Virus record (IMG/VR): IMGVR_UViG_3300023707_000001 | DNA: 44,186 bases | Reading direction: 5' to 3' (one strand) | DNA from: a virus | Lineage: Duplodnaviria > Heunggongvirae > Uroviricota > Caudoviricetes | Part shown: positions 1-44,186 of the stretch, in pieces | How the letters are laid out: each line of letters begins with the position of its first letter | Position numbering within the stretch: the stretch's first letter is position 1 | Notes under the pieces: generated by a model | The model's database searches: none | What the model saw: the letters and a program-made list of their open reading frames with translations, nothing else | Told to the model about the DNA's origin: nothing | Program-made: the position numbers and the translations under genes

Positions 1-402
1 GCAGATAAAGCAGGTCTCGGTGTCACCGGTGTACGGGTCGAGCATAGTGGTTAAGTCACCGCATTCCTCGCATACATCCCGCTTGCATTCGCTGCAGGTG
101 TATACCTTATCGGACTTTTTCCCGCAAATTGCGCAAGTCCCGGATTTTGGCTTTTCGAGCTTTTCCTCATCCTCAAAATCTTTGTTTATCATATGGGAAA
201 GCTCACTAAGCGACATTTCCGGATGCTCGTCCTTAACGACCGGTTTTGCTGCAGTTTGCTTTTTGCTATTCTCTTGCTGCTTGCCCATATACAGCTTACA
301 GTCGAATTCGATTCGTCCAAGCTGTACGAGCGTTTGAAAATGCTGTACGTATTTGCACACATTCCTGTGTTGGCAAGTCCAGCAATCTCTCTTTACATCC
401 AA
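1..402 (-). CDS. Cys-rich zinc-finger protein (3' end runs off the window); missed by the ORF track
   Basis: Translated by hand from TTG at 402, 7 nt after SD AAGGAGG. MDVKRDCWTCQHRNVC...GTCAICGKK...TCSECKRDVCEECG; open to position 1 with several CxxC pairs. Confidence 0.75.
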   Translation of the reverse strand, partial: MDVKRDCWTCQHRNVCKYVQHFQTLVQLGRIEFDCKLYMGKQQENSKKQTAAKPVVKDEHPEMSLSELSHMINKDFEDEEKLEKPKSGTCAICGKKSDKVYTCSECKRDVCEECGDLTTMLDPYTGDTETCFIC

Positions 403-403
403 G

Positions 404-433
404 ATTATACCTCCTTACTTACAACTTTGTCAA
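404..433 (-). promoter_or_regulatory. Consensus sigma70/SigA-type promoter
   Basis: TTGACA-18 nt-TATAAT with an A-rich upstream tract; the spacer contains the AAGGAGG SD of the next gene. Confidence 0.6.
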
Positions 434-446
434 TAGTTTTTTGTTA

Positions 447-1607
447 TTAAGCTGTCCATAATGCAAAACGTTTGTTTACGAATTGCTGGGCAACAAATGC
501 CTCATCCGGGTCATCGATAGAATCCAGAATACGACGAATGTCCGGCAATACAGCCTGTTGTTTTGCCATAATCGCTGCGTCTACGCCATCTATGATGTCC
601 TTCAGCGCATAATGCGAATAAGACATTGTATGGGATTCTACGAATGGCTTCAGGTACTCTTTCATATCCTTACCCAAATCCGCAATGTCTCGGTCATCCG
701 GCAATACAACCATTTTGCTGTTATGCACGCCGGCAGAGATTAAGGCCTCCATGGCCTTTACTGTGCCTGAACGCCCTGCCTTATCATTGTCATAACAAAG
801 AATCGGCGTGAAGCCGTGCTCTTTAATGAAGTTGATATGGCTCTCGGATAGCGAGCTGGTCATCGTGGCCACGGCATTGGGTATGCCATATTTGTCCGCG
901 ATGATTGCATCAACCTGCCCTTCCACAATGAACAATGTTTTATTGCTGCGGTTTACAAAGCTGACGCCGTAGAAGTTATCCTTTTTCTTGAAATATTTCG
1001 AGGCGCTGGTATTTTTATACTTGCCTCCAGATTGCTGCGACTTTTGTGAAAAAGCGCGGTTAGAAAAACCGATAACTTCGCCGATGGCATTAAAGATTGG
1101 GAACGTAATCCTATCTCCGTCAAACCCTAAGTGCCATTTTTTAATATCATCGTCATTAAGGCCACGGCAGTAAAGATAATTCCGCACAAATGGCGTAAGG
1201 TTATTCTCATACCGCCGGCAGTCTTTCATATTTTTCTGGTAAACCGAATCGGTCTTCTTTTCTTCCATAGGAATCCCGTATTGGTCCGCAATCACTTTTA
1301 CTGCCTGCGGAAAGCTTAATATCTGCCCTGTTTCATTGTAGTGCATCCATTGGATAAAGGCGATATTATCGCTCCCGCTTACCGGGCCGCTTCTATCGTG
1401 ATGACAGCCATAACAACACCAGGATTCTATTCCGTTGGCGTTATTGGTGTACACCGTAAAAGATGCCGTGCTGTCGTCATGGCTTGGATTAGGGCATTTC
1501 CCCTGCAGGATACCGCTTCCTGCAGGAGAGAGGTTCGTGTAACGGCTGGCAAGCCCTTGGACTCCCAGCCTCTTAATTGTATCAATAAAACCGGGAGATA
1601 AGGACAT
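447..1607 (-). CDS. dnaG: DnaG-type DNA primase (CHC2 zinc finger + TOPRIM)
   Basis: CPNPSHDD...CCYGCH zinc-binding domain; ITFPI..IGFSNR; IVEGQVD and CYDNDKAG TOPRIM motifs. Confidence 0.93.
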   Translation of the reverse strand: MSLSPGFIDTIKRLGVQGLASRYTNLSPAGSGILQGKCPNPSHDDSTASFTVYTNNANGIESWCCYGCHHDRSGPVSGSDNIAFIQWMHYNETGQILSFPQAVKVIADQYGIPMEEKKTDSVYQKNMKDCRRYENNLTPFVRNYLYCRGLNDDDIKKWHLGFDGDRITFPIFNAIGEVIGFSNRAFSQKSQQSGGKYKNTSASKYFKKKDNFYGVSFVNRSNKTLFIVEGQVDAIIADKYGIPNAVATMTSSLSESHINFIKEHGFTPILCYDNDKAGRSGTVKAMEALISAGVHNSKMVVLPDDRDIADLGKDMKEYLKPFVESHTMSYSHYALKDIIDGVDAAIMAKQQAVLPDIRRILDSIDDPDEAFVAQQFVNKRFALWTA

Positions 1608-1610
1608 AGC

Positions 1611-2222
1611 TTATGCCGCCTCCTCTGCCTTATTCGATTTTTTGCGCGGCTTTGCAAGCGTTACCTGCAGGCCGTCTTTCTTGTTGATATGTGCTCCGTG
1701 GATAATGTTGCCTTCCGCATCCACAAAGTTATGGCCGGACTTATCCGTGGTCAGGGCAGACCGCAACTTCGTCTTGTTAATCACCACTTTGTCTTCTGCG
1801 CACTTATCGAAGATGCCGTTAACCCGCAGATACTTAATCAGTTCTGCTTCGTTTTCTGCATCAAGCTCGACAGTGCCAATATCTTCCTTGAGCTGCACAT
1901 TGCCATGGAGAAGCGGATAAGAGCCTTTCTTACCTTTAAGCTTCTGGAATGCGTAGGTCTTAAGCTGTTCCGTTCGGTACTCTACGAAGCTGCGCAGCTT
2001 GCCATTAAGACGCTGGTCGTAATCATCCAGCAACTCTTTAAGCTCCGCCTTTTTCGCCTTTACCAGTTTTTCATTTTCTTCAATTTTCGCTTTTGCCCAA
2101 AGGACTTTAGCGAAAGCATCATCGGCAGCACTATCATCTGCAAAAACAGGGATGATATTTTCTTCTGCCATAACGGTTTTTTCTGCTTCTTTATCGGACA
2201 TTAAGTCCAAAAGCATACCCAT
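1611..2222 (-). CDS. Mu Gam-like DNA end-binding / host nuclease inhibitor protein
   Basis: Long N-terminal helix, then LLHGNVQLK...ELIKYL...INKTKLR pattern typical of the Gam family; ends EEAA. Confidence 0.6.
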   Translation of the reverse strand: MGMLLDLMSDKEAEKTVMAEENIIPVFADDSAADDAFAKVLWAKAKIEENEKLVKAKKAELKELLDDYDQRLNGKLRSFVEYRTEQLKTYAFQKLKGKKGSYPLLHGNVQLKEDIGTVELDAENEAELIKYLRVNGIFDKCAEDKVVINKTKLRSALTTDKSGHNFVDAEGNIIHGAHINKKDGLQVTLAKPRKKSNKAEEAA

Positions 2223-2295
2223 TATCCATCATTCCTTTCTCGGTTTTATTAAAATAGCATCCCCCGGCGGGATTTCCACCGGGATGGGATGCATA

Positions 2296-4050
2296 TTATT
2301 CAAGGATACGCTCAGCATACCCTTTCTTTTTGGAAACAATCTTTTCGGCAATTTCATCCCAGCTATGCCGCATAAGCAGCTGAAATACAAACACGTTTTT
2401 GTGGATGGAATCTGCACGCTGTATGCGTCCATGCCTTTGTGTCTGCTTTGCCGCAGAGTCAGCCAGCTCAAATTCTATCATGTACTTTGTGGAACTTAAG
2501 TTGAGTCCGGCTTCTCCACTGTCGGTAAGCAGAAGGATGTCGTGGCCGGCCATTGTTTTATGCCGCCGCAATACTTCTGTGCGTTCTTCCGCAGACGTAC
2601 TGCCGAGAATACAGTCTACTTCAACGTTCTTAAGCGCTGCGGATTTCGCAAACTCGCGCTTTAAAATGTCCTGCATATGTATAAACTTGGAGAAGATACA
2701 CACTTTTTCACCAGATGCGATTATCTTTTCCACCAAATCTACACATGTAGAAATTTTGCTGGACTTACTGTTTGTGATATAAACCTTTGCCATATTCGAT
2801 TCAGAAAGCTCCAGGAGCTCTTCCGAATCCGCCTGCATTTGCGCAAAACTTTGGCGGGCGGCAATGCCGTTTTCAAGCGCCTGAAATTCTGCATTCTGTG
2901 CAAGCTGTGTTGGTGTAAACCTGGCATACATGGCTTTTTTCTTTTCAGACAGGTCATCAATTTCCTGCATTAACCTGTCGTATGCCGCTGCCTGCTTATC
3001 TGTCGGGTCACAATAAACCTGACGGACAATTTGCTGCGGCAGCTGGTCTGCAATTTGTTCAAACGTCCGCTTAAATATGTGCGGCTCAACAATTCGCGCA
3101 AGCTGTTCCTCATTCTGGGAGCCGGACACCCTGCCATACCAGAATTTTAGATATGTGCGGTCAAATTCCTTTTCATTGGGAAAAAGCTCTGGGGTAATGA
3201 AAGAAAATATCCCGAACAAGTCTTTTGGATTTTTGCGTATAGGAGTTGCTGTTGCGCCAAAACGATACTTTGCTTTGTTGAACTCATACAGAGCCATGGA
3301 GCGATCCGTAGTATTACTCTTAATACAATCTGCTTCGTCTACATACCAGAACTGGATATTCTGTTTATGCAGCATAAAGCGGACAAACTCGTCTGTTATG
3401 ACTTCGTAGTTAATTACAAAAATATCATACTTGGTCGTATCAAAAGCCTCGATGAAAATATGCCGTCGTTCTTCCGTGAGTTTTTCAATCTCCCGTTTCA
3501 GCTTCATGATTTTGTTTCCATTTTCTTTCAGCTTTACTGACAACTTTTCGATTTTCTTTTCCCGGCTTTTTATGCGGTTAGTAAAATTTTTCGTAATAGA
3601 CTTAAAAGTAAAGATTACATTCGCTCTTAAGTTGGTAAACTTAGTGATTTCGTCTCTCCACTGGTTTTTTAGCGCAGCTTTTACAACAAAGACGCCGCGC
3701 AAATCTGGAGTTTCTTTTCGGAGCTCTAAGAAGGCACCGAGTCCAATAGGGGTCTTTCCGGCCCCACAAGGCAATTGTATCAAACCGTTTTTTTGTTCTT
3801 TGCAGAAAGCGATAGCCTGTCGCTGATAATCATACGGCTTAAGCAATAAATCTTCGCCAATACCCTGATTATTTAGCCTATCACTTATCTTCTGCGCTTC
3901 AACAGAAGAACAGTACCAACTTTTTGCCTTATCGTCATAATATTTTGGGGATATGCTGCTTAATAGCTTTGCATATTCCATATATTCCGATAGTGAGTTC
4001 CCGGAATATTTAATATAATAGTATTTGCCATTTTTCTTGAGCGTGACCAT
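2296..4050 (-). CDS. SF2 SNF2/DEAD-like helicase
   Basis: CGAGKT (motif I), VDEAD (II), TATP (III), GLNL, QRHGRIQR (VI); start placed at MVTLKK after AAGGAAGTG. Confidence 0.9.
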   Translation of the reverse strand: MVTLKKNGKYYYIKYSGNSLSEYMEYAKLLSSISPKYYDDKAKSWYCSSVEAQKISDRLNNQGIGEDLLLKPYDYQRQAIAFCKEQKNGLIQLPCGAGKTPIGLGAFLELRKETPDLRGVFVVKAALKNQWRDEITKFTNLRANVIFTFKSITKNFTNRIKSREKKIEKLSVKLKENGNKIMKLKREIEKLTEERRHIFIEAFDTTKYDIFVINYEVITDEFVRFMLHKQNIQFWYVDEADCIKSNTTDRSMALYEFNKAKYRFGATATPIRKNPKDLFGIFSFITPELFPNEKEFDRTYLKFWYGRVSGSQNEEQLARIVEPHIFKRTFEQIADQLPQQIVRQVYCDPTDKQAAAYDRLMQEIDDLSEKKKAMYARFTPTQLAQNAEFQALENGIAARQSFAQMQADSEELLELSESNMAKVYITNSKSSKISTCVDLVEKIIASGEKVCIFSKFIHMQDILKREFAKSAALKNVEVDCILGSTSAEERTEVLRRHKTMAGHDILLLTDSGEAGLNLSSTKYMIEFELADSAAKQTQRHGRIQRADSIHKNVFVFQLLMRHSWDEIAEKIVSKKKGYAERILE

Positions 4051-4077
4051 GTTTCTAGTGCTCACTTCCTTTTTGAG

Positions 4078-4102
4078 AAAAAGCCCTGCCAAAAGGCAAG
4101 GC
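4078..4102 (-). terminator. Intrinsic terminator
   Basis: GCCUUGCC-UUUU-GGCAGGGC followed by U5; the G-U pair works on the minus strand. Confidence 0.6.
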
Positions 4103-4140
4103 GATTCTCACATTATCTGATTTGGCAAAAAACTTGTATA

Positions 4141-4590
4141 TTACGCCATGCTGTCAGCAAATGCGTAAGTGTCAGCCTGCGCATACACTCTATTTGCAAA
4201 CAGTGCGTCACGGGCAATAGACAAGGCAAGCACAGCATCTTTTTTGATGCCGCACTTTGCATACAGCATTTTTGCCAGTTCGTCACAAACATCATGTCCG
4301 GCAAGCATCTGCGGGGCAAAGAAGCTTAAAATAGCATAAACATCTTTGTCAGGGGCGCCCGTCATTTCGTGATACCGGCTTCCCCTCGCCCGAATGTCAT
4401 CCATGAAGGAGATAATCCCCTCCCATGTAACACCGTACGCCTCGCATTCCTCCAGGACCTCGTCGTCAATCCCCGACTCAGAATCGTCGTTCAGGTTTGC
4501 AAAGTAAAAAATAACTTTGTCAAGTTCATCTTCCGTCAAAGTGCTCAAAAATTGAACTTTCAGCGCAAGAAAAGACAATTCTTTTTCCAA
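4141..4590 (-). CDS. Hypothetical protein
   Basis: 149-aa ORF, TTG start after GGAGG, fits the gene tiling. Confidence 0.7.
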   Translation of the reverse strand: MEKELSFLALKVQFLSTLTEDELDKVIFYFANLNDDSESGIDDEVLEECEAYGVTWEGIISFMDDIRARGSRYHEMTGAPDKDVYAILSFFAPQMLAGHDVCDELAKMLYAKCGIKKDAVLALSIARDALFANRVYAQADTYAFADSMA

Positions 4591-4634
4591 CCTAACGTTA
4601 CCTCCTTGTCCCAGTCCGAGGAAGCAACGAACTA

Positions 4635-5888
4635 TTAAGCGTCCATGGTTAACATGTTCAAAATCGACTTTGATGCGTCATAAGTGATTCCTGTCATTTG
4701 ACGAACAAGTCTGTCTTTGTTCTGGGGCTCATTATTTTTCATAACAGCTTCCAGAACCCGCGCATTAAAATGGTCCATAACAGCCTCGACTCGATCCTTT
4801 ACGGTTTTTCGGAAGCCTTTGTAATCCTTTATATTTTCAGCATAAATGCGCTGGTCTTTCTTAAGTTGCTCATTTTCATCCATGAGCTTCTTCATTTGCG
4901 CTTCTACGGTTTTTATAACCTCTTCCTGATTCAGGGCTTCGGTTTCCAGCTCTTTTATTCGAGCGGCAAGCTTGGCCTCTTCTTCATGGAAGTGTTTTTG
5001 CTGAATGGTATTGTGTGTAGCAATGGCCTTTAGTAAAGTTTCCAAAGACTCGTTTTCAAAACCTTCGTCAGCCTGAGAAATTTTAATATTATTATTGGAT
5101 TCCGAAGCTTTGTCACCTAAAAAATGCTTTATGTTTTCATCCAGCATCCGTGACTCTCTTTCAGAAGCCTCTAATATACTATCATTATCTAGGTCATCTG
5201 TCAACACTTTTTTGGGACCATTGTCCCTATTGTGTTGAGCACGTTCAAAATCAACGCTGATTACGGATGGCTTTGCGTCTGCGCTCGTCCTGTGAACACA
5301 GAACAGACACCTGATATCATCAAATCTACCCTTATAAGACATAATGCCCATTTCGACCAATGCCCCGATTAGGTTATTTACTGCATCTTTGGGTTCCCTG
5401 ATGTATGCCATTAGCCTACGACGTTTTATCGGCTGATAAACATCATAGTCTTTGGCGGTAACCAGAATTGTATCCAAAATCGTCAACAGTTTTAACAGGA
5501 CCACATTATTGCATCCGTCGATTTTTTTCCTTGCTTTTGCGACCACTTCGTCAATCGTTGCTTGTTCGAGTTTCCGAAAATTTTTTTCCGTAAACTCATA
5601 TGCTTCGAACTCTTCTTTGGACCTTAGTTTAGTAAACATCATTGGAGATTTTTCACGGCGGACTTTTGCCGTCATGTCAACCTCCGGAATAATCATGTTG
5701 TCAGTAAACGGCAGGATACGTCTAATTTCCATACTTTTACGGTCATTATACGGTATCCCGTGTTTGCTAAGTGTCTCATTCAGTTCTTTGTTACTTAGCT
5801 TCGTTTGTTCTCCAAGGGGGAGCTGATTTGCCACAAAATCTGCAGCGCTCTGGTCGTTACCATTCTCCTTTGTCATATTCATATCCAA
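4635..5888 (-). CDS. Hypothetical protein with C-terminal coiled coil
   Basis: 417 aa; GGAGG SD; heptad-like region EEEAKLAARIKELE...ENEQLKK. Confidence 0.75.
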   Translation of the reverse strand: MDMNMTKENGNDQSAADFVANQLPLGEQTKLSNKELNETLSKHGIPYNDRKSMEIRRILPFTDNMIIPEVDMTAKVRREKSPMMFTKLRSKEEFEAYEFTEKNFRKLEQATIDEVVAKARKKIDGCNNVVLLKLLTILDTILVTAKDYDVYQPIKRRRLMAYIREPKDAVNNLIGALVEMGIMSYKGRFDDIRCLFCVHRTSADAKPSVISVDFERAQHNRDNGPKKVLTDDLDNDSILEASERESRMLDENIKHFLGDKASESNNNIKISQADEGFENESLETLLKAIATHNTIQQKHFHEEEAKLAARIKELETEALNQEEVIKTVEAQMKKLMDENEQLKKDQRIYAENIKDYKGFRKTVKDRVEAVMDHFNARVLEAVMKNNEPQNKDRLVRQMTGITYDASKSILNMLTMDA

Positions 5889-5918
5889 CCTCCGTTCACA
5901 TCCCCCGAGGCGAAAGTT

Positions 5919-7892
5919 TTAAGCACACACATCCATATATCTGCTGTCTATCTGTTTTATAAACGGTGATGGGGCAACCGCCCTGGCTCTACCGTTCTGC
6001 ATCATGGTCTGTGTGCTGCAAATGACGAGATATTCTTCTGCCCTCGTCATTGCAACGTAAAAGAGTCTCCTCTCCTCTTCTACGTCTTTTACTCCCTGAC
6101 AACGCCAGCTTGGGATAACACCTTCATTGGCTCCGATAATAAATACCATACGGAACTCTAATCCCTTTGAAGCATGCATGGTCATTAGAGTGACCATGTC
6201 ATCCGATTCGGCGTCGCCTTCAGCCGTAGTCAGTAAGTCTTCTAAAAACTCTCCCATTTCAATATACGTTTCTGCAATGTTCTCCAATTCGCGGATATTC
6301 TTAACACGTTCCTGATAAACTTCCTCATCTTTTTCGGTTTTTTTCAGGAAGTTAAGGTAATCAAAAGTGGTAAGTACTTTTTTAACTACATCCGCTGGTC
6401 GTGCCTCATTTTCGTCCAACCATTGGCTGATAGCCTCGAGTTTCCCAATAAACGCAGCAAGCATAGCTTTTCGCGAAACCTGTTCCTTGATTTTGCTCAA
6501 GCACAGTATTGCTGTGTTCACATCTATAATAGCATAGGATTTAAGATTCTGCAACGTTAAATCTGTAATTAACTCAATAGATTTGTCGCCGAGACCGCTC
6601 TTGTGAGCCTCCAAAACTCTTCTTAAGCTGCTCATATTCGATGGGTTGTGAAGGAAGTCCAGGAAGCTAAGCACATCTCTTATTTCCTTGCGGCGATAAA
6701 AAGATACGCCGCCCGTTATTGTATACGGAATTTTCATTTTCAGAAAAGCATCCTCAATATTACGGGACAAAAAAGATGTGCGATAAAGAATTGCAATTTC
6801 CCCATATTTCATGGTGCCTGTATCTACAATCTTCTGAATCGTAGATGCTACAAACTGAGCCTGTGCTTCCGGCGTAAGCTTTTCTGCGTAAATGATTTTC
6901 TCACCTACTGGATTTTCTGAGAAAATGTTTTTCTCATCCGGGCGGTGATTATATCGAATCAGACTCTGCGCAGCATTTACGATGGTTTGTGTGGAGCGAT
7001 AATTTTGTTCAAGGAAGAAATTCTTGTGTTTTACCTTGTTGACCGTGCCAAAGAGTTTGTCGATATCGGCTCCCCGGAAGCCGTATATGGCTTGGTCAGA
7101 ATCGCCTATGAGACAAAGGTTTTTTGTCTTGGGATTTGTTAATAAAAACAAGAATTTTGTATCGAGTACGGAACTATCCTGACACTCATCGGCCATGATG
7201 TATTTATACCTGTCATGGATTAATTGGCGTACTTCCATATTCTCTTCCAAGATGGTCGTCATGTTAAAGAGCAAATCGTCAAAGTCCATGGCGTTCTGTT
7301 CTTTTAATCGTGCCCGATACAATGAATATACCTGCAGCCCGTTTTGACAAGATGCAAGATTGCCATATTTAAGTCTGGCCTGTTCCGGGGTCAAATGTTC
7401 TCCCTTGAACTTGGAAATCCACCATAAAGACACGTCTGCCTTATCGTGTATCTCCAATTTTTTGTGAATCTTATTTACGATGGCCGTCTGGTCATCAGGG
7501 TCAATGATTGAGAAAGTATCTTTGTATCCAAGATAGGCGCAATAGCGTCTAAGCTGGCGTGCGCAGAAGCTGTGATACGTGCTCACGGTTACGCCTCTGG
7601 CCTCGTCACCAATGGTCCTCATCACGCGTTCATGTACTTCATTTGCAGCTTTTTTGGTAAATGAAAACGCAAGGATATTCGTAGACTTAACACCGCACTC
7701 AATCATGTAGGCAATCTTTTTTACGAGCGTACTCGTTTTACCAGCTCCCGGGCCTGCACTTACCATCGAGAACCCTTCATAATCCTGTGCCACTTGTCTT
7801 TGTGCCGGGTTCAACCCGTCTAAAATCTTCTCCTTGCGCTCATTGATTTGCTGCGCAGGAGTACAAAAATCATCTTCGTTAATGAAGCCCAA
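5919..7892 (-). CDS. pcrA: UvrD/PcrA SF1 helicase
   Basis: AGPGAGKT, FSFTKKAA, STYHSF, DECQD, GDSDQAIYGFRGA, QNYRS, MTMHASKGLEF, EERRLFYVAMTRA; TTG start after GGAGG. Confidence 0.93.
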   Translation of the reverse strand: MGFINEDDFCTPAQQINERKEKILDGLNPAQRQVAQDYEGFSMVSAGPGAGKTSTLVKKIAYMIECGVKSTNILAFSFTKKAANEVHERVMRTIGDEARGVTVSTYHSFCARQLRRYCAYLGYKDTFSIIDPDDQTAIVNKIHKKLEIHDKADVSLWWISKFKGEHLTPEQARLKYGNLASCQNGLQVYSLYRARLKEQNAMDFDDLLFNMTTILEENMEVRQLIHDRYKYIMADECQDSSVLDTKFLFLLTNPKTKNLCLIGDSDQAIYGFRGADIDKLFGTVNKVKHKNFFLEQNYRSTQTIVNAAQSLIRYNHRPDEKNIFSENPVGEKIIYAEKLTPEAQAQFVASTIQKIVDTGTMKYGEIAILYRTSFLSRNIEDAFLKMKIPYTITGGVSFYRRKEIRDVLSFLDFLHNPSNMSSLRRVLEAHKSGLGDKSIELITDLTLQNLKSYAIIDVNTAILCLSKIKEQVSRKAMLAAFIGKLEAISQWLDENEARPADVVKKVLTTFDYLNFLKKTEKDEEVYQERVKNIRELENIAETYIEMGEFLEDLLTTAEGDAESDDMVTLMTMHASKGLEFRMVFIIGANEGVIPSWRCQGVKDVEEERRLFYVAMTRAEEYLVICSTQTMMQNGRARAVAPSPFIKQIDSRYMDVCA

Positions 7893-7916
7893 CGCTTCGC
7901 CCTCCAATCTTAAAAC

Positions 7917-7944
7917 AAAAAATAGGACGGCCAACAGGCCGCCC
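7917..7944 (-). terminator. Intrinsic terminator after the DUF2997 gene
   Basis: GGGCGGCC-UGUU-GGCCGUCC then UAUUUUUU. Confidence 0.7.
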
Positions 7945-7950
7945 GCCTTA

Positions 7951-8142
7951 TCAGCCTACGTTAATGTGTACGTTCGGGCCGTTATCCCAGTATTCCGGCT
8001 TCTTGTCATCCTTTTTCAGGGAGCCGCCAAGGCTAAGCGTCAATGCTTCCATAACCTTAGTGCATTCCTGGCCGGTAATGCCAAACGTTTCGATGGTAAC
8101 TTCGCTTGTGTCATGTTTGATAGTAAACTCTACTTCTTTCAT
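7951..8142 (-). CDS. DUF2997-family small protein
   Basis: EVTIETFGITGQECTKVMEAL...KKPEYW matches the DUF2997 pattern as I recall it; next to DUF1257 and an AAA ATPase. Confidence 0.7.
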   Translation of the reverse strand: MKEVEFTIKHDTSEVTIETFGITGQECTKVMEALTLSLGGSLKKDDKKPEYWDNGPNVHINVG

Positions 8143-8177
8143 GCAAAAGTCCTCCTTCTAATAAAATGCTATTAAGG

Positions 8178-8200
8178 GCGGCGCTATTGCAAAGCGCCGC
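8178..8200. other. GC-rich intergenic stem-loop
   Basis: Perfect 8-bp stem GCGGCGCT/AGCGCCGC with 7-nt loop between the DUF1257 and DUF2997 genes; no adjacent U-tract. Confidence 0.5.
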
Positions 8201-8214
8201 TTACTTAACGGTAA

Positions 8215-8619
8215 TCAGGCTGCCAATGCAAAACGCATGACAATATCGCCGTTTTCCTTTACTTCCCTCTTAACCGGCATCATGTTCTGCTCTTTTACGA
8301 TGTGCTCGATTTTAACTTCGCTGTACCGCAGGGACAGGTCTTTTGCAAGTTTATTTGCATCAACCGAGCTGCGATAAGCTTCGCCGCCAATCGACAGGGA
8401 AAGCTTTCCTCCCTCTTTCTGCTCAAAATTGAACCGAACATTCGTCGGAGTGCCGTCGAGCAGAAGGGCTGCGTTGTTTTTCCCGAAGCTGGGCACGCCT
8501 GGCAGGTTCTTAAGCAGTTCTACCGAATATTTCTTGTTAATACGGTGAAGTGCTTCTTTTACCATGGGGACAGTAACATCCTCCAGGGCCTTGATTGAGA
8601 TGGTTGCATAATGTGACAT
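8215..8619 (-). CDS. DUF1257 (Ycf35-like) protein
   Basis: Starts MSHYATISIK...MVKEAL and ends ENGDIVMRF, typical of the family; C-terminus RFALAA. Confidence 0.7.
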   Translation of the reverse strand: MSHYATISIKALEDVTVPMVKEALHRINKKYSVELLKNLPGVPSFGKNNAALLLDGTPTNVRFNFEQKEGGKLSLSIGGEAYRSSVDANKLAKDLSLRYSEVKIEHIVKEQNMMPVKREVKENGDIVMRFALAA

Positions 8620-8975
8620 TAAGCATTCATTCCTTTCTGTGTCGTAAAACTTTCTTTTATCAAATTAAGCAGGAGTTTCCTGTCTGCTTCAAACTGTTCC
8701 GGATCGTCTTCTTCAAATCGACGATTCTCGATTAAGCGATACCCAACGGATAATGCGTTGGCAATCGCATTTAAGTGCGGGCTGATTAGCGCCTGTAAAA
8801 ACGGATACTTTACACAAGCCGGCTCTACTCGCCCTATATAGCTATCGGCTTCCGCCAAAATATCTAGGGCCTGGGCTCGCATTTTGTCCATTTCTTCTAC
8901 AGTGGTTCCAATTGCCTCACACTCTTCCCGTTCCTTACGGAAGCGAGCCTTTGTTTCTTCGTCTAACACGAACAA
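8619..8975 (-). CDS. Hypothetical protein
   Basis: 118-aa ORF; its stop overlaps the DUF1257 start (TAATG coupling). Confidence 0.65.
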   Translation of the reverse strand: MFVLDEETKARFRKEREECEAIGTTVEEMDKMRAQALDILAEADSYIGRVEPACVKYPFLQALISPHLNAIANALSVGYRLIENRRFEEDDPEQFEADRKLLLNLIKESFTTQKGMNA

Positions 8976-9007
8976 ACAGACATCACATCCTTTCTGTTAG
9001 CTTCGCT

Positions 9008-10639
9008 TTACATGCTGCAAGCCTGCAAAGCCTGCTGTTTGCGTTTCTCTGCTTTTGCGCTCAGCTTGATAGCCCCTTTACCCTCAGAAGAGGTTGTCGG
9101 AATCTTATGCTCGCTTGCATATCTTTCCAGTTCTTCAACTTCCTCCGGATTGGTTTTGTACACAGGAGTAATCTGGCTTACACCATCCAGCACAAGGAAT
9201 TGGGTGATTTCGCTGTTGTTCAAAAACGCCTGACGGACAATGTTCTTTACTGCCGTTTTAATTTCGGCGCCAGTAAACTTTTCCGTAATATGGGCGGCAT
9301 AGTCCAGCAAATCATCACTAACTGCCTTGCCCCTTTCCTTGAAGTAAATATTGAAAATATCCTTACGCTCATTTTCCGTAGGAAATGAGAAGTGCCATTT
9401 CGCATCCATTCGTCCGGCGCGGGTAAGTGCCGCGGGAAGTTTGGAAATATCATTTGCCGTAAGAATATAAAACTGGTGTTCATTGGCATTAAGGTTCTGC
9501 AGCACTACGTCAAATACGCGCTTAATCGTTCCCCCGTCTGCCGTAGAGGCTGCACTTTCACAGCCGGAAAATTGCTTGTCACACTCGTCGATTAACACGA
9601 CACAGCGGCCGATAGCCTTGATGGTTTCGAAAGCCATGCGGGCGGTCTGCTCGGACTGGCCAACGATGCCGCCCATAATCTTTGACAAATCAAAAATAAT
9701 GAGGGGCACACCAAAATAGTTTGCGATAGCTTCGGCCATGGCGGTCTTTCCTGTACCAGGAAGACCTGCCGCTAAAAATCCCTGGCATTCGTCTACGCCG
9801 GCAGCTTTTGCTTCGGGAGTCATGCAGCGTTTCGCCTCATAAATCCACTGTTTAAGCATGTTGTGTCCGCCAACGGTATTCATGGTCTTTTTGGGTTCGA
9901 CGTAAGTAAGGACGTTACTTTGCTTAACTACCTCAATGCGTACATCGTTAATAACGTCTGCAGAAAGGTTTTCCGTCTTTTCCCAGGACATATCCAAGGC
10001 ATGCTTTAGCTGCATCGAAGAAAGTCCTGTAGCCGCCCTTGCTGCTTGCAATGCGTCTTCTTTCTTGACCCTGTGCCCGGTTACCTGAAGCCATTTGCAA
10101 ATTGCCAGGAAGTTTTCGCTTTCATCCATCAGCGGCAATTCCAATGTCGTGGTAAAATCCCGAAGCATATCCGGAACATTTCTGGACGGTGAAATCATGA
10201 CAATGGGGTGGTAAATTCCTTCCCTGTGAACATGTCTTGCGCAGATATCGTAAATACTCCGCTGAGCTACCGGTGATGTAAACACATCCTCGCAATTGCG
10301 GATAACCAGCATAAAAGGAGCCGGCGCTCGGCCAATCTCCGCAAAAGCTGCTGGGATATTTACCAGATTTTCCGGGAAGGTGTACTGTCCGTCACTGGCA
10401 AAAGCATCTTCTAAATCCTGGTGCTGCACAATGCTGGAACGACGTAACGAGATAGGGTCCATCCGTGCGCCGCCGTTATCTGCGATAAAGTAAAAGTAGC
10501 TTGCTATATTCTGCTTAACTGCTACGCTTATTGCCACCCGTTCTGCACGCTCTTCTTCTCGTGTGGCAATCCAAATGAGTGGCGTTTTTACCTTATACAG
10601 GTGTTCTAACTCTTCCTTCAGTTTAGATAAAGATTTCAA
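9008..10639 (-). CDS. AAA+ ATPase, Ycf46-like
   Basis: GLPGTGKT, VLIDECDK, LTAND, RAGRMD, FTGAEI; degenerate N-terminal AAA-like module; TTG start after AAGGAGG. Confidence 0.85.
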   Translation of the reverse strand: MKSLSKLKEELEHLYKVKTPLIWIATREEERAERVAISVAVKQNIASYFYFIADNGGARMDPISLRRSSIVQHQDLEDAFASDGQYTFPENLVNIPAAFAEIGRAPAPFMLVIRNCEDVFTSPVAQRSIYDICARHVHREGIYHPIVMISPSRNVPDMLRDFTTTLELPLMDESENFLAICKWLQVTGHRVKKEDALQAARAATGLSSMQLKHALDMSWEKTENLSADVINDVRIEVVKQSNVLTYVEPKKTMNTVGGHNMLKQWIYEAKRCMTPEAKAAGVDECQGFLAAGLPGTGKTAMAEAIANYFGVPLIIFDLSKIMGGIVGQSEQTARMAFETIKAIGRCVVLIDECDKQFSGCESAASTADGGTIKRVFDVVLQNLNANEHQFYILTANDISKLPAALTRAGRMDAKWHFSFPTENERKDIFNIYFKERGKAVSDDLLDYAAHITEKFTGAEIKTAVKNIVRQAFLNNSEITQFLVLDGVSQITPVYKTNPEEVEELERYASEHKIPTTSSEGKGAIKLSAKAEKRKQQALQACSM

Positions 10640-11414
10640 CTTCGTTTACCTCCTTTTCTGTATTCTGTTTTTCCACGAAGTAACTAATATAGTTCTCCTT
10701 GTATTCGCTATAAATATGCTGGCATTCTTTCAATTGAGTTGTCGTACCCGTACGGATCACGTCATCAACGGTCATTCGAATCGCATTATCACTAACGCTT
10801 TCGAGCTTCCCAGACACCTCCGTGATTTTCTCTCCGTCATGGTCAAGTACGACGACTCTTAGAATCCCGCCTTGTTTGTCGTATTCGGAAACAAAAGGCC
10901 CTTTGGGGTTTTTCGTTTTTATCATAACGTCCCCTGTTTCATCCTCGTAAAACCTCACAGCGTTACTTACTGCGATTAACTTATTTCCGCGAAATACGAA
11001 TGCAGGGTATTCATAGTTGCTTTCCAGGCAGATAAAATCTTTACTGTTTTCAATGAAACTTTCCTTAAGGTAATCCGCAATAACACCTGCATATTTTGCA
11101 AATGCCGGATAGACCAATAAAGATGCGTCGTTTTCTATTGAATTCAGAAACGCATCGCAGATAATATCCATCGGAACATTGCAGCTTGCCTTGATACTCG
11201 CCTCGTTCTTCGGCAGAATCAACTGCCCTTCAAGCTTTGCACTCTCGTCTGTTGCTCTGCGCTGAAACTTAAAGCGCATCGGAACCATAACAGTTTTACC
11301 GGACGGCGTATAGTAAGCCAGAAAAGCATGATTATGGTATAATGGAAATTCAATCTCCGGCAACCTTGCCGGGTCAATCACATATTTCGTATCTTCACGT
11401 CCCCTAATGTACAA
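10623..11414 (-). CDS. Hypothetical protein
   Basis: Long ORF; start placed at the TTG following AAAGGAGG. Confidence 0.65.
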   Translation of the reverse strand: MYIRGREDTKYVIDPARLPEIEFPLYHNHAFLAYYTPSGKTVMVPMRFKFQRRATDESAKLEGQLILPKNEASIKASCNVPMDIICDAFLNSIENDASLLVYPAFAKYAGVIADYLKESFIENSKDFICLESNYEYPAFVFRGNKLIAVSNAVRFYEDETGDVMIKTKNPKGPFVSEYDKQGGILRVVVLDHDGEKITEVSGKLESVSDNAIRMTVDDVIRTGTTTQLKECQHIYSEYKENYISYFVEKQNTEKEVNEVEIFI

Positions 11415-11452
11415 AAAAGTTCCCTCCTTTCTTTGATGAGATTTAAGTGTTA

Positions 11453-12001
11453 TTAGGCGCAATATGCCTTTCTTAAATCATCTTGATATATATTCAATCT
11501 TGTCCAATCATTGTTTTCTCTGTGCCAGAAACCCTGATTTTCGCTGCCGATAACGTGGGTTACTCCAGGAATATCTACTTCGTCAAAAATTCTTTTTCTG
11601 GCTTCATAACATCCGTCGATAATAACATTCGCACGTTTTAATACATCGCTAAATCTCAAACGGATAACTTCCATGGTGTAATGCGTAATTAAAACGACAT
11701 GATAACCATGTTTCTGCAGTAAGGCCATAAGGCGAACCAATTCATCAAATTGGTCCAAAGGCTCCCCGCCAACAATTGTTACAAACTTATTGCCCGCCTC
11801 CTTTATATCACAAAAGAGGTCGTTAACACTTACTTCCGGAAAATATTTTTCATCCCACAAGTCAACATTAAAGCATCCAGGGCAGGGGTGGCCCGAAAGG
11901 GCCATTCTGCAACCTGCCAGGAATACTTCAGTGCGCTTGTCCTCATTTGGGGACAAGCCAGCGGTCGTTGACTGCGGATGTACTGATGCAACTCTCAGCA
12001 C
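11453..12001 (-). CDS. nrdG: NrdG-like radical-SAM activating enzyme with an expanded Cys motif
   Basis: VFLAGCRMALSGHPCPGCFN, TIVGGEPLDQ, IIDGCY, GSENQ; GTG start overlaps the upstream TAG. Confidence 0.75.
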   Translation of the reverse strand: MLRVASVHPQSTTAGLSPNEDKRTEVFLAGCRMALSGHPCPGCFNVDLWDEKYFPEVSVNDLFCDIKEAGNKFVTIVGGEPLDQFDELVRLMALLQKHGYHVVLITHYTMEVIRLRFSDVLKRANVIIDGCYEARKRIFDEVDIPGVTHVIGSENQGFWHRENNDWTRLNIYQDDLRKAYCA

Positions 12002-12735
12002 TACGCAGCAGCTCCCTCCTGTTTTTTCGCCATCAACGATGCCTTGCATTTTGCGACAGCCTCGACAATATTGCTCGGCTTGAGCATTGCAGAGCGGTCA
12101 TTGAAAGCATACCGTGCAACTTCGTTGTAATCCTGCGTCTGGAATTTTGCCATAAACGCATTGATGAACTTAACCTCTTCTGCATGGCGAGCCCAAGCAT
12201 CATTCGTCCATTCATCAAACATGGTTTCACGGAACCACTGGCCGTTATGGTTAGCCGCCTCAATGGCTGCCTGCTCATAACTCTGCGTTTTACCAGCAGA
12301 AAGCTCCAGAGCAAAACCAAAGCTGTATGCAGCTTTTTTCAGCGCATCGGTAGACGCTGATTTGGTAATCATTTCTTCCTTGGTCGGGTCGTACACTGCC
12401 GTACCGAAACCTTCACGCTCGATTTCAACAACCTGGTTGGTTTCCTTGTCAAAGAGCTTGACCGTGATGGTACATTTGACTTCCACTACCGGCTTCGGGA
12501 AGTAATCCTCGTATTCATCCGATTTGTACTTCTTTTTCTTGCACGGCGGGAATGTTCTTACGACCGGGTCTCCATAATGGACGCTAAAGAACGGGCCAAA
12601 TGCCTTTTTCAAGAGCACCAGCATAGACGTACCGCTAATGTAGTCCAGCTGGGTTTTCCCCTTCTTGAGCGGTTCAGTAATACGCGGGTCAAGCGGCTTA
12701 CTGATAATCTCTTCCAACTTATCAACTCTAAGCAT
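12001..12735 (-). CDS. Rad52/Rad22 (Sak-like) ssDNA-annealing protein
   Basis: LDYISG..LL..AFG, REGFG, KSASTDALKKAAYSFGFALEL; GGAGG SD before MLRVDK. Confidence 0.85.
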   Translation of the reverse strand: MLRVDKLEEIISKPLDPRITEPLKKGKTQLDYISGTSMLVLLKKAFGPFFSVHYGDPVVRTFPPCKKKKYKSDEYEDYFPKPVVEVKCTITVKLFDKETNQVVEIEREGFGTAVYDPTKEEMITKSASTDALKKAAYSFGFALELSAGKTQSYEQAAIEAANHNGQWFRETMFDEWTNDAWARHAEEVKFINAFMAKFQTQDYNEVARYAFNDRSAMLKPSNIVEAVAKCKASLMAKKQEGAAA

Positions 12736-12806
12736 GTTTATTTCCTCCAGAGATATATAATATATGCTCCGCCTCGTGTCAGAAACGGGGCATGATGCCA
12801 AAGTCT

Positions 12807-13889
12807 TTAGGCGGCGTTCTTACGAAACATGGAAAGAGCAATGCTGGTTGCTTTCTGGAATTCTGCTGCGCGCTTTACAAAGTATGCTGCGCCGCGCAAA
12901 GCATTTGCATGCTGATAAAGGTCAACCTTGTGCCCTTTCGTATATTCGTAGTTCGCAACCGCGACGGATGCGGCCAGTTTCTTGTCCTTTTCCGTACCTT
13001 CGCAGGTAAGCATAGCGTTTTCCTGCACACGCTTGATAAGGCCGGTATCCTTATTGGTCAGGTTTTCGTATGCAACATGGTAGCCATACTCAATGCCAGC
13101 AATATGCTGCAGAAGAAGCATATTTTTAGCAATCATGGTATCTACCACGGCATCGCTCATACCGGGTTCAAGCGTGATTTCAGACATCAGCTTTTCAATC
13201 TCGCCCTTTTCCTTCAGGAATTCTTCGCCAGGAACCAGGAGCAAGCTGCCGATAAAGTTGCTGTCAACTTCATTGCTGTGCGCAGTAATGATTTCACCTT
13301 CCACAGCCGGCTTAGCTGCCGTTTTGCGGGTACGGCGCGTTTTCTTCGGCTTAGCGACCTCAACTTCAACCTTCGGCTCTTCATCGGCCACAGCTGCCTT
13401 TTCAGCACTTTCCGGCGCTTTCTCTGCCTTGACTTCAACCTTAGGAGCTTCTTCTGCCGGTGCGGCCGGTGCTTCAACGGTGGCTTCTTCCTGCGCCTTT
13501 GCTTCTTCTACGCTTTCAGCCTGCGTCGCTACTTCGGTGTCGTCGGCTTTTTCTGCCTGCTCGGGAACCGGTGCTGCCTCTTCTGCCGGTGCAGTTTGTT
13601 CTTTTTCTGCTTCGTCTGCGGTGTTTTTCGTGCCGTTAATAGCTTCTTCTGCCATTGCCTCCACTTCGGAGAACGGGAACGTATCGTCTTCGGCAGCCTC
13701 TTCCTTGGCCTGCGGTGCCGTTTCTTCTGCCGGCTTTTCTTCTTTTGCGGGCGCTTCAGCTGCTACCGGCTCGTCCTTCTTTTCCTCCGTGGGATTCGGA
13801 CCAAAAATATCGCTGAGGTCGTCACCATCGGGGATGTCCGTCCAAAGGCTATTGATGTCAAAGTCAATATCAACATTCGTGTTTGCCAT
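12807..13889 (-). CDS. Hypothetical protein with long acidic Ala/Glu/Pro disordered N-terminus and helical C-terminal domain
   Basis: About 200 aa of AEEAPA-like low complexity, then a globular-looking region; ends RKNAA. Confidence 0.75.
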   Translation of the reverse strand: MANTNVDIDFDINSLWTDIPDGDDLSDIFGPNPTEEKKDEPVAAEAPAKEEKPAEETAPQAKEEAAEDDTFPFSEVEAMAEEAINGTKNTADEAEKEQTAPAEEAAPVPEQAEKADDTEVATQAESVEEAKAQEEATVEAPAAPAEEAPKVEVKAEKAPESAEKAAVADEEPKVEVEVAKPKKTRRTRKTAAKPAVEGEIITAHSNEVDSNFIGSLLLVPGEEFLKEKGEIEKLMSEITLEPGMSDAVVDTMIAKNMLLLQHIAGIEYGYHVAYENLTNKDTGLIKRVQENAMLTCEGTEKDKKLAASVAVANYEYTKGHKVDLYQHANALRGAAYFVKRAAEFQKATSIALSMFRKNAA

Positions 13890-13927
13890 AATTACATACT
13901 TCCTTTCATGTGTAAAAATTCATTATC

Positions 13928-14647
13928 TTATTTTATAAAAAGACTGCTATTTGGATAGCGCCTTTTGTACTCAGTTATTGCAATCGCAATATCTTCTTTA
14001 AAATCTTGGAGCATTGTCATTGCTTTTTCCGGCGCAACTTTTCTGTACTCTCCCATTTCATTTGGGCTATAAGTTGGCATAGTCGGAATACAGTACACGT
14101 TTTGCCATGTACCTCTTATTCTGCTTATGGTGCCCCGAACATAGACGTTCGAGGCCACATTTCCCATAAGCAGCAGCATGGGCGGATGAAATAAATCCAC
14201 GGCATACTGTACATAAGTCTGACACACATCGATTTCTTTCTTTAATGGCGTCCGATAAACCAATTGGTTACCATCCATCTTTGTTGGACAGTAAGGTACG
14301 GTGTTCATCCATAAGGTTTTGCTGAAATCAACACCGTGCGCCTCAAAGCAGGACTTGAGAAAGTCACGTACCTTTTCGGCTCCTTCAAACATGCCGATTG
14401 GTTTGTTCAATCTTGCTTGTGTTTCCGTGGGGTAATCCATAACAACCATTAAAGCGGCATCACTATCTCCCGTGATTAAGGTTTTTGTATTACAAGTAAG
14501 TCCCGGGAGGCCCCCGTACTCAATCGCACGATTAAGCTGGGCCATCCCGATGTCCTTAATTGCATTACGCACATACCCCATAGGATTCTGCAATGCTTCC
14601 GGTATACTTAAGACAATGTCCTGGATTTGTTTTTGTTTATCATCCAA
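13928..14647 (-). CDS. Uracil-DNA glycosylase family-4-like fold, divergent active site
   Basis: LWMNTVPYCP...RTP..KEIDVC...LLLMGNVA...ISRIRG...PTYSP aligns with the UDG4 layout. Confidence 0.75.
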   Translation of the reverse strand: MDDKQKQIQDIVLSIPEALQNPMGYVRNAIKDIGMAQLNRAIEYGGLPGLTCNTKTLITGDSDAALMVVMDYPTETQARLNKPIGMFEGAEKVRDFLKSCFEAHGVDFSKTLWMNTVPYCPTKMDGNQLVYRTPLKKEIDVCQTYVQYAVDLFHPPMLLLMGNVASNVYVRGTISRIRGTWQNVYCIPTMPTYSPNEMGEYRKVAPEKAMTMLQDFKEDIAIAITEYKRRYPNSSLFIK

Positions 14648-14658
14648 AATAAAATCCC

Positions 14659-15381
14659 CTAGCTTGCTAGTTTCTCCAGAACTTCATTAAGCATATTGAT
14701 TCTTTCTGACGGCTCAGCCAATTTAAGCTTTGCTTCCAGTTCTTCAACCTTGGCTTTTAATGCCACGTTTTCTGCCTCTAAAACCTGGTTTTTCTTGTTT
14801 AAGAACCTCATACGGTCATCGATTTCGGCAACCTTAATCTCATCTTGCGCAAGTGCCTGCACCCACGACATGACCATATCCTGTTCCATTACAACGAATA
14901 CGCTGCCGGCAGGATTGCCTTCGCTGAAGCGTTCCGCCCGCGTAATCACGGCGCCCTCATCTTCATTAAAGGCAAACTTAAGATGCCAAAAATCCTGGTT
15001 TTTCTTCAATGCTTCCGTATGAAGTTTATTGAGCCATTCCCGCTTAATACTAAAGGACTTGCACCCACGAGCCCTTTCAGGCTCCTGAGTTTTCAGCTCC
15101 TCCATCAGGCGGTATGCTCCGATGACGATATTCTCGTCACCCTTTTCTTTGTTGGTAGCGCCGCTGTTAATAGTCATCCTTGATGACAGGATTTCTACAT
15201 TGCGGTCGTGATTGGCCTTCTCAAACCCGCTTCCCATACGCTTATCAGCCTTCTGGGAATGCCGACGCACGGGTGTGCGCCTTTTGGGTTCCTTGTAATT
15301 CATGCCATTTGAGCAGAAGAAACAACTGCTTCTGTCAGTAAGGCAATCGTCATAGCCATACTTACAACTTTCGTTACTCAA
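14659..15381 (-). CDS. PD-(D/E)xK Holliday-junction-resolvase-like nuclease with N-terminal Cys cluster and C-terminal coiled coil
   Basis: GSGFEK...NSGAT..KGD...EELKT...SFSIKREWLNKL. Confidence 0.6.
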   Translation of the reverse strand: MSNESCKYGYDDCLTDRSSCFFCSNGMNYKEPKRRTPVRRHSQKADKRMGSGFEKANHDRNVEILSSRMTINSGATNKEKGDENIVIGAYRLMEELKTQEPERARGCKSFSIKREWLNKLHTEALKKNQDFWHLKFAFNEDEGAVITRAERFSEGNPAGSVFVVMEQDMVMSWVQALAQDEIKVAEIDDRMRFLNKKNQVLEAENVALKAKVEELEAKLKLAEPSERINMLNEVLEKLAS

Positions 15382-15908
15382 GCTGCATCATCCTGTTCAT
15401 CTATATCGACTTTTTCAACGCCAGCCTTTTCCATCTCTTCGTTAAGCTCTTTTTCAGCCTTTTCGATTTCCGTGATTTCTGCTTCCGACATGTTTTCAAC
15501 GTCGCCGGTTACGCCATCCAGCATACTTACGAGCGTATCAAACTTGGTCGGATTAGCAATCATATCTTCCTTAAAGCGCTGTTTACCCTGCCATTTGAAT
15601 TCCGGGTCAACAGAACCGTCTTCCAGATGGAGAGAGAGCCATGCGCCACGGGCGTCAATGATTCCACGGTTAACGAGCTGCTGCAAGGTAGAGAAGTATT
15701 TCTCGATGCCCTGGCCATACTCAACGTAATAGATGAGATTAACGTACGGATTGCGGTCAATAACGCAGTGATTCTTTGTTACCCGAACCTTAATCTTAAG
15801 GCCCGTTTCTTTTGTAATCGGGTCAGAATCGTCCGGCGTAAGCTTGCTGAACTCCAGCGTCACCATGTTATTATAGCGAATTGCCTTGCCGCCGGCAATC
15901 ATATTAGG
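15378..15908 (-). CDS. recA: RecA exon 2
   Basis: PNMIAGGKAIRY...KVRVTKNH...YGQGI...GAW...KWQGK; joining to exon 1 gives MYGN|PNMIAGGKAIRY, matching RecA MFGNPETTTGGRALKF. Confidence 0.9.
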   Translation of the reverse strand, partial: PNMIAGGKAIRYNNMVTLEFSKLTPDDSDPITKETGLKIKVRVTKNHCVIDRNPYVNLIYYVEYGQGIEKYFSTLQQLVNRGIIDARGAWLSLHLEDGSVDPEFKWQGKQRFKEDMIANPTKFDTLVSMLDGVTGDVENMSEAEITEIEKAEKELNEEMEKAGVEKVDIDEQDDAA

Positions 15909-17499
15909 CTATCCCAATGTATATTTTCATATACCACAAAGCTGTGTTTGGGGGTGGACTATATCATCGCTCCGGGGGCTCACTCCCCCCATCATCACGC
16001 CTTGCACTTGGGCTACAGGAATTTCACCTGTGCCTACTCTACTCGCTTATCAACCCTGCCGATTCTCACGGCTCTTATGGATATATAGCTTTCGATAGTC
16101 TCTACACCTTCCTCGTATATCCTACGAGGCTTGGCACGGTATTGGCTGCTATCCATCTCTGGACCGTAGCGTCTCTTACGAAGCGTATTCGCGCATCTTT
16201 TGCCTTATATAACTTCTACCGTTAGCCCAACTTTATTGGACACCCTAGATTTCTAGGTTCACAAGGTTTTTGGAAACCCATAATATTGCTTAACTTTATC
16301 CTGCATTTTTCTAAAAATATACTTTTGAACGCTGCCTGGGTCATTGTCCAGATCACATTCTGCAATCTGAACTACCTCATACCCCATCTTTTCTGCACTT
16401 AGCCTCTTCTTCTCATCGTTATCTCTTACGGAATCGGTCGAGTGCCAATATGTACCTTGGACTTCAACAAGTAAGAAGAAGCCGAGGTCATAGTCATAAC
16501 GCCAGCCATTAATCTCTTGCTGTGGGATGAAGCTAAAATGCAAGTTTGATAAAATTTCTTCAAACTTAATTTCGGCTGTAGAACGATAGAACCATGTATT
16601 TCTTTTCGTTTTCCACCCAGAACCAAAGATTTGGCGACGTGCCTTCGAGAACGATGCCTCAGACATTTTGTACTTAAGGGCAAGTGCTCTGTTGGATATA
16701 AAAGGATTCTTAAAGTCATCCTGAAACTCTTGCGTTGAAGGAATTATATATTCCCCATTTTCATGGCATAAAATATTATTGTCCTTCAAGAACTTTACAA
16801 GTGCCAATACAGAAACATTTATGTGTTCAGCAATTTCCAGTAAGGACACGCCCTTCTTCCCGCTATGGGACATTTGTTCTTTCACGGCGTTAATAACATA
16901 TTCCTGTTCATCCTTCTTCCATATTTTTCCTATACCATGGTTGATACATGGAGTTTTCTTAATCCCCATGATTCTTGCCTGTTTTAGGATATGGGATTTT
17001 GAACACTTAAAATGTTTTGCTATATCCTCTACCGTACATTTGTCAGACATGTACATTTTTCGTAGCTCAGTTAGCTTTTGCCGGCCCCACACATCACGGT
17101 TTCGGTAAACCCTCTCGTAATCTACGTTAATATTATACTGTGTCCTTAATACCCTTTCAAGTACAACTTTGTCTTTATGCACTTTTTTGGCTATTGTTCC
17201 AAATGCAACACCTTTGGATATAAGCTCCCTTATTGTATTAAGCTGTTCTAAGGTAAGAGTTTCTACTGTTAAATTGTTTGACTTAAGGACTCTCGCAACA
17301 GTGCTCCTGCCCCTATTTATCGTTGCGGCAATCCTTGATATGTTCATGCCGCTACTTGCCAATTCTTTTATGCGCTCAATTTCGTTATCTGTTATTCTTT
17401 TCTTAGACTTCATAATACCACTACTTTCAAAAATTAAGATTAAGTGCTATTAAGTTCTAAGTATATTTTTGCAATCAGGCTTTGTTAAGCTGCCAGTTG
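15909..17499 (-). mobile_element. Group I intron in recA (1591 nt) carrying a homing endonuclease
   Basis: 5' exon ends in U and intron ends in G. Core motifs GAAGGUGUAGAGACUA and GAUAUAGUCC (P7). Internal guide sequence (IGS) AUAUUAUGG-GUUUCCA at 16271-16286 pairs with both exons. Splicing restores the frame. Confidence 0.92.
16259..17413 (-). CDS. Intron-encoded endonuclease: tandem HTH repeats + Vsr/DUF559-like (EDxHD-type) domain
   Basis: About five HTH-like repeats, then STAEIKFEEIL...YDY...VEVQGTYWH...RDNDEKK...GYEVVQI. Confidence 0.8.
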   Translation of the reverse strand: MKSKKRITDNEIERIKELASSGMNISRIAATINRGRSTVARVLKSNNLTVETLTLEQLNTIRELISKGVAFGTIAKKVHKDKVVLERVLRTQYNINVDYERVYRNRDVWGRQKLTELRKMYMSDKCTVEDIAKHFKCSKSHILKQARIMGIKKTPCINHGIGKIWKKDEQEYVINAVKEQMSHSGKKGVSLLEIAEHINVSVLALVKFLKDNNILCHENGEYIIPSTQEFQDDFKNPFISNRALALKYKMSEASFSKARRQIFGSGWKTKRNTWFYRSTAEIKFEEILSNLHFSFIPQQEINGWRYDYDLGFFLLVEVQGTYWHSTDSVRDNDEKKRLSAEKMGYEVVQIAECDLDNDPGSVQKYIFRKMQDKVKQYYGFPKTL

Positions 17500-18213
17500 A
17501 TTTCCATACATTCCCGCATTCATATTTGTCGTGTAGTGTTGGACAAGTACCATGGTTGTATTGCGCTGTGCGCACAATGGCACTGCTTTTTTCATAAATT
17601 TGGAATTAAAGCGTGCCTGAACAGCCATCGTGTCATCTTCAAAGTTCTTCGTGGCTTCCGCCATCGGAACCAGCATTTTCAGCGAGTTAATGACGCAAAT
17701 ATCGACATCCGTCTCACGAATTGCTTTCATAATCAAGTTGCCGATAGCCTCTGCACCAAATACCTGTTTTTTGGTATCCGGGTCTCTCGTGGACAAGCAA
17801 TAAAAGCGGTCAAGGTCAATATGATAGAGACTCGATGCTTTTTCTACGTCCAAAGAGTCCTCGGATTCTACCCACAGAGCAATGAAGTTGGGGTCCAGCT
17901 GCATCTGATAGCCGATAGTTGCAAGGCAGAAACCAGTTTTACCTGTGTCTTCACCGCCGGAAATCAAGATGTTGCGCCCAACCGCAAGGCCACCGCCCAG
18001 AGCTTCGTTTACTGCCGCAACAGGAGTTGCGAAAAACTTAAACGTCATTCGGTCCATTACAGCCTTGCTTTTTGTTGGTCGACCAGCAATGACTCCGCAT
18101 TTCGCACTAGCCTCTTCAAAAAGGGCGTCCAGGTTTTGCTGGCGCTTGGCCAGACTCTCCCTTTTTGTTGTTGCTTCCGGTGCTTCCATAACTTTTGTCT
18201 TCTTTTTTGGCAT
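17500..18213 (-). CDS. recA: RecA exon 1 (spliced protein about 414 aa)
   Basis: NEALGGGLAVGR, GGEDTGKT Walker A, VESEDSLD, AVQARFNSKFM; GAGGAG SD before MPKKK. Confidence 0.9.
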
Positions 18214-18751
18214 AAACGCACTCCTCATATAATTTTGTTAAATCTTTTTTCGTACAAATCAAGCTTGTACCATCTACGCGAGCCTCAACGTCCCACACCT
18301 TTAACCACTCCACATATTCAGGAATGTCTTCCTGATAGGCCCAGGAAAGGTCGATAACAACGCTGTCATCTTCCTGTAATGTCCCATGCCATTTGACAAG
18401 GAAAAGCATGAAGTTAGGAGCATAAAGGTAAGAGAATACATTGTGAAGTGATACTGCATGCTCACGTCCACGTTGCATCTTCTTGATGAGTGCAGGCAGA
18501 GCTGTTTTAACCTCACCGGGAACAATGCGTACACCATTTTTAATTGGTTTTACATGCACCCAGCTATTCTCTCGAAGGCTAAACAACACTCGCTGTTTTT
18601 CATACTCAGGGAAGGTTAAGTCCACGCAGTATCCTGGCTTCAATTCGCCACAGAGATAAATCCAGGTTGCCAAAACGGAACGTTTAAATTCACGAGTTTG
18701 CATGTTTCTCTTGGAAGTATCTTCTTTTATTACAAACCTGCGATAAGCCAA
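18116..18751 (-). CDS. Hypothetical protein, possibly a degenerate LAGLIDADG-fold protein
   Basis: TTG start after AAAGGGGTGA; two segments resemble LAGLIDADG_2 helices without acidic residues; 3' end overlaps the recA start by 98 nt. Confidence 0.45.
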   Translation of the reverse strand: MAYRRFVIKEDTSKRNMQTREFKRSVLATWIYLCGELKPGYCVDLTFPEYEKQRVLFSLRENSWVHVKPIKNGVRIVPGEVKTALPALIKKMQRGREHAVSLHNVFSYLYAPNFMLFLVKWHGTLQEDDSVVIDLSWAYQEDIPEYVEWLKVWDVEARVDGTSLICTKKDLTKLYEECVYAKKEDKSYGSTGSNNKKGESGQAPAKPGRPF

Positions 18752-18757
18752 AACAAA

Positions 18758-19105
18758 TCACCCCTTTGTTTTTGGCAAGTTTTCCTTTATGAGTTCTTCG
18801 AACTCTTCAATCATGGCCTCGTATCTTACGATCCGCTGCCTATTTTTTTCTCCACCAGCTTGCTGGAGAACCTGCTGTTGTTGCTTGAGTACACCGATAA
18901 TTCCCTTAAACATCGGAACCAGAACATATGGGTCGCAGTAATGGCTACCCGCCTCTGTTTTTGCGACATTCAACGTTTCATCAACCAGTATACTTGCAAC
19001 AATCTGATTTTTTGCCCGGCCTTCAAACGGGACAACCGATTGGATTGTCCCGATGTAATTGATAAGGCCAGAGCGTATCTGTTCTAAATCATTGGAATAC
19101 ACCAT
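18758..19105 (-). CDS. Hypothetical protein
   Basis: 115-aa ORF after GAGGTG SD. Confidence 0.7.
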   Translation of the reverse strand: MVYSNDLEQIRSGLINYIGTIQSVVPFEGRAKNQIVASILVDETLNVAKTEAGSHYCDPYVLVPMFKGIIGVLKQQQQVLQQAGGEKNRQRIVRYEAMIEEFEELIKENLPKTKG

Positions 19106-19115
19106 TTTTCACCTC

Positions 19116-21602
19116 TTAAGCTGCCGATTCTTCGATGGTTTCAGCTTCCTCGGACGGAGCCAGGGTGATGGATGCAATTTCTGCACCATCTGCCAAGTTA
19201 ATTGCCTTTACTCCGTGTCCGCTACGGCTCTGGGTGCTGATATCCTTGACCGGCGTGCGGATAATCATGTCATTTGTCGTAACAACAAATAAGGTTTCAT
19301 CCTCATCCGCTTTTACAACAGCCATGGCATGTCCGCTCTTTGGCGTCGGTTTGTAGATTGTAATACCCTTACCACCGCGCCCTTTCTTCTGCGGAATGTC
19401 CGTCATACTGCAGCGCTTACAGAGCCCCTTATCCGATACGACAAGCAGGGTATCGTCGCTTGCTGTGGATACGGCAGAGATTATATAATCATCTTCCGTC
19501 TTAAACCGCATAGCGATATTCCCCTTGGCCGTACGGCTGGTAAGCGGAATATTCTCCATCCCCGTATGAACAGCAAAGCCGTTTCGAGAAACCAGAACTA
19601 CACTTCCTTCGCCGGTTGTCAAAATGACACTTGCAAGGCCGTCATCATCATTGAGCGTAATGACCTTTAATCCGTTCTTGCGGATAGTCATATTCTCCAG
19701 ACTGATACGTTTTGCAAGCCCATTCTTCGTAACCATAAGAAGCTGATGGGTTGTATCGCCATGTGCAATCGCAAATACTTTTACAACCTTTTCGCCATCC
19801 TCAAAGGTGACATAGTTATTAAGGTACTTGCCCATAGCTGCCTTAGAGACAATGGGGATGTGGTATGCAGGAACCGTGTAGGCCTTGCCCTTATCCGTAA
19901 CGATAACAATATCGTCCTTGTTGCTCATATAGAGAACTTCTTCGACAAAATCATCTTCGCGGAGCTTAATCCCATTGCCTTTACCACCGCGGCTCTGCTG
20001 GCCGTAATCCTTGGAACGGATTGCCTTGACCATACCGTTGTGCGTGTAGAACATTACAATGTTCTCGTCCTCGATAAGGTCACGGTCATTCACCTCATTG
20101 CACAGCTGTGCAATTTCTGTGCGTCTTGCGTCGCCTTTGAAATAACCTCTGGCAATATAGTTGTCAATATCCTGAACAAAGTCCTGTATCAGTGCGACCT
20201 TATTGCTGAGAAGGTGTTTGCCGGCCAAGATTTTCTTCTTCAGTTCTTCTGCCTCCTCAATCAATGCGTTCACATCAAATGAATTCAAAGAACCAAGCTG
20301 GCGAGCATAAAGACCCTTTGCCTGCGCTTCGGTAAAGTCAAATTTCGACATAAGATTGGTGATGGTTTCCTCACGGTCCTTAGAACCACGAATAACCTTA
20401 ATCACTTCATCAATTCGAGAATTGGCATTGATATACCCCTGCACAAGCTCTAAACGCTTTGCATGCTGTTCCATATCAAAACGGATAACCCGCACTTTAG
20501 ACTGGAGCTGGCTTTTAATGTATAGCTCGATTATCTGTAGCAGAGACAACCCTTCAACCGGGCGGCCGTCCACCAGCATAACCGAATTAATGGAAAAAGT
20601 ACTTTCCATTTTTGTCTGCTTAAAAATGTTATTAAGGACGATGTCGGGATTACCGTTTTTCTTCAATTCGATACAGATTGCGATTTTCCCTTTTTCGGAC
20701 CTATCGACTACGTCTGCCACATTATCCTTAAACACTTTGTCAGCCTCTTCATTATACACCTTTTTCCCAAGGTCTTCAACCAAAGATTTTTTGTTGATAC
20801 CGTATGGGATTTCGGTGAATATGATGGTTGTGCGCCCTCCGGATTCCTTGATTTCGTACTTGCCGCGAATACGAATACTCCCCTTACCTGTTCGGTAAGC
20901 CTTACGGGCTTCTTCCGGATTAACAATTACACCTCCTGTCGGAAAGTCCGGTGCTTTCACGATGTTAATAACATCGTCTAATTTTGGCTGCTCGCCCTTA
21001 ACTACGCAACCAAGCACATGTTTGATTGCTGCAAAAATATCGCCGGCGTAATGAGGCGCCATGGACGACGCCATACCGGTTGCGATACCGGTTGTTCCAC
21101 AGCAGAGAGCATACGGGAAAATTCCGGGCAGGTTTTTTGGTTCTTTTTCGTGCCCATCAAAGTTCGGAACCATATCCACCGCATTCTTGTCAAGCCCTTC
21201 CAGCATGGATTCACCAATTTTGGAGAGCTTGCATTCCGTATATCTCATTGCAGCGGGTGGGTCTCCATCTATGGAGCCACAATTGCCCTGAAACGTAATC
21301 ATCGGATATCTTTTGGTCCAGGGTTCCGCAAGGCCAACTAATGCGTCATAGGCGCTCTGGTCACCATGAGGATTGTATTTACCAATTACATCACCGACTA
21401 CGCGGGCACATTTCTTGGGCACCGCTGAGTTTTTAAGCCCCATCTCATACATAGAATAGAGCGTATATCGTTGTGACGGTTTTAATCCGTCCTGCACCTT
21501 AGCCAAAGCGCGGGAGAGGATAACCTCTTCCGCGTAAGTAAGGTACAAAGATTGAACAAGTTCTTCCGCACGAACATCAACAATTCTGTTATTTTCACTC
21601 AT
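19116..21602 (-). CDS. gyrA: DNA gyrase subunit A
   Basis: QDGLKPSQR, GKYNPHGD, AAMRYTE (catalytic Tyr), PDFPTGG, GyrA-box QSRGGKG, beta-pinwheel repeats, acidic tail. Confidence 0.95.
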   Translation of the reverse strand: MSENNRIVDVRAEELVQSLYLTYAEEVILSRALAKVQDGLKPSQRYTLYSMYEMGLKNSAVPKKCARVVGDVIGKYNPHGDQSAYDALVGLAEPWTKRYPMITFQGNCGSIDGDPPAAMRYTECKLSKIGESMLEGLDKNAVDMVPNFDGHEKEPKNLPGIFPYALCCGTTGIATGMASSMAPHYAGDIFAAIKHVLGCVVKGEQPKLDDVINIVKAPDFPTGGVIVNPEEARKAYRTGKGSIRIRGKYEIKESGGRTTIIFTEIPYGINKKSLVEDLGKKVYNEEADKVFKDNVADVVDRSEKGKIAICIELKKNGNPDIVLNNIFKQTKMESTFSINSVMLVDGRPVEGLSLLQIIELYIKSQLQSKVRVIRFDMEQHAKRLELVQGYINANSRIDEVIKVIRGSKDREETITNLMSKFDFTEAQAKGLYARQLGSLNSFDVNALIEEAEELKKKILAGKHLLSNKVALIQDFVQDIDNYIARGYFKGDARRTEIAQLCNEVNDRDLIEDENIVMFYTHNGMVKAIRSKDYGQQSRGGKGNGIKLREDDFVEEVLYMSNKDDIVIVTDKGKAYTVPAYHIPIVSKAAMGKYLNNYVTFEDGEKVVKVFAIAHGDTTHQLLMVTKNGLAKRISLENMTIRKNGLKVITLNDDDGLASVILTTGEGSVVLVSRNGFAVHTGMENIPLTSRTAKGNIAMRFKTEDDYIISAVSTASDDTLLVVSDKGLCKRCSMTDIPQKKGRGGKGITIYKPTPKSGHAMAVVKADEDETLFVVTTNDMIIRTPVKDISTQSRSGHGVKAINLADGAEIASITLAPSEEAETIEESAA

Positions 21603-21631
21603 TTGTACTACTTTGACTCCCTCTTTTTGAA

Positions 21632-23200
21632 TTATGCGGCAAACGTGGTTGCCATAATCATTTCCTTACGGGGTGCTACGTTTGCTCCAAGGCATGTTTC
21701 GAGCATCTGCTCTGCAACCACGGCATCTTCTACCGTTACACGGCGAAGAATTCGCGTTTCAGGATTCATGCTCGTTTCCCACAGCTGTTCGGCACTCATT
21801 TCGCCCAGCCCCTTAAATCGAGAAATCGTCCAACCATTAAGTTCATCACGAACAGCATTCAATTCTGCAGTGGTATAGAACCAACGGTCCTTTTGGCCCT
21901 TCTTAACCGCTCTGAACAATGGCGGTTGCGGGATATATACATGCCCATGAATAATCAGTAGCGGTGCATGTCTCCAGATATGGCCAATATGCAGGATGAT
22001 AATATGTCCACCATCACTATCTGCATCGGCAAACAACATAATCTGGTCGTAGTTGAGCTTGGACTCATCAAATTCATCATCGATACCACAACCCAGCGCG
22101 GCATAGAAGACGCCAAGCTTGTCATTATCGAGGACTTCTTTTGTACTCATGCCATCTTTAACTGCATTCTTTACCTTACCAAAGATTGGAAGTATTGCCT
22201 GCGTCTCCGGATCGCGCCCCTCTTTTGCAGACCCTGCGGCCGAATCTCCTTCAACTGCCCAAAGCTCAGCTTTGCTTGGGTCTTTTGTATGGCAAATCAC
22301 TAATTTACCAAGCGTTTTGAGTTTAGGATTAGCCGCCTTGCCGTTTTTAACACGCTCTCTGGCCTCTTTCGCCTTAATACGCATCTTGCGGTACAGCAAT
22401 GCTTTCTCCAGAATGACCTCGGCTTCTTTGGGATTCTGCTCAAGATAATCATAGAACACATCCTGCAAGGCATTTGCGATAATGGTTCTTACCTTAGGCA
22501 TATCCAACTTGGTTTTGGACTGCCGGTCAAAAGTGGGCTTTTTATAGCGCACCGCAATAATACCAACAATGCCACGATTCGTATCGTTTAACTCAAAGTC
22601 TTTCTTTTCTTTGATTTTTTTCTTTTCGATACCGTACTTACGGATAGCATCGCAGATGCCCTGAGTAAAGCCCTGAACATGTGTGCCGCCATCTTCGGTG
22701 TCGATAGAATTTACAAAGCTCTTAAGAGACTGATCTTCCCTGGTTGTATACCCAAAGGAGATATCAAACGACAAATCACGCGGCAAATCTTTCGCCGGCA
22801 CGGTTTTATTCAAATGGATTTTGGTTTCTACCGCAAGCTCCTTGCCCTTAAGGAGCTGTTCGAGATATGCCTTCAGGCCATCTGTATAACAGAAACTCTT
22901 TTTTGCTACCTTCCCTTCCGGGTTGATAATTGCCACGTTAACCTTAAGCTCATTGTTAAGGAATGCCATCTGCTGGCACATTTCCATAAGGCTTATCGGA
23001 TTAACTACAATATCATCAAACATGGTCGCATCCAACTTGTAGGTGATGGTTGTACCATGCTCATTTTCACCGCAGGTTCCCACGACTTTCTGGCGCTCTT
23101 TATAGAGGCCCTTTTCGAAAGACACACGATAGACTTTGCCCATTGCACGTACTTCCGAGACGAACAAATCGGACAAAGCGTTCACTACAGATGAACCCAT
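21632..23200 (-). CDS. gyrB: DNA gyrase subunit B exon 3
   Basis: MGSSVVNALS, GGTH, VEGDSAAGS, PIFGKVKN, ADADSDGGHI, RFKGLGEM. Confidence 0.95.
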   Translation of the reverse strand: MGSSVVNALSDLFVSEVRAMGKVYRVSFEKGLYKERQKVVGTCGENEHGTTITYKLDATMFDDIVVNPISLMEMCQQMAFLNNELKVNVAIINPEGKVAKKSFCYTDGLKAYLEQLLKGKELAVETKIHLNKTVPAKDLPRDLSFDISFGYTTREDQSLKSFVNSIDTEDGGTHVQGFTQGICDAIRKYGIEKKKIKEKKDFELNDTNRGIVGIIAVRYKKPTFDRQSKTKLDMPKVRTIIANALQDVFYDYLEQNPKEAEVILEKALLYRKMRIKAKEARERVKNGKAANPKLKTLGKLVICHTKDPSKAELWAVEGDSAAGSAKEGRDPETQAILPIFGKVKNAVKDGMSTKEVLDNDKLGVFYAALGCGIDDEFDESKLNYDQIMLFADADSDGGHIIILHIGHIWRHAPLLIIHGHVYIPQPPLFRAVKKGQKDRWFYTTAELNAVRDELNGWTISRFKGLGEMSAEQLWETSMNPETRILRRVTVEDAVVAEQMLETCLGANVAPRKEMIMATTFAA

Positions 23201-24318
23201 CATTATGTTCACGGAGTTCGCTACTCTCCGCAGCTTTTAAAAGCATCTCTGGCTCTCACCAGAAGTTCAGACTATATCTTCGTTCAAGGATGGCTAGTCC
23301 TATCATCACGCCTTCCATTTTGATTTAAGGGGTTTTCACCCACCCGCTCGGGCCCTACTCCTGTTGGTGCGGTCGAATCCACACCCCAATGGGGATAGTC
23401 GTTGAACCTTTTACTTTAACTTACATATCCTAATTCGGATTCTTTTTGTTTTCTTACTGCAATAGCAAGCTCTAATGCGTTTGGATATTTCTTGGTGGAA
23501 AATTTTTTGGAGTGAACCTTTCCGTCATTTTCCATCCATGATGCCCGGATATATTCCGCACCATTTCTGCCAATCTCTTTTGAGATTCCATTGCACCCAA
23601 ACTTATTAGTTTTTCTTGGCGCAGAATTGCGCTTGTTTATCGAAGTCGTTACAACTCGCAAATTACTAAGTTGGTCATCAAGGCCATTCCTGTTAATGTG
23701 ATCGACAACTTTCTCGACATCTTCTTTCTTAAGCCCTAACAAAAATCTGTGAAGCTTCCCATACTTATCCGATGCGGCATAGTATGTTCTTGAATTTGTC
23801 GGTATCTCTATAAACCATTTTGCTTGTTGTACTTCTTCAATCTTGTCTTTATCAAACAAAACCTTGCATTCTTTCTGTAGCTTTGCGCTCCATACAAGCA
23901 TTTCCGCATGGTCTTCTTTTTCGATAATATAGTTTTGCAGTTTCTTTCTCTTCTCGAGAGACTGTTTAGCAATTTTCTCTGCAATAGTTCCATATTTACT
24001 GATTGTGTAGTTGTATTGTTTACTATCAACACATGTCTGAAAACCTTTTCCCGTTTTCCGTACACATTCTAATTTTGCTGTCACGTTTTCCTCCTTCCTT
24101 TGGAGGTATGTAAGTAAAAGTAACTTGGCTGCGTGGTTGCCCATACTTATCTCTTGCCTTTTTACCGTACCCGGCTAATTACTCCGGCCATCATGTCTGT
24201 CACCAGCATGACTTGGTAGCTAAGAGCTCTTAGGGATTAGAGCCTCCGCCAAGAGGCCATTTTTTCGTTCCCGCAGTTAAAAAGATTTTAGAACGGCATG
24301 GGGTTATGCTGCCTGTTC
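23201..24318 (-). mobile_element. Group I intron gyrB-I2 (1118 nt)
   Basis: P1 AGAACGGU/GCCGUUCU (8 bp, G-U at the splice site); P10 CCCAU/AUGGG; AACUGCGGGAA...ACGCAGCCAAG; AAGGUUCAACGACUA and GAAGAUAUAGUCUG; terminal G. Confidence 0.93.
23416..24084 (-). CDS. Intron-encoded HNH homing endonuclease with AP2-like domain
   Basis: LHRFLL...VDHINRNGLD..SNLR..T.SINKRN followed by AP2-like GISK...RASW...KKFS...LAIAVR; GTG start after AAGGAGG. Confidence 0.88.
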   Translation of the reverse strand: MTAKLECVRKTGKGFQTCVDSKQYNYTISKYGTIAEKIAKQSLEKRKKLQNYIIEKEDHAEMLVWSAKLQKECKVLFDKDKIEEVQQAKWFIEIPTNSRTYYAASDKYGKLHRFLLGLKKEDVEKVVDHINRNGLDDQLSNLRVVTTSINKRNSAPRKTNKFGCNGISKEIGRNGAEYIRASWMENDGKVHSKKFSTKKYPNALELAIAVRKQKESELGYVS

Positions 24319-24369
24319 ACCGTTCTTACCGCCCGTATCCTCTTTGTAGCCATTGTCGCCGGAAAATTT
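24319..24369 (-). CDS. gyrB: gyrB exon 2 (51-nt micro-exon, KFSGDNGYKEDTGGKNG)
   Basis: Fills exactly the gap between LSAGG and MGSSVVNALS; joined protein is 644 aa with a continuous ATP-lid motif. Confidence 0.92.
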
Positions 24370-25911
24370 CAGTATGTTATCGTCAGGCTTTTTATCCTGA
24401 CTTCTATGCCATTACGACATAGCTCGGCGTACCTATTCATGCAATATAAAGTCATGACACGAAGCGGACTCTTGGGAACATTATATTCTCAAACGAGTTT
24501 CAGTTCCTACGCTCTGCCCCTGACTAAGACTTTACTCTTAGCCTTCGGTTCGGATTACGGATGCCTCCGCTTCCCCGCTTAATTCCGCTTTAATTATCTA
24601 CATTCTTCCATGACTGTTGAATGTAGACGGCAAAATTCTAATGCTTTTTCATACTTTCTTGGTAAATAATATTCAGTATCTCCATAAAGCCACTTTAAAA
24701 TCTTATATATTTTTGTTTTATCGACAGTTGTTATATTAAAGATTGCGCCGTTTGAATATGGGGCATCAAAAGTCATACCGACTTCTTGCAGAACTTTCTC
24801 CCTGATATATTTGACCATTTCAAGAGAGGAGCCGATGCCAATTTCCCATCTTCGTCTATATCCTTCTGTATTTCGAGTATAACGTGATACCCATCCATCA
24901 CCATCAAAAAAGCCGCGGATATATGCTTTGACATACTCGTCTGGAATATTGCTTGATGGCTTTTCGTTGGTTTGTTTGTTGGGAAATACATTATGGGACA
25001 TCAGATCATGTTCCATTCCGTGCAACACCATATGTAAGCCACATATTTCATATCTTTTATCTAGTGTCGATAAGTGTTGTTTTCTTTCATATATAGGATG
25101 TGTAGCAGAAAGAGCCTTTTTGAGTCTATGAAGCTGGTCGTAATCCCTAATTGCTAATGCAATAGCTAAAACACTAGAATCGCCATGCATAAATACAGAG
25201 CCATCAGCTGTAATGAATCCTAACCAATATGCTTTTTCTTCAGTATCAATTGCTTTGAAGAATGACTCATTAAGTGTATGCGGCTCATATTTGTAGGTCT
25301 TTACCCCGCCAACGTAGCTCGTCCCCATTTTTGTTTTGACGAGAACATTTTCATGTAACTTTACTCCTGCCTGTTTTAACACCTTATTAAGCACATGCGG
25401 AGTTACATTATATTTTTCCGCACATTCTCTCACGGACATTAACTCATTGGCCTCATATTCCGGAATGGCAGCGCGAGCTTTTTCGCGTTCCTTTTCCCAT
25501 TCATCTGTCTTATCCAAATTTACATTGTGCTCTTTTAGATACTTGTATGCAGTTGTCTTAGATAGGCCAAAGATTTTTGCACATTTTATGGGCGACAGTT
25601 CATTCTTATTTTTCAAATAGAAATTAACAAACTCTTCTCCATCTTTTTTGTGCTTTTTATTTGTCCTTAATTCGTAAACGCCTGCTGCATGCAAGTGTTT
25701 AGTTAAAGTCGCTGCCTTAATTCCGTATCTTTCTGCACAATCCTTTATGAGAATGTCTTTGTCAGTATTAAAACACTTTACTGCTTCTTGAATTTTTTCC
25801 TGAATATATTTATTTGCCATGCGTAGACCTTACCTTTTTTTGTTTATTTTTATCTACGCACGAATTACCAAGCGATGTTCGCATTAACACCGTTCATTAG
25901 AATTTATTTTT
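24370..25911 (-). mobile_element. Group I intron gyrB-I1 (1542 nt)
   Basis: Exon ends GGU and intron ends ACUG. P3 AAGCGGA/UCCGCUU; P7 GCGUA/UACGC. IGS GCCGUC (24626-24631) pairs with GGCGGU; adjacent CAUUAGAAUU pairs with the intron 5' end. Confidence 0.88.
24594..25820 (-). CDS. Intron-encoded double-motif LAGLIDADG endonuclease with N-terminal HTH repeats
   Basis: KAYWLGFITADGSV and YIRGFFDGDGWV motifs; three HTH-like repeats in the first about 150 aa. Confidence 0.9.
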   Translation of the reverse strand: MANKYIQEKIQEAVKCFNTDKDILIKDCAERYGIKAATLTKHLHAAGVYELRTNKKHKKDGEEFVNFYLKNKNELSPIKCAKIFGLSKTTAYKYLKEHNVNLDKTDEWEKEREKARAAIPEYEANELMSVRECAEKYNVTPHVLNKVLKQAGVKLHENVLVKTKMGTSYVGGVKTYKYEPHTLNESFFKAIDTEEKAYWLGFITADGSVFMHGDSSVLAIALAIRDYDQLHRLKKALSATHPIYERKQHLSTLDKRYEICGLHMVLHGMEHDLMSHNVFPNKQTNEKPSSNIPDEYVKAYIRGFFDGDGWVSRYTRNTEGYRRRWEIGIGSSLEMVKYIREKVLQEVGMTFDAPYSNGAIFNITTVDKTKIYKILKWLYGDTEYYLPRKYEKALEFCRLHSTVMEECR

Positions 25912-26226
25912 ACCGCCCGCCGAAAGCACCGTCAAAGCTACTTCCATCTGGGAGTACCCTTCATGCGAAGGGTCATCGCACGGAGCAACAGGAATGCCAC
26001 GGCCGTTATCCTGTACACGGATAACATTGTTGCGCATATCATATGCGACATTGATTGTATCACAGAATCCTGCTTTTGCTTCATCAACCGAGTTTGCCAA
26101 AATCTCGGAGAAGCAGGCAAGCTGGGGATATGCGCCCGAGATATATACATCGGGATTTTCTCTGACCGAATCAGGGAAATTGTTAACCTTAATGGTTGTC
26201 TGGCTGTTCAAATTTGTTACTGCCAT
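25912..26226 (-). CDS. gyrB: gyrB exon 1
   Basis: VRENPDVYI, EILANSVDEA, VQDNGRGIP, LTVLSAGG (GHKL motifs). Confidence 0.93.
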
Positions 26227-26232
26227 TTTTGC

Positions 26233-27024
26233 TTAAGCCACCTTTTCTGTATTGTTACTTATGTTTAATGCAATACCATAACGCATTGCAAATGCCCCTA
26301 CAACGGGAATAAACCCCTTAACCAGCTTTTTATCAGCCGCAATAACATCCAGAACACTGGCCTTTGGATTTTTCTTCTTTAAGTGAGCATAGCGTATAGC
26401 CAGTCTCACTCCAGTATCACGCTCAAATTCAGAATACATTTCATAATAAAGACTACTAAAGTCTTTTGTATTCTTCTTGCGGGCAACCTCTCTTACCGCC
26501 TTATTTGCCGCTTCCCTCCAGTTGAGCGGAGATAACTGGAAGTAACTGTTCACTTGACGCAAAAGAGCCATTACTTCCTGTCGTTCCTGGCGTGAGCGTT
26601 CCTGCTCTTGTCTTACCGCCAGAACCTCATTGCGGATAATCGTAAGGGCTCGTTGGTATTTTTCATCCTGATGAATTGCTGGAGCATTATTTGTTACAGC
26701 CAACGCAGAAGATGTTCCTTTATTGTACTGATAAGTCGGCAATACAACATTGGTTAACCAGTTTTTGAACTGTTTTGCCTTCTCCTTTTTGCTGGCATGA
26801 AGTAACAGGTTGCTTAGTCCTTTTTCGCTGATAAACAAGCGCTGGGTATTGCCCGGCCGTCCAGTTTTTGTAGGAATCCTGCGAACCTCTTCTTTTGCAA
26901 TGTATTTTCGGATTACATCCGATGGGTTTCGGTATCCGATTTCATCACAAACTGCCGTTGCCATAAACCACGGGCGTCCATCAATCGACACCATAGGAAT
27001 ATCAGGATAATTCTGGTTTCTCAT
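26233..27024 (-). CDS. BRO-N domain antirepressor-like protein
   Basis: PWFMATAVCDEIGYRNP...FISEKGLSNLL..SKKEKAKQFKNWL..VLP. Confidence 0.85.
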   Translation of the reverse strand: MRNQNYPDIPMVSIDGRPWFMATAVCDEIGYRNPSDVIRKYIAKEEVRRIPTKTGRPGNTQRLFISEKGLSNLLLHASKKEKAKQFKNWLTNVVLPTYQYNKGTSSALAVTNNAPAIHQDEKYQRALTIIRNEVLAVRQEQERSRQERQEVMALLRQVNSYFQLSPLNWREAANKAVREVARKKNTKDFSSLYYEMYSEFERDTGVRLAIRYAHLKKKNPKASVLDVIAADKKLVKGFIPVVGAFAMRYGIALNISNNTEKVA

Positions 27025-27054
27025 TTCTTCTCCTCACCTTCTTTCACTCCCATA

Positions 27055-27108
27055 CTTGTGGGGCTGACACAGAGGATAAATACTTGTCCTCTCTGCAAGC
27101 CCCACAAG
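27055..27108. other. Long intergenic stem-loop between ssb and the BRO gene
   Basis: 11-bp perfect outer stem CTTGTGGGGCT/AGCCCCACAAG plus an inner AGAGGA/TCCTCT stem. Confidence 0.55.
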
Positions 27109-27135
27109 GGGGCTCATTGTCAAGACAGACAATGA

Positions 27136-27636
27136 TTAGAACGGCCAATCTTCGCTGCCAACTGCGGCAGCAGGAGCAGCCGGGGCAGCGGCAGCCGGTG
27201 CTGCCTGGAAAGTCACCTGCGGTGCTGCCGGTGCAGGAATGCCAGGAGCTGCACTCGGTGCTGCGCTGGGAGCTGCTGCACTGTCAACACGGTCATCCGC
27301 CGTACGCTGGAGATAGAAGTCGTATGCCGTAAAGCCCATGCCAGTCCAGGTGCCATCATCGCGTTTACGGGACGGGGTCAGACGGCCTTCGAAAATCAGG
27401 CCTTTGCCCTTAATGTTGAACTTCTTCAATGCTTCGGCGCGCTTGCCCCAAATCGTTACGTCAAAGATGTCGGACTTCGGTCTGCCCTGTTCGTCCTTCT
27501 GGATGCCCTGAACGTTGAGCTTCATCATTCCGTGAACCTTTTTCTCGTCGCCCTCGTTGAACATCTTGTAACGTTTCTCTGCATCGTCAAAATAGGGAAC
27601 CGTGCCGGAAAGTAATACTTTGTTCATATCTGCCAT
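27136..27636 (-). CDS. ssb: Single-stranded DNA-binding protein
   Basis: MNKVLLSG...DIFDVTIWGKRAE...FEGRL OB fold, Ala/Pro linker, EDWPF tail. Confidence 0.88.
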   Translation of the reverse strand: MADMNKVLLSGTVPYFDDAEKRYKMFNEGDEKKVHGMMKLNVQGIQKDEQGRPKSDIFDVTIWGKRAEALKKFNIKGKGLIFEGRLTPSRKRDDGTWTGMGFTAYDFYLQRTADDRVDSAAAPSAAPSAAPGIPAPAAPQVTFQAAPAAAAPAAPAAAVGSEDWPF

Positions 27637-27719
27637 GTTAAATACCTCTTTTTCTTTCTGCCGTTTATTCATACGGCTACATAGTTAACTCTTATATATC
27701 CAAAGCCTTTTGCTTATGA

Positions 27720-28484
27720 TTAAGCGGCTTTACGGAACAATTCATTTACCTTGCCTGCGATGTACGCAGAAATCATGCGCACAACAGGCGGATTGTAGAT
27801 GTTACGGTCGTTGTGGGACGTAAACATGCCGTCGCTTGCTTCGGAGATGCGGGTATCGAGCCATTTTGCGTCAATATTGCCAGACGCAACGCCGTCTACG
27901 CATACCTTTTTCAGCAGACGTGCTGCCTTCATCATTTCGATATTCGCCTTCATAGCCTCAGTCCAGGTGTTATCGACTTCGTCCGAGGTAAGGTGCTTGT
28001 TTTTCCATTCATCGGATTTGATGTCGATTTCTTTCTTCGGCGGTGCTGCAGGTGCAGGAGCCGGAGCAGGTGCTGCGGACGGAACCTGTGCACGAGGATT
28101 CATGTTTACAAGAGCCGGGCTGCTCTGCAAATCCGCTACTGACGGAACAGGAGCATTTGCCGGGATAGCCGTGCCATCCTTAAGCGTGGCTGCAGCTTCC
28201 TTTTCAGCCTTGTTGGGAACGGAAAGCATTTCGTTGATGGCCTGTGCCTCTTTCTGGCTTACAGGCTTGCCTTTCAGCTCTACGGTTTCTTTGGCTTTTG
28301 CTTCCTGCGTCTTTTTCGACTTTTCCGCTGCGTTGGCGACGAATTCCGTCAACGTTACGCCGGTTGCATGAATCGTTTTGGCAAGTTCCAGAGCCAACCG
28401 TGCATGCTGGTACGGGTCGGTAATCTTGCTCAGGGCATTCCCTGCATCGTCAAGCAGAATCTGAATTGCTTCATTGTTGTTCAT
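27720..28484 (-). CDS. Hypothetical protein with Ala/Pro-rich linker
   Basis: Start MNNNEA after AAAGGGG; APAPAPAP linker; ends FRKAA. Confidence 0.7.
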   Translation of the reverse strand: MNNNEAIQILLDDAGNALSKITDPYQHARLALELAKTIHATGVTLTEFVANAAEKSKKTQEAKAKETVELKGKPVSQKEAQAINEMLSVPNKAEKEAAATLKDGTAIPANAPVPSVADLQSSPALVNMNPRAQVPSAAPAPAPAPAAPPKKEIDIKSDEWKNKHLTSDEVDNTWTEAMKANIEMMKAARLLKKVCVDGVASGNIDAKWLDTRISEASDGMFTSHNDRNIYNPPVVRMISAYIAGKVNELFRKAA

Positions 28485-28503
28485 AAATATTCCCCTTTCT
28501 TTT

Positions 28504-29886
28504 TTATGCTGCTGTTGCATGTACATATTCTACAGACAGCTTCTTTGTTTTTACGGCTTCTTCGGTAAGACGAAGAATCGGCTTGGTTCCTTCATTGGCC
28601 TGCTCGCTGATTTGCGGCAGGTCATACATGGTATCCAGCAGAATCCCCTCGATAATCGTACGAAGCGAACGCGCACCTGTACCGGTCTTAATTGCTCTTC
28701 GTGCAATCTCTCGCAGAGCTTCACGGTCAGGTCTGAGTTTGCAGCCATCCATATCGAATAATACGGCAAATTGCTTTACAATGGCGTTCTTCGGTTCGGT
28801 AAGGATACGAACCAAGTCATCTTCCTTCAACTGGTGCAGTTTACACATAATAGGAAGTCGGCCAAGCATTTCCGGAATGATACCATATTCCTTCATGTCA
28901 TCCGGCGTAACTTCTTCGATAAGGCGGTTGAAGCGATCTGCTTCATCGTTGAGCTCATCAAGACCAAGTTCGTCTTTGTGCGTATAGCCAAAGCCATTAT
29001 CGGTCTCAATCCGTTTGGAAATAATCTTATCGATTCCTTCAAATGCGCCACCACACACAAACAGGATGTTTGTGGTATCTACTTCGATAGTCGGGGCGTC
29101 AGGATGCTTACGGTTACCCTGCGTGAAGTGTACTTTTGTACCTTCTACGATTTTCAGCAGGGCCTGCTGTACGCCTTCGTGTCCGGGGTCAGCAGATGTG
29201 GAGCGATTTGTGCCAGACTTGCGGGCAATCTTATCGAATTCGTCAAGGAAAATAATTCCCCGCTCAGTCTTTTCGCGGTCTTTCCCTGCTTCCTCCCACA
29301 ACTGGCGGACACAGGTTTCCGGGTCGGAACCAACGTATCCGGACTGGGTTAACGTACTGGTATCGATTACGGTAAAAGGAACGCCAAGATAAAGTGCAAT
29401 CGCTTTTAATATTGCCGTTTTACCAACGCCGGTCGGTCCGACCATAAGAATGTTACTCTTATCAAGCTGGGTGAGCCCTTCTGCCTTCTGACCGGTTTTC
29501 AACTCCTTGTACTTCTGCGCTTCAAAGAACGCAAGGCGTTTGTAGTGGTTATAAACAGCCACGGAAAGAATCTTCTTTGCTCCGTCCTGGCCAATAATGT
29601 ACTTGTCAAGATGGGCCTTAATCTTTGCAGGAGATTCGTTGGACATCACCTCGAAAAGACGGCTGGCGATATCTTTCTGTACCTGTAATCTGTTTGCCTT
29701 AATCTGTTCGGCCTCCAAATTACTCATGCCGTTATTTTCATAACGCTGTTTTGACGCTGCCATGGCCAACATCTTCTGTGCACAAGAAAAGCAAAGAGCC
29801 GTGCCTGTTTCGGGGTCATGGAACATCATTTCATTTTCCAATTCCTCGTCCGGTATCTCTTTGCCGCAAGAACTACATTTAATCAT
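28504..29886 (-). CDS. clpX: ClpX AAA+ unfoldase
   Basis: C4 zinc-binding domain, YIIGQDGAKKILSVAVYNHYKR, GPTGVGKT, GYVG pore loop, LDEFDK, EGVQQALLK, RKH loop, GARSLR. Confidence 0.95.
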   Translation of the reverse strand: MIKCSSCGKEIPDEELENEMMFHDPETGTALCFSCAQKMLAMAASKQRYENNGMSNLEAEQIKANRLQVQKDIASRLFEVMSNESPAKIKAHLDKYIIGQDGAKKILSVAVYNHYKRLAFFEAQKYKELKTGQKAEGLTQLDKSNILMVGPTGVGKTAILKAIALYLGVPFTVIDTSTLTQSGYVGSDPETCVRQLWEEAGKDREKTERGIIFLDEFDKIARKSGTNRSTSADPGHEGVQQALLKIVEGTKVHFTQGNRKHPDAPTIEVDTTNILFVCGGAFEGIDKIISKRIETDNGFGYTHKDELGLDELNDEADRFNRLIEEVTPDDMKEYGIIPEMLGRLPIMCKLHQLKEDDLVRILTEPKNAIVKQFAVLFDMDGCKLRPDREALREIARRAIKTGTGARSLRTIIEGILLDTMYDLPQISEQANEGTKPILRLTEEAVKTKKLSVEYVHATAA

Positions 29887-29903
29887 TTTTCGTTTCACCT
29901 CCT

Positions 29904-30476
29904 TTAAGCTACCGATTTTTCAGTATTCGGGGTCCAGATTTTACGCTTCTTATTGCCGACGATTTCGTCGATAATGCCGTATTCGAGTGCTTCCTCTGCC
30001 GTCATCCAGCGGTCGCGGAAGGTATCTTCCTTATACTCTTCTACGGTCTTTCCGCAGTTTTCTGCAATCATCTTTGCCAGCTCGTCATTAAGACGCTCCG
30101 TTTCCCGCAGGGAGATAAGCATGTCCTGAATATTGCCCTGCGCACCGCTTGATGCCTGATGAATCATCACGCGGGAATGCGGAAGTGCCATGCGCTTAGC
30201 TCCGCAGGAAAGAATTGCTGCACCCATGCTTGCGCACATATGCGTATTGATGGTAAATACCATGCTTTTCAGGCTGTTCATCGTGTCGATAATGGAGAGG
30301 CCTGCGCCGATTTCACCACCCGGGCTGTTAATATACAGCATGATTGGCTTTCTGCCTTCATCATCGAGCGCCTGAAGTTCACTACATACCTCTGCAGCCA
30401 TAGCGCTGTTAATGTCCGTGTCAATACGCACGATTCGATTATCGTATAGTTTTTCTTTTACTTTGATTAATACCAA
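29904..30476 (-). CDS. clpP: ClpP peptidase
   Basis: YINSPGG, CASMGA (Ser), MIHQ (His), RDRWM (Asp), EALEYGIID; TTG start after AAAGGGGG. Confidence 0.93.
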   Translation of the reverse strand: MVLIKVKEKLYDNRIVRIDTDINSAMAAEVCSELQALDDEGRKPIMLYINSPGGEIGAGLSIIDTMNSLKSMVFTINTHMCASMGAAILSCGAKRMALPHSRVMIHQASSGAQGNIQDMLISLRETERLNDELAKMIAENCGKTVEEYKEDTFRDRWMTAEEALEYGIIDEIVGNKKRKIWTPNTEKSVA

Positions 30477-30518
30477 AATTATTGCCCCCTTTATTGATGA
30501 ATTTTGAGTTGATAATAG

Positions 30519-30615
30519 CCCACCAAGAAAAGGTGGGATGAAGATAAAGCGCGCCAAAGGCGCAAGAAAAACAAGACAATGCACCCCGAAGGGGTGCGAA
30601 GGGCTCGAAGAGCCC
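30519..30615. promoter_or_regulatory. Four tandem short hairpins in the clpP leader
   Basis: CCCACC/GGTGGG, GCGCC/GGCGC, GCACCCC-GAA-GGGGTGC, GGGCTC-GAA-GAGCCC. Confidence 0.5.
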
Positions 30616-30622
30616 AACGGCC

Positions 30623-31171
30623 TCATTCTTCTTCGTTTTCCTTATTCTTTTTCGTTCGCTTCTTCGGCGGAGTAACGCCGGGGAGGAAGGATAAAGAGAA
30701 AAGGCGGAGGGATTTGGAAATCTGTATAGCAAGTTCCACGCTAATGGCATTGCGAAGCTTAGCGCTTTTTCTCGTGCCGTCATTTGCAATTTCCGTAATG
30801 CATCCGTCTATCTTGATGCAGCCTTTGATGCGGTCAGCCTCGTTCTCGATTGGATTGCCTTCCAGGTCTTTATCCGTATAAAAAATCAAGAGTGAATACC
30901 CTTTCTTTTTGGATAAGTCCTGAATAAGCATTTTCTGAGCGGTTTTTGTATTAAGGACATACAGTTTTTCAAATGTCTGGATGTCTACTTCTTCCGCTAC
31001 CTTACGCCAATATCCAAGAACAACCGTGGATTCTCCACAGGTATTGGCGTCAATTGCCTCAGAAAAGGTATCCCAATCGATAAGCTTTTCTACAGTTTCT
31101 TTTCCCTGAACATACTCTGTCTTTGGGCAGTTTTCTGCATCTGCCTTGTCAATTTTAAATACGTCGAACAT
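30623..31171 (-). CDS. Hypothetical protein
   Basis: 182-aa ORF after GAGGTAAGG. Confidence 0.7.
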   Translation of the reverse strand: MFDVFKIDKADAENCPKTEYVQGKETVEKLIDWDTFSEAIDANTCGESTVVLGYWRKVAEEVDIQTFEKLYVLNTKTAQKMLIQDLSKKKGYSLLIFYTDKDLEGNPIENEADRIKGCIKIDGCITEIANDGTRKSAKLRNAISVELAIQISKSLRLFSLSFLPGVTPPKKRTKKNKENEEE

Positions 31172-31189
31172 TTATTGCACCTTACCTCT

Positions 31190-31819
31190 TTAGGACAGGA
31201 TTGTTACTTTTGCTGTGCGTCTTCCGATATGATTAGCCAAACTGTCTGCGCCTTCTCCGGCAAACAAGTCAATGATATTGCCTTTGATGGCGCCGCCGGT
31301 ATCTACTGCTGTGTAAACACCGTTATACTGACGCATTTCCTCATCTTTGAAGTTGATTCTTACTTTGGAGCCTAACGGAATTACCCGCGGGTCTACCGCG
31401 ATAGCTCTTGCCGATTCCAGTGTATGGCCTGCAAGATTTGTTCCATTGGCAGTTCTTCCGTAACCGGGGTGACTCGCGCCTTTACCACAGTCGCTTTCCG
31501 ATAGAGTGTATGCTGTTACCTCTACTTCAAAGTCGCCTGAGTATCCCCGTTCTACTTCTCGGCGGAGTACCTCCACCTGATTTTTAAGCTGGGCATTTTC
31601 ATTTTGCAGATTTGAATTCTGGTTCTGCAAGTCGCCAATCTGCCTGCGATATTCCTGTACTGATGCCGTATATACATCCGCTTCCTCTTTAGCCTGCGAA
31701 GCAATTACCGCTGCCTCTGCTTTCGCTTCAAGGCCAGCGTGATATGTATACGCGCCGCCCGCCACAATACTCATCAGTGCAATTCCTGCAGATACCTTTT
31801 TAATCGTTCTCGTAGTCAT
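31190..31819 (-). CDS. Membrane-anchored or secreted 3D-domain cell-wall hydrolase
   Basis: N-terminal hydrophobic helix, coiled coil, then VTAY...TANG...IAVDPRVIPLGS...AVDTGGAIKGNIIDLF. Confidence 0.9.
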   Translation of the reverse strand: MTTRTIKKVSAGIALMSIVAGGAYTYHAGLEAKAEAAVIASQAKEEADVYTASVQEYRRQIGDLQNQNSNLQNENAQLKNQVEVLRREVERGYSGDFEVEVTAYTLSESDCGKGASHPGYGRTANGTNLAGHTLESARAIAVDPRVIPLGSKVRINFKDEEMRQYNGVYTAVDTGGAIKGNIIDLFAGEGADSLANHIGRRTAKVTILS

Positions 31820-31874
31820 TCTCGTCCTTCTTTCTTAGGCCGGCATTTAACCGGCCACACGATTAACACTTCTC

Positions 31875-32483
31875 TTAGATGTCGAGCTGTACAACTGCGT
31901 ATACATTCTCGACGGGGATTCCCAACCGTACAGCTTCATCCTGTACATGCTTTTCGATAGCAATTTTGTTGGGCATCCCGGGTTCGTCACTGTTCAGAAA
32001 ATCAAAACAGCCCATAATATTTTCCTTGCCACACGCCGCAAGGGTCGGTTCGCCGTCAATCTGTACAGCAAACTTTTCTCCGGCCTTCTTGTTACGGATG
32101 TCCATCAAAAGCGTTGTATCGTCGGTAAATAATGCTTCTGTGTATCCATCATCAAGAGAGTCGCGATAAACCAATGCCGTTTCGCCTTCCTCAACAATGA
32201 TTGTTCCCTGGTATACATACTTGGACTGGGAACGCACATCGCTGCCGGTCTTATAAACGATTACAGCGAACGGACCTTCCATGCGGTCATGTTTTAATGC
32301 CTTGGGAGCACTTTTCTTATAACGCACTTCATTGTCTTTGATAGTGTAGTGCTTTTCGCCGTTGGCGTCGTAGCGCTGGGCAACCTTCTTAATCTTGAGC
32401 ATTTCGCGTAATTTGCGCTGCTCGATTGCAAACTTGGAAGGCTTCGGAACTAAGGGATTTAAGTCGATTTTCAAAATCCACAC
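31875..32483 (-). CDS. Hypothetical protein
   Basis: 202-aa ORF fitting the gene tiling. Confidence 0.65.
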   Translation of the reverse strand: MWILKIDLNPLVPKPSKFAIEQRKLREMLKIKKVAQRYDANGEKHYTIKDNEVRYKKSAPKALKHDRMEGPFAVIVYKTGSDVRSQSKYVYQGTIIVEEGETALVYRDSLDDGYTEALFTDDTTLLMDIRNKKAGEKFAVQIDGEPTLAACGKENIMGCFDFLNSDEPGMPNKIAIEKHVQDEAVRLGIPVENVYAVVQLDI

Positions 32484-32517
32484 CGCTTTCTTAAGATTTT
32501 TTGGTATTTAGTTGTCT

Positions 32518-33063
32518 TTACGCGCCCTTTAGTAAGAGCTTTGTAAAATCGTCGAAGTGGCTTGTCGTATTAGGAGGATTAAGCTCCATCCATTCATCCG
32601 TATCCACATCCCATGCGTATGTACAATACCTGCGCATGACATTGAAACGGTATGGACGGTATTCATAATTGCCTGTTTTGTGATTAAGGACAAAACGCTT
32701 TTGGTTAATCACCACAATGGCGACATTTCTATTTTGAGCAACCCGTTTAAGATTGCTCATGAAACGCCACAAATCACCGTGGATATATGTTGCGTCATCA
32801 ATAACGACAATGTCCAAATACTTACAGGCGATATCCATTAAGGCTAGTTCATCACTGCTATTAATATTAAAGGAGAACCAGATATTTTTCTCCTTTGTTG
32901 CCGCCGTACCCAATTTACTCGCTGCATCAATAAAGTATGCAAGTGCTTCTTGTCGCGTTTGCAGCTCCCTTATATATGACAGCAGTGCTTTCGTCTTGCC
33001 TGAATTGGGCGAACCATGTACCTCTGTTACATGCCCCTTCAAAACTTCGATATTAGGAAGCAT
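32518..33063 (-). CDS. Short RecA-superfamily ATPase (RecA paralog, core only)
   Basis: VTEVHGSPNSGKT, YFIDAAS, IVVIDD, VVINQKR. Confidence 0.75.
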   Translation of the reverse strand: MLPNIEVLKGHVTEVHGSPNSGKTKALLSYIRELQTRQEALAYFIDAASKLGTAATKEKNIWFSFNINSSDELALMDIACKYLDIVVIDDATYIHGDLWRFMSNLKRVAQNRNVAIVVINQKRFVLNHKTGNYEYRPYRFNVMRRYCTYAWDVDTDEWMELNPPNTTSHFDDFTKLLLKGA

Positions 33064-33110
33064 TTTGCCACCTCTTTGTCTTACTTACATCTTTCCGATG
33101 CGATAAGTCA

Positions 33111-33139
33111 ATTATACTGTAAGAAAGATAAATAGTCAA
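33111..33139 (-). promoter_or_regulatory. sigma70/SigA-type promoter
   Basis: TTGACT-17 nt-TATAAT, just downstream of a terminator. Confidence 0.75.
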
Positions 33140-33182
33140 CCCTATTTTGTTATTAAGATTAAGCCACTGCTTCTTCCATAAC

Positions 33183-33207
33183 AAAAACCGCCCATATCGG
33201 GCGGTTT
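33183..33207 (-). terminator. Intrinsic terminator
   Basis: AAACCGCCC-GAUAU-GGGCGGUUUUU. Confidence 0.8.
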
Positions 33208-33209
33208 CC

Positions 33210-33917
33210 TTAACCTTTGCTCTGTTCCGCCCTTTTAGCGAAACTCTCTTTCATTTGCTTGTCCCATTCTTTTGGGGTAAGCATTGCGCTGCTGCGGTCT
33301 TCAATTTCGTCTTCTGTGAAACCTTCATCGTAGAGCGCTTGAAAACCTTTGCCGGAATAATAATCGAAACACGTCATGTCAATCAATCCCTGCAGGTCAC
33401 CGCCTGGAAGCCATAAATCAGTCTTCACGAGTTCTGCATCTTCGAAGGTGAGAACATAACGTTCGTTTTTCCCGCTATCCTGGTTCCTGGTGGAAATGAG
33501 TACCTTACCATCTGCTTTTACCCCATATTTTTCAGGGAAAGCATATTCCCAGTAATTTATCCTCACTTCTTCCTTCTTGTGCGGGCCACTTTTGGAGAAT
33601 GTCCAAATTTCTGCCTTGTTCCACACAGGTGTAGGGACAACTTTGATATTCTTTAACAAGCCTCGATAACTCAAAACGGGAACTTTTGCGTTATTCGTCG
33701 ACGTATACAGAATCTTTTTCAAGATAACCTTTTTATCGATAAGCCCAAATACCCTTTGAATTTGAATGCCGCTTGTGGTAATCTGCGGCTCAGTGAGGTA
33801 TTTTGAAATCATCTTTTCTATATTGTCGACTTTGAACGGATACCCGTCTGCAATCGCGTAGACTTTTCCGTCAAACCCAAACAAATCTCGAACCGGCGCG
33901 CACATTTTATTTTCCAC
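33210..33917 (-). CDS. Hypothetical protein
   Basis: 235-aa ORF overlapping the thyX stop, followed by a terminator. Confidence 0.7.
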   Translation of the reverse strand: MENKMCAPVRDLFGFDGKVYAIADGYPFKVDNIEKMISKYLTEPQITTSGIQIQRVFGLIDKKVILKKILYTSTNNAKVPVLSYRGLLKNIKVVPTPVWNKAEIWTFSKSGPHKKEEVRINYWEYAFPEKYGVKADGKVLISTRNQDSGKNERYVLTFEDAELVKTDLWLPGGDLQGLIDMTCFDYYSGKGFQALYDEGFTEDEIEDRSSAMLTPKEWDKQMKESFAKRAEQSKG

Positions 33918-34653
33918 CTGTCATCTTCTTGGCCATCGCTGCATCAAACTTCATCAAGGTGTATGCCTTTTTCAGTTCTTCGAGTGTCGGCTTTTTCCCA
34001 CAGCTCATATGGCCTTCCGGGCAATAGCCTAACTGGTCGCAAGCAGCAGCGTCAACAAAGAGACGCGGTGCGGCTTCTTTGGCCAACTTAAACATTTCAT
34101 TGGCCAACTGGCGAATCTCCCATTGCGCACGTGCACAACATCTGAGACTGAAAAAATGCGCCAAGCTGCGAGCATTCATTGTGCAGAGCAAACGCGATTC
34201 TGTTGCATTCGGCAGCAGGAAGCGGGCATCTTCTTTTGGAATGCCTGCATTTTCACAGTCATGCAGGAACTTATTGATTTCACCGCAAATGCCACGCATT
34301 TTAATGCGCAGTTCGTCATTTGCCATAATGGATGGCGGAATCACATAACCAAAGCCCTCCGAATTCGTATACCTTTGGCTCTGTTGATCGAAGCTGGCTA
34401 TCCTGTGGCGTACGAGCTGGTGTGTAAGTGCACGACTCACCCCCTCAATGGCAAACGTAAATACCGGATGCTCATAAGGAGTACCGTGATTCACCATTTC
34501 TCCAAGCTTTTCCAGGAACTTGTCCACCTTTTCATTCGCAAGGCCGGCCAACAATGTTTCCACGTCCTGTGCATTAGAATAGCACAAGCGGGCGGCTGCC
34601 GCAACCATCTTCTCAGGTTCCGGCGTATGCGCTAAAAGCGTTACTTTCATCAT
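33907..34653 (-). CDS. thyX: Flavin-dependent thymidylate synthase
   Basis: TPYEH..FTF.IEGVSRALTHQLVRHRIASFDQQSQRY, ARFLLPNA, LRCCARAQWEIR. Confidence 0.95.
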   Translation of the reverse strand: MMKVTLLAHTPEPEKMVAAAARLCYSNAQDVETLLAGLANEKVDKFLEKLGEMVNHGTPYEHPVFTFAIEGVSRALTHQLVRHRIASFDQQSQRYTNSEGFGYVIPPSIMANDELRIKMRGICGEINKFLHDCENAGIPKEDARFLLPNATESRLLCTMNARSLAHFFSLRCCARAQWEIRQLANEMFKLAKEAAPRLFVDAAACDQLGYCPEGHMSCGKKPTLEELKKAYTLMKFDAAMAKKMTGGK

Positions 34654-34680
34654 TAAAAAATCTCCCCTTTTTCTAAAAAA

Positions 34681-34959
34681 TTATATACCAATTCCGCCAA
34701 AGGCGGGATTAATGACATCTATTACAATGGGCAGCCCATGGCCTTTTGCGCCAATACAGTTATATTCTACCCGTTCCAGTGCATCCATTTCATCCATGCC
34801 TTCTTCTACGAGACATTGAATCATGGTTTCTCTGTCGTATATGGCAATTCCGTCGGAGGAAACTCCGACGAATGCCTTAGAATAGCTCGGGTTCGTATAC
34901 AAAACGGTATCTTCAAAACCTGATTCGATTAGTGCGTCTTTTACTTCCTGTTCTGTCAT
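34681..34959 (-). CDS. Conserved-looking small phage protein
   Basis: AFVGV...AIYD..MIQCLVEEGM...ALE..EYN pattern; GGGGAG SD. Confidence 0.65.
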   Translation of the reverse strand: MTEQEVKDALIESGFEDTVLYTNPSYSKAFVGVSSDGIAIYDRETMIQCLVEEGMDEMDALERVEYNCIGAKGHGLPIVIDVINPAFGGIGI

Positions 34960-35216
34960 GCCCGTATCCTCCAGGTGTTAACGGTATCTGCTATTCCTGC
35001 TGTATCCCGTACTAGAGCTTCTGTTTTTCGATTGGCGTGGTCAATAGCAACTATTTCTATGTTGTCTTCGCCATAAGATTGAATTGCTTTCAAAGCAGCG
35101 CTAGTATGGGTTTTACACCTATGTTCTCGCAATCTCGTTGTTAGTCTTCGAGATGTTTGCCCTACATAGAAACGCTGCTTTGAGACTTTATGCCTTATTA
35201 CATATATCGTATACAT
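34956..35216 (-). CDS. Short GIY-YIG nuclease domain, possibly degenerate
   Basis: TIYVIRHK...FYVGQTSRRL..RLREH...AIQSYG; no appended DNA-binding domain. Confidence 0.6.
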   Translation of the reverse strand: MYTIYVIRHKVSKQRFYVGQTSRRLTTRLREHRCKTHTSAALKAIQSYGEDNIEIVAIDHANRKTEALVRDTAGIADTVNTWRIRA

Positions 35217-35217
35217 A

Positions 35218-35502
35218 TTAGGCATTCGCCAGTCTATCGCGCAATTCCGCACGTTTTGCATTTCCCCAGCGGTCAACTGTCCCTGTCAGGTAACCAGTTA
35301 TGCGACGAATGCGTTCGAACGGCGCGTTTCGCTTGGTGTACTCAACGGTGACGTCATCGCCATCCAAAGTAAGTTTAATACGCTTAATATCTGTTTCAGC
35401 GCAGTCGGCGTTTTTAACAACGTCCTGGATGTATTTTTCGACTTCATCTTCATTGTAGGCAAAATTGGCTTCAACAATAATGCCATTAAACAAACCTGTC
35501 AT
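35218..35502 (-). CDS. Stand-alone NrdD C-terminal (glycyl-radical) domain protein
   Basis: FERIRRITGYL...WGNAKRAELRDR is the NrdD C-terminal signature, on a 94-aa ORF with its own AAGGAAG SD. Confidence 0.8.
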   Translation of the reverse strand: MTGLFNGIIVEANFAYNEDEVEKYIQDVVKNADCAETDIKRIKLTLDGDDVTVEYTKRNAPFERIRRITGYLTGTVDRWGNAKRAELRDRLANA

Positions 35503-35525
35503 TTTTGCATCTTCCTTTCTTGTTA

Positions 35526-35870
35526 TTAACTAGCTTTTTCTGCATCATCTGGGTCTTCTACCGTCATCAATGCCGCCTCGGCGTCCTTGATAATCTTGCT
35601 AACACGGCTGCACTTGCCCATGGTCTCGCTGATTTTCCCCTTAAGCTCTAAGGCGAATGTCCGCTTCATGCTTTCCAGAACAATGCCGTCGGTTATTCCG
35701 TTGCACAAATAGGGTTTGTTTTTGCTAATATACACAGTCATACTGGGATATTGAACGGAAATCTCTTTAACTGTATCAATCGTCTCAAGGAGGTTTGTCC
35801 AACGACGGATATCATCTTCCAGACGGCGCTTATGGCTTAGCAGTATTTGCAATTTTTCAATATTCATCAT
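35526..35870 (-). CDS. Hypothetical protein
   Basis: 114-aa ORF, GAGGAG SD within the upstream gene end. Confidence 0.65.
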   Translation of the reverse strand: MMNIEKLQILLSHKRRLEDDIRRWTNLLETIDTVKEISVQYPSMTVYISKNKPYLCNGITDGIVLESMKRTFALELKGKISETMGKCSRVSKIIKDAEAALMTVEDPDDAEKAS

Positions 35871-35873
35871 ACT

Positions 35874-36335
35874 TTACTCCTCTGCAATATAATGATGAAT
35901 ATCGATACCTTCGTGTACTGCGCGAAGGTCAAGATCGTCCAGATAATCGCACATATGGACATACTGCTTATGCAGGAGGTCGTAGCTGCAGCTCGGTGTA
36001 AACTTAAGTTCGCCGGCAGCATATTCATCCAGCATGCGGCGCAGGCTATTTAAGCGAAGTTCAAGCTGCATATATTCCGCAAGAAAGCGCTTTTTATAAT
36101 CCGGGCTGCGCATATCATCTACCGTTGACAAAAGGCCCGTGCCATTGTATTCAGAATAAGCCTTGTCAAAGGCTTCCTTTGGACTCCAGGACTCATAATC
36201 GTCGCTGTACTTTACAAGATAACCTTCATCCGCCGGGTTTTCATCGGCAGGAATCTGCCAGCCGCGATACTTATTGTATTCGCCTCGGGTCATGGGTTTT
36301 GCGTCTACTTCTTTAATGCCAATAAAATGCTTCAT
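35874..36335 (-). CDS. Two-domain phage protein (N-terminal 'KxxIGxK..EGYLVxY..SWSPK' domain + crAss001_48-like helical hairpin)
   Basis: MKHFIGIKEVDAKPMTRGEYN..RGW...EGYLVKYSDDYESWSPKEAF; DYKKRFLAEY.QL..R...L...M..YL..L..RA..EGI. Confidence 0.6.
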   Translation of the reverse strand: MKHFIGIKEVDAKPMTRGEYNKYRGWQIPADENPADEGYLVKYSDDYESWSPKEAFDKAYSEYNGTGLLSTVDDMRSPDYKKRFLAEYMQLELRLNSLRRMLDEYAAGELKFTPSCSYDLLHKQYVHMCDYLDDLDLRAVHEGIDIHHYIAEE

Positions 36336-36356
36336 GTTTATTCCTCTTTCTAACTG

Positions 36357-37196
36357 TTAAGCCGCAATTTCTTCTACGTGCTGCTCTTTTCCGGGAATTA
36401 TCTTGCAGGCTGTCGTAATCTGGCCTGTTACAAAATAATTTACCGAATCTATAGTGTCCTTTTCAAAAGGCTTGCTCCAGAACGATACCGATATTTTACG
36501 GTTATGGTACTTCCACCAATAGCTTGGGGCGTTTCCGTAATACGCATACGGCTCCCCACATAGCTTTTCGACAAGCCACTGTGCATCTACAAAAGCATGC
36601 TTGTCGGCAGGGTTTACATCGCCAAATTCTTTATACAAAATGCGCGCCTGCACATAATCCACAACATCTGCGTTTTCCGCGCACAAGTCCAAGAGTTTAC
36701 CAAGCTCCCCGCCGTTATAGCGATTGAGCACCATGGTGAATCTGCAGGTTTTATGTTCCGCCCGCAGCCAATCAATAATGCCCTGCCAGTCCGGAATATC
36801 CTCGCGTCCGCAAATGGACTTATTCTTTACCCTGCTCAATGCCTGAACGGAAAAGGAGATTTCTGCATTCAATTTGCGGAACACATTGATATTATCCCAA
36901 AAGAGATACCCGTTTGTACGGATACCGACCGAAATTCCCCGCTCGATAAGTATGTCAGTGATTTCATTGAGATACTTATACAGTAACGGGTCTGTCTTTA
37001 TACTGGACAGATATACCGTCGTAATTTCCTTTTCCGCCAGGAGTTCAAGAAATTTATCGAAATTCCGAAACTCCTGTGGCGGCGTAGCCATTGTTATTTG
37101 TTCTTCCTTTGTTGTTGCGCTTGCTTCTTTGCCGATACAATAGAAGCACTTGCAGTTGCAGTAACCAAGGAAGTATATTTCTCCATACCGATTGAT
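36357..37196 (-). CDS. Radical SAM protein (start extended upstream of the ORF-track call)
   Basis: In-frame CNCKCFYC (CxxxCxxC) lies upstream of the ATG at 37091; RTNG motif; no ATG/GTG/TTG before the motif; ATC 9 nt after AGGAG. Confidence 0.75.
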   Translation of the reverse strand: MNRYGEIYFLGYCNCKCFYCIGKEASATTKEEQITMATPPQEFRNFDKFLELLAEKEITTVYLSSIKTDPLLYKYLNEITDILIERGISVGIRTNGYLFWDNINVFRKLNAEISFSVQALSRVKNKSICGREDIPDWQGIIDWLRAEHKTCRFTMVLNRYNGGELGKLLDLCAENADVVDYVQARILYKEFGDVNPADKHAFVDAQWLVEKLCGEPYAYYGNAPSYWWKYHNRKISVSFWSKPFEKDTIDSVNYFVTGQITTACKIIPGKEQHVEEIAA

Positions 37197-37237
37197 TTTC
37201 TCTCACTCCTGTCGTATAAGGGTTTTAGGAATCGCTA

Positions 37238-37627
37238 TTAAGCTGCCTTAACTTCTCCGGTACTCTTTTCGATGGCGTCGTATATTTTTTCAGCCTGCCA
37301 CATTACAGCTTCCTTAGGACTAATTGAAAAATTTTCCGGAGAAAGCACCATGCACTTCATGCCGTATTTTTTACCGTTAACAATTTTCTGCATAGATACT
37401 ATGTAGTGACTGGCATCCTTCAGGAAGTTTTCTTTTGCAACACCCTGGCCGCCAAGAATTTCTTTTTCTCTTAACCTGCCAAGGTTTGCAATTCTTTCAG
37501 CGTTATTGACAAGGTCTGACCAATCCGACAAGATTACGGGGATTTTTACGGTCTCACCGCCAACTTCCTTTGTGATATCGACCTGAATCAATTCGTTCGT
37601 GTTATTTTTCATCGTTTTTTTCTCCAT
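37238..37627 (-). CDS. Hypothetical protein
   Basis: 129-aa ORF; ends EVKAA. Confidence 0.65.
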   Translation of the reverse strand: MEKKTMKNNTNELIQVDITKEVGGETVKIPVILSDWSDLVNNAERIANLGRLREKEILGGQGVAKENFLKDASHYIVSMQKIVNGKKYGMKCMVLSPENFSISPKEAVMWQAEKIYDAIEKSTGEVKAA

Positions 37628-38027
37628 GCCTTTTTAACTCCACGAGCAGTTTTGCAGTTCTGTCCAGCTGGGTATGCCACATAAGGTACTCTGTAGAACC
37701 ATCTATCTTAGGACGGAACGGCTCCCATGCAAGATGTAGAAGCTCATGAACAAGTGTAACTTCCATATCCTGTTTGAATGGCCACTCTTCGGTTTCAACA
37801 TCTTTCCGGTGTGACTCTTGGGTGAGTACCTTAATAACAGCTTTTTCGACACTGTATATCTGGAGAGAAATGCCATCGGCAATTCCTCCGTCATCATCAA
37901 GCAAATCATCTTTGCTGCCGAACATTACGCGAATATCCCAGGCCTCCAGATGAAGCTGTGTAATCCAGAAGTCTGCAAGTTCCTGCAGTTGCGGCAATGA
38001 GCAGATATATTCTACTTCTTTGCTCAT
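37602..38027 (-). CDS. HExxH zincin-like metallopeptidase-domain protein
   Basis: TLVHELLHL; ATGA coupling to the upstream gene. Confidence 0.65.
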   Translation of the reverse strand: MSKEVEYICSLPQLQELADFWITQLHLEAWDIRVMFGSKDDLLDDDGGIADGISLQIYSVEKAVIKVLTQESHRKDVETEEWPFKQDMEVTLVHELLHLAWEPFRPKIDGSTEYLMWHTQLDRTAKLLVELKRHGEKNDEK

Positions 38028-38629
38028 GGATGCACAACTTTCCACGGCTCGTCTTTAAACTGCTTATTTACTTTCTTCGGGATGGGGAAAACCTTATTTT
38101 CTTCCAACCAATCCTCTACGCGGTCGCAAATGTCATTAACCGCCGGCACAAGCTCCGGATTGATTTTCTTGGGAAAATCATGCCAGATGTCCAAAAGGAT
38201 TGCATCAATCTTGCTATCCATCTGAACAGCGTCACTAACATCACCGTTGCGCTTATCCTTATCCCAGTACTGTTCATTGCGCTCCAGTACATAATCGAAA
38301 TTCGTGTATTTCTTATAGGTGTCGATGACATATGGAACAAAAGAACCATTGTTTGGTTCCCGGTCATACGCAAGATTCAAAAGTAACGGGCTGTCACATA
38401 CGGCTACTTCTACGCCTGACTGCTCCAGTCGCCACATGCGGTGGGCCTGTACAGCAAAAAGATAATGTTGGTCAGCCATAATGTTATAAGCAAACTCGTA
38501 AGTAAGCTCTTTTGCAAATTCCCCGACAAGTTCCGCGCGAATTCCTCTGCGTTTCAGTTCCGCGTACAGGTCTGCAGCAAGCGTGGACTTGCCGATACCC
38601 GGGCCACCATAAAGGTTGATAGATATCAT
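38024..38629 (-). CDS. P-loop nucleotide-kinase-like protein (AAA_28/NadR-like)
   Basis: INLYGGPGIGKST, EFAKE, VCDSPLLL; GGAGG SD. Confidence 0.8.
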   Translation of the reverse strand: MISINLYGGPGIGKSTLAADLYAELKRRGIRAELVGEFAKELTYEFAYNIMADQHYLFAVQAHRMWRLEQSGVEVAVCDSPLLLNLAYDREPNNGSFVPYVIDTYKKYTNFDYVLERNEQYWDKDKRNGDVSDAVQMDSKIDAILLDIWHDFPKKINPELVPAVNDICDRVEDWLEENKVFPIPKKVNKQFKDEPWKVVHP

Positions 38630-38660
38630 CGCTTGTTTCCTCCAGATAGATTATTTTCGT

Positions 38661-38803
38661 GAGCCAATAAACAGAGTATTACCCTATGTATACTATTGGC
38701 GCTTTTCTTACTGACATGTTTCATTGTACTACTTTACGTTAGAAAAAGCAATAGTTTGTTAGTAAGATTTTTAAAATGGTTGTTACTTACTGTTTATTGG
38801 TTC
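38661..38803. repeat. 14-bp imperfect inverted repeat flanking a promoter
   Basis: GAGCCAATAAACAG (38661-38674) and CTGTTTATTGGTTC (38790-38803), 13/14 complementary. Confidence 0.5.
38723..38751 (-). promoter_or_regulatory. sigma70/SigA-type promoter
   Basis: TTGCTT-17 nt-TACAAT with A-rich upstream sequence in an AT-rich intergenic region. Confidence 0.6.
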
Positions 38804-38956
38804 CCTGAAATTAATCTATTCGGATGGTTCTCACGATAAGCAGGCACTTTTTTTCTTCTCCCCAGACTGCACGTTCAGCTTGGGTTGAATTCGTTGCCTG
38901 CACCGTAGATTCATATTTTTTTCCGTGGCTATCCAACCATGATACCGTATAGCTGT

Positions 38957-39493
38957 TCACTTCTTGTTGCCATTCTCCTCCCACGGCCTGTCGATAAAGA
39001 TATAATCTCCATCCGGCATGCCTTCGACAATATCACTGGTTTTTATCGGAACTACTGAAGTTGTTTCTCCAAACAACCAAGAAGCCACTTCATCTTCGAT
39101 TTCACCATCTTCTATTTCGCCAATACGCTGGGCGCAATCTATACCTTCCGCTTCGTATGCGTTCACAGGACTTCTATCATACTTATGGATAAAATCATGT
39201 ATGGTTGTCTTGAACCCACCATATGTAAGTTCTCGCCATCCATCGGTATTGTAAAAATACCCGCGCCATACAATAGTATCACCTCGAACGATGAAGAAGT
39301 CTTTGTCGCAGATGTCTTTGGCCTTGGAGTGCCAGTTGAAGTTATCGCGCATTTTGATGTAATCTTCAAATTCCTTCCAGTTGCCGCCAAGAATTTCAAA
39401 GGTATTCTGTATGGCTACACTGTGGCCGGGATGAGAGCACCAATAATCGTACAGTGCCATTTTTTTGGCTAAAGTTAACTCCATATGCTTCAC
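38957..39493 (-). CDS. Hypothetical protein
   Basis: 178-aa acidic ORF, AAGGGGGTG SD. Confidence 0.7.
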   Translation of the reverse strand: MKHMELTLAKKMALYDYWCSHPGHSVAIQNTFEILGGNWKEFEDYIKMRDNFNWHSKAKDICDKDFFIVRGDTIVWRGYFYNTDGWRELTYGGFKTTIHDFIHKYDRSPVNAYEAEGIDCAQRIGEIEDGEIEDEVASWLFGETTSVVPIKTSDIVEGMPDGDYIFIDRPWEENGNKK

Positions 39494-39499
39494 CCCTTC

Positions 39500-40015
39500 T
39501 TAACTATGGATATAATATACCTGCGGAATAACAAAGCGCGCCTCTTCATCTTCCTTGAGATTACAAAATACCTCGCGGACAAAATAATCCATTGACTGGA
39601 TAAATCCATCAGCATAATCTCCGCAACTTTGTGTGGGATAAGCTGATATGCGGGTGCTATTAACAGCTTCTTTCAAACGATATGCACCCATGGCGAGGAA
39701 TTCTGTGGGGCTAGTCGAATCAAGAACTTCTTGAATCTTCGCCATTTTTCTCTTAGCGTATGCTGCAGCATCTTTTTTGCGGAATACTAAAGTACCGTTT
39801 TCAACGCTTACAAAATCGCCGATGTATTTTGCGACTTCCTCGGCAGCCTCGATTCGCTGTTCTAATGTTTTCACGTCTTCGATATGGCTTACATAATCTC
39901 CGAACGGAGCAAAATCAGGAGAACCGGCCAGTTCATATTCGTCCGGGCCGCCGTTATACCCATTCTCCTCAAAATCATTAACTTCCGCAAATACATACAT
40001 AGGATATGCACCCAT
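39500..40015 (-). CDS. Hypothetical protein
   Basis: 171-aa ORF, TAATG coupling. Confidence 0.7.
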   Translation of the reverse strand: MGAYPMYVFAEVNDFEENGYNGGPDEYELAGSPDFAPFGDYVSHIEDVKTLEQRIEAAEEVAKYIGDFVSVENGTLVFRKKDAAAYAKRKMAKIQEVLDSTSPTEFLAMGAYRLKEAVNSTRISAYPTQSCGDYADGFIQSMDYFVREVFCNLKEDEEARFVIPQVYYIHS

Positions 40016-40419
40016 TACTCTTCCCCCTCATCATCGATGGCCCATGTTTTCATGCCATTCCATTCATTCTTAACTGTAATAGTAGCCTGCCTTACATACA
40101 TTTCGCTGCACTTGCTCTTAAACCATTCAATGATAGCATCCGGGTCATCGTGGTCACGTAGGTCACCGAAGATACTCACGGTATAGGCTGCGACGCAACT
40201 CTCGTTTGGGTTTACCCAAATAGTTTTAACCAACGAGCCTTCGCTGCCAAGAGGCATGAAATGCTCAGGGTGGTCTTCAGCTTCTACCCACCTTTCAAAC
40301 ACATCTCCGTAGCGAAGTTCCTTTCCCAAGATGCTGTCCCAATCTGGTTCAGCGTCTGCGCCGATACGCAAACCATCAACACGGATAATACCTGCTACAT
40401 GCGTCCAGTTACTCATCAT
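40015..40419 (-). CDS. Hypothetical protein
   Basis: 134 aa, MSNWTHVAGIIRVD...TVSIFGDLRD. Confidence 0.7.
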   Translation of the reverse strand: MMSNWTHVAGIIRVDGLRIGADAEPDWDSILGKELRYGDVFERWVEAEDHPEHFMPLGSEGSLVKTIWVNPNESCVAAYTVSIFGDLRDHDDPDAIIEWFKSKCSEMYVRQATITVKNEWNGMKTWAIDDEGEE

Positions 40420-40606
40420 CTTTCTCCATTTCTGATTCTACCCAGGAATATATCTCGTTACTTATTCTTTCGCGCCAATCCGGATTACGTTCGTCTGGTG
40501 CGTAAGGTTCTTCGACGGTAACAGAATCGCCGGATTCCGGTTCCAGAATTTCTGCTGTTACGGTTTTGCCGTCGCACTTAATTGTGATATTAAGCTCTTT
40601 CTGCAT
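40409..40606 (-). CDS. Small hypothetical protein
   Basis: 65 aa, GGAG SD, overlaps the next start. Confidence 0.6.
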   Translation of the reverse strand: MQKELNITIKCDGKTVTAEILEPESGDSVTVEEPYAPDERNPDWRERISNEIYSWVESEMEKDDE

Positions 40607-40612
40607 GCCGTC

Positions 40613-40918
40613 TCACTCCTCCTCATAAGATTTCTTGATATCTTCGATGGGAATATCTACCCTATCGGTATACTCGTCGATATTGCAGTTGCCGTACGTG
40701 CGAACAACTACTGCCTGGCCGTTTGTTTCAGATGTTGCATTTTCTTCCGGCACATCTTCAATCAGGGTAATGGGTACGGGTCCTTCATATTCATGGCCAG
40801 CCAGCTTAAAGTCCACATTAACACCCGGATAATCTGGGTTGTCAAAAGCTGTTACAACCAATAGGCCATGGGCAGTTTTGATTTCCATTGTTTTCTTTTC
40901 AAAGTCGAATTTAACCAT
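40613..40918 (-). CDS. Small acidic hypothetical protein
   Basis: 101 aa, GGAGGAG SD. Confidence 0.65.
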   Translation of the reverse strand: MVKFDFEKKTMEIKTAHGLLVVTAFDNPDYPGVNVDFKLAGHEYEGPVPITLIEDVPEENATSETNGQAVVVRTYGNCNIDEYTDRVDIPIEDIKKSYEEE

Positions 40919-40924
40919 GATTTA

Positions 40925-41170
40925 TCACTCCTCCGCCCTAAACGTAAATTCCTGCTTTTCAGCATCTACCCTGATAACGTCCAGAATCCGGTCGCAATCA
41001 TCACAGGTTGCTTCAATCGGCGTGTTCTTATACACTTTATCGGCGATGTCTGTTGCTTCCGTAAGAAGCTCACCGTCATCTTCGTGCAACGAGTAAGTTA
41101 CATCTACATTGGTTTTAAGCGTAACCCATCCGCCGCACATAGGACATTTGTTAATAGCTATTTTTTTCAT
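40925..41170 (-). CDS. Small zinc-ribbon protein
   Basis: CPMCGG...CDDCD; GGAGG SD. Confidence 0.65.
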   Translation of the reverse strand: MKKIAINKCPMCGGWVTLKTNVDVTYSLHEDDGELLTEATDIADKVYKNTPIEATCDDCDRILDVIRVDAEKQEFTFRAEE

Positions 41171-41185
41171 ACATTCCTCCGTCTT

Positions 41186-41641
41186 CTAACAGCCCATTCC
41201 TTTTATCATCTCTGAAATAAATTTTGTCTTTACTTTTCGTATCGTTTTTGCTTTTGCTGGTAGAATCAAACTTTTTTCGGTGGTCGGTCTAATTATTCCA
41301 TGAGTGAATAAATAATTCATATCTATCCTGCCCAGATAGAAGAATTGAGTTTTCTTGATAAACCACATTTCTCCATTCAATCGAAAGTCACTGCAACATG
41401 GTGGCAGATAAGGAGTTTCTTCGGTGAAGTACACGCAAGGATTCTCCGTAAACTCCAAGTTATTGGACTTTAGATATTCTGTACCATGAATTGCAAGCAG
41501 GCAATTATATATAGAATGTGATACGCAAATTCTCGGGATATTGCCTTCTTCCCGAATGATTTTCCAATCGCCATTCTTGGGAAGGCTTGGCTGTAAAATA
41601 GGGCTATCTCCCAGATATGTGTTCGTTACATGAAACCACAT
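41186..41641 (-). CDS. Hypothetical protein, possible ADP-ribosyltransferase-like fold
   Basis: MWFHVT...P..P...EE..IPRICVSHSI..CL.AI...D...GEMW pattern (H...S...E order). Confidence 0.45.
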   Translation of the reverse strand: MWFHVTNTYLGDSPILQPSLPKNGDWKIIREEGNIPRICVSHSIYNCLLAIHGTEYLKSNNLEFTENPCVYFTEETPYLPPCCSDFRLNGEMWFIKKTQFFYLGRIDMNYLFTHGIIRPTTEKSLILPAKAKTIRKVKTKFISEMIKGMGC

Positions 41642-41665
41642 ATTAAAGCTATTTTAACCTCCTTC

Positions 41666-41875
41666 CTAACGTACGACAAGCTTCTTAACGCGGTAACCGT
41701 ATTCATCACTGAGCCAGTCTGCGATGGCTTTAATTGGGTCGCCGTTTTCCGGCCAGAATCTTTTAGGGAGCTCCACACGCTTAGGAAGCTTCAACTCGGC
41801 ACAGGCAGACTTATAAGTTTCGCTCTTTTCTAAATCAATGTCCCAGATAATGCTATCAGCAAACATTTTTATCAC
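41666..41875 (-). CDS. Small protein, paralog family A
   Basis: MFADSIIWDID...LPKRVELP...IADWLSDEYG; near-duplicate of 43737-43961. Confidence 0.7.
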   Translation of the reverse strand: MIKMFADSIIWDIDLEKSETYKSACAELKLPKRVELPKRFWPENGDPIKAIADWLSDEYGYRVKKLVVR

Positions 41876-41876
41876 C

Positions 41877-42092
41877 TTAATTCTTCACCAATGGTTTTAA
41901 GTTCAGCCATTCAATCATCGTTGACAAACATGATGGCCATCGTTTACACTCACTCTCTGGAGAAGGAATCTGACATTCCGAGCAAAACTTCATTTTACAA
42001 TAGGTTTTTGCAAAATCTTCATCACTTAACTTGGAAAGGTCTTCTTTATTTTGGCTCGAAATCTTATGCATTACAAAGTCTTTATTTGTCAT
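41877..42092 (-). CDS. Small Cys-rich protein
   Basis: 71 aa, YC..FCSEC...C...C. Confidence 0.55.
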   Translation of the reverse strand: MTNKDFVMHKISSQNKEDLSKLSDEDFAKTYCKMKFCSECQIPSPESECKRWPSCLSTMIEWLNLKPLVKN

Positions 42093-42098
42093 GTCTCT

Positions 42099-42419
42099 TC
42101 ACCTTTCAATCTTACAGTCTTCGACATAATAGCCATACTGCTGCTGCAGCCAATCGATTATATCTTCTTTATGAAGGTTGCCAAAAATGCCTTCTTCGAG
42201 TTCCACTTCTGACGGAAGGTCTATTAAGCCGGCGCGGCAACTGTTATGCTGATGACGGAGATAGCTGTATACCATGCTTTCGCGTTCTTCATCCGACATA
42301 TGACTGTAAGTGTACGGATACATTTCCAGTTTTTCTGCGGCGACTTCATCATCCATCTCGCTCAGCTTGCAGAAGATTTCGTAGTCTGTTACGGCCCATT
42401 TGATATCATATGCCTTCAT
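42099..42419 (-). CDS. Small protein, distant member of paralog family A
   Basis: AYDIKW...LPSEVEL...IIDWLQQQYGYYV, with an internal insertion. Confidence 0.65.
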   Translation of the reverse strand: MKAYDIKWAVTDYEIFCKLSEMDDEVAAEKLEMYPYTYSHMSDEERESMVYSYLRHQHNSCRAGLIDLPSEVELEEGIFGNLHKEDIIDWLQQQYGYYVEDCKIER

Positions 42420-42440
42420 TTCGGTTCTACCGCCCTTCTT

Positions 42441-43241
42441 TTAATCAACTGGCTCGTCGTCTTTTAGCTCCCAATTCAGCAATTTTGCGCCGGTTTCATT
42501 GCGAATGGCGTTTACTACTTCCATATACGCCTTGCGCCCCAGGTTTCTGACATTGCGGAGCCCTTCTGGCTTAAGCCTGATAATGTCGAACACCGTTTCT
42601 ATTCCGTTTCTTTTCAAACAGGTGTATGCGCGAACAGACAGATTCAGGTCTTCGAGCGTTGGGTCAAAACATTTGGCGTCGTCGGTGATGGACTGTTCAT
42701 CTTCTGCGCTTTTGTAAAACTCGTCCAAATCCTGGTCTTTGAAACCAAAGTAACGCAAATCCGGTTCCTCAAATCCCATGCGTGTTAACTCTTTCAGCCG
42801 GTCCTTAGTATTTCCTCTGGCTGTATAGCCAACCACTTTTTTCAGCAGCTCTTCGAAACGTTCTGCTGTATTATTATACGGATACATTTTCTGGCGCTGG
42901 CGTATATCTGCCAATTCTTCCAGCTCTTTCAGGTCCAATACATACGTAACAGAAAATACGATGACGCTGTTAGCGCCAACATATTGTGCCGTCGTTTGGT
43001 CTGAATAAATATAGATGCAGCATCCAACATCTTTTTTATTGATTTTACCTTTTTCCCAGGCATCGGCTAGTTTCTCGTAGCCCGCTTCTTTCATTTTGGT
43101 GCCGAGTTCAAGACTGTCACTGGTGTCGGCAAAAAGAAGGTCTGCTATATCCGAATGGATATACTCCTTTACGTCTCCGAATAAGGCAGTTCTGGCGTTG
43201 TACTCCAAAGTAGCTGTTAATTGAATTTTATTCTGCATCAT
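42441..43241 (-). CDS. Protein with C-terminal RNA polymerase alpha-CTD-like domain
   Basis: LEDLNLSVRAYTCLKRNGIETVFDI...LRNVRNLGRKAYMEV matches the alpha-CTD consensus (LSVRsxNCLKxxgI...NLGxKS). Confidence 0.85.
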   Translation of the reverse strand: MMQNKIQLTATLEYNARTALFGDVKEYIHSDIADLLFADTSDSLELGTKMKEAGYEKLADAWEKGKINKKDVGCCIYIYSDQTTAQYVGANSVIVFSVTYVLDLKELEELADIRQRQKMYPYNNTAERFEELLKKVVGYTARGNTKDRLKELTRMGFEEPDLRYFGFKDQDLDEFYKSAEDEQSITDDAKCFDPTLEDLNLSVRAYTCLKRNGIETVFDIIRLKPEGLRNVRNLGRKAYMEVVNAIRNETGAKLLNWELKDDEPVD

Positions 43242-43244
43242 TGT

Positions 43245-43715
43245 CTGCTACTTAAAACATAGACAAAAGTGTCTACATCAAGATGTTTCGCTACAATCTC
43301 ACGATTTGTAGTTCCTTGTTCATCGTGTATGCTTTCGCCGTTTTTACAAACAAGCTAATCGCAAGTTCTAGTACACTCCAAAGGCGTAAATTCCCGACTA
43401 GCCATCGGTACATATCGACAGTATCTTGTTTATGACATTCTGCCGATTACATCTAGTAGCTTTCTCCTTTCATAATATTTTTATTTTTGCGTATTGGCTC
43501 GCCAGCCTTGCTTGGTTCTCGCATTTACCACTGTCCAACGGCTACCATCAGGGTGCTATCCCGTAGTTAGACGGACTGTTTCAACCGCCTCTGGTTTATT
43601 TCCAGCCATTCCGACTGCTGTAAAGTCAGCACGAACTAACTCAATCGGTTTTTATTGAGTCTTTAGCATATATTGCTACACACTTTTACATATTTGAGTA
43701 TGTTTTTAGTTACTT
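43245..43715 (-). mobile_element. ORF-less remnant of a TnpB-type IS200/IS605-like element (ends approximate)
   Basis: Segment ATGTACCGATGGCTAGTCGGGAATTTACGCCTTTGGAGTG...TTTTAAGTAGCAG resembles, from memory, right ends of Firmicutes tnpB elements. Hairpin-rich left part with an orphan SD (GAAAGGAG) and no long ORF. Confidence 0.55.
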
Positions 43716-43736
43716 AACACTATCTCCTTTCTTTTG

Positions 43737-43961
43737 TTAAGACAGCGTAAACTCTACAACGCAAAACCCATATTCGTCGCTAAGCCAATCCGTAATATCA
43801 TCATCATAGCATGGCAGACAGCTTTCAATGGCGTCTTTGCCTTCCGGCCACAACCATTTGGGAAGCTCTACTCGTTTTGGGAGTCCCAGTTCAGCGCGGG
43901 CGGCTTCATAAGTTTCGCCTTCTTCCAGGTCAATGTCCCAGACAATATTATCAGCAAACAT
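43737..43961 (-). CDS. Small protein, paralog family A
   Basis: MFADNIVWDIDLEE...LPKRVELP...ITDWLSDEYG. Confidence 0.7.
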   Translation of the reverse strand: MFADNIVWDIDLEEGETYEAARAELGLPKRVELPKWLWPEGKDAIESCLPCYDDDITDWLSDEYGFCVVEFTLS

Positions 43962-43963
43962 TT

Positions 43964-44186
43964 TTATCCCTCCACAATTTTGAAATACTCATCGAAGTTT
44001 TCCAACGTATAGCGCGTTCTAATTTTCCTTACGCTGCCGAAGTTTGTTTCAATGGCATATGTATATTCTTCGTCGCTAAGGTATTCGGCTTCATAACAAT
44101 GACCCTTAGTCCAATATTCATTATCGTTTTCAACATATGTCTGCGTGCACTGAACTACGATCTTGTCGCTGCCCGGCTCAGCCATA
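43964..44186 (-). CDS. Hypothetical protein (5' end may lie outside the window)
   Basis: Open to the window edge; CT...EYWTKG..YE...IETNFG...YF pattern. Confidence 0.55.
   Translation of the reverse strand, partial: MAEPGSDKIVVQCTQTYVENDNEYWTKGHCYEAEYLSDEEYTYAIETNFGSVRKIRTRYTLENFDEYFKIVEG

Follow-up and report, generated by a model that had tools for sequence, protein, structure and literature searches.

Of the degradation signals of bacteria, C-terminal Ala-Ala is understood best; it is known either as a tag added to proteins, as by tmRNA and RqcH, or from a few regulators that carry it. Among the latter are CtrA of Caulobacter and other cell-cycle proteins, AA-ended C-motif-1 substrates of ClpXP for which the timing of degradation comes from adaptors; natural ClpXP substrates of the C-motif-1 class were reportedly described by Flynn et al. 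in 2003 (cited in PMC10862746). RqcH alanine tailing, as in Bacillus, marks incomplete proteins of Firmicutes with C-terminal alanines for ClpXP. What chiefly determines a ClpXP C-degron is its terminal Ala-Ala-COOH (PMC7652416, PMC10862746). In E. coli this end is needed, yet it is insufficient alone for degradation; an upstream Leu strengthens the tag, whereas at position -3 polar residues weaken it, as do Gly, Ser, Pro and His (PMC10862746). Huge phages encoding both ClpXP and tmRNA are exemplified by Bacillus phage G (PMC12484599).

Here, we analysed the genome of an uncultivated gut phage (G0; 206,782 bp, ~207 kb, with 302 called proteins), starting from a stretch of 44,186 nt which we call the window. 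The tmRNA/ssrA-ClpXP system hinges on a free C-terminal Ala-Ala, as the tails of this phage would; the phage itself encodes ClpX, ClpP and a tmRNA whose tag ends in YRLAA. However, the ssrA tag is added co-translationally, whereas the phage alanines are gene-encoded in 28 unrelated native proteins, from which the YAL-type upstream residues are mostly missing. Moreover, SmpB (PF01668) gave no match in the G0 genome at E<=0.1, so host SmpB would be needed for the phage tmRNA. RqcH tails differ in being untemplated and built on stalled 50S subunits, while the phage tails are templated, including those of intron read-through products. As in the CtrA-type substrates, it is native DNA-handling proteins of the phage that have an encoded AA end; bacteria, however, have a handful of AA substrates per thousands of proteins, whereas in the phage about 27% of one gene class is affected and no adaptor is known. 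Phage G likewise carries a clpP-clpX pair and a tmRNA, but AA ends occur in 2 of its 494 proteins (same gene caller), which is not an enrichment, its tag ends in QVA and its RKH loop looks canonical, whereas G0 has an atypical pore-2 loop, IGF position and ClpP N-terminus. A paper describing such encoded Ala-Ala tails on phage replication proteins was not found in the literature, and GenBank phages gave zero matches in a megablast search with 12 kb of window sequence.

Ala-Ala ends are concentrated in two replication/recombination gene blocks

Ala-Ala C-termini were found in 28 of the 302 G0 proteins, against 1.7-1.8 expected (whole genome, binomial p 5e-25), and a terminal Ala in 57/302, against 22.5 expected. 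Such a whole-genome count of C-terminal dipeptides had been proposed in a first-pass annotation of the window, and the enrichment proved stronger than was claimed there. The two replication/recombination gene blocks, A and B, hold 26 AA-ending proteins among 95 (~27% of their genes), as opposed to 2/207 elsewhere in the genome (Fisher p 1.3e-12). The second cluster lies at 159-196 kb of the genome, beyond the window. In the virion block, labelled as such by tail-fibre PHROG matches in a sample of its genes, one gene out of 50 has an AA end, and the small-gene block is devoid of them. The earlier claim that the tags are specific to a class of genes is thus confirmed by the counts. Related phages are similarly equipped, with 25 AA-ending proteins in G1 and 18 in G3. 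When the 28 AA proteins of G0 were all compared with each other, no similarity was detectable, therefore the ends represent independent fixations. The bacterial background that we derived from 80 clpX neighbourhoods (AA in 10/682) is a rough figure only, because recurring orthologs make the counts non-independent.

Alanine is apparently in excess at position -7 as well (36/302 G0 proteins).

AA-ending genes of the window

All features described below lie on the minus strand. The eleven AA endings listed in the first-pass annotation were all recovered at their positions, together with eleven more ORFs ending in a single Ala, and no ORF past 37.6 kb of the window ends in Ala. Pfam agrees with the names given to primase, PcrA (as PcrA/UvrD), NrdG (as an NrdG-type activase), Gam, Rad52, RecA, GyrA, GyrB, BRO (as Bro-N), SSB, ClpX and ClpP, and SSB does end in DWPF. 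The DUF1257 label of the ORF at 8215..8619 could not be reproduced; neither Pfam nor PHROG gave a match.

Several of the AA-ending proteins belong to known families. The Mu Gam-like protein (1611..2222; Pfam Phage_Mu_Gam) ends in EEAA, as does its G1 ortholog. The Rad52-type annealing protein (12001..12801; Pfam Rad52_Rad22) ends in GAAA, and its AA is found in every lineage seen (AAA in G1, EAA in L205, GAA in L203). The second exon of recA (15378..15902) corresponds to positions 242-407 of RecA from G1, where the gene is intact, and ends in DDAA, just as G1 RecA does, while the L205 protein ends in SDAA. GyrA (19116..21602; Pfam DNA_topoisoIV and DNA_gyraseA_C) has an ESAA end, which in orthologs is replaced by GAAA (G1), DDE (L205) or VQQ (L203), and the C-terminal exon of GyrB (21632..23212; Pfam DNA_gyraseB, Toprim and DNA_gyraseB_C) ends in TFAA in G0, G1 and L205 alike. 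A radical SAM protein (36357..37091; Pfam Radical_SAM) ends in EIAA.

Three further proteins have no Pfam or PHROG match. The AA of the 134-aa protein at 8215..8619 (ALAA) is specific to G0, since the orthologs end in ALAG (G1) or VAG (L203, L205). A 360-aa protein with strong codon bias (12807..13889) ends in KNAA; its near homologs end in NAA or HAA and the distant ones in KVA (four), LQD or KLY. The third, a 129-aa protein ending in VKAA (37238..37627), closes the series of AA genes ahead of the small-gene block.

The last two residues are conserved while the upstream sequence diverges

Among AA-ending orthologs of related phages, positions -1 and -2 were identical in 19 of 20 cases each, in contrast to 8-13/20 at positions -3 to -10. 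In the control, proteins without terminal A from orthologs of related phages, identity was 40-51/73 at every position. Synonymous differences between orthologs were present in 19 of the 36 terminal Ala codons, exchange between AA and VA was seen, and the AA endings draw on every one of the four Ala codons and on each of the three stops, as had been noted before. Retention of the last two residues, together with upstream divergence and synonymous Ala codons, points to selection on the protein and not on nucleotides as the source of the enrichment. The comparison of ortholog C-termini suggested earlier thus came out in favour of the protein-level selection that had been supposed.

At position -3 the G0 tails have K, I, L, A, S or E (Leu in 3/28), and K, E or D occupy most of the -4 and -5 positions, so that ssrA-like upstream residues (Leu at -3 and a hydrophobic or aromatic residue at -5, as in YALAA) are absent from most of them. 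Judged by the rules of E. coli, such residues upstream of AA would leave many of the tails with little strength as tags. A hydropathy comparison showed that AA tails are modestly richer in charged residues than the tails of other proteins.

Intron read-through peptides

AA also closes three of the four intron read-through peptides (QLAA, EQAA and NLNLAA), and the introns concerned are otherwise dissimilar in sequence. Exon 1 of recA (17485..18228) is a twelfth AA-ending ORF of the window, missed in the earlier list: homology to G1 RecA ends at ...MYGN, and four intron codons, reading QLAA, and a stop follow. In gyrB, the read-through of intron 2 (24304..24318) lies directly 3' of a 17-codon micro-exon; when G1 GyrB was aligned onto G0 by tblastn, the match ran to ...GGKNG, followed by EQAA and a stop. 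In AA-poor L203 the recA intron site has a stop at once and no AA, and at the gyrB intron 2 site of L206 the stop comes directly past ...GKNG. As read from these sequences, the AA on read-through peptides would fit a 'destroy' meaning of the signal.

Phage ClpX, ClpP and tmRNA

The clpP and clpX genes form one operon in all lineages, inside tagged block A. ClpX (28504..29898) ends in ATAA; an AA end is found on phage ClpX in three lineages and on 0/72 bacterial ClpX proteins. The protein matches Pfam AAA_2, AAA and ClpB_D2-small, is similar to structures of E. coli ClpX over residues 88-432 (E 1.5e-97) and is ~45-51% identical to ClpX from many phyla. Walker A and B motifs (GPTGVGKT, FLDEFDK) are present, and the N-terminus carries a putative zinc ribbon, CSSC...CFSC within residues 8-40, with no match to Pfam zf-C4_ClpX at E<=0.001.

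The first-pass annotation had described both substrate loops of this ClpX as intact. As far as GYVG (pore-1) and GNRKHP (the RKH loop) are concerned this is correct for G0 and G1, the residues concerned being Tyr153, Val154, Arg228 and His230 of E. coli ClpX; L208 has GYVG with RRN instead of RKH, and L206 has GFVG with RKH. The description is incomplete, however, because the pore-2 loop is divergent, FGY stands in place of IGF and ClpP is devoid of ~15 gate residues. In E. coli ClpX, Thr199 and Val202 of pore-2 touch the terminal Ala and its carboxylate (PMC7652416). The phage loop is TNRSTSADPGHEGV and differs strongly from the bacterial NPSITRDVSGEGV, which is near-invariant in 72 bacterial ClpX proteins; by HMMER alignment, Thr199 is replaced by Ser and Val202 by Pro. 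The T199S change is mild in E. coli ClpX. In the IGF docking position, FGY retains the hydrophobic-Gly-aromatic pattern, whereas IGF itself is present in the great majority of bacterial ClpX proteins examined.

ClpP (29904..30476; ~190 aa, TTG start, SVA end; Pfam CLP_protease 4.6e-54) has an intact Ser-His-Asp triad, as ASMG, MIHQ and RD(R) align with H. pylori ClpP. The N-terminal axial loops of ClpP (~20 residues) gate the pore and communicate with the ATPase. In the phage protein only 7 residues separate the TTG start from the aligned core, versus 22 in H. pylori ClpP, thus ~15 N-terminal residues, the axial gate, are missing. The DNA 5' of the start (30476) is conserved and non-coding, with indels that are not multiples of three. 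ClpP of L206 and L208 (190 aa) have short N-termini as well; the ortholog ends are AAA in G1, KAA in L208 and TES in L206.

On its downstream side clpX adjoins a gene for a 268-aa protein (27720..28526) ending in RKAA. This protein has no match in Pfam, PHROG or Atlas, and its AA is present in all homologs and lineages (P0002-P0004; AAA in L208, PAA in L206); it is a candidate substrate, regulator or adaptor. The tmRNA of G0 matches Rfam RF00023 over its full length (90.7 bits) and its tag, as given by ARAGORN, is DEVEYRLAA; that of G3 is DEAEYRLAA. Strong AGGAGG ribosome-binding sites make Firmicutes the likely host phylum.

ClpXP possession and AA tails across phages

Possession of ClpXP is not predictive of AA tails. 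The sister lineage L206/L203 has a syntenic clpP-clpX pair and AA ends in only 2/37 proteins, and no AA enrichment was found with the same gene caller in four other ClpX-encoding huge phages, phage G included. Thus, we infer, rather than observe, a link of the tails to the protease of the phage and not to that of the host. G2 and G3 were considered as relatives without clpXP and rejected, since synteny indicates that their contigs stop before block A. We also considered that AA tails might be tied to an RKH-bearing ClpX, because RKH is absent from five other IMG/VR huge-phage ClpX proteins. This was rejected as well: phage G has RKH without tails, L206 has RKH with few tails, and L208, with its RRN ClpX and many tails, further rules out the link.

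Proposed meaning of the AA ends

In our opinion, the AA ends are best explained, with some probability, as ssrA-like degrons that the ClpXP of the phage, of the host or of both would recognise. The AA ends, and probably also the interchangeable VA ends, would be encoded ssrA-like (ClpX 'C-motif-1') tags which selection may have fixed on about one quarter of the replication, recombination and nucleotide-metabolism proteins of the lineage. The free Ala-Ala-COOH would be held in the axial pore of the ClpX hexamer (of the phage, the host or both), and the bound protein would be unfolded and passed into ClpP, which would fix and limit how long it lasts. The same route would clear truncated chains made from unspliced recA and gyrB mRNAs, together with those to which the phage tmRNA has added its tag. 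Recognition, degradation, the identity of the acting ClpXP and any timing are what we infer. Against the degron explanation speaks the apparent cost to the phage of marking indispensable enzymes, and even its ClpX and ClpP, for breakdown, as do the unfavourable upstream residues of many tails, the divergent pore-2 loop, FGY in place of IGF, the shortened ClpP and the uncoupling of ClpXP possession from AA load.

More tentatively, the phage family may possess its own proteostasis, in which an orthogonal ClpXP, with re-shaped pore-2 and docking loops and a gate-less ClpP, would read AA/VA as a lineage-specific lifetime code, which sister lineages could gain or lose wholesale. Such a code could set the turnover of about one quarter of the replication-module proteins, limit ClpXP itself and also dispose of unspliced-intron peptides.

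Taken at the level of sequence, the data suggest a built-in protein-lifetime code in the phage, and the divergent ClpXP and the tmRNA in the same phage add to the case. If true, phages would regulate their own proteome post-translationally on a large scale, and the control of phage proteome lifetime is an almost unexplored layer of gene control. The natural degron variants, with a possibly orthogonal protease pair, could serve synthetic biology. Sister lineages that share the ClpXP operon, yet are AA-rich in one case and AA-poor in the other, form a natural contrast in which the idea can be put to a direct test.

Alternative explanations

A more specific version, along the lines of the first-pass annotation, seems rather unlikely to us: in it the phage ClpXP would break down the tagged replication proteins, and ClpX too, on a programmed schedule, at the time when replication gives way to packaging. 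This would agree with the concentration of tags on replication and recombination genes, as opposed to 1/50 in the virion block, and with the position of clpP-clpX within the tagged block, both products being A-ended. However, a constitutive tag would mean constant turnover unless an adaptor or the expression of ClpXP were timed, and the sister lineage with ClpXP manages nearly without tags. Promoter and motif analysis revealed a recurrent TGTAAGTAAG leader motif 3' of sigma-70-like promoters, as well as terminator-like hairpins, and no clear link of either to the AA tags was found.

Less probable still is a role of AA as a handle for a non-destructive process, be it remodelling or disassembly by ClpX, delivery to a site, or binding of another phage factor, for example the co-operonic 268-aa protein. 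ClpX disassembles the MuA transpososome, which is a precedent for remodelling, and many of the tagged proteins belong to multi-subunit DNA machines (GyrA/B, RecA, Rad52, helicases). The atypical docking and pore-2 loops of ClpX and the gate-less ClpP also count in favour of a handle, since with them the coupling to proteolysis may be unusual. On the other hand, AA on intron read-through fragments suits disposal and not remodelling, and ClpP is intact and co-operonic with ClpX in all lineages.

We give little credence to the idea that the tails are read by another C-end-sensing system of the host (ClpAP/ClpCP, Lon, FtsH or a PDZ-type protease) and that the phage ClpXP serves another purpose, e.g., turnover of host proteins. 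Across phages ClpXP possession and AA load are indeed uncoupled, and four of the five E. coli ATP-dependent proteases are able to recognise the ssrA tag; yet the strong C-terminal degrons revealed by an unbiased E. coli screen, which were AA-terminal, came from ClpXP alone (PMC10862746).

Finally, the disfavoured reading of AA as a by-product of gene calling or of a nucleotide constraint, be it termination context or some DNA or RNA motif where genes end, with no function in the protein, is hardly credible: although the EE ends of tightly packed genes coincide with the GAGGAG Shine-Dalgarno sequence of the next gene and are probably nucleotide-driven, the AA ends employ every Ala codon and stop, keep the residue where codons differ synonymously (19/36), share no common motif after the stop codons, show no enrichment in four control phages with the same caller, and are not a feature of the highly expressed virion genes.

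Ala-Ala ends are concentrated in two gene blocks
The window covers bases 52,705-96,890 of a single virus record (206,782 bp, 44% G+C; here G0), and nearly all of its genes lie on the minus strand. The strong, AGGAGG-type ribosome-binding sites of G0 suggest a Firmicute host. Pfam upheld the gene names of the first-pass annotation for primase, SNF2 helicase, PcrA/UvrD, an AAA ATPase, UDG, SSB, Gam, Rad52, RecA, GyrA, GyrB, Bro-N, ClpX, ClpP, the NrdG-type activase, ThyX, thymidine kinase and the radical SAM protein; the DUF1257 label was not reproduced.

That annotation had also proposed that C-terminal Ala-Ala (AA) ends are degrons read by phage (or host) ClpXP. All the AA and other Ala endings it listed are present in the window, and past 37.6 kb no window gene ends in Ala. 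The cluster stands, but it is only half of the pattern. When 302 genes were called over the whole G0 genome with a codon-usage score, 28 were found to end in AA (binomial p 5e-25), where 1.7 are expected from the Ala frequency (7.5%) or 1.8 from that of internal AA dipeptides. Ala-terminal proteins number 57 (22.5 expected among 302 genes), and Val-Ala (VA) is the third commonest C-terminal dipeptide (n=10). A second AA cluster, at genome 159-196 kb, includes a PcfJ-like protein, an SF1 helicase and many proteins without known family. In the two replication/recombination blocks taken together, block A in the window and block B outside it, 26 of 95 genes have AA ends, versus 2 of 207 elsewhere (odds ratio 39, p 1.3e-12). 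The frequency is not matched in virion genes (1/50 in the plus-strand block assigned as structural from PHROG tail-fibre and tail matches of a sample of genes), and the block of ~105 small genes and tRNAs has no AA end.

We detected no similarity among the 28 AA-ended proteins and no common motif in the DNA 3' of their stop codons; AA ends make use of every Ala codon and every stop codon, as previously claimed. With the identical gene caller, four other ClpX-encoding huge phages gave background values: 4/475, 1/212 and 3/217 in control IMG/VR phages, one of which shares G0's G+C and has a tmRNA tag ending AIAA, and 2/494 in Bacillus phage G. An Ala excess was also seen at position -7 from the C-terminus in G0 (36/302 vs ~23 expected).

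The terminal dipeptide is under purifying selection
Three related IMG/VR contigs (G1, G2 and G3), located via ClpX and a conserved 622-aa protein and taken whole, all show the AA excess (25/189 in G1, 18/209 in G3 and 7/142 in G2). When G0 AA proteins were compared with orthologs of at least 40% identity, 19 of 20 pairs agreed at position -1 and 19 of 20 at position -2, against only 8-13 of 20 at positions -3 to -10; in non-Ala-ended proteins each position from -1 to -10 is identical in 40-51 of 73. The AA was kept and the residues upstream diverged in ClpX (...HATAA / ...MPQAA), GyrA (...EESAA / ...EGAAA) and a 152-aa protein (...NNKAA / ...DKEAA). The AA ends are under purifying selection, restricted to one gene class and independent in origin. 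Since AA and VA exchange between orthologs (ClpP SVA / AAA; another pair RLAA / RRVA), the functional motif is probably [Ala/Val]-Ala-COOH.

The phage ClpX and ClpP have unusual loops and ends
G0 ClpX (464 aa) matches E. coli ClpX structures (E 1.5e-97) and carries GPTGVGKT, FLDEFDK, GYVG, GNRKHP and the N-terminal CxxC...CxxC. Its loops had been described as intact; this holds for GYVG and RKH, but pore-2 and the IGF loop depart from the norm. The sequence of pore-2 is TNRSTSADPGHEGV, where 72 bacterial ClpX proteins have, with few exceptions, NPSITRDVSGEGV or something close to it. Thr199 and Val202 of E. coli pore-2 contact the terminal Ala and carboxylate in the recognition complex (PMC7652416); these residues align to Ser and Pro in G0 ClpX, and the ClpP-docking IGF tripeptide reads FGY. 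G0 ClpP has the Ser-His-Asp triad. The ORF-finder start of clpP was wrong, the real one being a TTG at window 30476; the ~150 nt upstream (window 30477-30626) show conservation between G0 and G1 with indels of 1 and 2 nt, and so are non-coding. Given this start and a ClpP of 190 aa in two further lineages, G0 ClpP lacks ~15 residues at its N-terminus, those that make up the axial gate in bacterial ClpP. Together, the divergent loops and the missing gate suggest that ClpX and ClpP co-evolved and may form an orthogonal pair.

Three GC-rich hairpins with tetraloops lie in window 30477-30626, and ATTGTCTTGTTTT comes after the second; the stretch looks like a terminator-plus-leader region preceding the clpP-clpX operon. 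GC-rich hairpins followed by ATTGTCTTGTTTAYTTTG recur 3' of block B genes (genome 180585, 181762, 184167), and one also precedes clpP; these are probably intrinsic terminators of the phage. Translationally coupled to clpX (23-nt overlap) is the gene at window 27720-28526, whose 268-aa product belongs to no known family; an Ala/Pro-rich linker and a C-terminal domain follow its helical N-terminus. This protein is AA-ended in each lineage examined and could be an adaptor or regulator of ClpX, or a primordial substrate.

Possession of ClpXP is insufficient for the AA load
No relative without clpXP was found among the genomes examined; G2 and G3 were ruled out as such, their contigs stopping short of block A. 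Through homologs of a 360-aa AA protein we reached two more distant syntenic lineages, whose ClpX is 50-56% identical to that of G0. L208/L205 has clpP-clpX and AA ends in 7 of 31 genes: ClpP KAA, ClpX VAA, the ClpX neighbour AAA, guanylate kinase FAA, GyrB FAA, RecA DAA and Rad52 EAA. L206/L203 has the same operon and only 2 of 37 (ClpX neighbour PAA, Rad52 GAA); its ClpX ends in TSA, like bacterial ClpX (mostly ESA or ETA, AA in 0/72), its ClpP in TES and its GyrA in VQQ. The AA load is therefore a lineage trait superimposed on a common ClpXP operon, and the enzymes can do without it in their basic function. Possession of ClpXP is insufficient for the AA load, as is also the case in phage G. 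Rad52 and the protein downstream of clpX, AA-ended in all lineages, may be the original clients.

Intron read-through and the tmRNA also encode AA ends
The strongest hint to what AA means in G0 comes from introns of recA (window 15903-17484) and gyrB (window 23213-25896), which contain homing-endonuclease ORFs. Exon 1 of G0 recA follows the intact G1 RecA as far as ...MYGN, after which comes QLAA-stop; gyrB intron 2 gives EQAA-stop directly after a micro-exon (...GGKNG); the G1 gyrB, with a different intron, reads through to WNLNLAA-stop. A fourth intron gives KNKF-stop. Apart from GCAGC(T/A)TAA the three AA-encoding intron starts are unlike one another, and AA in three of four tails has a chance of ~1e-6 (~0.5% per tail). 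For an incomplete RecA or GyrB product, an AA end is readily understood as a signal for disposal. The intron positions are common to L206/L203, where the recA and gyrB introns give immediate stops; the intact recA and different gyrB intron of G1 mean that these introns have come and gone within a group of closely related phages.

A tmRNA (RF00023, 90.7 bits) is encoded on the minus strand at genome 136,923-137,323, beyond the window. Its tag is DEVEYRLAA in G0 and DEAEYRLAA in G3; no SmpB gene was found in the G0 genome. The tRNA island of G3 holds a 93-nt tRNA with anticodon TTA (L041:2575-2667), a putative TAA suppressor predicted by ARAGORN. TAA is the stop codon of most genes here, and late-infection read-through by such a tRNA could alter C-termini.

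An ssrA-like tag is the favoured reading
ClpX, ClpP and tmRNA are present in the phage. We lean towards [A/V]A-COOH being an ssrA-like tag, by which ClpX of the phage or host would bind tagged proteins and intron read-through fragments, which would then be unfolded and degraded by the ClpXP of one or the other. Timed destruction at the switch from replication to packaging, as the first-pass annotation suggested, is a less likely and speculative form of this reading. By E. coli rules, polar or charged residues before AA weaken such tags (PMC10862746); as these do precede AA, and Leu occupies -3 in only 3 of 28 tails, many G0 tails would be weak. Weak tags would be in keeping with graded lifetimes or with dependence on an adaptor, but could equally be the sign of a different reader. 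It is unlikely that the end serves ClpX as a non-destructive handle, and rather more doubtful that another C-end protease reads it. A nucleotide-level by-product is the least credible origin, disfavoured by synonymous differences at 19 of 36 orthologous terminal Ala codons.

The individual parts are already known; their scale and arrangement appear to be new. Among these parts are the ssrA/ClpXP pathway and natural AA-ended ClpXP substrates such as CtrA. Bacillus phage G carries ClpXP and tmRNA as G0 does (PMC12484599), but without AA enrichment. In the literature searched, we found nothing on AA ends encoded across a phage proteome.

Other sequence features
The motif TGTAAGTAAG recurs in ~9 intergenic regions of G0 (window 423 and 33089; genome 37691, 50704, 127483, 145375, 167590 and 196896), usually a few bases 3' of TTGACA-17-TATAAT-like promoters, and could act as a leader or as a signal for processing. 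In G1-G3 (e.g. L016-L019), gene calling yields no more than 1-4 genes per 10 kb of a ~100-kb plus-strand region, which could reflect giant ORFs or a coding peculiarity; G0 has no counterpart of it. The small-gene block (~105 genes, genome 90-144 kb, its first part being window 37.7-44.2 kb) has many acidic C-termini; EE ranks second among the ends (12 genes). The acidic termini often overlap a GAGGAG just 5' of the stop, the Shine-Dalgarno of the next gene, so that this bias, unlike AA, would have a nucleotide-level cause.

Follow-up and report, generated by a model that had tools for sequence, protein, structure and literature searches.

A phage recA group I intron with a Leu-Ala-Ala read-through tail: RNA constraint and a possible degradation signal

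The window analysed here, a 44,186-nucleotide stretch of phage DNA, carries a recA gene interrupted by a group I intron whose first 15 bases (17485–17499, minus strand), CAA CTG GCA GCT TAA, encode Gln-Leu-Ala-Ala and an in-frame stop. These bases are the 5′ end of the intron, and it is probable that RNA folding, together with the known requirement for an in-frame stop close to the splice site, fixes most of them. On this view the fragment of 247 residues made from unspliced mRNA ends in Leu-Ala-Ala mainly as a by-product of RNA constraints and shared descent, because the family-conserved CAACU, a long-range helix (the ‘clamp’) and the in-frame stop fix everything except the codon GCA. The phage has its own tmRNA, ClpX and ClpP, so that ClpXP is likely to recognize this end and the fragment probably has a short life. 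Self-splicing introns in the protein genes of bacteria and phages are treated as nearly cost-free; each ribosome arriving before splicing yields a truncated protein. If introns do label such fragments for ClpXP, this would be a new route by which selfish elements cut the cost to their host, and it would tie intron biology to ribosome rescue.

The recA intron, its endonuclease gene and the long-range clamp

Exon 1 of recA (17500–18228, minus strand) encodes the ATPase core of RecA as far as the beginning of loop L2 (Pfam RecA, 1.1e-17), with two candidate starts, an ATG at 18228 or MPKKK a few codons in, and with T17500 as its final base. It matches E. coli RecA residues ~38–200, the alignment ending five residues before the junction. 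Exon 2 (15378–15908, minus strand) opens with CCT AAT ATG at 15908, runs from PNMIAGGKAIRY to DEQDDAA and a stop, and aligns with RecA residues ~207–297; it is 42% identical to exon 2 of the relatives. The joined protein, MYGN-PNMIAGG against MFGN-PETTTGG in E. coli, aligns across the junction free of gaps. Exon 1 used as a query against viral contigs returned no close relative, and megablast of the recA locus against phage records gave no matches.

Across the junction the minus strand reads ATG TAT GGA AAT / CAA CTG GCA GCT TAA. The first-pass annotation placed the last five codons in frame with exon 1 and predicted a product ending GNQLAA, which is exact at 17499–17485: the open reading frame 17485–18228 (minus strand) ends NAGMYGNQLAA, and the product of unspliced mRNA consists of 243 residues of RecA followed by QLAA. 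The 5′ splice site after T17500 is supported by P1, by the RecA alignment, by the insertion site of the relatives and by the terminal G of the intron (15909). About 80 homologous introns share the same codon boundary. P1 pairs the exon sequence UGGAAAU with GUUUCCA (16277–16271) at all seven positions, with a U.G pair at the splice site. The latter strand forms, with the P10 guide AUAUUAUGG (16286–16278), a guide region at 16271–16286 (minus strand), in which AUAUUA-U-GG of P10 pairs with the start of exon 2, CCUAAUAU. Both guide pairings covary in phage 0305phi8-36 (GGUGAU/GUCACC in P1, and CCAAA/UUUGG), and P1 covaries in the relative L012 (GGAAGU/GCUUCC). The guide sequence is separated from the 5′ splice site upstream by ~1.22 kb, in agreement with the earlier statement that P1 has to close across about 1.2 kb.

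The ribozyme core (15909–16268, minus strand), from AACCUUGUGAAC to the terminal G, shares identical blocks of 11–25 bases with the intron of 0305phi8-36. Over aligned positions it is 89% identical to that intron and 84% identical to the recA intron of the B. cereus group. By its sequence the intron is thus of a known kind, a group I intron of the Bacillus recA / phage 0305phi8-36 type at the same site. The Rfam group I intron model gave no match when the whole window was searched at the gathering score, nor at E up to 10 over 15800–17600; this is put down to model coverage (a 1.2-kb insert and a poorly covered subclass) and is not counted against membership. In three RNA-library runs and a single DNA run the contigs were all unspliced and contained no exon joint; contigs cannot show absence, and this result bears on neither splicing nor expression.

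Loop L1 contains a gene (16259–17413, minus strand) for a protein of 384 residues with N-terminal helix-turn-helix domains and an EDxHD/Vsr-like nuclease domain. The protein matches Pfam HTH_38 (1.3e-16) and reaches 26.7 bits with REase_MTES_1575, under the 38.2 cut-off of that family, while residues 278–366 match the catalytic domain of I-Bth0305I (PDB 3R3P, E 1.2e-7). It is accordingly classed, on these matches, as a homing endonuclease of the EDxHD (I-Bth0305I-like) type.

The second Ala codon, the stop and one more base make up the 5′ strand of the clamp, GCUUAAC (17484–17490, minus strand). This is the exact complement of GUUAAGC (16288–16294, minus strand), which falls among the final endonuclease codons and is the sole copy on this strand in the intron. 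The seven base pairs span ~1.2 kb, and 500 control windows taken from this intron yielded no 7-bp match. Several rows of a MAFFT alignment of ORF-less 5′ regions were misaligned in the helix, and alignment-based pair counts were for this reason replaced by duplex prediction for each sequence. By that method nearly all lineages have the clamp in the corresponding position, with sequences that differ: CUUAAUC/GAUUAAG in Bacillus, CUCUUUG/CAAAGAG in the relative L067, GUAUUUGU/ACAAAUAC in 0305phi8-36 and AAACUGCUUAA/UUAAGCAGUUU in L160. P1 and the clamp are both predicted in ORF-less relatives, whose folds have z-scores from -2.8 to -3.4. The clamp would close the endonuclease-bearing L1 and bring splice site and guide sequence together, and its UAA, held in frame, would cause ribosomes to depart before entering the intron.

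RNA constraint on the read-through tail

Under a model of random codons an Ala-Ala-stop tail would be expected in ~0.5% of cases and Leu-Ala-Ala in ~0.05%. This is the wrong null, since the Leu is set by CAACU, which is conserved across the intron family, and the last Ala and the stop are set by the conserved helix. C1 of the intron lengthens P1, and ACUG is predicted to be paired in the fold of an ORF-less sister intron, L117. The conservation of CAAC itself falls outside the by-product account and counts against it. With the other bases fixed, GCA is the only free codon, and the chance of Ala there is ~1 in 15. The first-pass annotation had named a need for GGCAGC in RNA folding, whatever its frame, as a result that would tell against a degradation tag. 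This applies to the second Ala codon, as GCUUAAC lies in a conserved, covarying helix, but GCA is free: the fold predicted for the sister intron leaves it unpaired, so that RNA pairing does not account for it, which counts against the by-product reading.

Elsewhere in the family the peptide follows the helix. The residues found before the last Ala in relatives (Val, Ala, Ile and Thr) correspond exactly to the codons GUU, GCU, AUU and ACU that pair with the partner AGU. In L157 and L171, where Ser has replaced Ala as the last residue, the partner strand carries a compensating change of G to A, and in L067 both strands are changed and the tail now ends AL. Tails of the relatives are 12, 15 or 18 nt long, always a multiple of three, and the stop remains in frame. 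Among 56 distinct 5′ ends, 33 end in VA and seven in AA, six have an immediate stop, and other ends are TA, IA, VS, AS, AL and CA. Nine loci of the recA group, representing four distinct intron types, have no tail because their first intron codon is TAA or TGA. Judged on these ends, the family as a whole is not characterized by an AA tail. Four intron types on contigs of uncultured phages or metagenomes have kept it despite in-frame insertions and deletions (QLAA, QLLAA, QLEVAA and QLKVAA), which counts against the by-product reading. The intron is distributed over many Bacillaceae genera, in which many tails end LVA or MVA. GCNGCN-stop occurs seven times in frame and never out of frame in the family, but all seven are at one homologous position and the count shows only the frame of the clamp stop. 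A search of viral contigs with the pattern ATGTWYGGAAATCAACT returned mostly chance matches and no new recA introns.

Two introns in gyrB of the same phage allow a comparison. In gyrB intron 2, which follows a 51-nt micro-exon, the read-through codons GAA CAG GCA GCA TAA (24304–24318, minus strand) encode EQAA and a stop, and lie unpaired in a P1 loop of 21 nt that is flanked by exon AGAACGGU and guide GCCGUUCU. Over the segment CAG GCA GCA UAA C, 11 of 13 bases are identical to CUG GCA GCU UAA C of the recA intron. The core and the endonuclease of gyrB intron 2 are unrelated to those of the recA intron, and the likeness of the tails counts against the by-product reading, as does the presence of an AA tail in two of the three introns of the window. 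In gyrB intron 1 the in-frame stop lies inside a 10-bp long-range clamp and the tail is KNKF, so that a clamp holding an in-frame stop is present in two unrelated introns of one phage.

Among ~22 related introns in other genes, read by hand, two had AA ends, both in GC-rich hairpins containing GCUUAA. An automated survey of 98 IA2-type introns by core pattern was rejected as too noisy, with many false 5′ splice sites and with gyrB intron 2 missed. Its ~15 plausible short cases included one AA end, which is exon-encoded and carries no weight; its loci contained no homologue of gyrB intron 2 at the gyrB site. An Ala-Ala tag can arise free, when a GCU-UAA helix strand has a GC-rich neighbour, and surveys of tails must therefore control for RNA structure before selection is claimed.

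Degradation context and competing readings

The phage encodes a tmRNA with the tag DEVEYRLAA, the last three residues of which equal the Leu-Ala-Ala of the tail, bearing out its earlier description as an ssrA-like end. It also encodes a ClpX homologue of 464 residues (28504–29898, minus strand; E 1.5e-97 to E. coli ClpX; Pfam AAA_2), which itself ends ATAA, and a ClpP (29903–30626, minus strand; Pfam CLP_protease, 4.6e-54). The GYVG pore-1 and RKH loops of ClpX are retained, while T199 is Ser and V202 is Pro. Infected cells would thus contain a candidate reader of the degron. ClpX depends mainly on a terminal Ala-Ala and favours Leu before it (PMC7652416; bioRxiv 10.1101/2024.01.29.576913); QLAA-UAA provides a free C-terminal Ala-Ala with Leu before it. 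By the rules established in E. coli, QLAA should outdo DDAA, the end of mature RecA, as a ClpX signal (bioRxiv 10.1101/2024.01.29.576913). A degron of this class would also call for some five or more accessible residues of favourable upstream composition: in E. coli GFP-YALAA is degraded but GFP-LAA is not (PMC7652416), and polar upstream residues weaken tags (bioRxiv 10.1101/2024.01.29.576913). Here LAA is preceded by M-Y-G-N-Q, where loop L2 begins, a stretch which is probably flexible.

The main competitor of the by-product reading holds that the intron 5′ end has been kept for two codes, so that ClpXP clears the unspliced RecA fragment as it clears tmRNA-tagged products. We consider such a selected, cis-encoded degron possible but doubtful. 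The phage tmRNA tag, ClpP and a ClpX with both loops speak for it, as do the ClpX preference for Leu-Ala-Ala, the presence of Ala at the sole codon left free by the RNA and the EQAA tail of gyrB intron 2. The LVA and MVA tails of Bacillaceae may belong here too, since E. coli ClpXP degrades FKLVA and YALAA about equally well (bioRxiv 10.1101/2024.01.29.576913), and with the guide 1.2 kb downstream leading ribosomes would have to meet the stop before P1 forms. The 15 bases are unchanged in L117 (15 of 15) although its exons are only 79–85% identical; at that divergence, however, such identity is expected in ~1 in 10 cases. RNA and descent already account for the Leu, the last Ala and the stop, tail-less members and VS, AS, AL, TA and CA ends persist in the family, and the peptide was overridden by compensatory RNA changes in L157, L171 and L067. 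The KNKF tail of gyrB intron 1 and the confinement of the two hand-read AA ends to GC-rich GCUUAA hairpins also argue against selection on the peptide.

A further difficulty is that AA is the commonest protein end in the phage (18 of 287; VA 11 of 287; Ala 54 of 287) and is carried by mature RecA, GyrA and 16 other full-length proteins. The mark is therefore not specific to a faulty product, and the earlier proposal fails in so far as it had the tag single one out. Otherwise the proposal is partly supported: ClpX, ClpP, the tmRNA and gyrB intron 2 speak for it, and the RNA-fixed bases and the family, in which the tag is not general, speak against it. The extended version, in which the 5′ ends of the recA intron and gyrB intron 2 would both serve ribozyme folding and a cis-encoded, tmRNA-independent Ala-Ala quality-control tag for truncated DNA-handling proteins, seems to us rather unlikely. 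A single DNA motif (GGCAGCTTAA) behind the AA ends of the genome was ruled out, as all four Ala codons are used.

Pure coincidence, with the fragment misfolded and cleared by general proteases, or harmless, and the tail irrelevant, is improbable. A RecA core cut at loop L2 would be unlikely to fold, to judge from the exon 1 alignment, and Ala at one free codon needs only the 1-in-15 chance given above, but the tmRNA, ClpXP, the AA protein ends and the second intron tail make full irrelevance less likely. Least probable is that Ala-Ala or Val-Ala before a stop speeds peptide release and recycling and, at intron stops, frees P1 and the clamp: the abundance of AA, VA and Ala ends in all four Ala codons, the same style at two of three intron stops and the position of the stop within a helix required for splicing would suit it, but AA and VA ends are clustered in a few parts of the genome, contrary to a general rule of termination, and published evidence for better termination after Ala-Ala is not known to us.

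Comparison with known systems

The recA introns described previously carry their endonuclease gene in P1 and have a stop among the first 27 nt (Tourasse and Kolsto 2008, PMC2504315; Taylor et al. 2011, PMC3239194). In the B. cereus group, the B. anthracis copy of the recA group I intron self-splices, and that of B. cereus AH1134 has its endonuclease gene in P1 (PMC2504315). The present intron resembles these in its insertion site (MFGN/PETT), the guide GGUUUCC, a homologous core, an in-frame stop that comes no later than nt 27 and lies in a helix of the P1 loop, and the optional endonuclease gene in L1. It differs in its tail (QLAA against QLQVA), in its clamp, in a core of 372 nt against 264 nt, with extra peripheral insertions, and in its carrier, an uncultured 207-kb gut phage. 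The recA intron of 0305phi8-36, which encodes I-Bth0305I (EDxHD, PDB 3R3P; PMC3239194), shares the site, the identical core blocks, a long-range clamp and an endonuclease gene in L1 whose 3′ end overlaps the guide and whose nuclease domain is homologous. Its tail, in contrast, is WTRICA-stop, its clamp (GUAUUUGU) covers other codons, and its endonuclease has 266 residues against 384, the latter with extra helix-turn-helix domains.

With the ssrA tag and the C-motif-1 degrons of ClpX the tail has in common a C-terminal Leu-Ala-Ala, and a ClpX with recognition loops is encoded nearby. It differs from them in that this putative degron is four residues long, is encoded in cis by an intron and would be added by normal termination rather than by trans-translation. 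The upstream residues (Gly-Asn-Gln) are polar, a feature that lowers potency in E. coli screens (bioRxiv 10.1101/2024.01.29.576913). The T4 td intron and others with early stops likewise have an in-frame stop a few codons past the 5′ splice site; such stops are common in phage introns, as the first-pass annotation recorded. Their role in halting ribosomes is established, and they probably spare the ribozyme this traffic while it folds (PMC3984707). The recA intron differs from these in that its stop sits in a clamp over a 1.2-kb endonuclease-bearing loop and in that the tail is short and degron-like.

The recA intron and its read-through tail

The window spans bases 52705–96890 of an IMG/VR virus record of 206,782 bp, which is estimated to be 87% complete. 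On its minus strand, an ORF at 17485..18228 encodes the first part of RecA (Pfam RecA 1.1e-17, profile positions 31–190 of 262) and ends in ...NAGMYGNQLAA-stop. Its last five codons are CAA CTG GCA GCT TAA (17499–17485), just as the first-pass annotation had written them; these form the tail, that is, the residues added to the RecA fragment when a ribosome reads into the unspliced intron. RecA continues in exon 2 (15908 down to 15378, minus), readable from CCT AAT ATG. The alignment of exon 1 with E. coli RecA runs to about residue 200 and stops five residues before the junction; that of exon 2 begins at about residue 207. Once joined, MYGN-PNMIAGG matches E. coli MFGN-PETTTGG without gaps, within DNA-binding loop L2. 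The 1591 bases between the exons (17499–15909), ending in G, contain a 384-residue endonuclease ORF (16259–17413, minus) with helix-turn-helix domains at its N-terminus and a C-terminal domain that matches the catalytic domain of I-Bth0305I (PDB 3R3P, E 1.2e-7). In public RNA libraries the intron occurs in unspliced contigs only, although contigs cannot show the level of splicing.

A long-range helix closing L1

P1 is formed by exon bases UGGAAAU and the guide GUUUCCA at 16277–16271, with a U.G pair at the splice site, while the adjoining AUAUUA-U-GG forms P10 with the first bases of exon 2. Given this pairing and the position of the guide, the earlier statement that P1 has to close across about 1.2 kb is correct, the whole endonuclease gene lying within loop L1. 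Four RNA elements fall within the last 12 endonuclease codons (16259–16294, minus; ...KVKQYYGFPKTL): the clamp strand described below, the guides for P10 and P1, and the first part of the conserved AACCUUGUGAAC block. Endonuclease translation and P1 formation therefore compete for these bases.

The second Ala codon of the tail, its stop and one more base make up GCUUAAC (17490–17484, minus), the exact complement of GUUAAGC (16294–16288, minus), which lies immediately upstream of the P10/P1 guide. When 500 control windows from within this intron were compared with its first 30 bases, not one showed a 7-bp match. A helix occupies this relative position in nearly every lineage, with differing sequences: CUUAAUC/GAUUAAG in most Bacillaceae, UCUUAAUC/GAUUAAGA in intron loci L157 and L171, AAACUGCUUAA/UUAAGCAGUUU in L160, UUGCUUAAUUU/AAAUUAAGCAA in L144, GUAUUUGU/ACAAAUAC in phage 0305phi8-36, CUCUUUG/CAAAGAG in L067 and CGAUUUU/AAAAUCG in L061. 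In ORF-less relatives, the predicted folds consist of P1, an internal loop and the helix (z-scores −2.8 to −3.4). Together with the helix's recurrence, these folds identify it as a clamp that closes L1, whether the loop is 5 or 1200 bases long.

A sister phage contig, L117 (Ga0256405_10074128, 2662 bp), has recA exons 79–85% identical in bases to those of the window, and its RecA also ends in ..GDAA. It carries the same intron with an L1 of 17 nt and no endonuclease gene, and so shows the state before gain of the gene or after its loss. In its predicted fold C1 lengthens P1 and the pairings ACUG/UAGU and GCUUAA/UUAAGC form, leaving only A2 and the triplet GCA unpaired among the first 15 intron bases. 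A clamp of the same design is found in the first gyrB intron of the window's phage, where AAUUCUAAUG (25895–25904, minus), with an in-frame UAA inside, is the exact complement of CAUUAGAAUU (24634–24643, minus), a perfect 10-bp match about 1.27 kb away.

Tails in relatives and Ala-Ala ends in the phage

Fifty-six distinct recA intron 5' ends were compared, and in seven the read-through product ends AA: QLAA (the window and L117), QLLAA, QNLAA, QQTIAA, QLKVAA and QLEVAA. Of the 56, 33 end VA; a further three end TA, two VS and one each CA, AL, IA, SA and AS, and six have no tail because the intron's first codon is already a stop, TAA or TGA. The residue before the last Ala is V, A, I or T, encoded by GUU, GCU, AUU or ACU, exactly the four codons able to pair with the partner strand AGU. 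Where the last residue changed from Ala to Ser, the partner strand changed in compensation, and in L067, where both clamp strands are replaced, the product now ends AL. In these cases RNA pairing is preserved and the peptide is not. Tails are 12, 15 or 18 nt long, which means that several independent indels left the clamp's stop in frame. The pattern is in keeping with the role established for in-frame stops close to intron 5' ends (PMC2504315; PMC3984707).

Some 22 introns of related type from other genes, read by hand, mostly have immediate stops or assorted ends. Two end AA, both from GC-rich hairpins containing GCUUAA. How such stems produce Ala-Ala-stop is seen at L027, L033, L046 and L055, and at L028, L034 and L052, where the upstream ORF extends 36–38 bases past the start of AACCUUGUGAAC, into the ribozyme core, and terminates at hairpins of the GCGGCUUAAGCC or GGCCGCUUAA type with ...CAA or ...WAA ends. 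Contigs from other uncultured phages and from metagenomes likewise contain related introns with AA tails; at L005, the only such locus examined for neighbours, none of about eight neighbouring genes ends AA.

In the whole phage genome (287 ORFs, crude calls), 18 proteins end AA against about 1.5 expected (~12 times), 11 end VA and 54 end in Ala, with all four Ala codons in use. The AA group includes GyrA (...ESAA; 19116–21602, minus) and spliced RecA (...DDAA; 15378–15908, minus). The AA and VA ends cluster at ~51–90 kb, 144–164 kb and 183–196 kb. The phage encodes a ClpX homologue (28504–29898, minus; E 1.5e-97 to E. coli ClpX) and, adjoining it, ClpP (29903–30626, minus). Its ClpX conserves the GYVG pore-1 and RKH loops, with T199 replaced by Ser and V202 by Pro, and differs from E. 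coli ClpX over its N-terminal 87 residues. Elsewhere in the genome, an intact tmRNA (G000:C1:136925–137323 complement; L178 224–624, minus; Rfam RF00023, 90.7 bits) carries the tag DEVEYRLAA according to ARAGORN. A RAGATH-18 RNA motif lies at 43312–43384 (minus; Rfam RF03064, 70.1 bits, E 3.8e-12). Read-through of the first gyrB intron gives KNKF-stop, and that of the second gives EQAA-stop (24304–24318, minus), encoded in an unpaired 21-nt P1 loop; its CAG GCA GCA UAA C resembles CUG GCA GCU UAA C of the recA intron.

In the E. coli ClpX structure the key contacts are with the terminal Ala-Ala-COO- and involve the GYVG and RKH loops (PMC7652416). A tag screen gave the consensus [L/F/Y/W]-[L/A/R]-L-A-A, with Ala-Ala alone, or with polar neighbours, acting as a weak tag (bioRxiv 10.1101/2024.01.29.576913). 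On this basis, QLAA would be expected to be a ClpX signal of moderate strength, better than DDAA.

Origin of the tail and relation to known introns

The family motif CAACU supplies the Leu of the window's tail, and the clamp strand supplies its last Ala and stop; only the GCA codon is free, and the coincidence left is about 1 in 15 rather than 1 in 2000. RNA folding, named for GGCAGC in the first-pass annotation as grounds for refutation, accounts for GCUUAAC but not for GCA, which is unpaired in the L117 fold. On the family evidence, the tail is for the most part carried along by RNA structure and descent. In the phage, Ala-Ala ends are favoured, and a matching reader and rescue tag are present, so the tail probably leads to degradation of the RecA fragment. 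We consider it probable that the tail is a by-product of RNA constraints, plausibly read as a degron. Selection for the tail as a degron, close to the earlier proposal of an intron-borne quality-control tag, fits the Ala-Ala ends, the ClpX/ClpP pair and the ...YRLAA tag, but sits poorly with the relatives and seems rather unlikely. That the RecA fragment may be dominant-negative, and that the need for its removal may be greater with a guide 1.2 kb away, are reasonable ideas. A termination-context effect and pure coincidence share the small remaining likelihood. We found no paper proposing intron read-through tails as degrons.

Among phages, the best relative of recA exon 1 comes from Bacillus phage 0305phi8-36, whose RecA gene is annotated as interrupted by a mobile intron encoding gp29, I-Bth0305I (PMC3239194). 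The two introns share their codon boundary (GD|P in 0305phi8-36, GN|P in the window), and their cores have identical blocks of 11–25 bases in common. Core-pattern searches brought up 60 further loci among viral contigs, 22 among metagenomes and 53 among bacterial genomes, the last being chromosomal recA genes of Bacillaceae, B. cereus group included. The recA intron of the B. cereus group is described as self-splicing, and in one strain P1 contains an endonuclease gene (PMC2504315). In the 53 species genomes (L125–L177) the intron may or may not carry an endonuclease gene in L1, and it is spread across many Bacillaceae genera: Anoxybacillus, Neobacillus, Priestia, Rossellomorea, Robertmurraya, Heyndrickxia, Fictibacillus and others, far wider than the B. 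cereus group of the 2008 survey. The guide GGUUUCC, or a variant covarying with the exon, is common to all recA members. Rfam did not detect the recA intron in the window; this miss is attributed to the model, because the core is 84–89% identical over aligned positions to experimentally validated introns.

The recA intron of the window is therefore of a known kind, that of Bacillaceae and 0305phi8-36, and publications already cover the intron, its insertion site, the endonuclease family, the placement of the endonuclease gene within P1 and the in-frame stop near the intron's start. The present analysis adds a caution on counting Ala-Ala tails in introns as a sign of enrichment: RNA structure has to be allowed for, since one strand of a covarying helix supplies both the last Ala and the stop in the recA family.

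Follow-up and report, generated by a model that had tools for sequence, protein, structure and literature searches.

Introns in phage genes for type II topoisomerases are already on record. They were reported in gyrB of three jumbo phages of Staphylococcus, MarsHill, Madawaska and Machias (Korn et al., 10.1101/2020.12.14.422802), and two of them in gyrA of Bacillus phage AR9 (10.1101/2020.12.14.422802). These introns were predicted from protein alignment only, in phages unrelated to the one studied here, and the likeness to our locus is that a phage topoisomerase gene is interrupted. The original prediction for this locus named no gyrB example; given these reports, novelty of an intron in phage gyrB is not supported. 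Also described are group I introns that lie close together on either side of a small exon, with possible skipping of that exon. Exon skipping occurs in Twort orf142, which has three introns (Landthaler and Shub 1999, cited in PMC11878797), SIOphi and phiNIT1 have split genes, with skipping in SIOphi, and for Bastillevirinae and Twort small exons between introns are described along with skipping in up to 47% of transcripts (PMC11878797). The T4 introns of td, nrdB and nrdD, of subgroup IA2, carry I-TevI, -II and -III, and a hairpin hiding the Shine-Dalgarno sequence was described for I-TevI (PMC2988022). Introns in the RNA polymerase gene of Bodo saltans virus (PMC5871332) and in gp210 of PhiPA3 (PMC11620839) resemble our case as independent invasions of one essential gene with different endonucleases, and suggest interference competition as a candidate benefit, but concern another gene and other viruses. 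Finally, intron-riddled gut jumbo phages with RNA-confirmed splicing have been described (PMC12880540).

The window, by which we mean the whole stretch of 44,186 nucleotides analysed here, belongs to a virus record of 206,782 nt (IMG/VR) that is 87% complete, has a terminase match and was found in animal faecal and gut runs. Among cultured phages no close relative was found, the best GyrB match being below 38%. The window includes a replication cluster (SSB, a ClpX-like ATPase, gyrB, gyrA, recA, helicases and primase), in which the gyrase genes are arranged as follows.

25912..26226, minus strand: gyrB exon 1, 105 codons, ending ...LSAGG with GGU; HATPase_c match; read through in L001 and L012
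24370..25911, minus strand: intron A, group I and IA3-like, 1542 nt, last base omega-G 24370
24319..24369, minus strand: micro-exon, 51 nt, 17 ATP-lid codons, peptide as in the intron-less L001 and L012
23201..24318, minus strand: intron B, 1118 nt, last base omega-G 23201; RF00028 matches its 3' half (E 0.0017)
21632..23200, minus strand: gyrB exon 3, 522 codons and stop; DNA_gyraseB, Toprim, DNA_gyraseB_C
19116..21602, minus strand: gyrA, intact, directly downstream of gyrB; PF00521, PF03989

When joined (26226-25912, 24369-24319 and 23200-21632), the exons form 1935 nt that encode 644 aa and a stop, with no internal stops. The product has complete GHKL ATPase, transducer, Toprim and C-terminal domains, and its partner gyrA is present. 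The predicted 644-aa join is borne out by L001 (IMG/VR, GyrB 89.8% identical in amino acids) and L012 (about 90%), which have neither intron, and where the same frame and an identical 17-aa peptide are read straight through between exactly both junctions. With seven more intron-less GyrB proteins of 644 aa, at 91.5-92% identity, the search for intron-less alleles proposed with the prediction succeeded. These alleles also fix the positions of the junctions, which follow the U|...G| rule as predicted: U, of a GGU, is the last base of both 5' exons, and G the last base of both introns. Position -1 of both sites is U in every intron-bearing allele, as against A and C in L001 and L012. The observation is confirmed as real, and gyrB introns and exon skipping were already known as kinds.

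Aligned to solved GyrB structures, the micro-exon is the lid, from the lysine after 'AGG' through the glycine-rich loop. In E. coli GyrB, K103, Y109 and G114-G117 are ATP-binding residues, and we take their equivalents in the micro-exon to bind ATP as well. The micro-exon has 51 nt in L007 and L010 and 54 nt in L098. Gene callers miss this 17-codon exon and output a GyrB of 526 aa from a GUG/AUG inside intron B. In gyrB of the same phage family, three further intron sites are occupied (EG|DS, DAD|xDG and KGL|GEM).

We favour, with a probability of about 0.9, the reading that a pair of selfish group I introns, both equipped with a homing endonuclease gene of their own, independently occupy two of the glycine codons in the ATP lid of GyrB in a family of large gut phages. 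It is very improbable that the gene is broken, or GyrB made as separate polypeptides, and the introns decayed relics. The RNA contigs do lack a joint, the ORFs of L010 are decayed, and the 526-aa product of the gene callers does start at a GUG/AUG inside intron B, but the ribozyme cores remain paired even where ORFs decayed, the micro-exon is conserved in frame and peptide in four lineages, and the split would fall inside one ATP-binding domain and leave a 17-aa piece without its own start. To a chimeric assembly of co-occurring phages we give practically no credence: a single sample contains both phage types, and contigs end within the intron A that they share, yet L008 matches the window locus at 100% identity over 8.1 kb, the proteins are present on 7-10 contigs from several sources, and the identity shared at the junctions, under 20 nt, is too short for a false assembly path.

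The two insertions, both selfish introns in our preferred reading, are of unrelated structural types. The components of intron A are listed first.

25895..25905, minus strand: 5' arm of a clamp, a P1 extension closing the ORF loop L1; 11-bp complement of 24643-24633
25818..25862, minus strand: hairpin hiding the Shine-Dalgarno sequence and AUG of the LAGLIDADG ORF, -15 kcal/mol
24594..25820, minus strand: LAGLIDADG endonuclease ORF, 408 aa, HTH and double motif; PF14528, phrog_4645
24629..24643, minus strand: 3' arm of the clamp and internal guide A; GCC pairs with exon GGU, and upstream bases can pair with the start of exon 2 (P10)
24370..24628, minus strand: ribozyme core A, with P2, P3 (24590/24468), P4, P7 (24512/24431), P7.1, P8 and P9s

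The predicted fold confirms intron A as a group I intron with a covarying core: it has a U.G pair at the 5' splice site in P1, a terminal omega-G, and a P3-P7 pseudoknot and P4-P6 core with covariation. The fold z of the core is -3.2, and P7 pairs GCGUA (24512-24508) with UACGC (24431-24427). We call it IA3-like, given its GCRUA/UAYGC P7 and P7.1 insert. The core family is common, with 76 pattern matches in viral contigs, and occurs on dozens of viral contigs and also in cultured phages. Among its 43 distinct cores, the variable pair of P7 is standard in all (A-U in 35, G-C in 8), as is the P4 pair (G-U or G-C). The outer two pairs of P3 take four forms and follow standard pairing in 43/43 and 42/43 cores. 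The IA3-like introns of Bastillevirinae clades 7-8 share this core, including the P7 and the P7.1 insert (PMC11878797). RF00028 does not match intron A at the gathering threshold nor at E<=5, and likewise misses the L010 copy.

The 11-bp clamp (25905-25895 with 24643-24633) closes a 1.25-kb loop, L1, and is retained with compensatory changes in L010, L017 and L098. It props a short P1, conserved below the splice site as GGU/GCC only, because the next bases belong to P2 and because L010, L017 and L133 carry A at -4. A conserved P1 of 6-7 bp was rejected, since it competes with P2 and is broken at -4 in these three lineages. The predicted pairings between guides and exons thus stand for B, with an 8-bp P1, and for A as GGU/GCC, the conserved P1 of A being no longer than that.

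The LAGLIDADG ORF sits in L1, and its last codons double as clamp, guide (IGS) and P2. It matches LAGLIDADG_3 (PF14528) above cut-off (E 1e-8), with two motifs at aa ~199 and ~301. Its homologs P0028 and P0032 lie within the same intron at the same gyrB site; L017-19 and L098 carry homologous ORFs, 37-41% identical, in an intron A located there as well. The ORFs of L010 have decayed, and its ribozyme cores are still paired. Hairpins of differing sequence that hide the Shine-Dalgarno sequence are found in L098 (-20.9 kcal/mol) and L010 (-10.2 kcal/mol). Such hairpins, and ORFs overlapping ribozyme elements, are features that this locus has in common with the T4 introns.

Intron B has the following components.

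24290..24303, minus strand: internal guide B, 8-bp P1 with the end of the micro-exon and 5-bp P10 with the start of exon 3
24151..24226, minus strand: P5abc-like three-way junction carrying a bulge rich in A; P5a, P5b and ACC/GGU covary
23416..24084, minus strand: HNH endonuclease ORF in L6a, 222 aa, GUG start behind AGGAGG; PF13392, phrog_99
23201..23415, minus strand: 3' core B, with P7, P7.1/P7.2-type inserts, P3', P8 and P9s; P3 compensatory in L097

It also has the hallmarks of group I, with a U.G pair at the 5' splice site, P10 and omega-G. The 8-bp P1 is accompanied by a P10 of 5-6 bp in the window, L007, L010, L097 and L098. Across six sequences, 92% of the cells of the structure are paired (slid controls, 30-46%), and in 13 pairs both partners have changed; the structure was drawn on the window sequence, a choice in its favour. 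P7 pairs GACUA (23400-23396) with UAGUC (23274-23270), so that the cores differ as predicted from the two P7 helices, both of which were located. RF00028 matches the 3' half of B with 25 bits in the window (range 25-38 bits) against a cut-off of 50, and the Rfam gathering threshold misses both introns.

As modelled, the 5' half of intron B departs from what is usual among phage introns: the P4 strands enclose one additional hairpin and a three-way junction whose bulge is A-rich, resembling P5abc of Tetrahymena (sequence taken from PMC13420581). Primary likeness to that sequence, considered by itself, is weak (score 33, reached in 47/2000 shuffles; the genome background reaches 36). Its 3' half has IA2-like hairpins of about 75 nt between P7 and P3'. 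The P7.1/P7.2 inserts would suit IA2, yet a large P5abc-like domain is present too; that domain in turn would suit IC1, but for the hairpins between P7 and P3'. Because of this combination, we file intron B under neither IA2 nor IC1. The ORF of the td intron is located in L6a, a placement shared by intron B. Unlike the T4 introns, B has a P5abc-like domain and lacks P2, and A has its ORF in L1.

The HNH protein matches HNH_3 (PF13392) above cut-off (E 5e-6), and no Pfam AP2 match was found on it at E<=0.01. The predicted pair of endonucleases, LAGLIDADG and HNH-AP2, therefore holds for both nuclease domains, and 'HNH-AP2' can be used for resemblance only. The cargo of L6a varies: L098 has an HNH 64% identical to that of the window, L007 an ORF of 84 aa unrelated to it, L010 an insert that has decayed and L097 none. 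The intron B family appears to be rare. Beyond the gyrB site it was seen at one other locus among viral contigs (L096, apparently terL), and none was found in GTDB genomes or cultured phages.

All four possible allele states occur: neither intron in L001, L012 and P0003, A only in L017-19, B only in L097, and both in the window (L008), L010, L098 and the pair L007 and L133, two contigs of one sample whose linkage we infer. The twin state is thus found in four lineages. Intron A is at the identical site in L008, L010, L017-19, L098 and L133, and intron B in L007, L010, L097 and L098. The distribution is patchy in the GyrB tree, where in three supported clades intron-bearing proteins have intron-free ones as sisters; the tree was built on exon-3 residues 123-440, and its long basal branches are unsure. 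The states and the tree support the view, which agrees with the predicted invasion of the lid by two elements 51 nt apart, that two unrelated group I introns with different endonucleases occupied the ATP lid independently.

Intron A appears to have crossed between phages recently, independently and without B. Between the window and the L001-type phage (L133, L007), it is identical at 267/268 and 115/115 positions, and in DNA run X7, where window-type and L001-type phages are both present, it is ~99% identical over 1 kb. Exon 1 and exon 3 are 78.7% and 81% identical in the same comparison, and the micro-exon of L007 is L001-type at 6/7 diagnostic sites and was not carried along with the intron. 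Near-identical introns between diverged exons, with the micro-exon left behind, suggest a recent transfer of A without B. Block transfer of both introns and the micro-exon was rejected on account of the L001-type micro-exon of L007.

Upstream of A the sequence switches lineage within 9 nt, and downstream within 8 nt; for B the corresponding distances are 9 and 6 nt. The first diagnostic sites flanking A, at -10 and +9, are already of the host-lineage type. A 40-nt upstream co-conversion tract in the X7 comparison, whose table hides differences less than 31 nt from the end of a piece (7 hidden sites match the count), was rejected since in L133 and L134 the sequence is of the host lineage up to -10. 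Flanks are expected to travel with the intron in a single break-repair event (PMC2988022), and, unlike the T4 system, the natural alleles here keep no flank co-conversion tract. The missing tract does not seem to fit a single event of this kind, and serial erosion would be needed. The close lineage switches at both introns, without flank transfer, might also result from spread of A by reverse splicing followed by cDNA or RNA-templated repair, instead of DNA break repair. We consider this route unlikely, as an intact double-motif LAGLIDADG ORF accompanies A across lineages at 36-43% GyrB identity, and serial homing can explain short tracts.

In the contigs of two RNA runs of low depth (X4 and X12), no spliced joint across either intron was found. 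The X4 RNA contigs end at 25914/25919 and 24322/24323, no more than 8 nt from the two 5' splice sites, places at which DNA runs X7 and X9 continue. We do not count these ends as evidence of splicing, because they come from one study, have no loose ends and lie beside GGCGG motifs.

Exon 1 joined directly to exon 3 would be in frame and give 627 aa, and the product would lose the lid lysine and the glycine-rich loop. The original prediction of an in-frame, ATPase-dead product thus holds for the frame. In the window, exon 1 could pair with the guide of B over 7 bp in register (-8.1 kcal/mol, versus -10.7 for the micro-exon), and this pairing falls to 3 bp in L010 and, through the same A at -4, in L133. 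Skipping was measured in Twort and SIOphi, and in the window it is a possibility predicted from the sequence; unlike in those phages, the introns are of two unrelated structural types, each with its own endonuclease.

Skipping may be a by-product rather than a selected output. A maintained switch, in which an ATPase-dead GyrB of 627 aa would tune or poison gyrase during infection, would agree with the frame of the skipped product, with the 7-bp pairing of exon 1 to the guide of B, given that no more than 3 conserved pairs anchor exon 1 to A, with the twin state in four lineages, and with documented skipping in Twort and SIOphi. We nevertheless hold it to be highly unlikely. The cross pairing is 3 bp in L010, L133 shares the A at -4, and many close relatives have one intron or none; moreover, the guides of A and B each require GGU, so that a Gly codon closes either 5' exon, and this accounts for the likeness of the exons. 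A broader proposal is distinctly unlikely: that B is an undescribed structural subgroup, with a Tetrahymena-like P5abc on an IA2-like core, and together with the weakly anchored A gives substantial, stage-dependent skipped mRNA for ATPase-dead GyrB, so that two unrelated ribozymes regulate gyrase, with flank-free jumps that might reflect an RNA route.

Under our preferred reading of two independent selfish introns, each would fold on the pre-mRNA, guanosine would attack the U.G pair of its own P1, omega-G would direct ligation, and two splicing events would restore the 644-aa GyrB. The ORFs would be looped out, that of A in L1 by the long-range clamp and that of B in L6a, and their translation from the pre-mRNA held down by the hairpins hiding Shine-Dalgarno sequences, as for T4 I-TevI. 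Upon co-infection, each endonuclease would cut the intron-free site, and repair would copy the intron in. Repeated rounds of homing within a lineage would then wear the co-inherited flanks to less than 10 nt. We propose that the introns target the glycine-rich lid since this segment has no way to mutate away and since introns are rarely lost precisely.

In the accessible literature on gyrB and group I introns there was no report of the two ATP-lid sites, and we could not find the hybrid fold of B or the flank-free transfer of A reported either. The practical importance lies in annotation, since gene callers give a truncated GyrB of 526 aa without the 17-codon exon and the Rfam default misses both introns. 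The finding, of modest importance, extends the known targets of phage introns by two precisely located sites in the ATP lid of GyrB and reveals a phage family with five or more intron-occupied sites in gyrB. Alleles with none, A, B or both introns in co-occurring phages make a compact test system for the interaction of neighbouring homing sites, and the same set suits the study of how much flank is co-inherited and of the skipping of a tiny exon by two unlike ribozymes.

In one study only (RNA run X4), contigs ended at most 8 nt from both gyrB 5' splice sites, at 25914-25919 and 24322-24323, and continued across both 3' splice sites. The other introns and RNA elements of this phage and of its relatives (L-numbered loci) are listed below, G000 being the whole phage genome that contains the window and C1 its contig.

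Group I introns and other RNA elements
Window 15909-17499, minus strand: group I intron interrupting recA
Window 16259-17413, minus strand: 384-aa ORF contained in the recA intron
Window 43312-43384, minus strand: RAGATH-18 RNA (Rfam score 70)
G000:C1 202485-202592, plus strand: group I intron near a terminase match
G000:C1 204305-204509, plus strand: group I intron near the same match, which the two flank
L010 9417-9750: gyrA intron inserted at PHG|D, without ORF
L001 7183-8442: additional gyrB intron sequence
L013 4313-5590: same
L016 5790-6040: same
L017 6840-7190: same
L018 6617-6754: same

Three additional gyrB sites are occupied in the phage family (EG|DS, DAD|xDG and KGL|GEM), all of them in L013. 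The additional intron of L018 is just ~138 nt long and ends 6 nt past P7. In L010, palindrome-rich inserts (5700-6040 and 6575-6790) destroy both endonuclease ORFs, yet the ribozyme cores of both gyrB introns are intact; the ORF-less gyrA intron of this locus is similar to gyrB intron A. In three lineages, the 5' arm of the hairpin hiding the Shine-Dalgarno sequence of the intron A ORF is followed by TAAAAA (window 25848-25853, L098 258-264, L010 5677-5683). This motif might belong to a late promoter inside the intron, of the kind present in T4 td.

Without splicing, the read-through peptide of recA in the window would terminate in QLAA-stop. Read-through into intron B would end in EQAA-stop in the window (24304-24318) and in RQAA-stop in L007 (167-181), whereas in L010, L097 and L098 it would hit a stop immediately. 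Read-through of the Toprim intron would give AA-stop in five sequence variants (L001 coordinates 7183-7206). Across the whole genome, 17 of the 137 ORFs of at least 150 aa have an Ala-Ala C-terminus (0.9 expected), GyrB and GyrA among them. This excess, together with a phage-encoded tmRNA whose tag ends in LAA, a ClpX-like gene, and the presence of ClpP beside that gene in relatives, suggests that the phage runs degron control.
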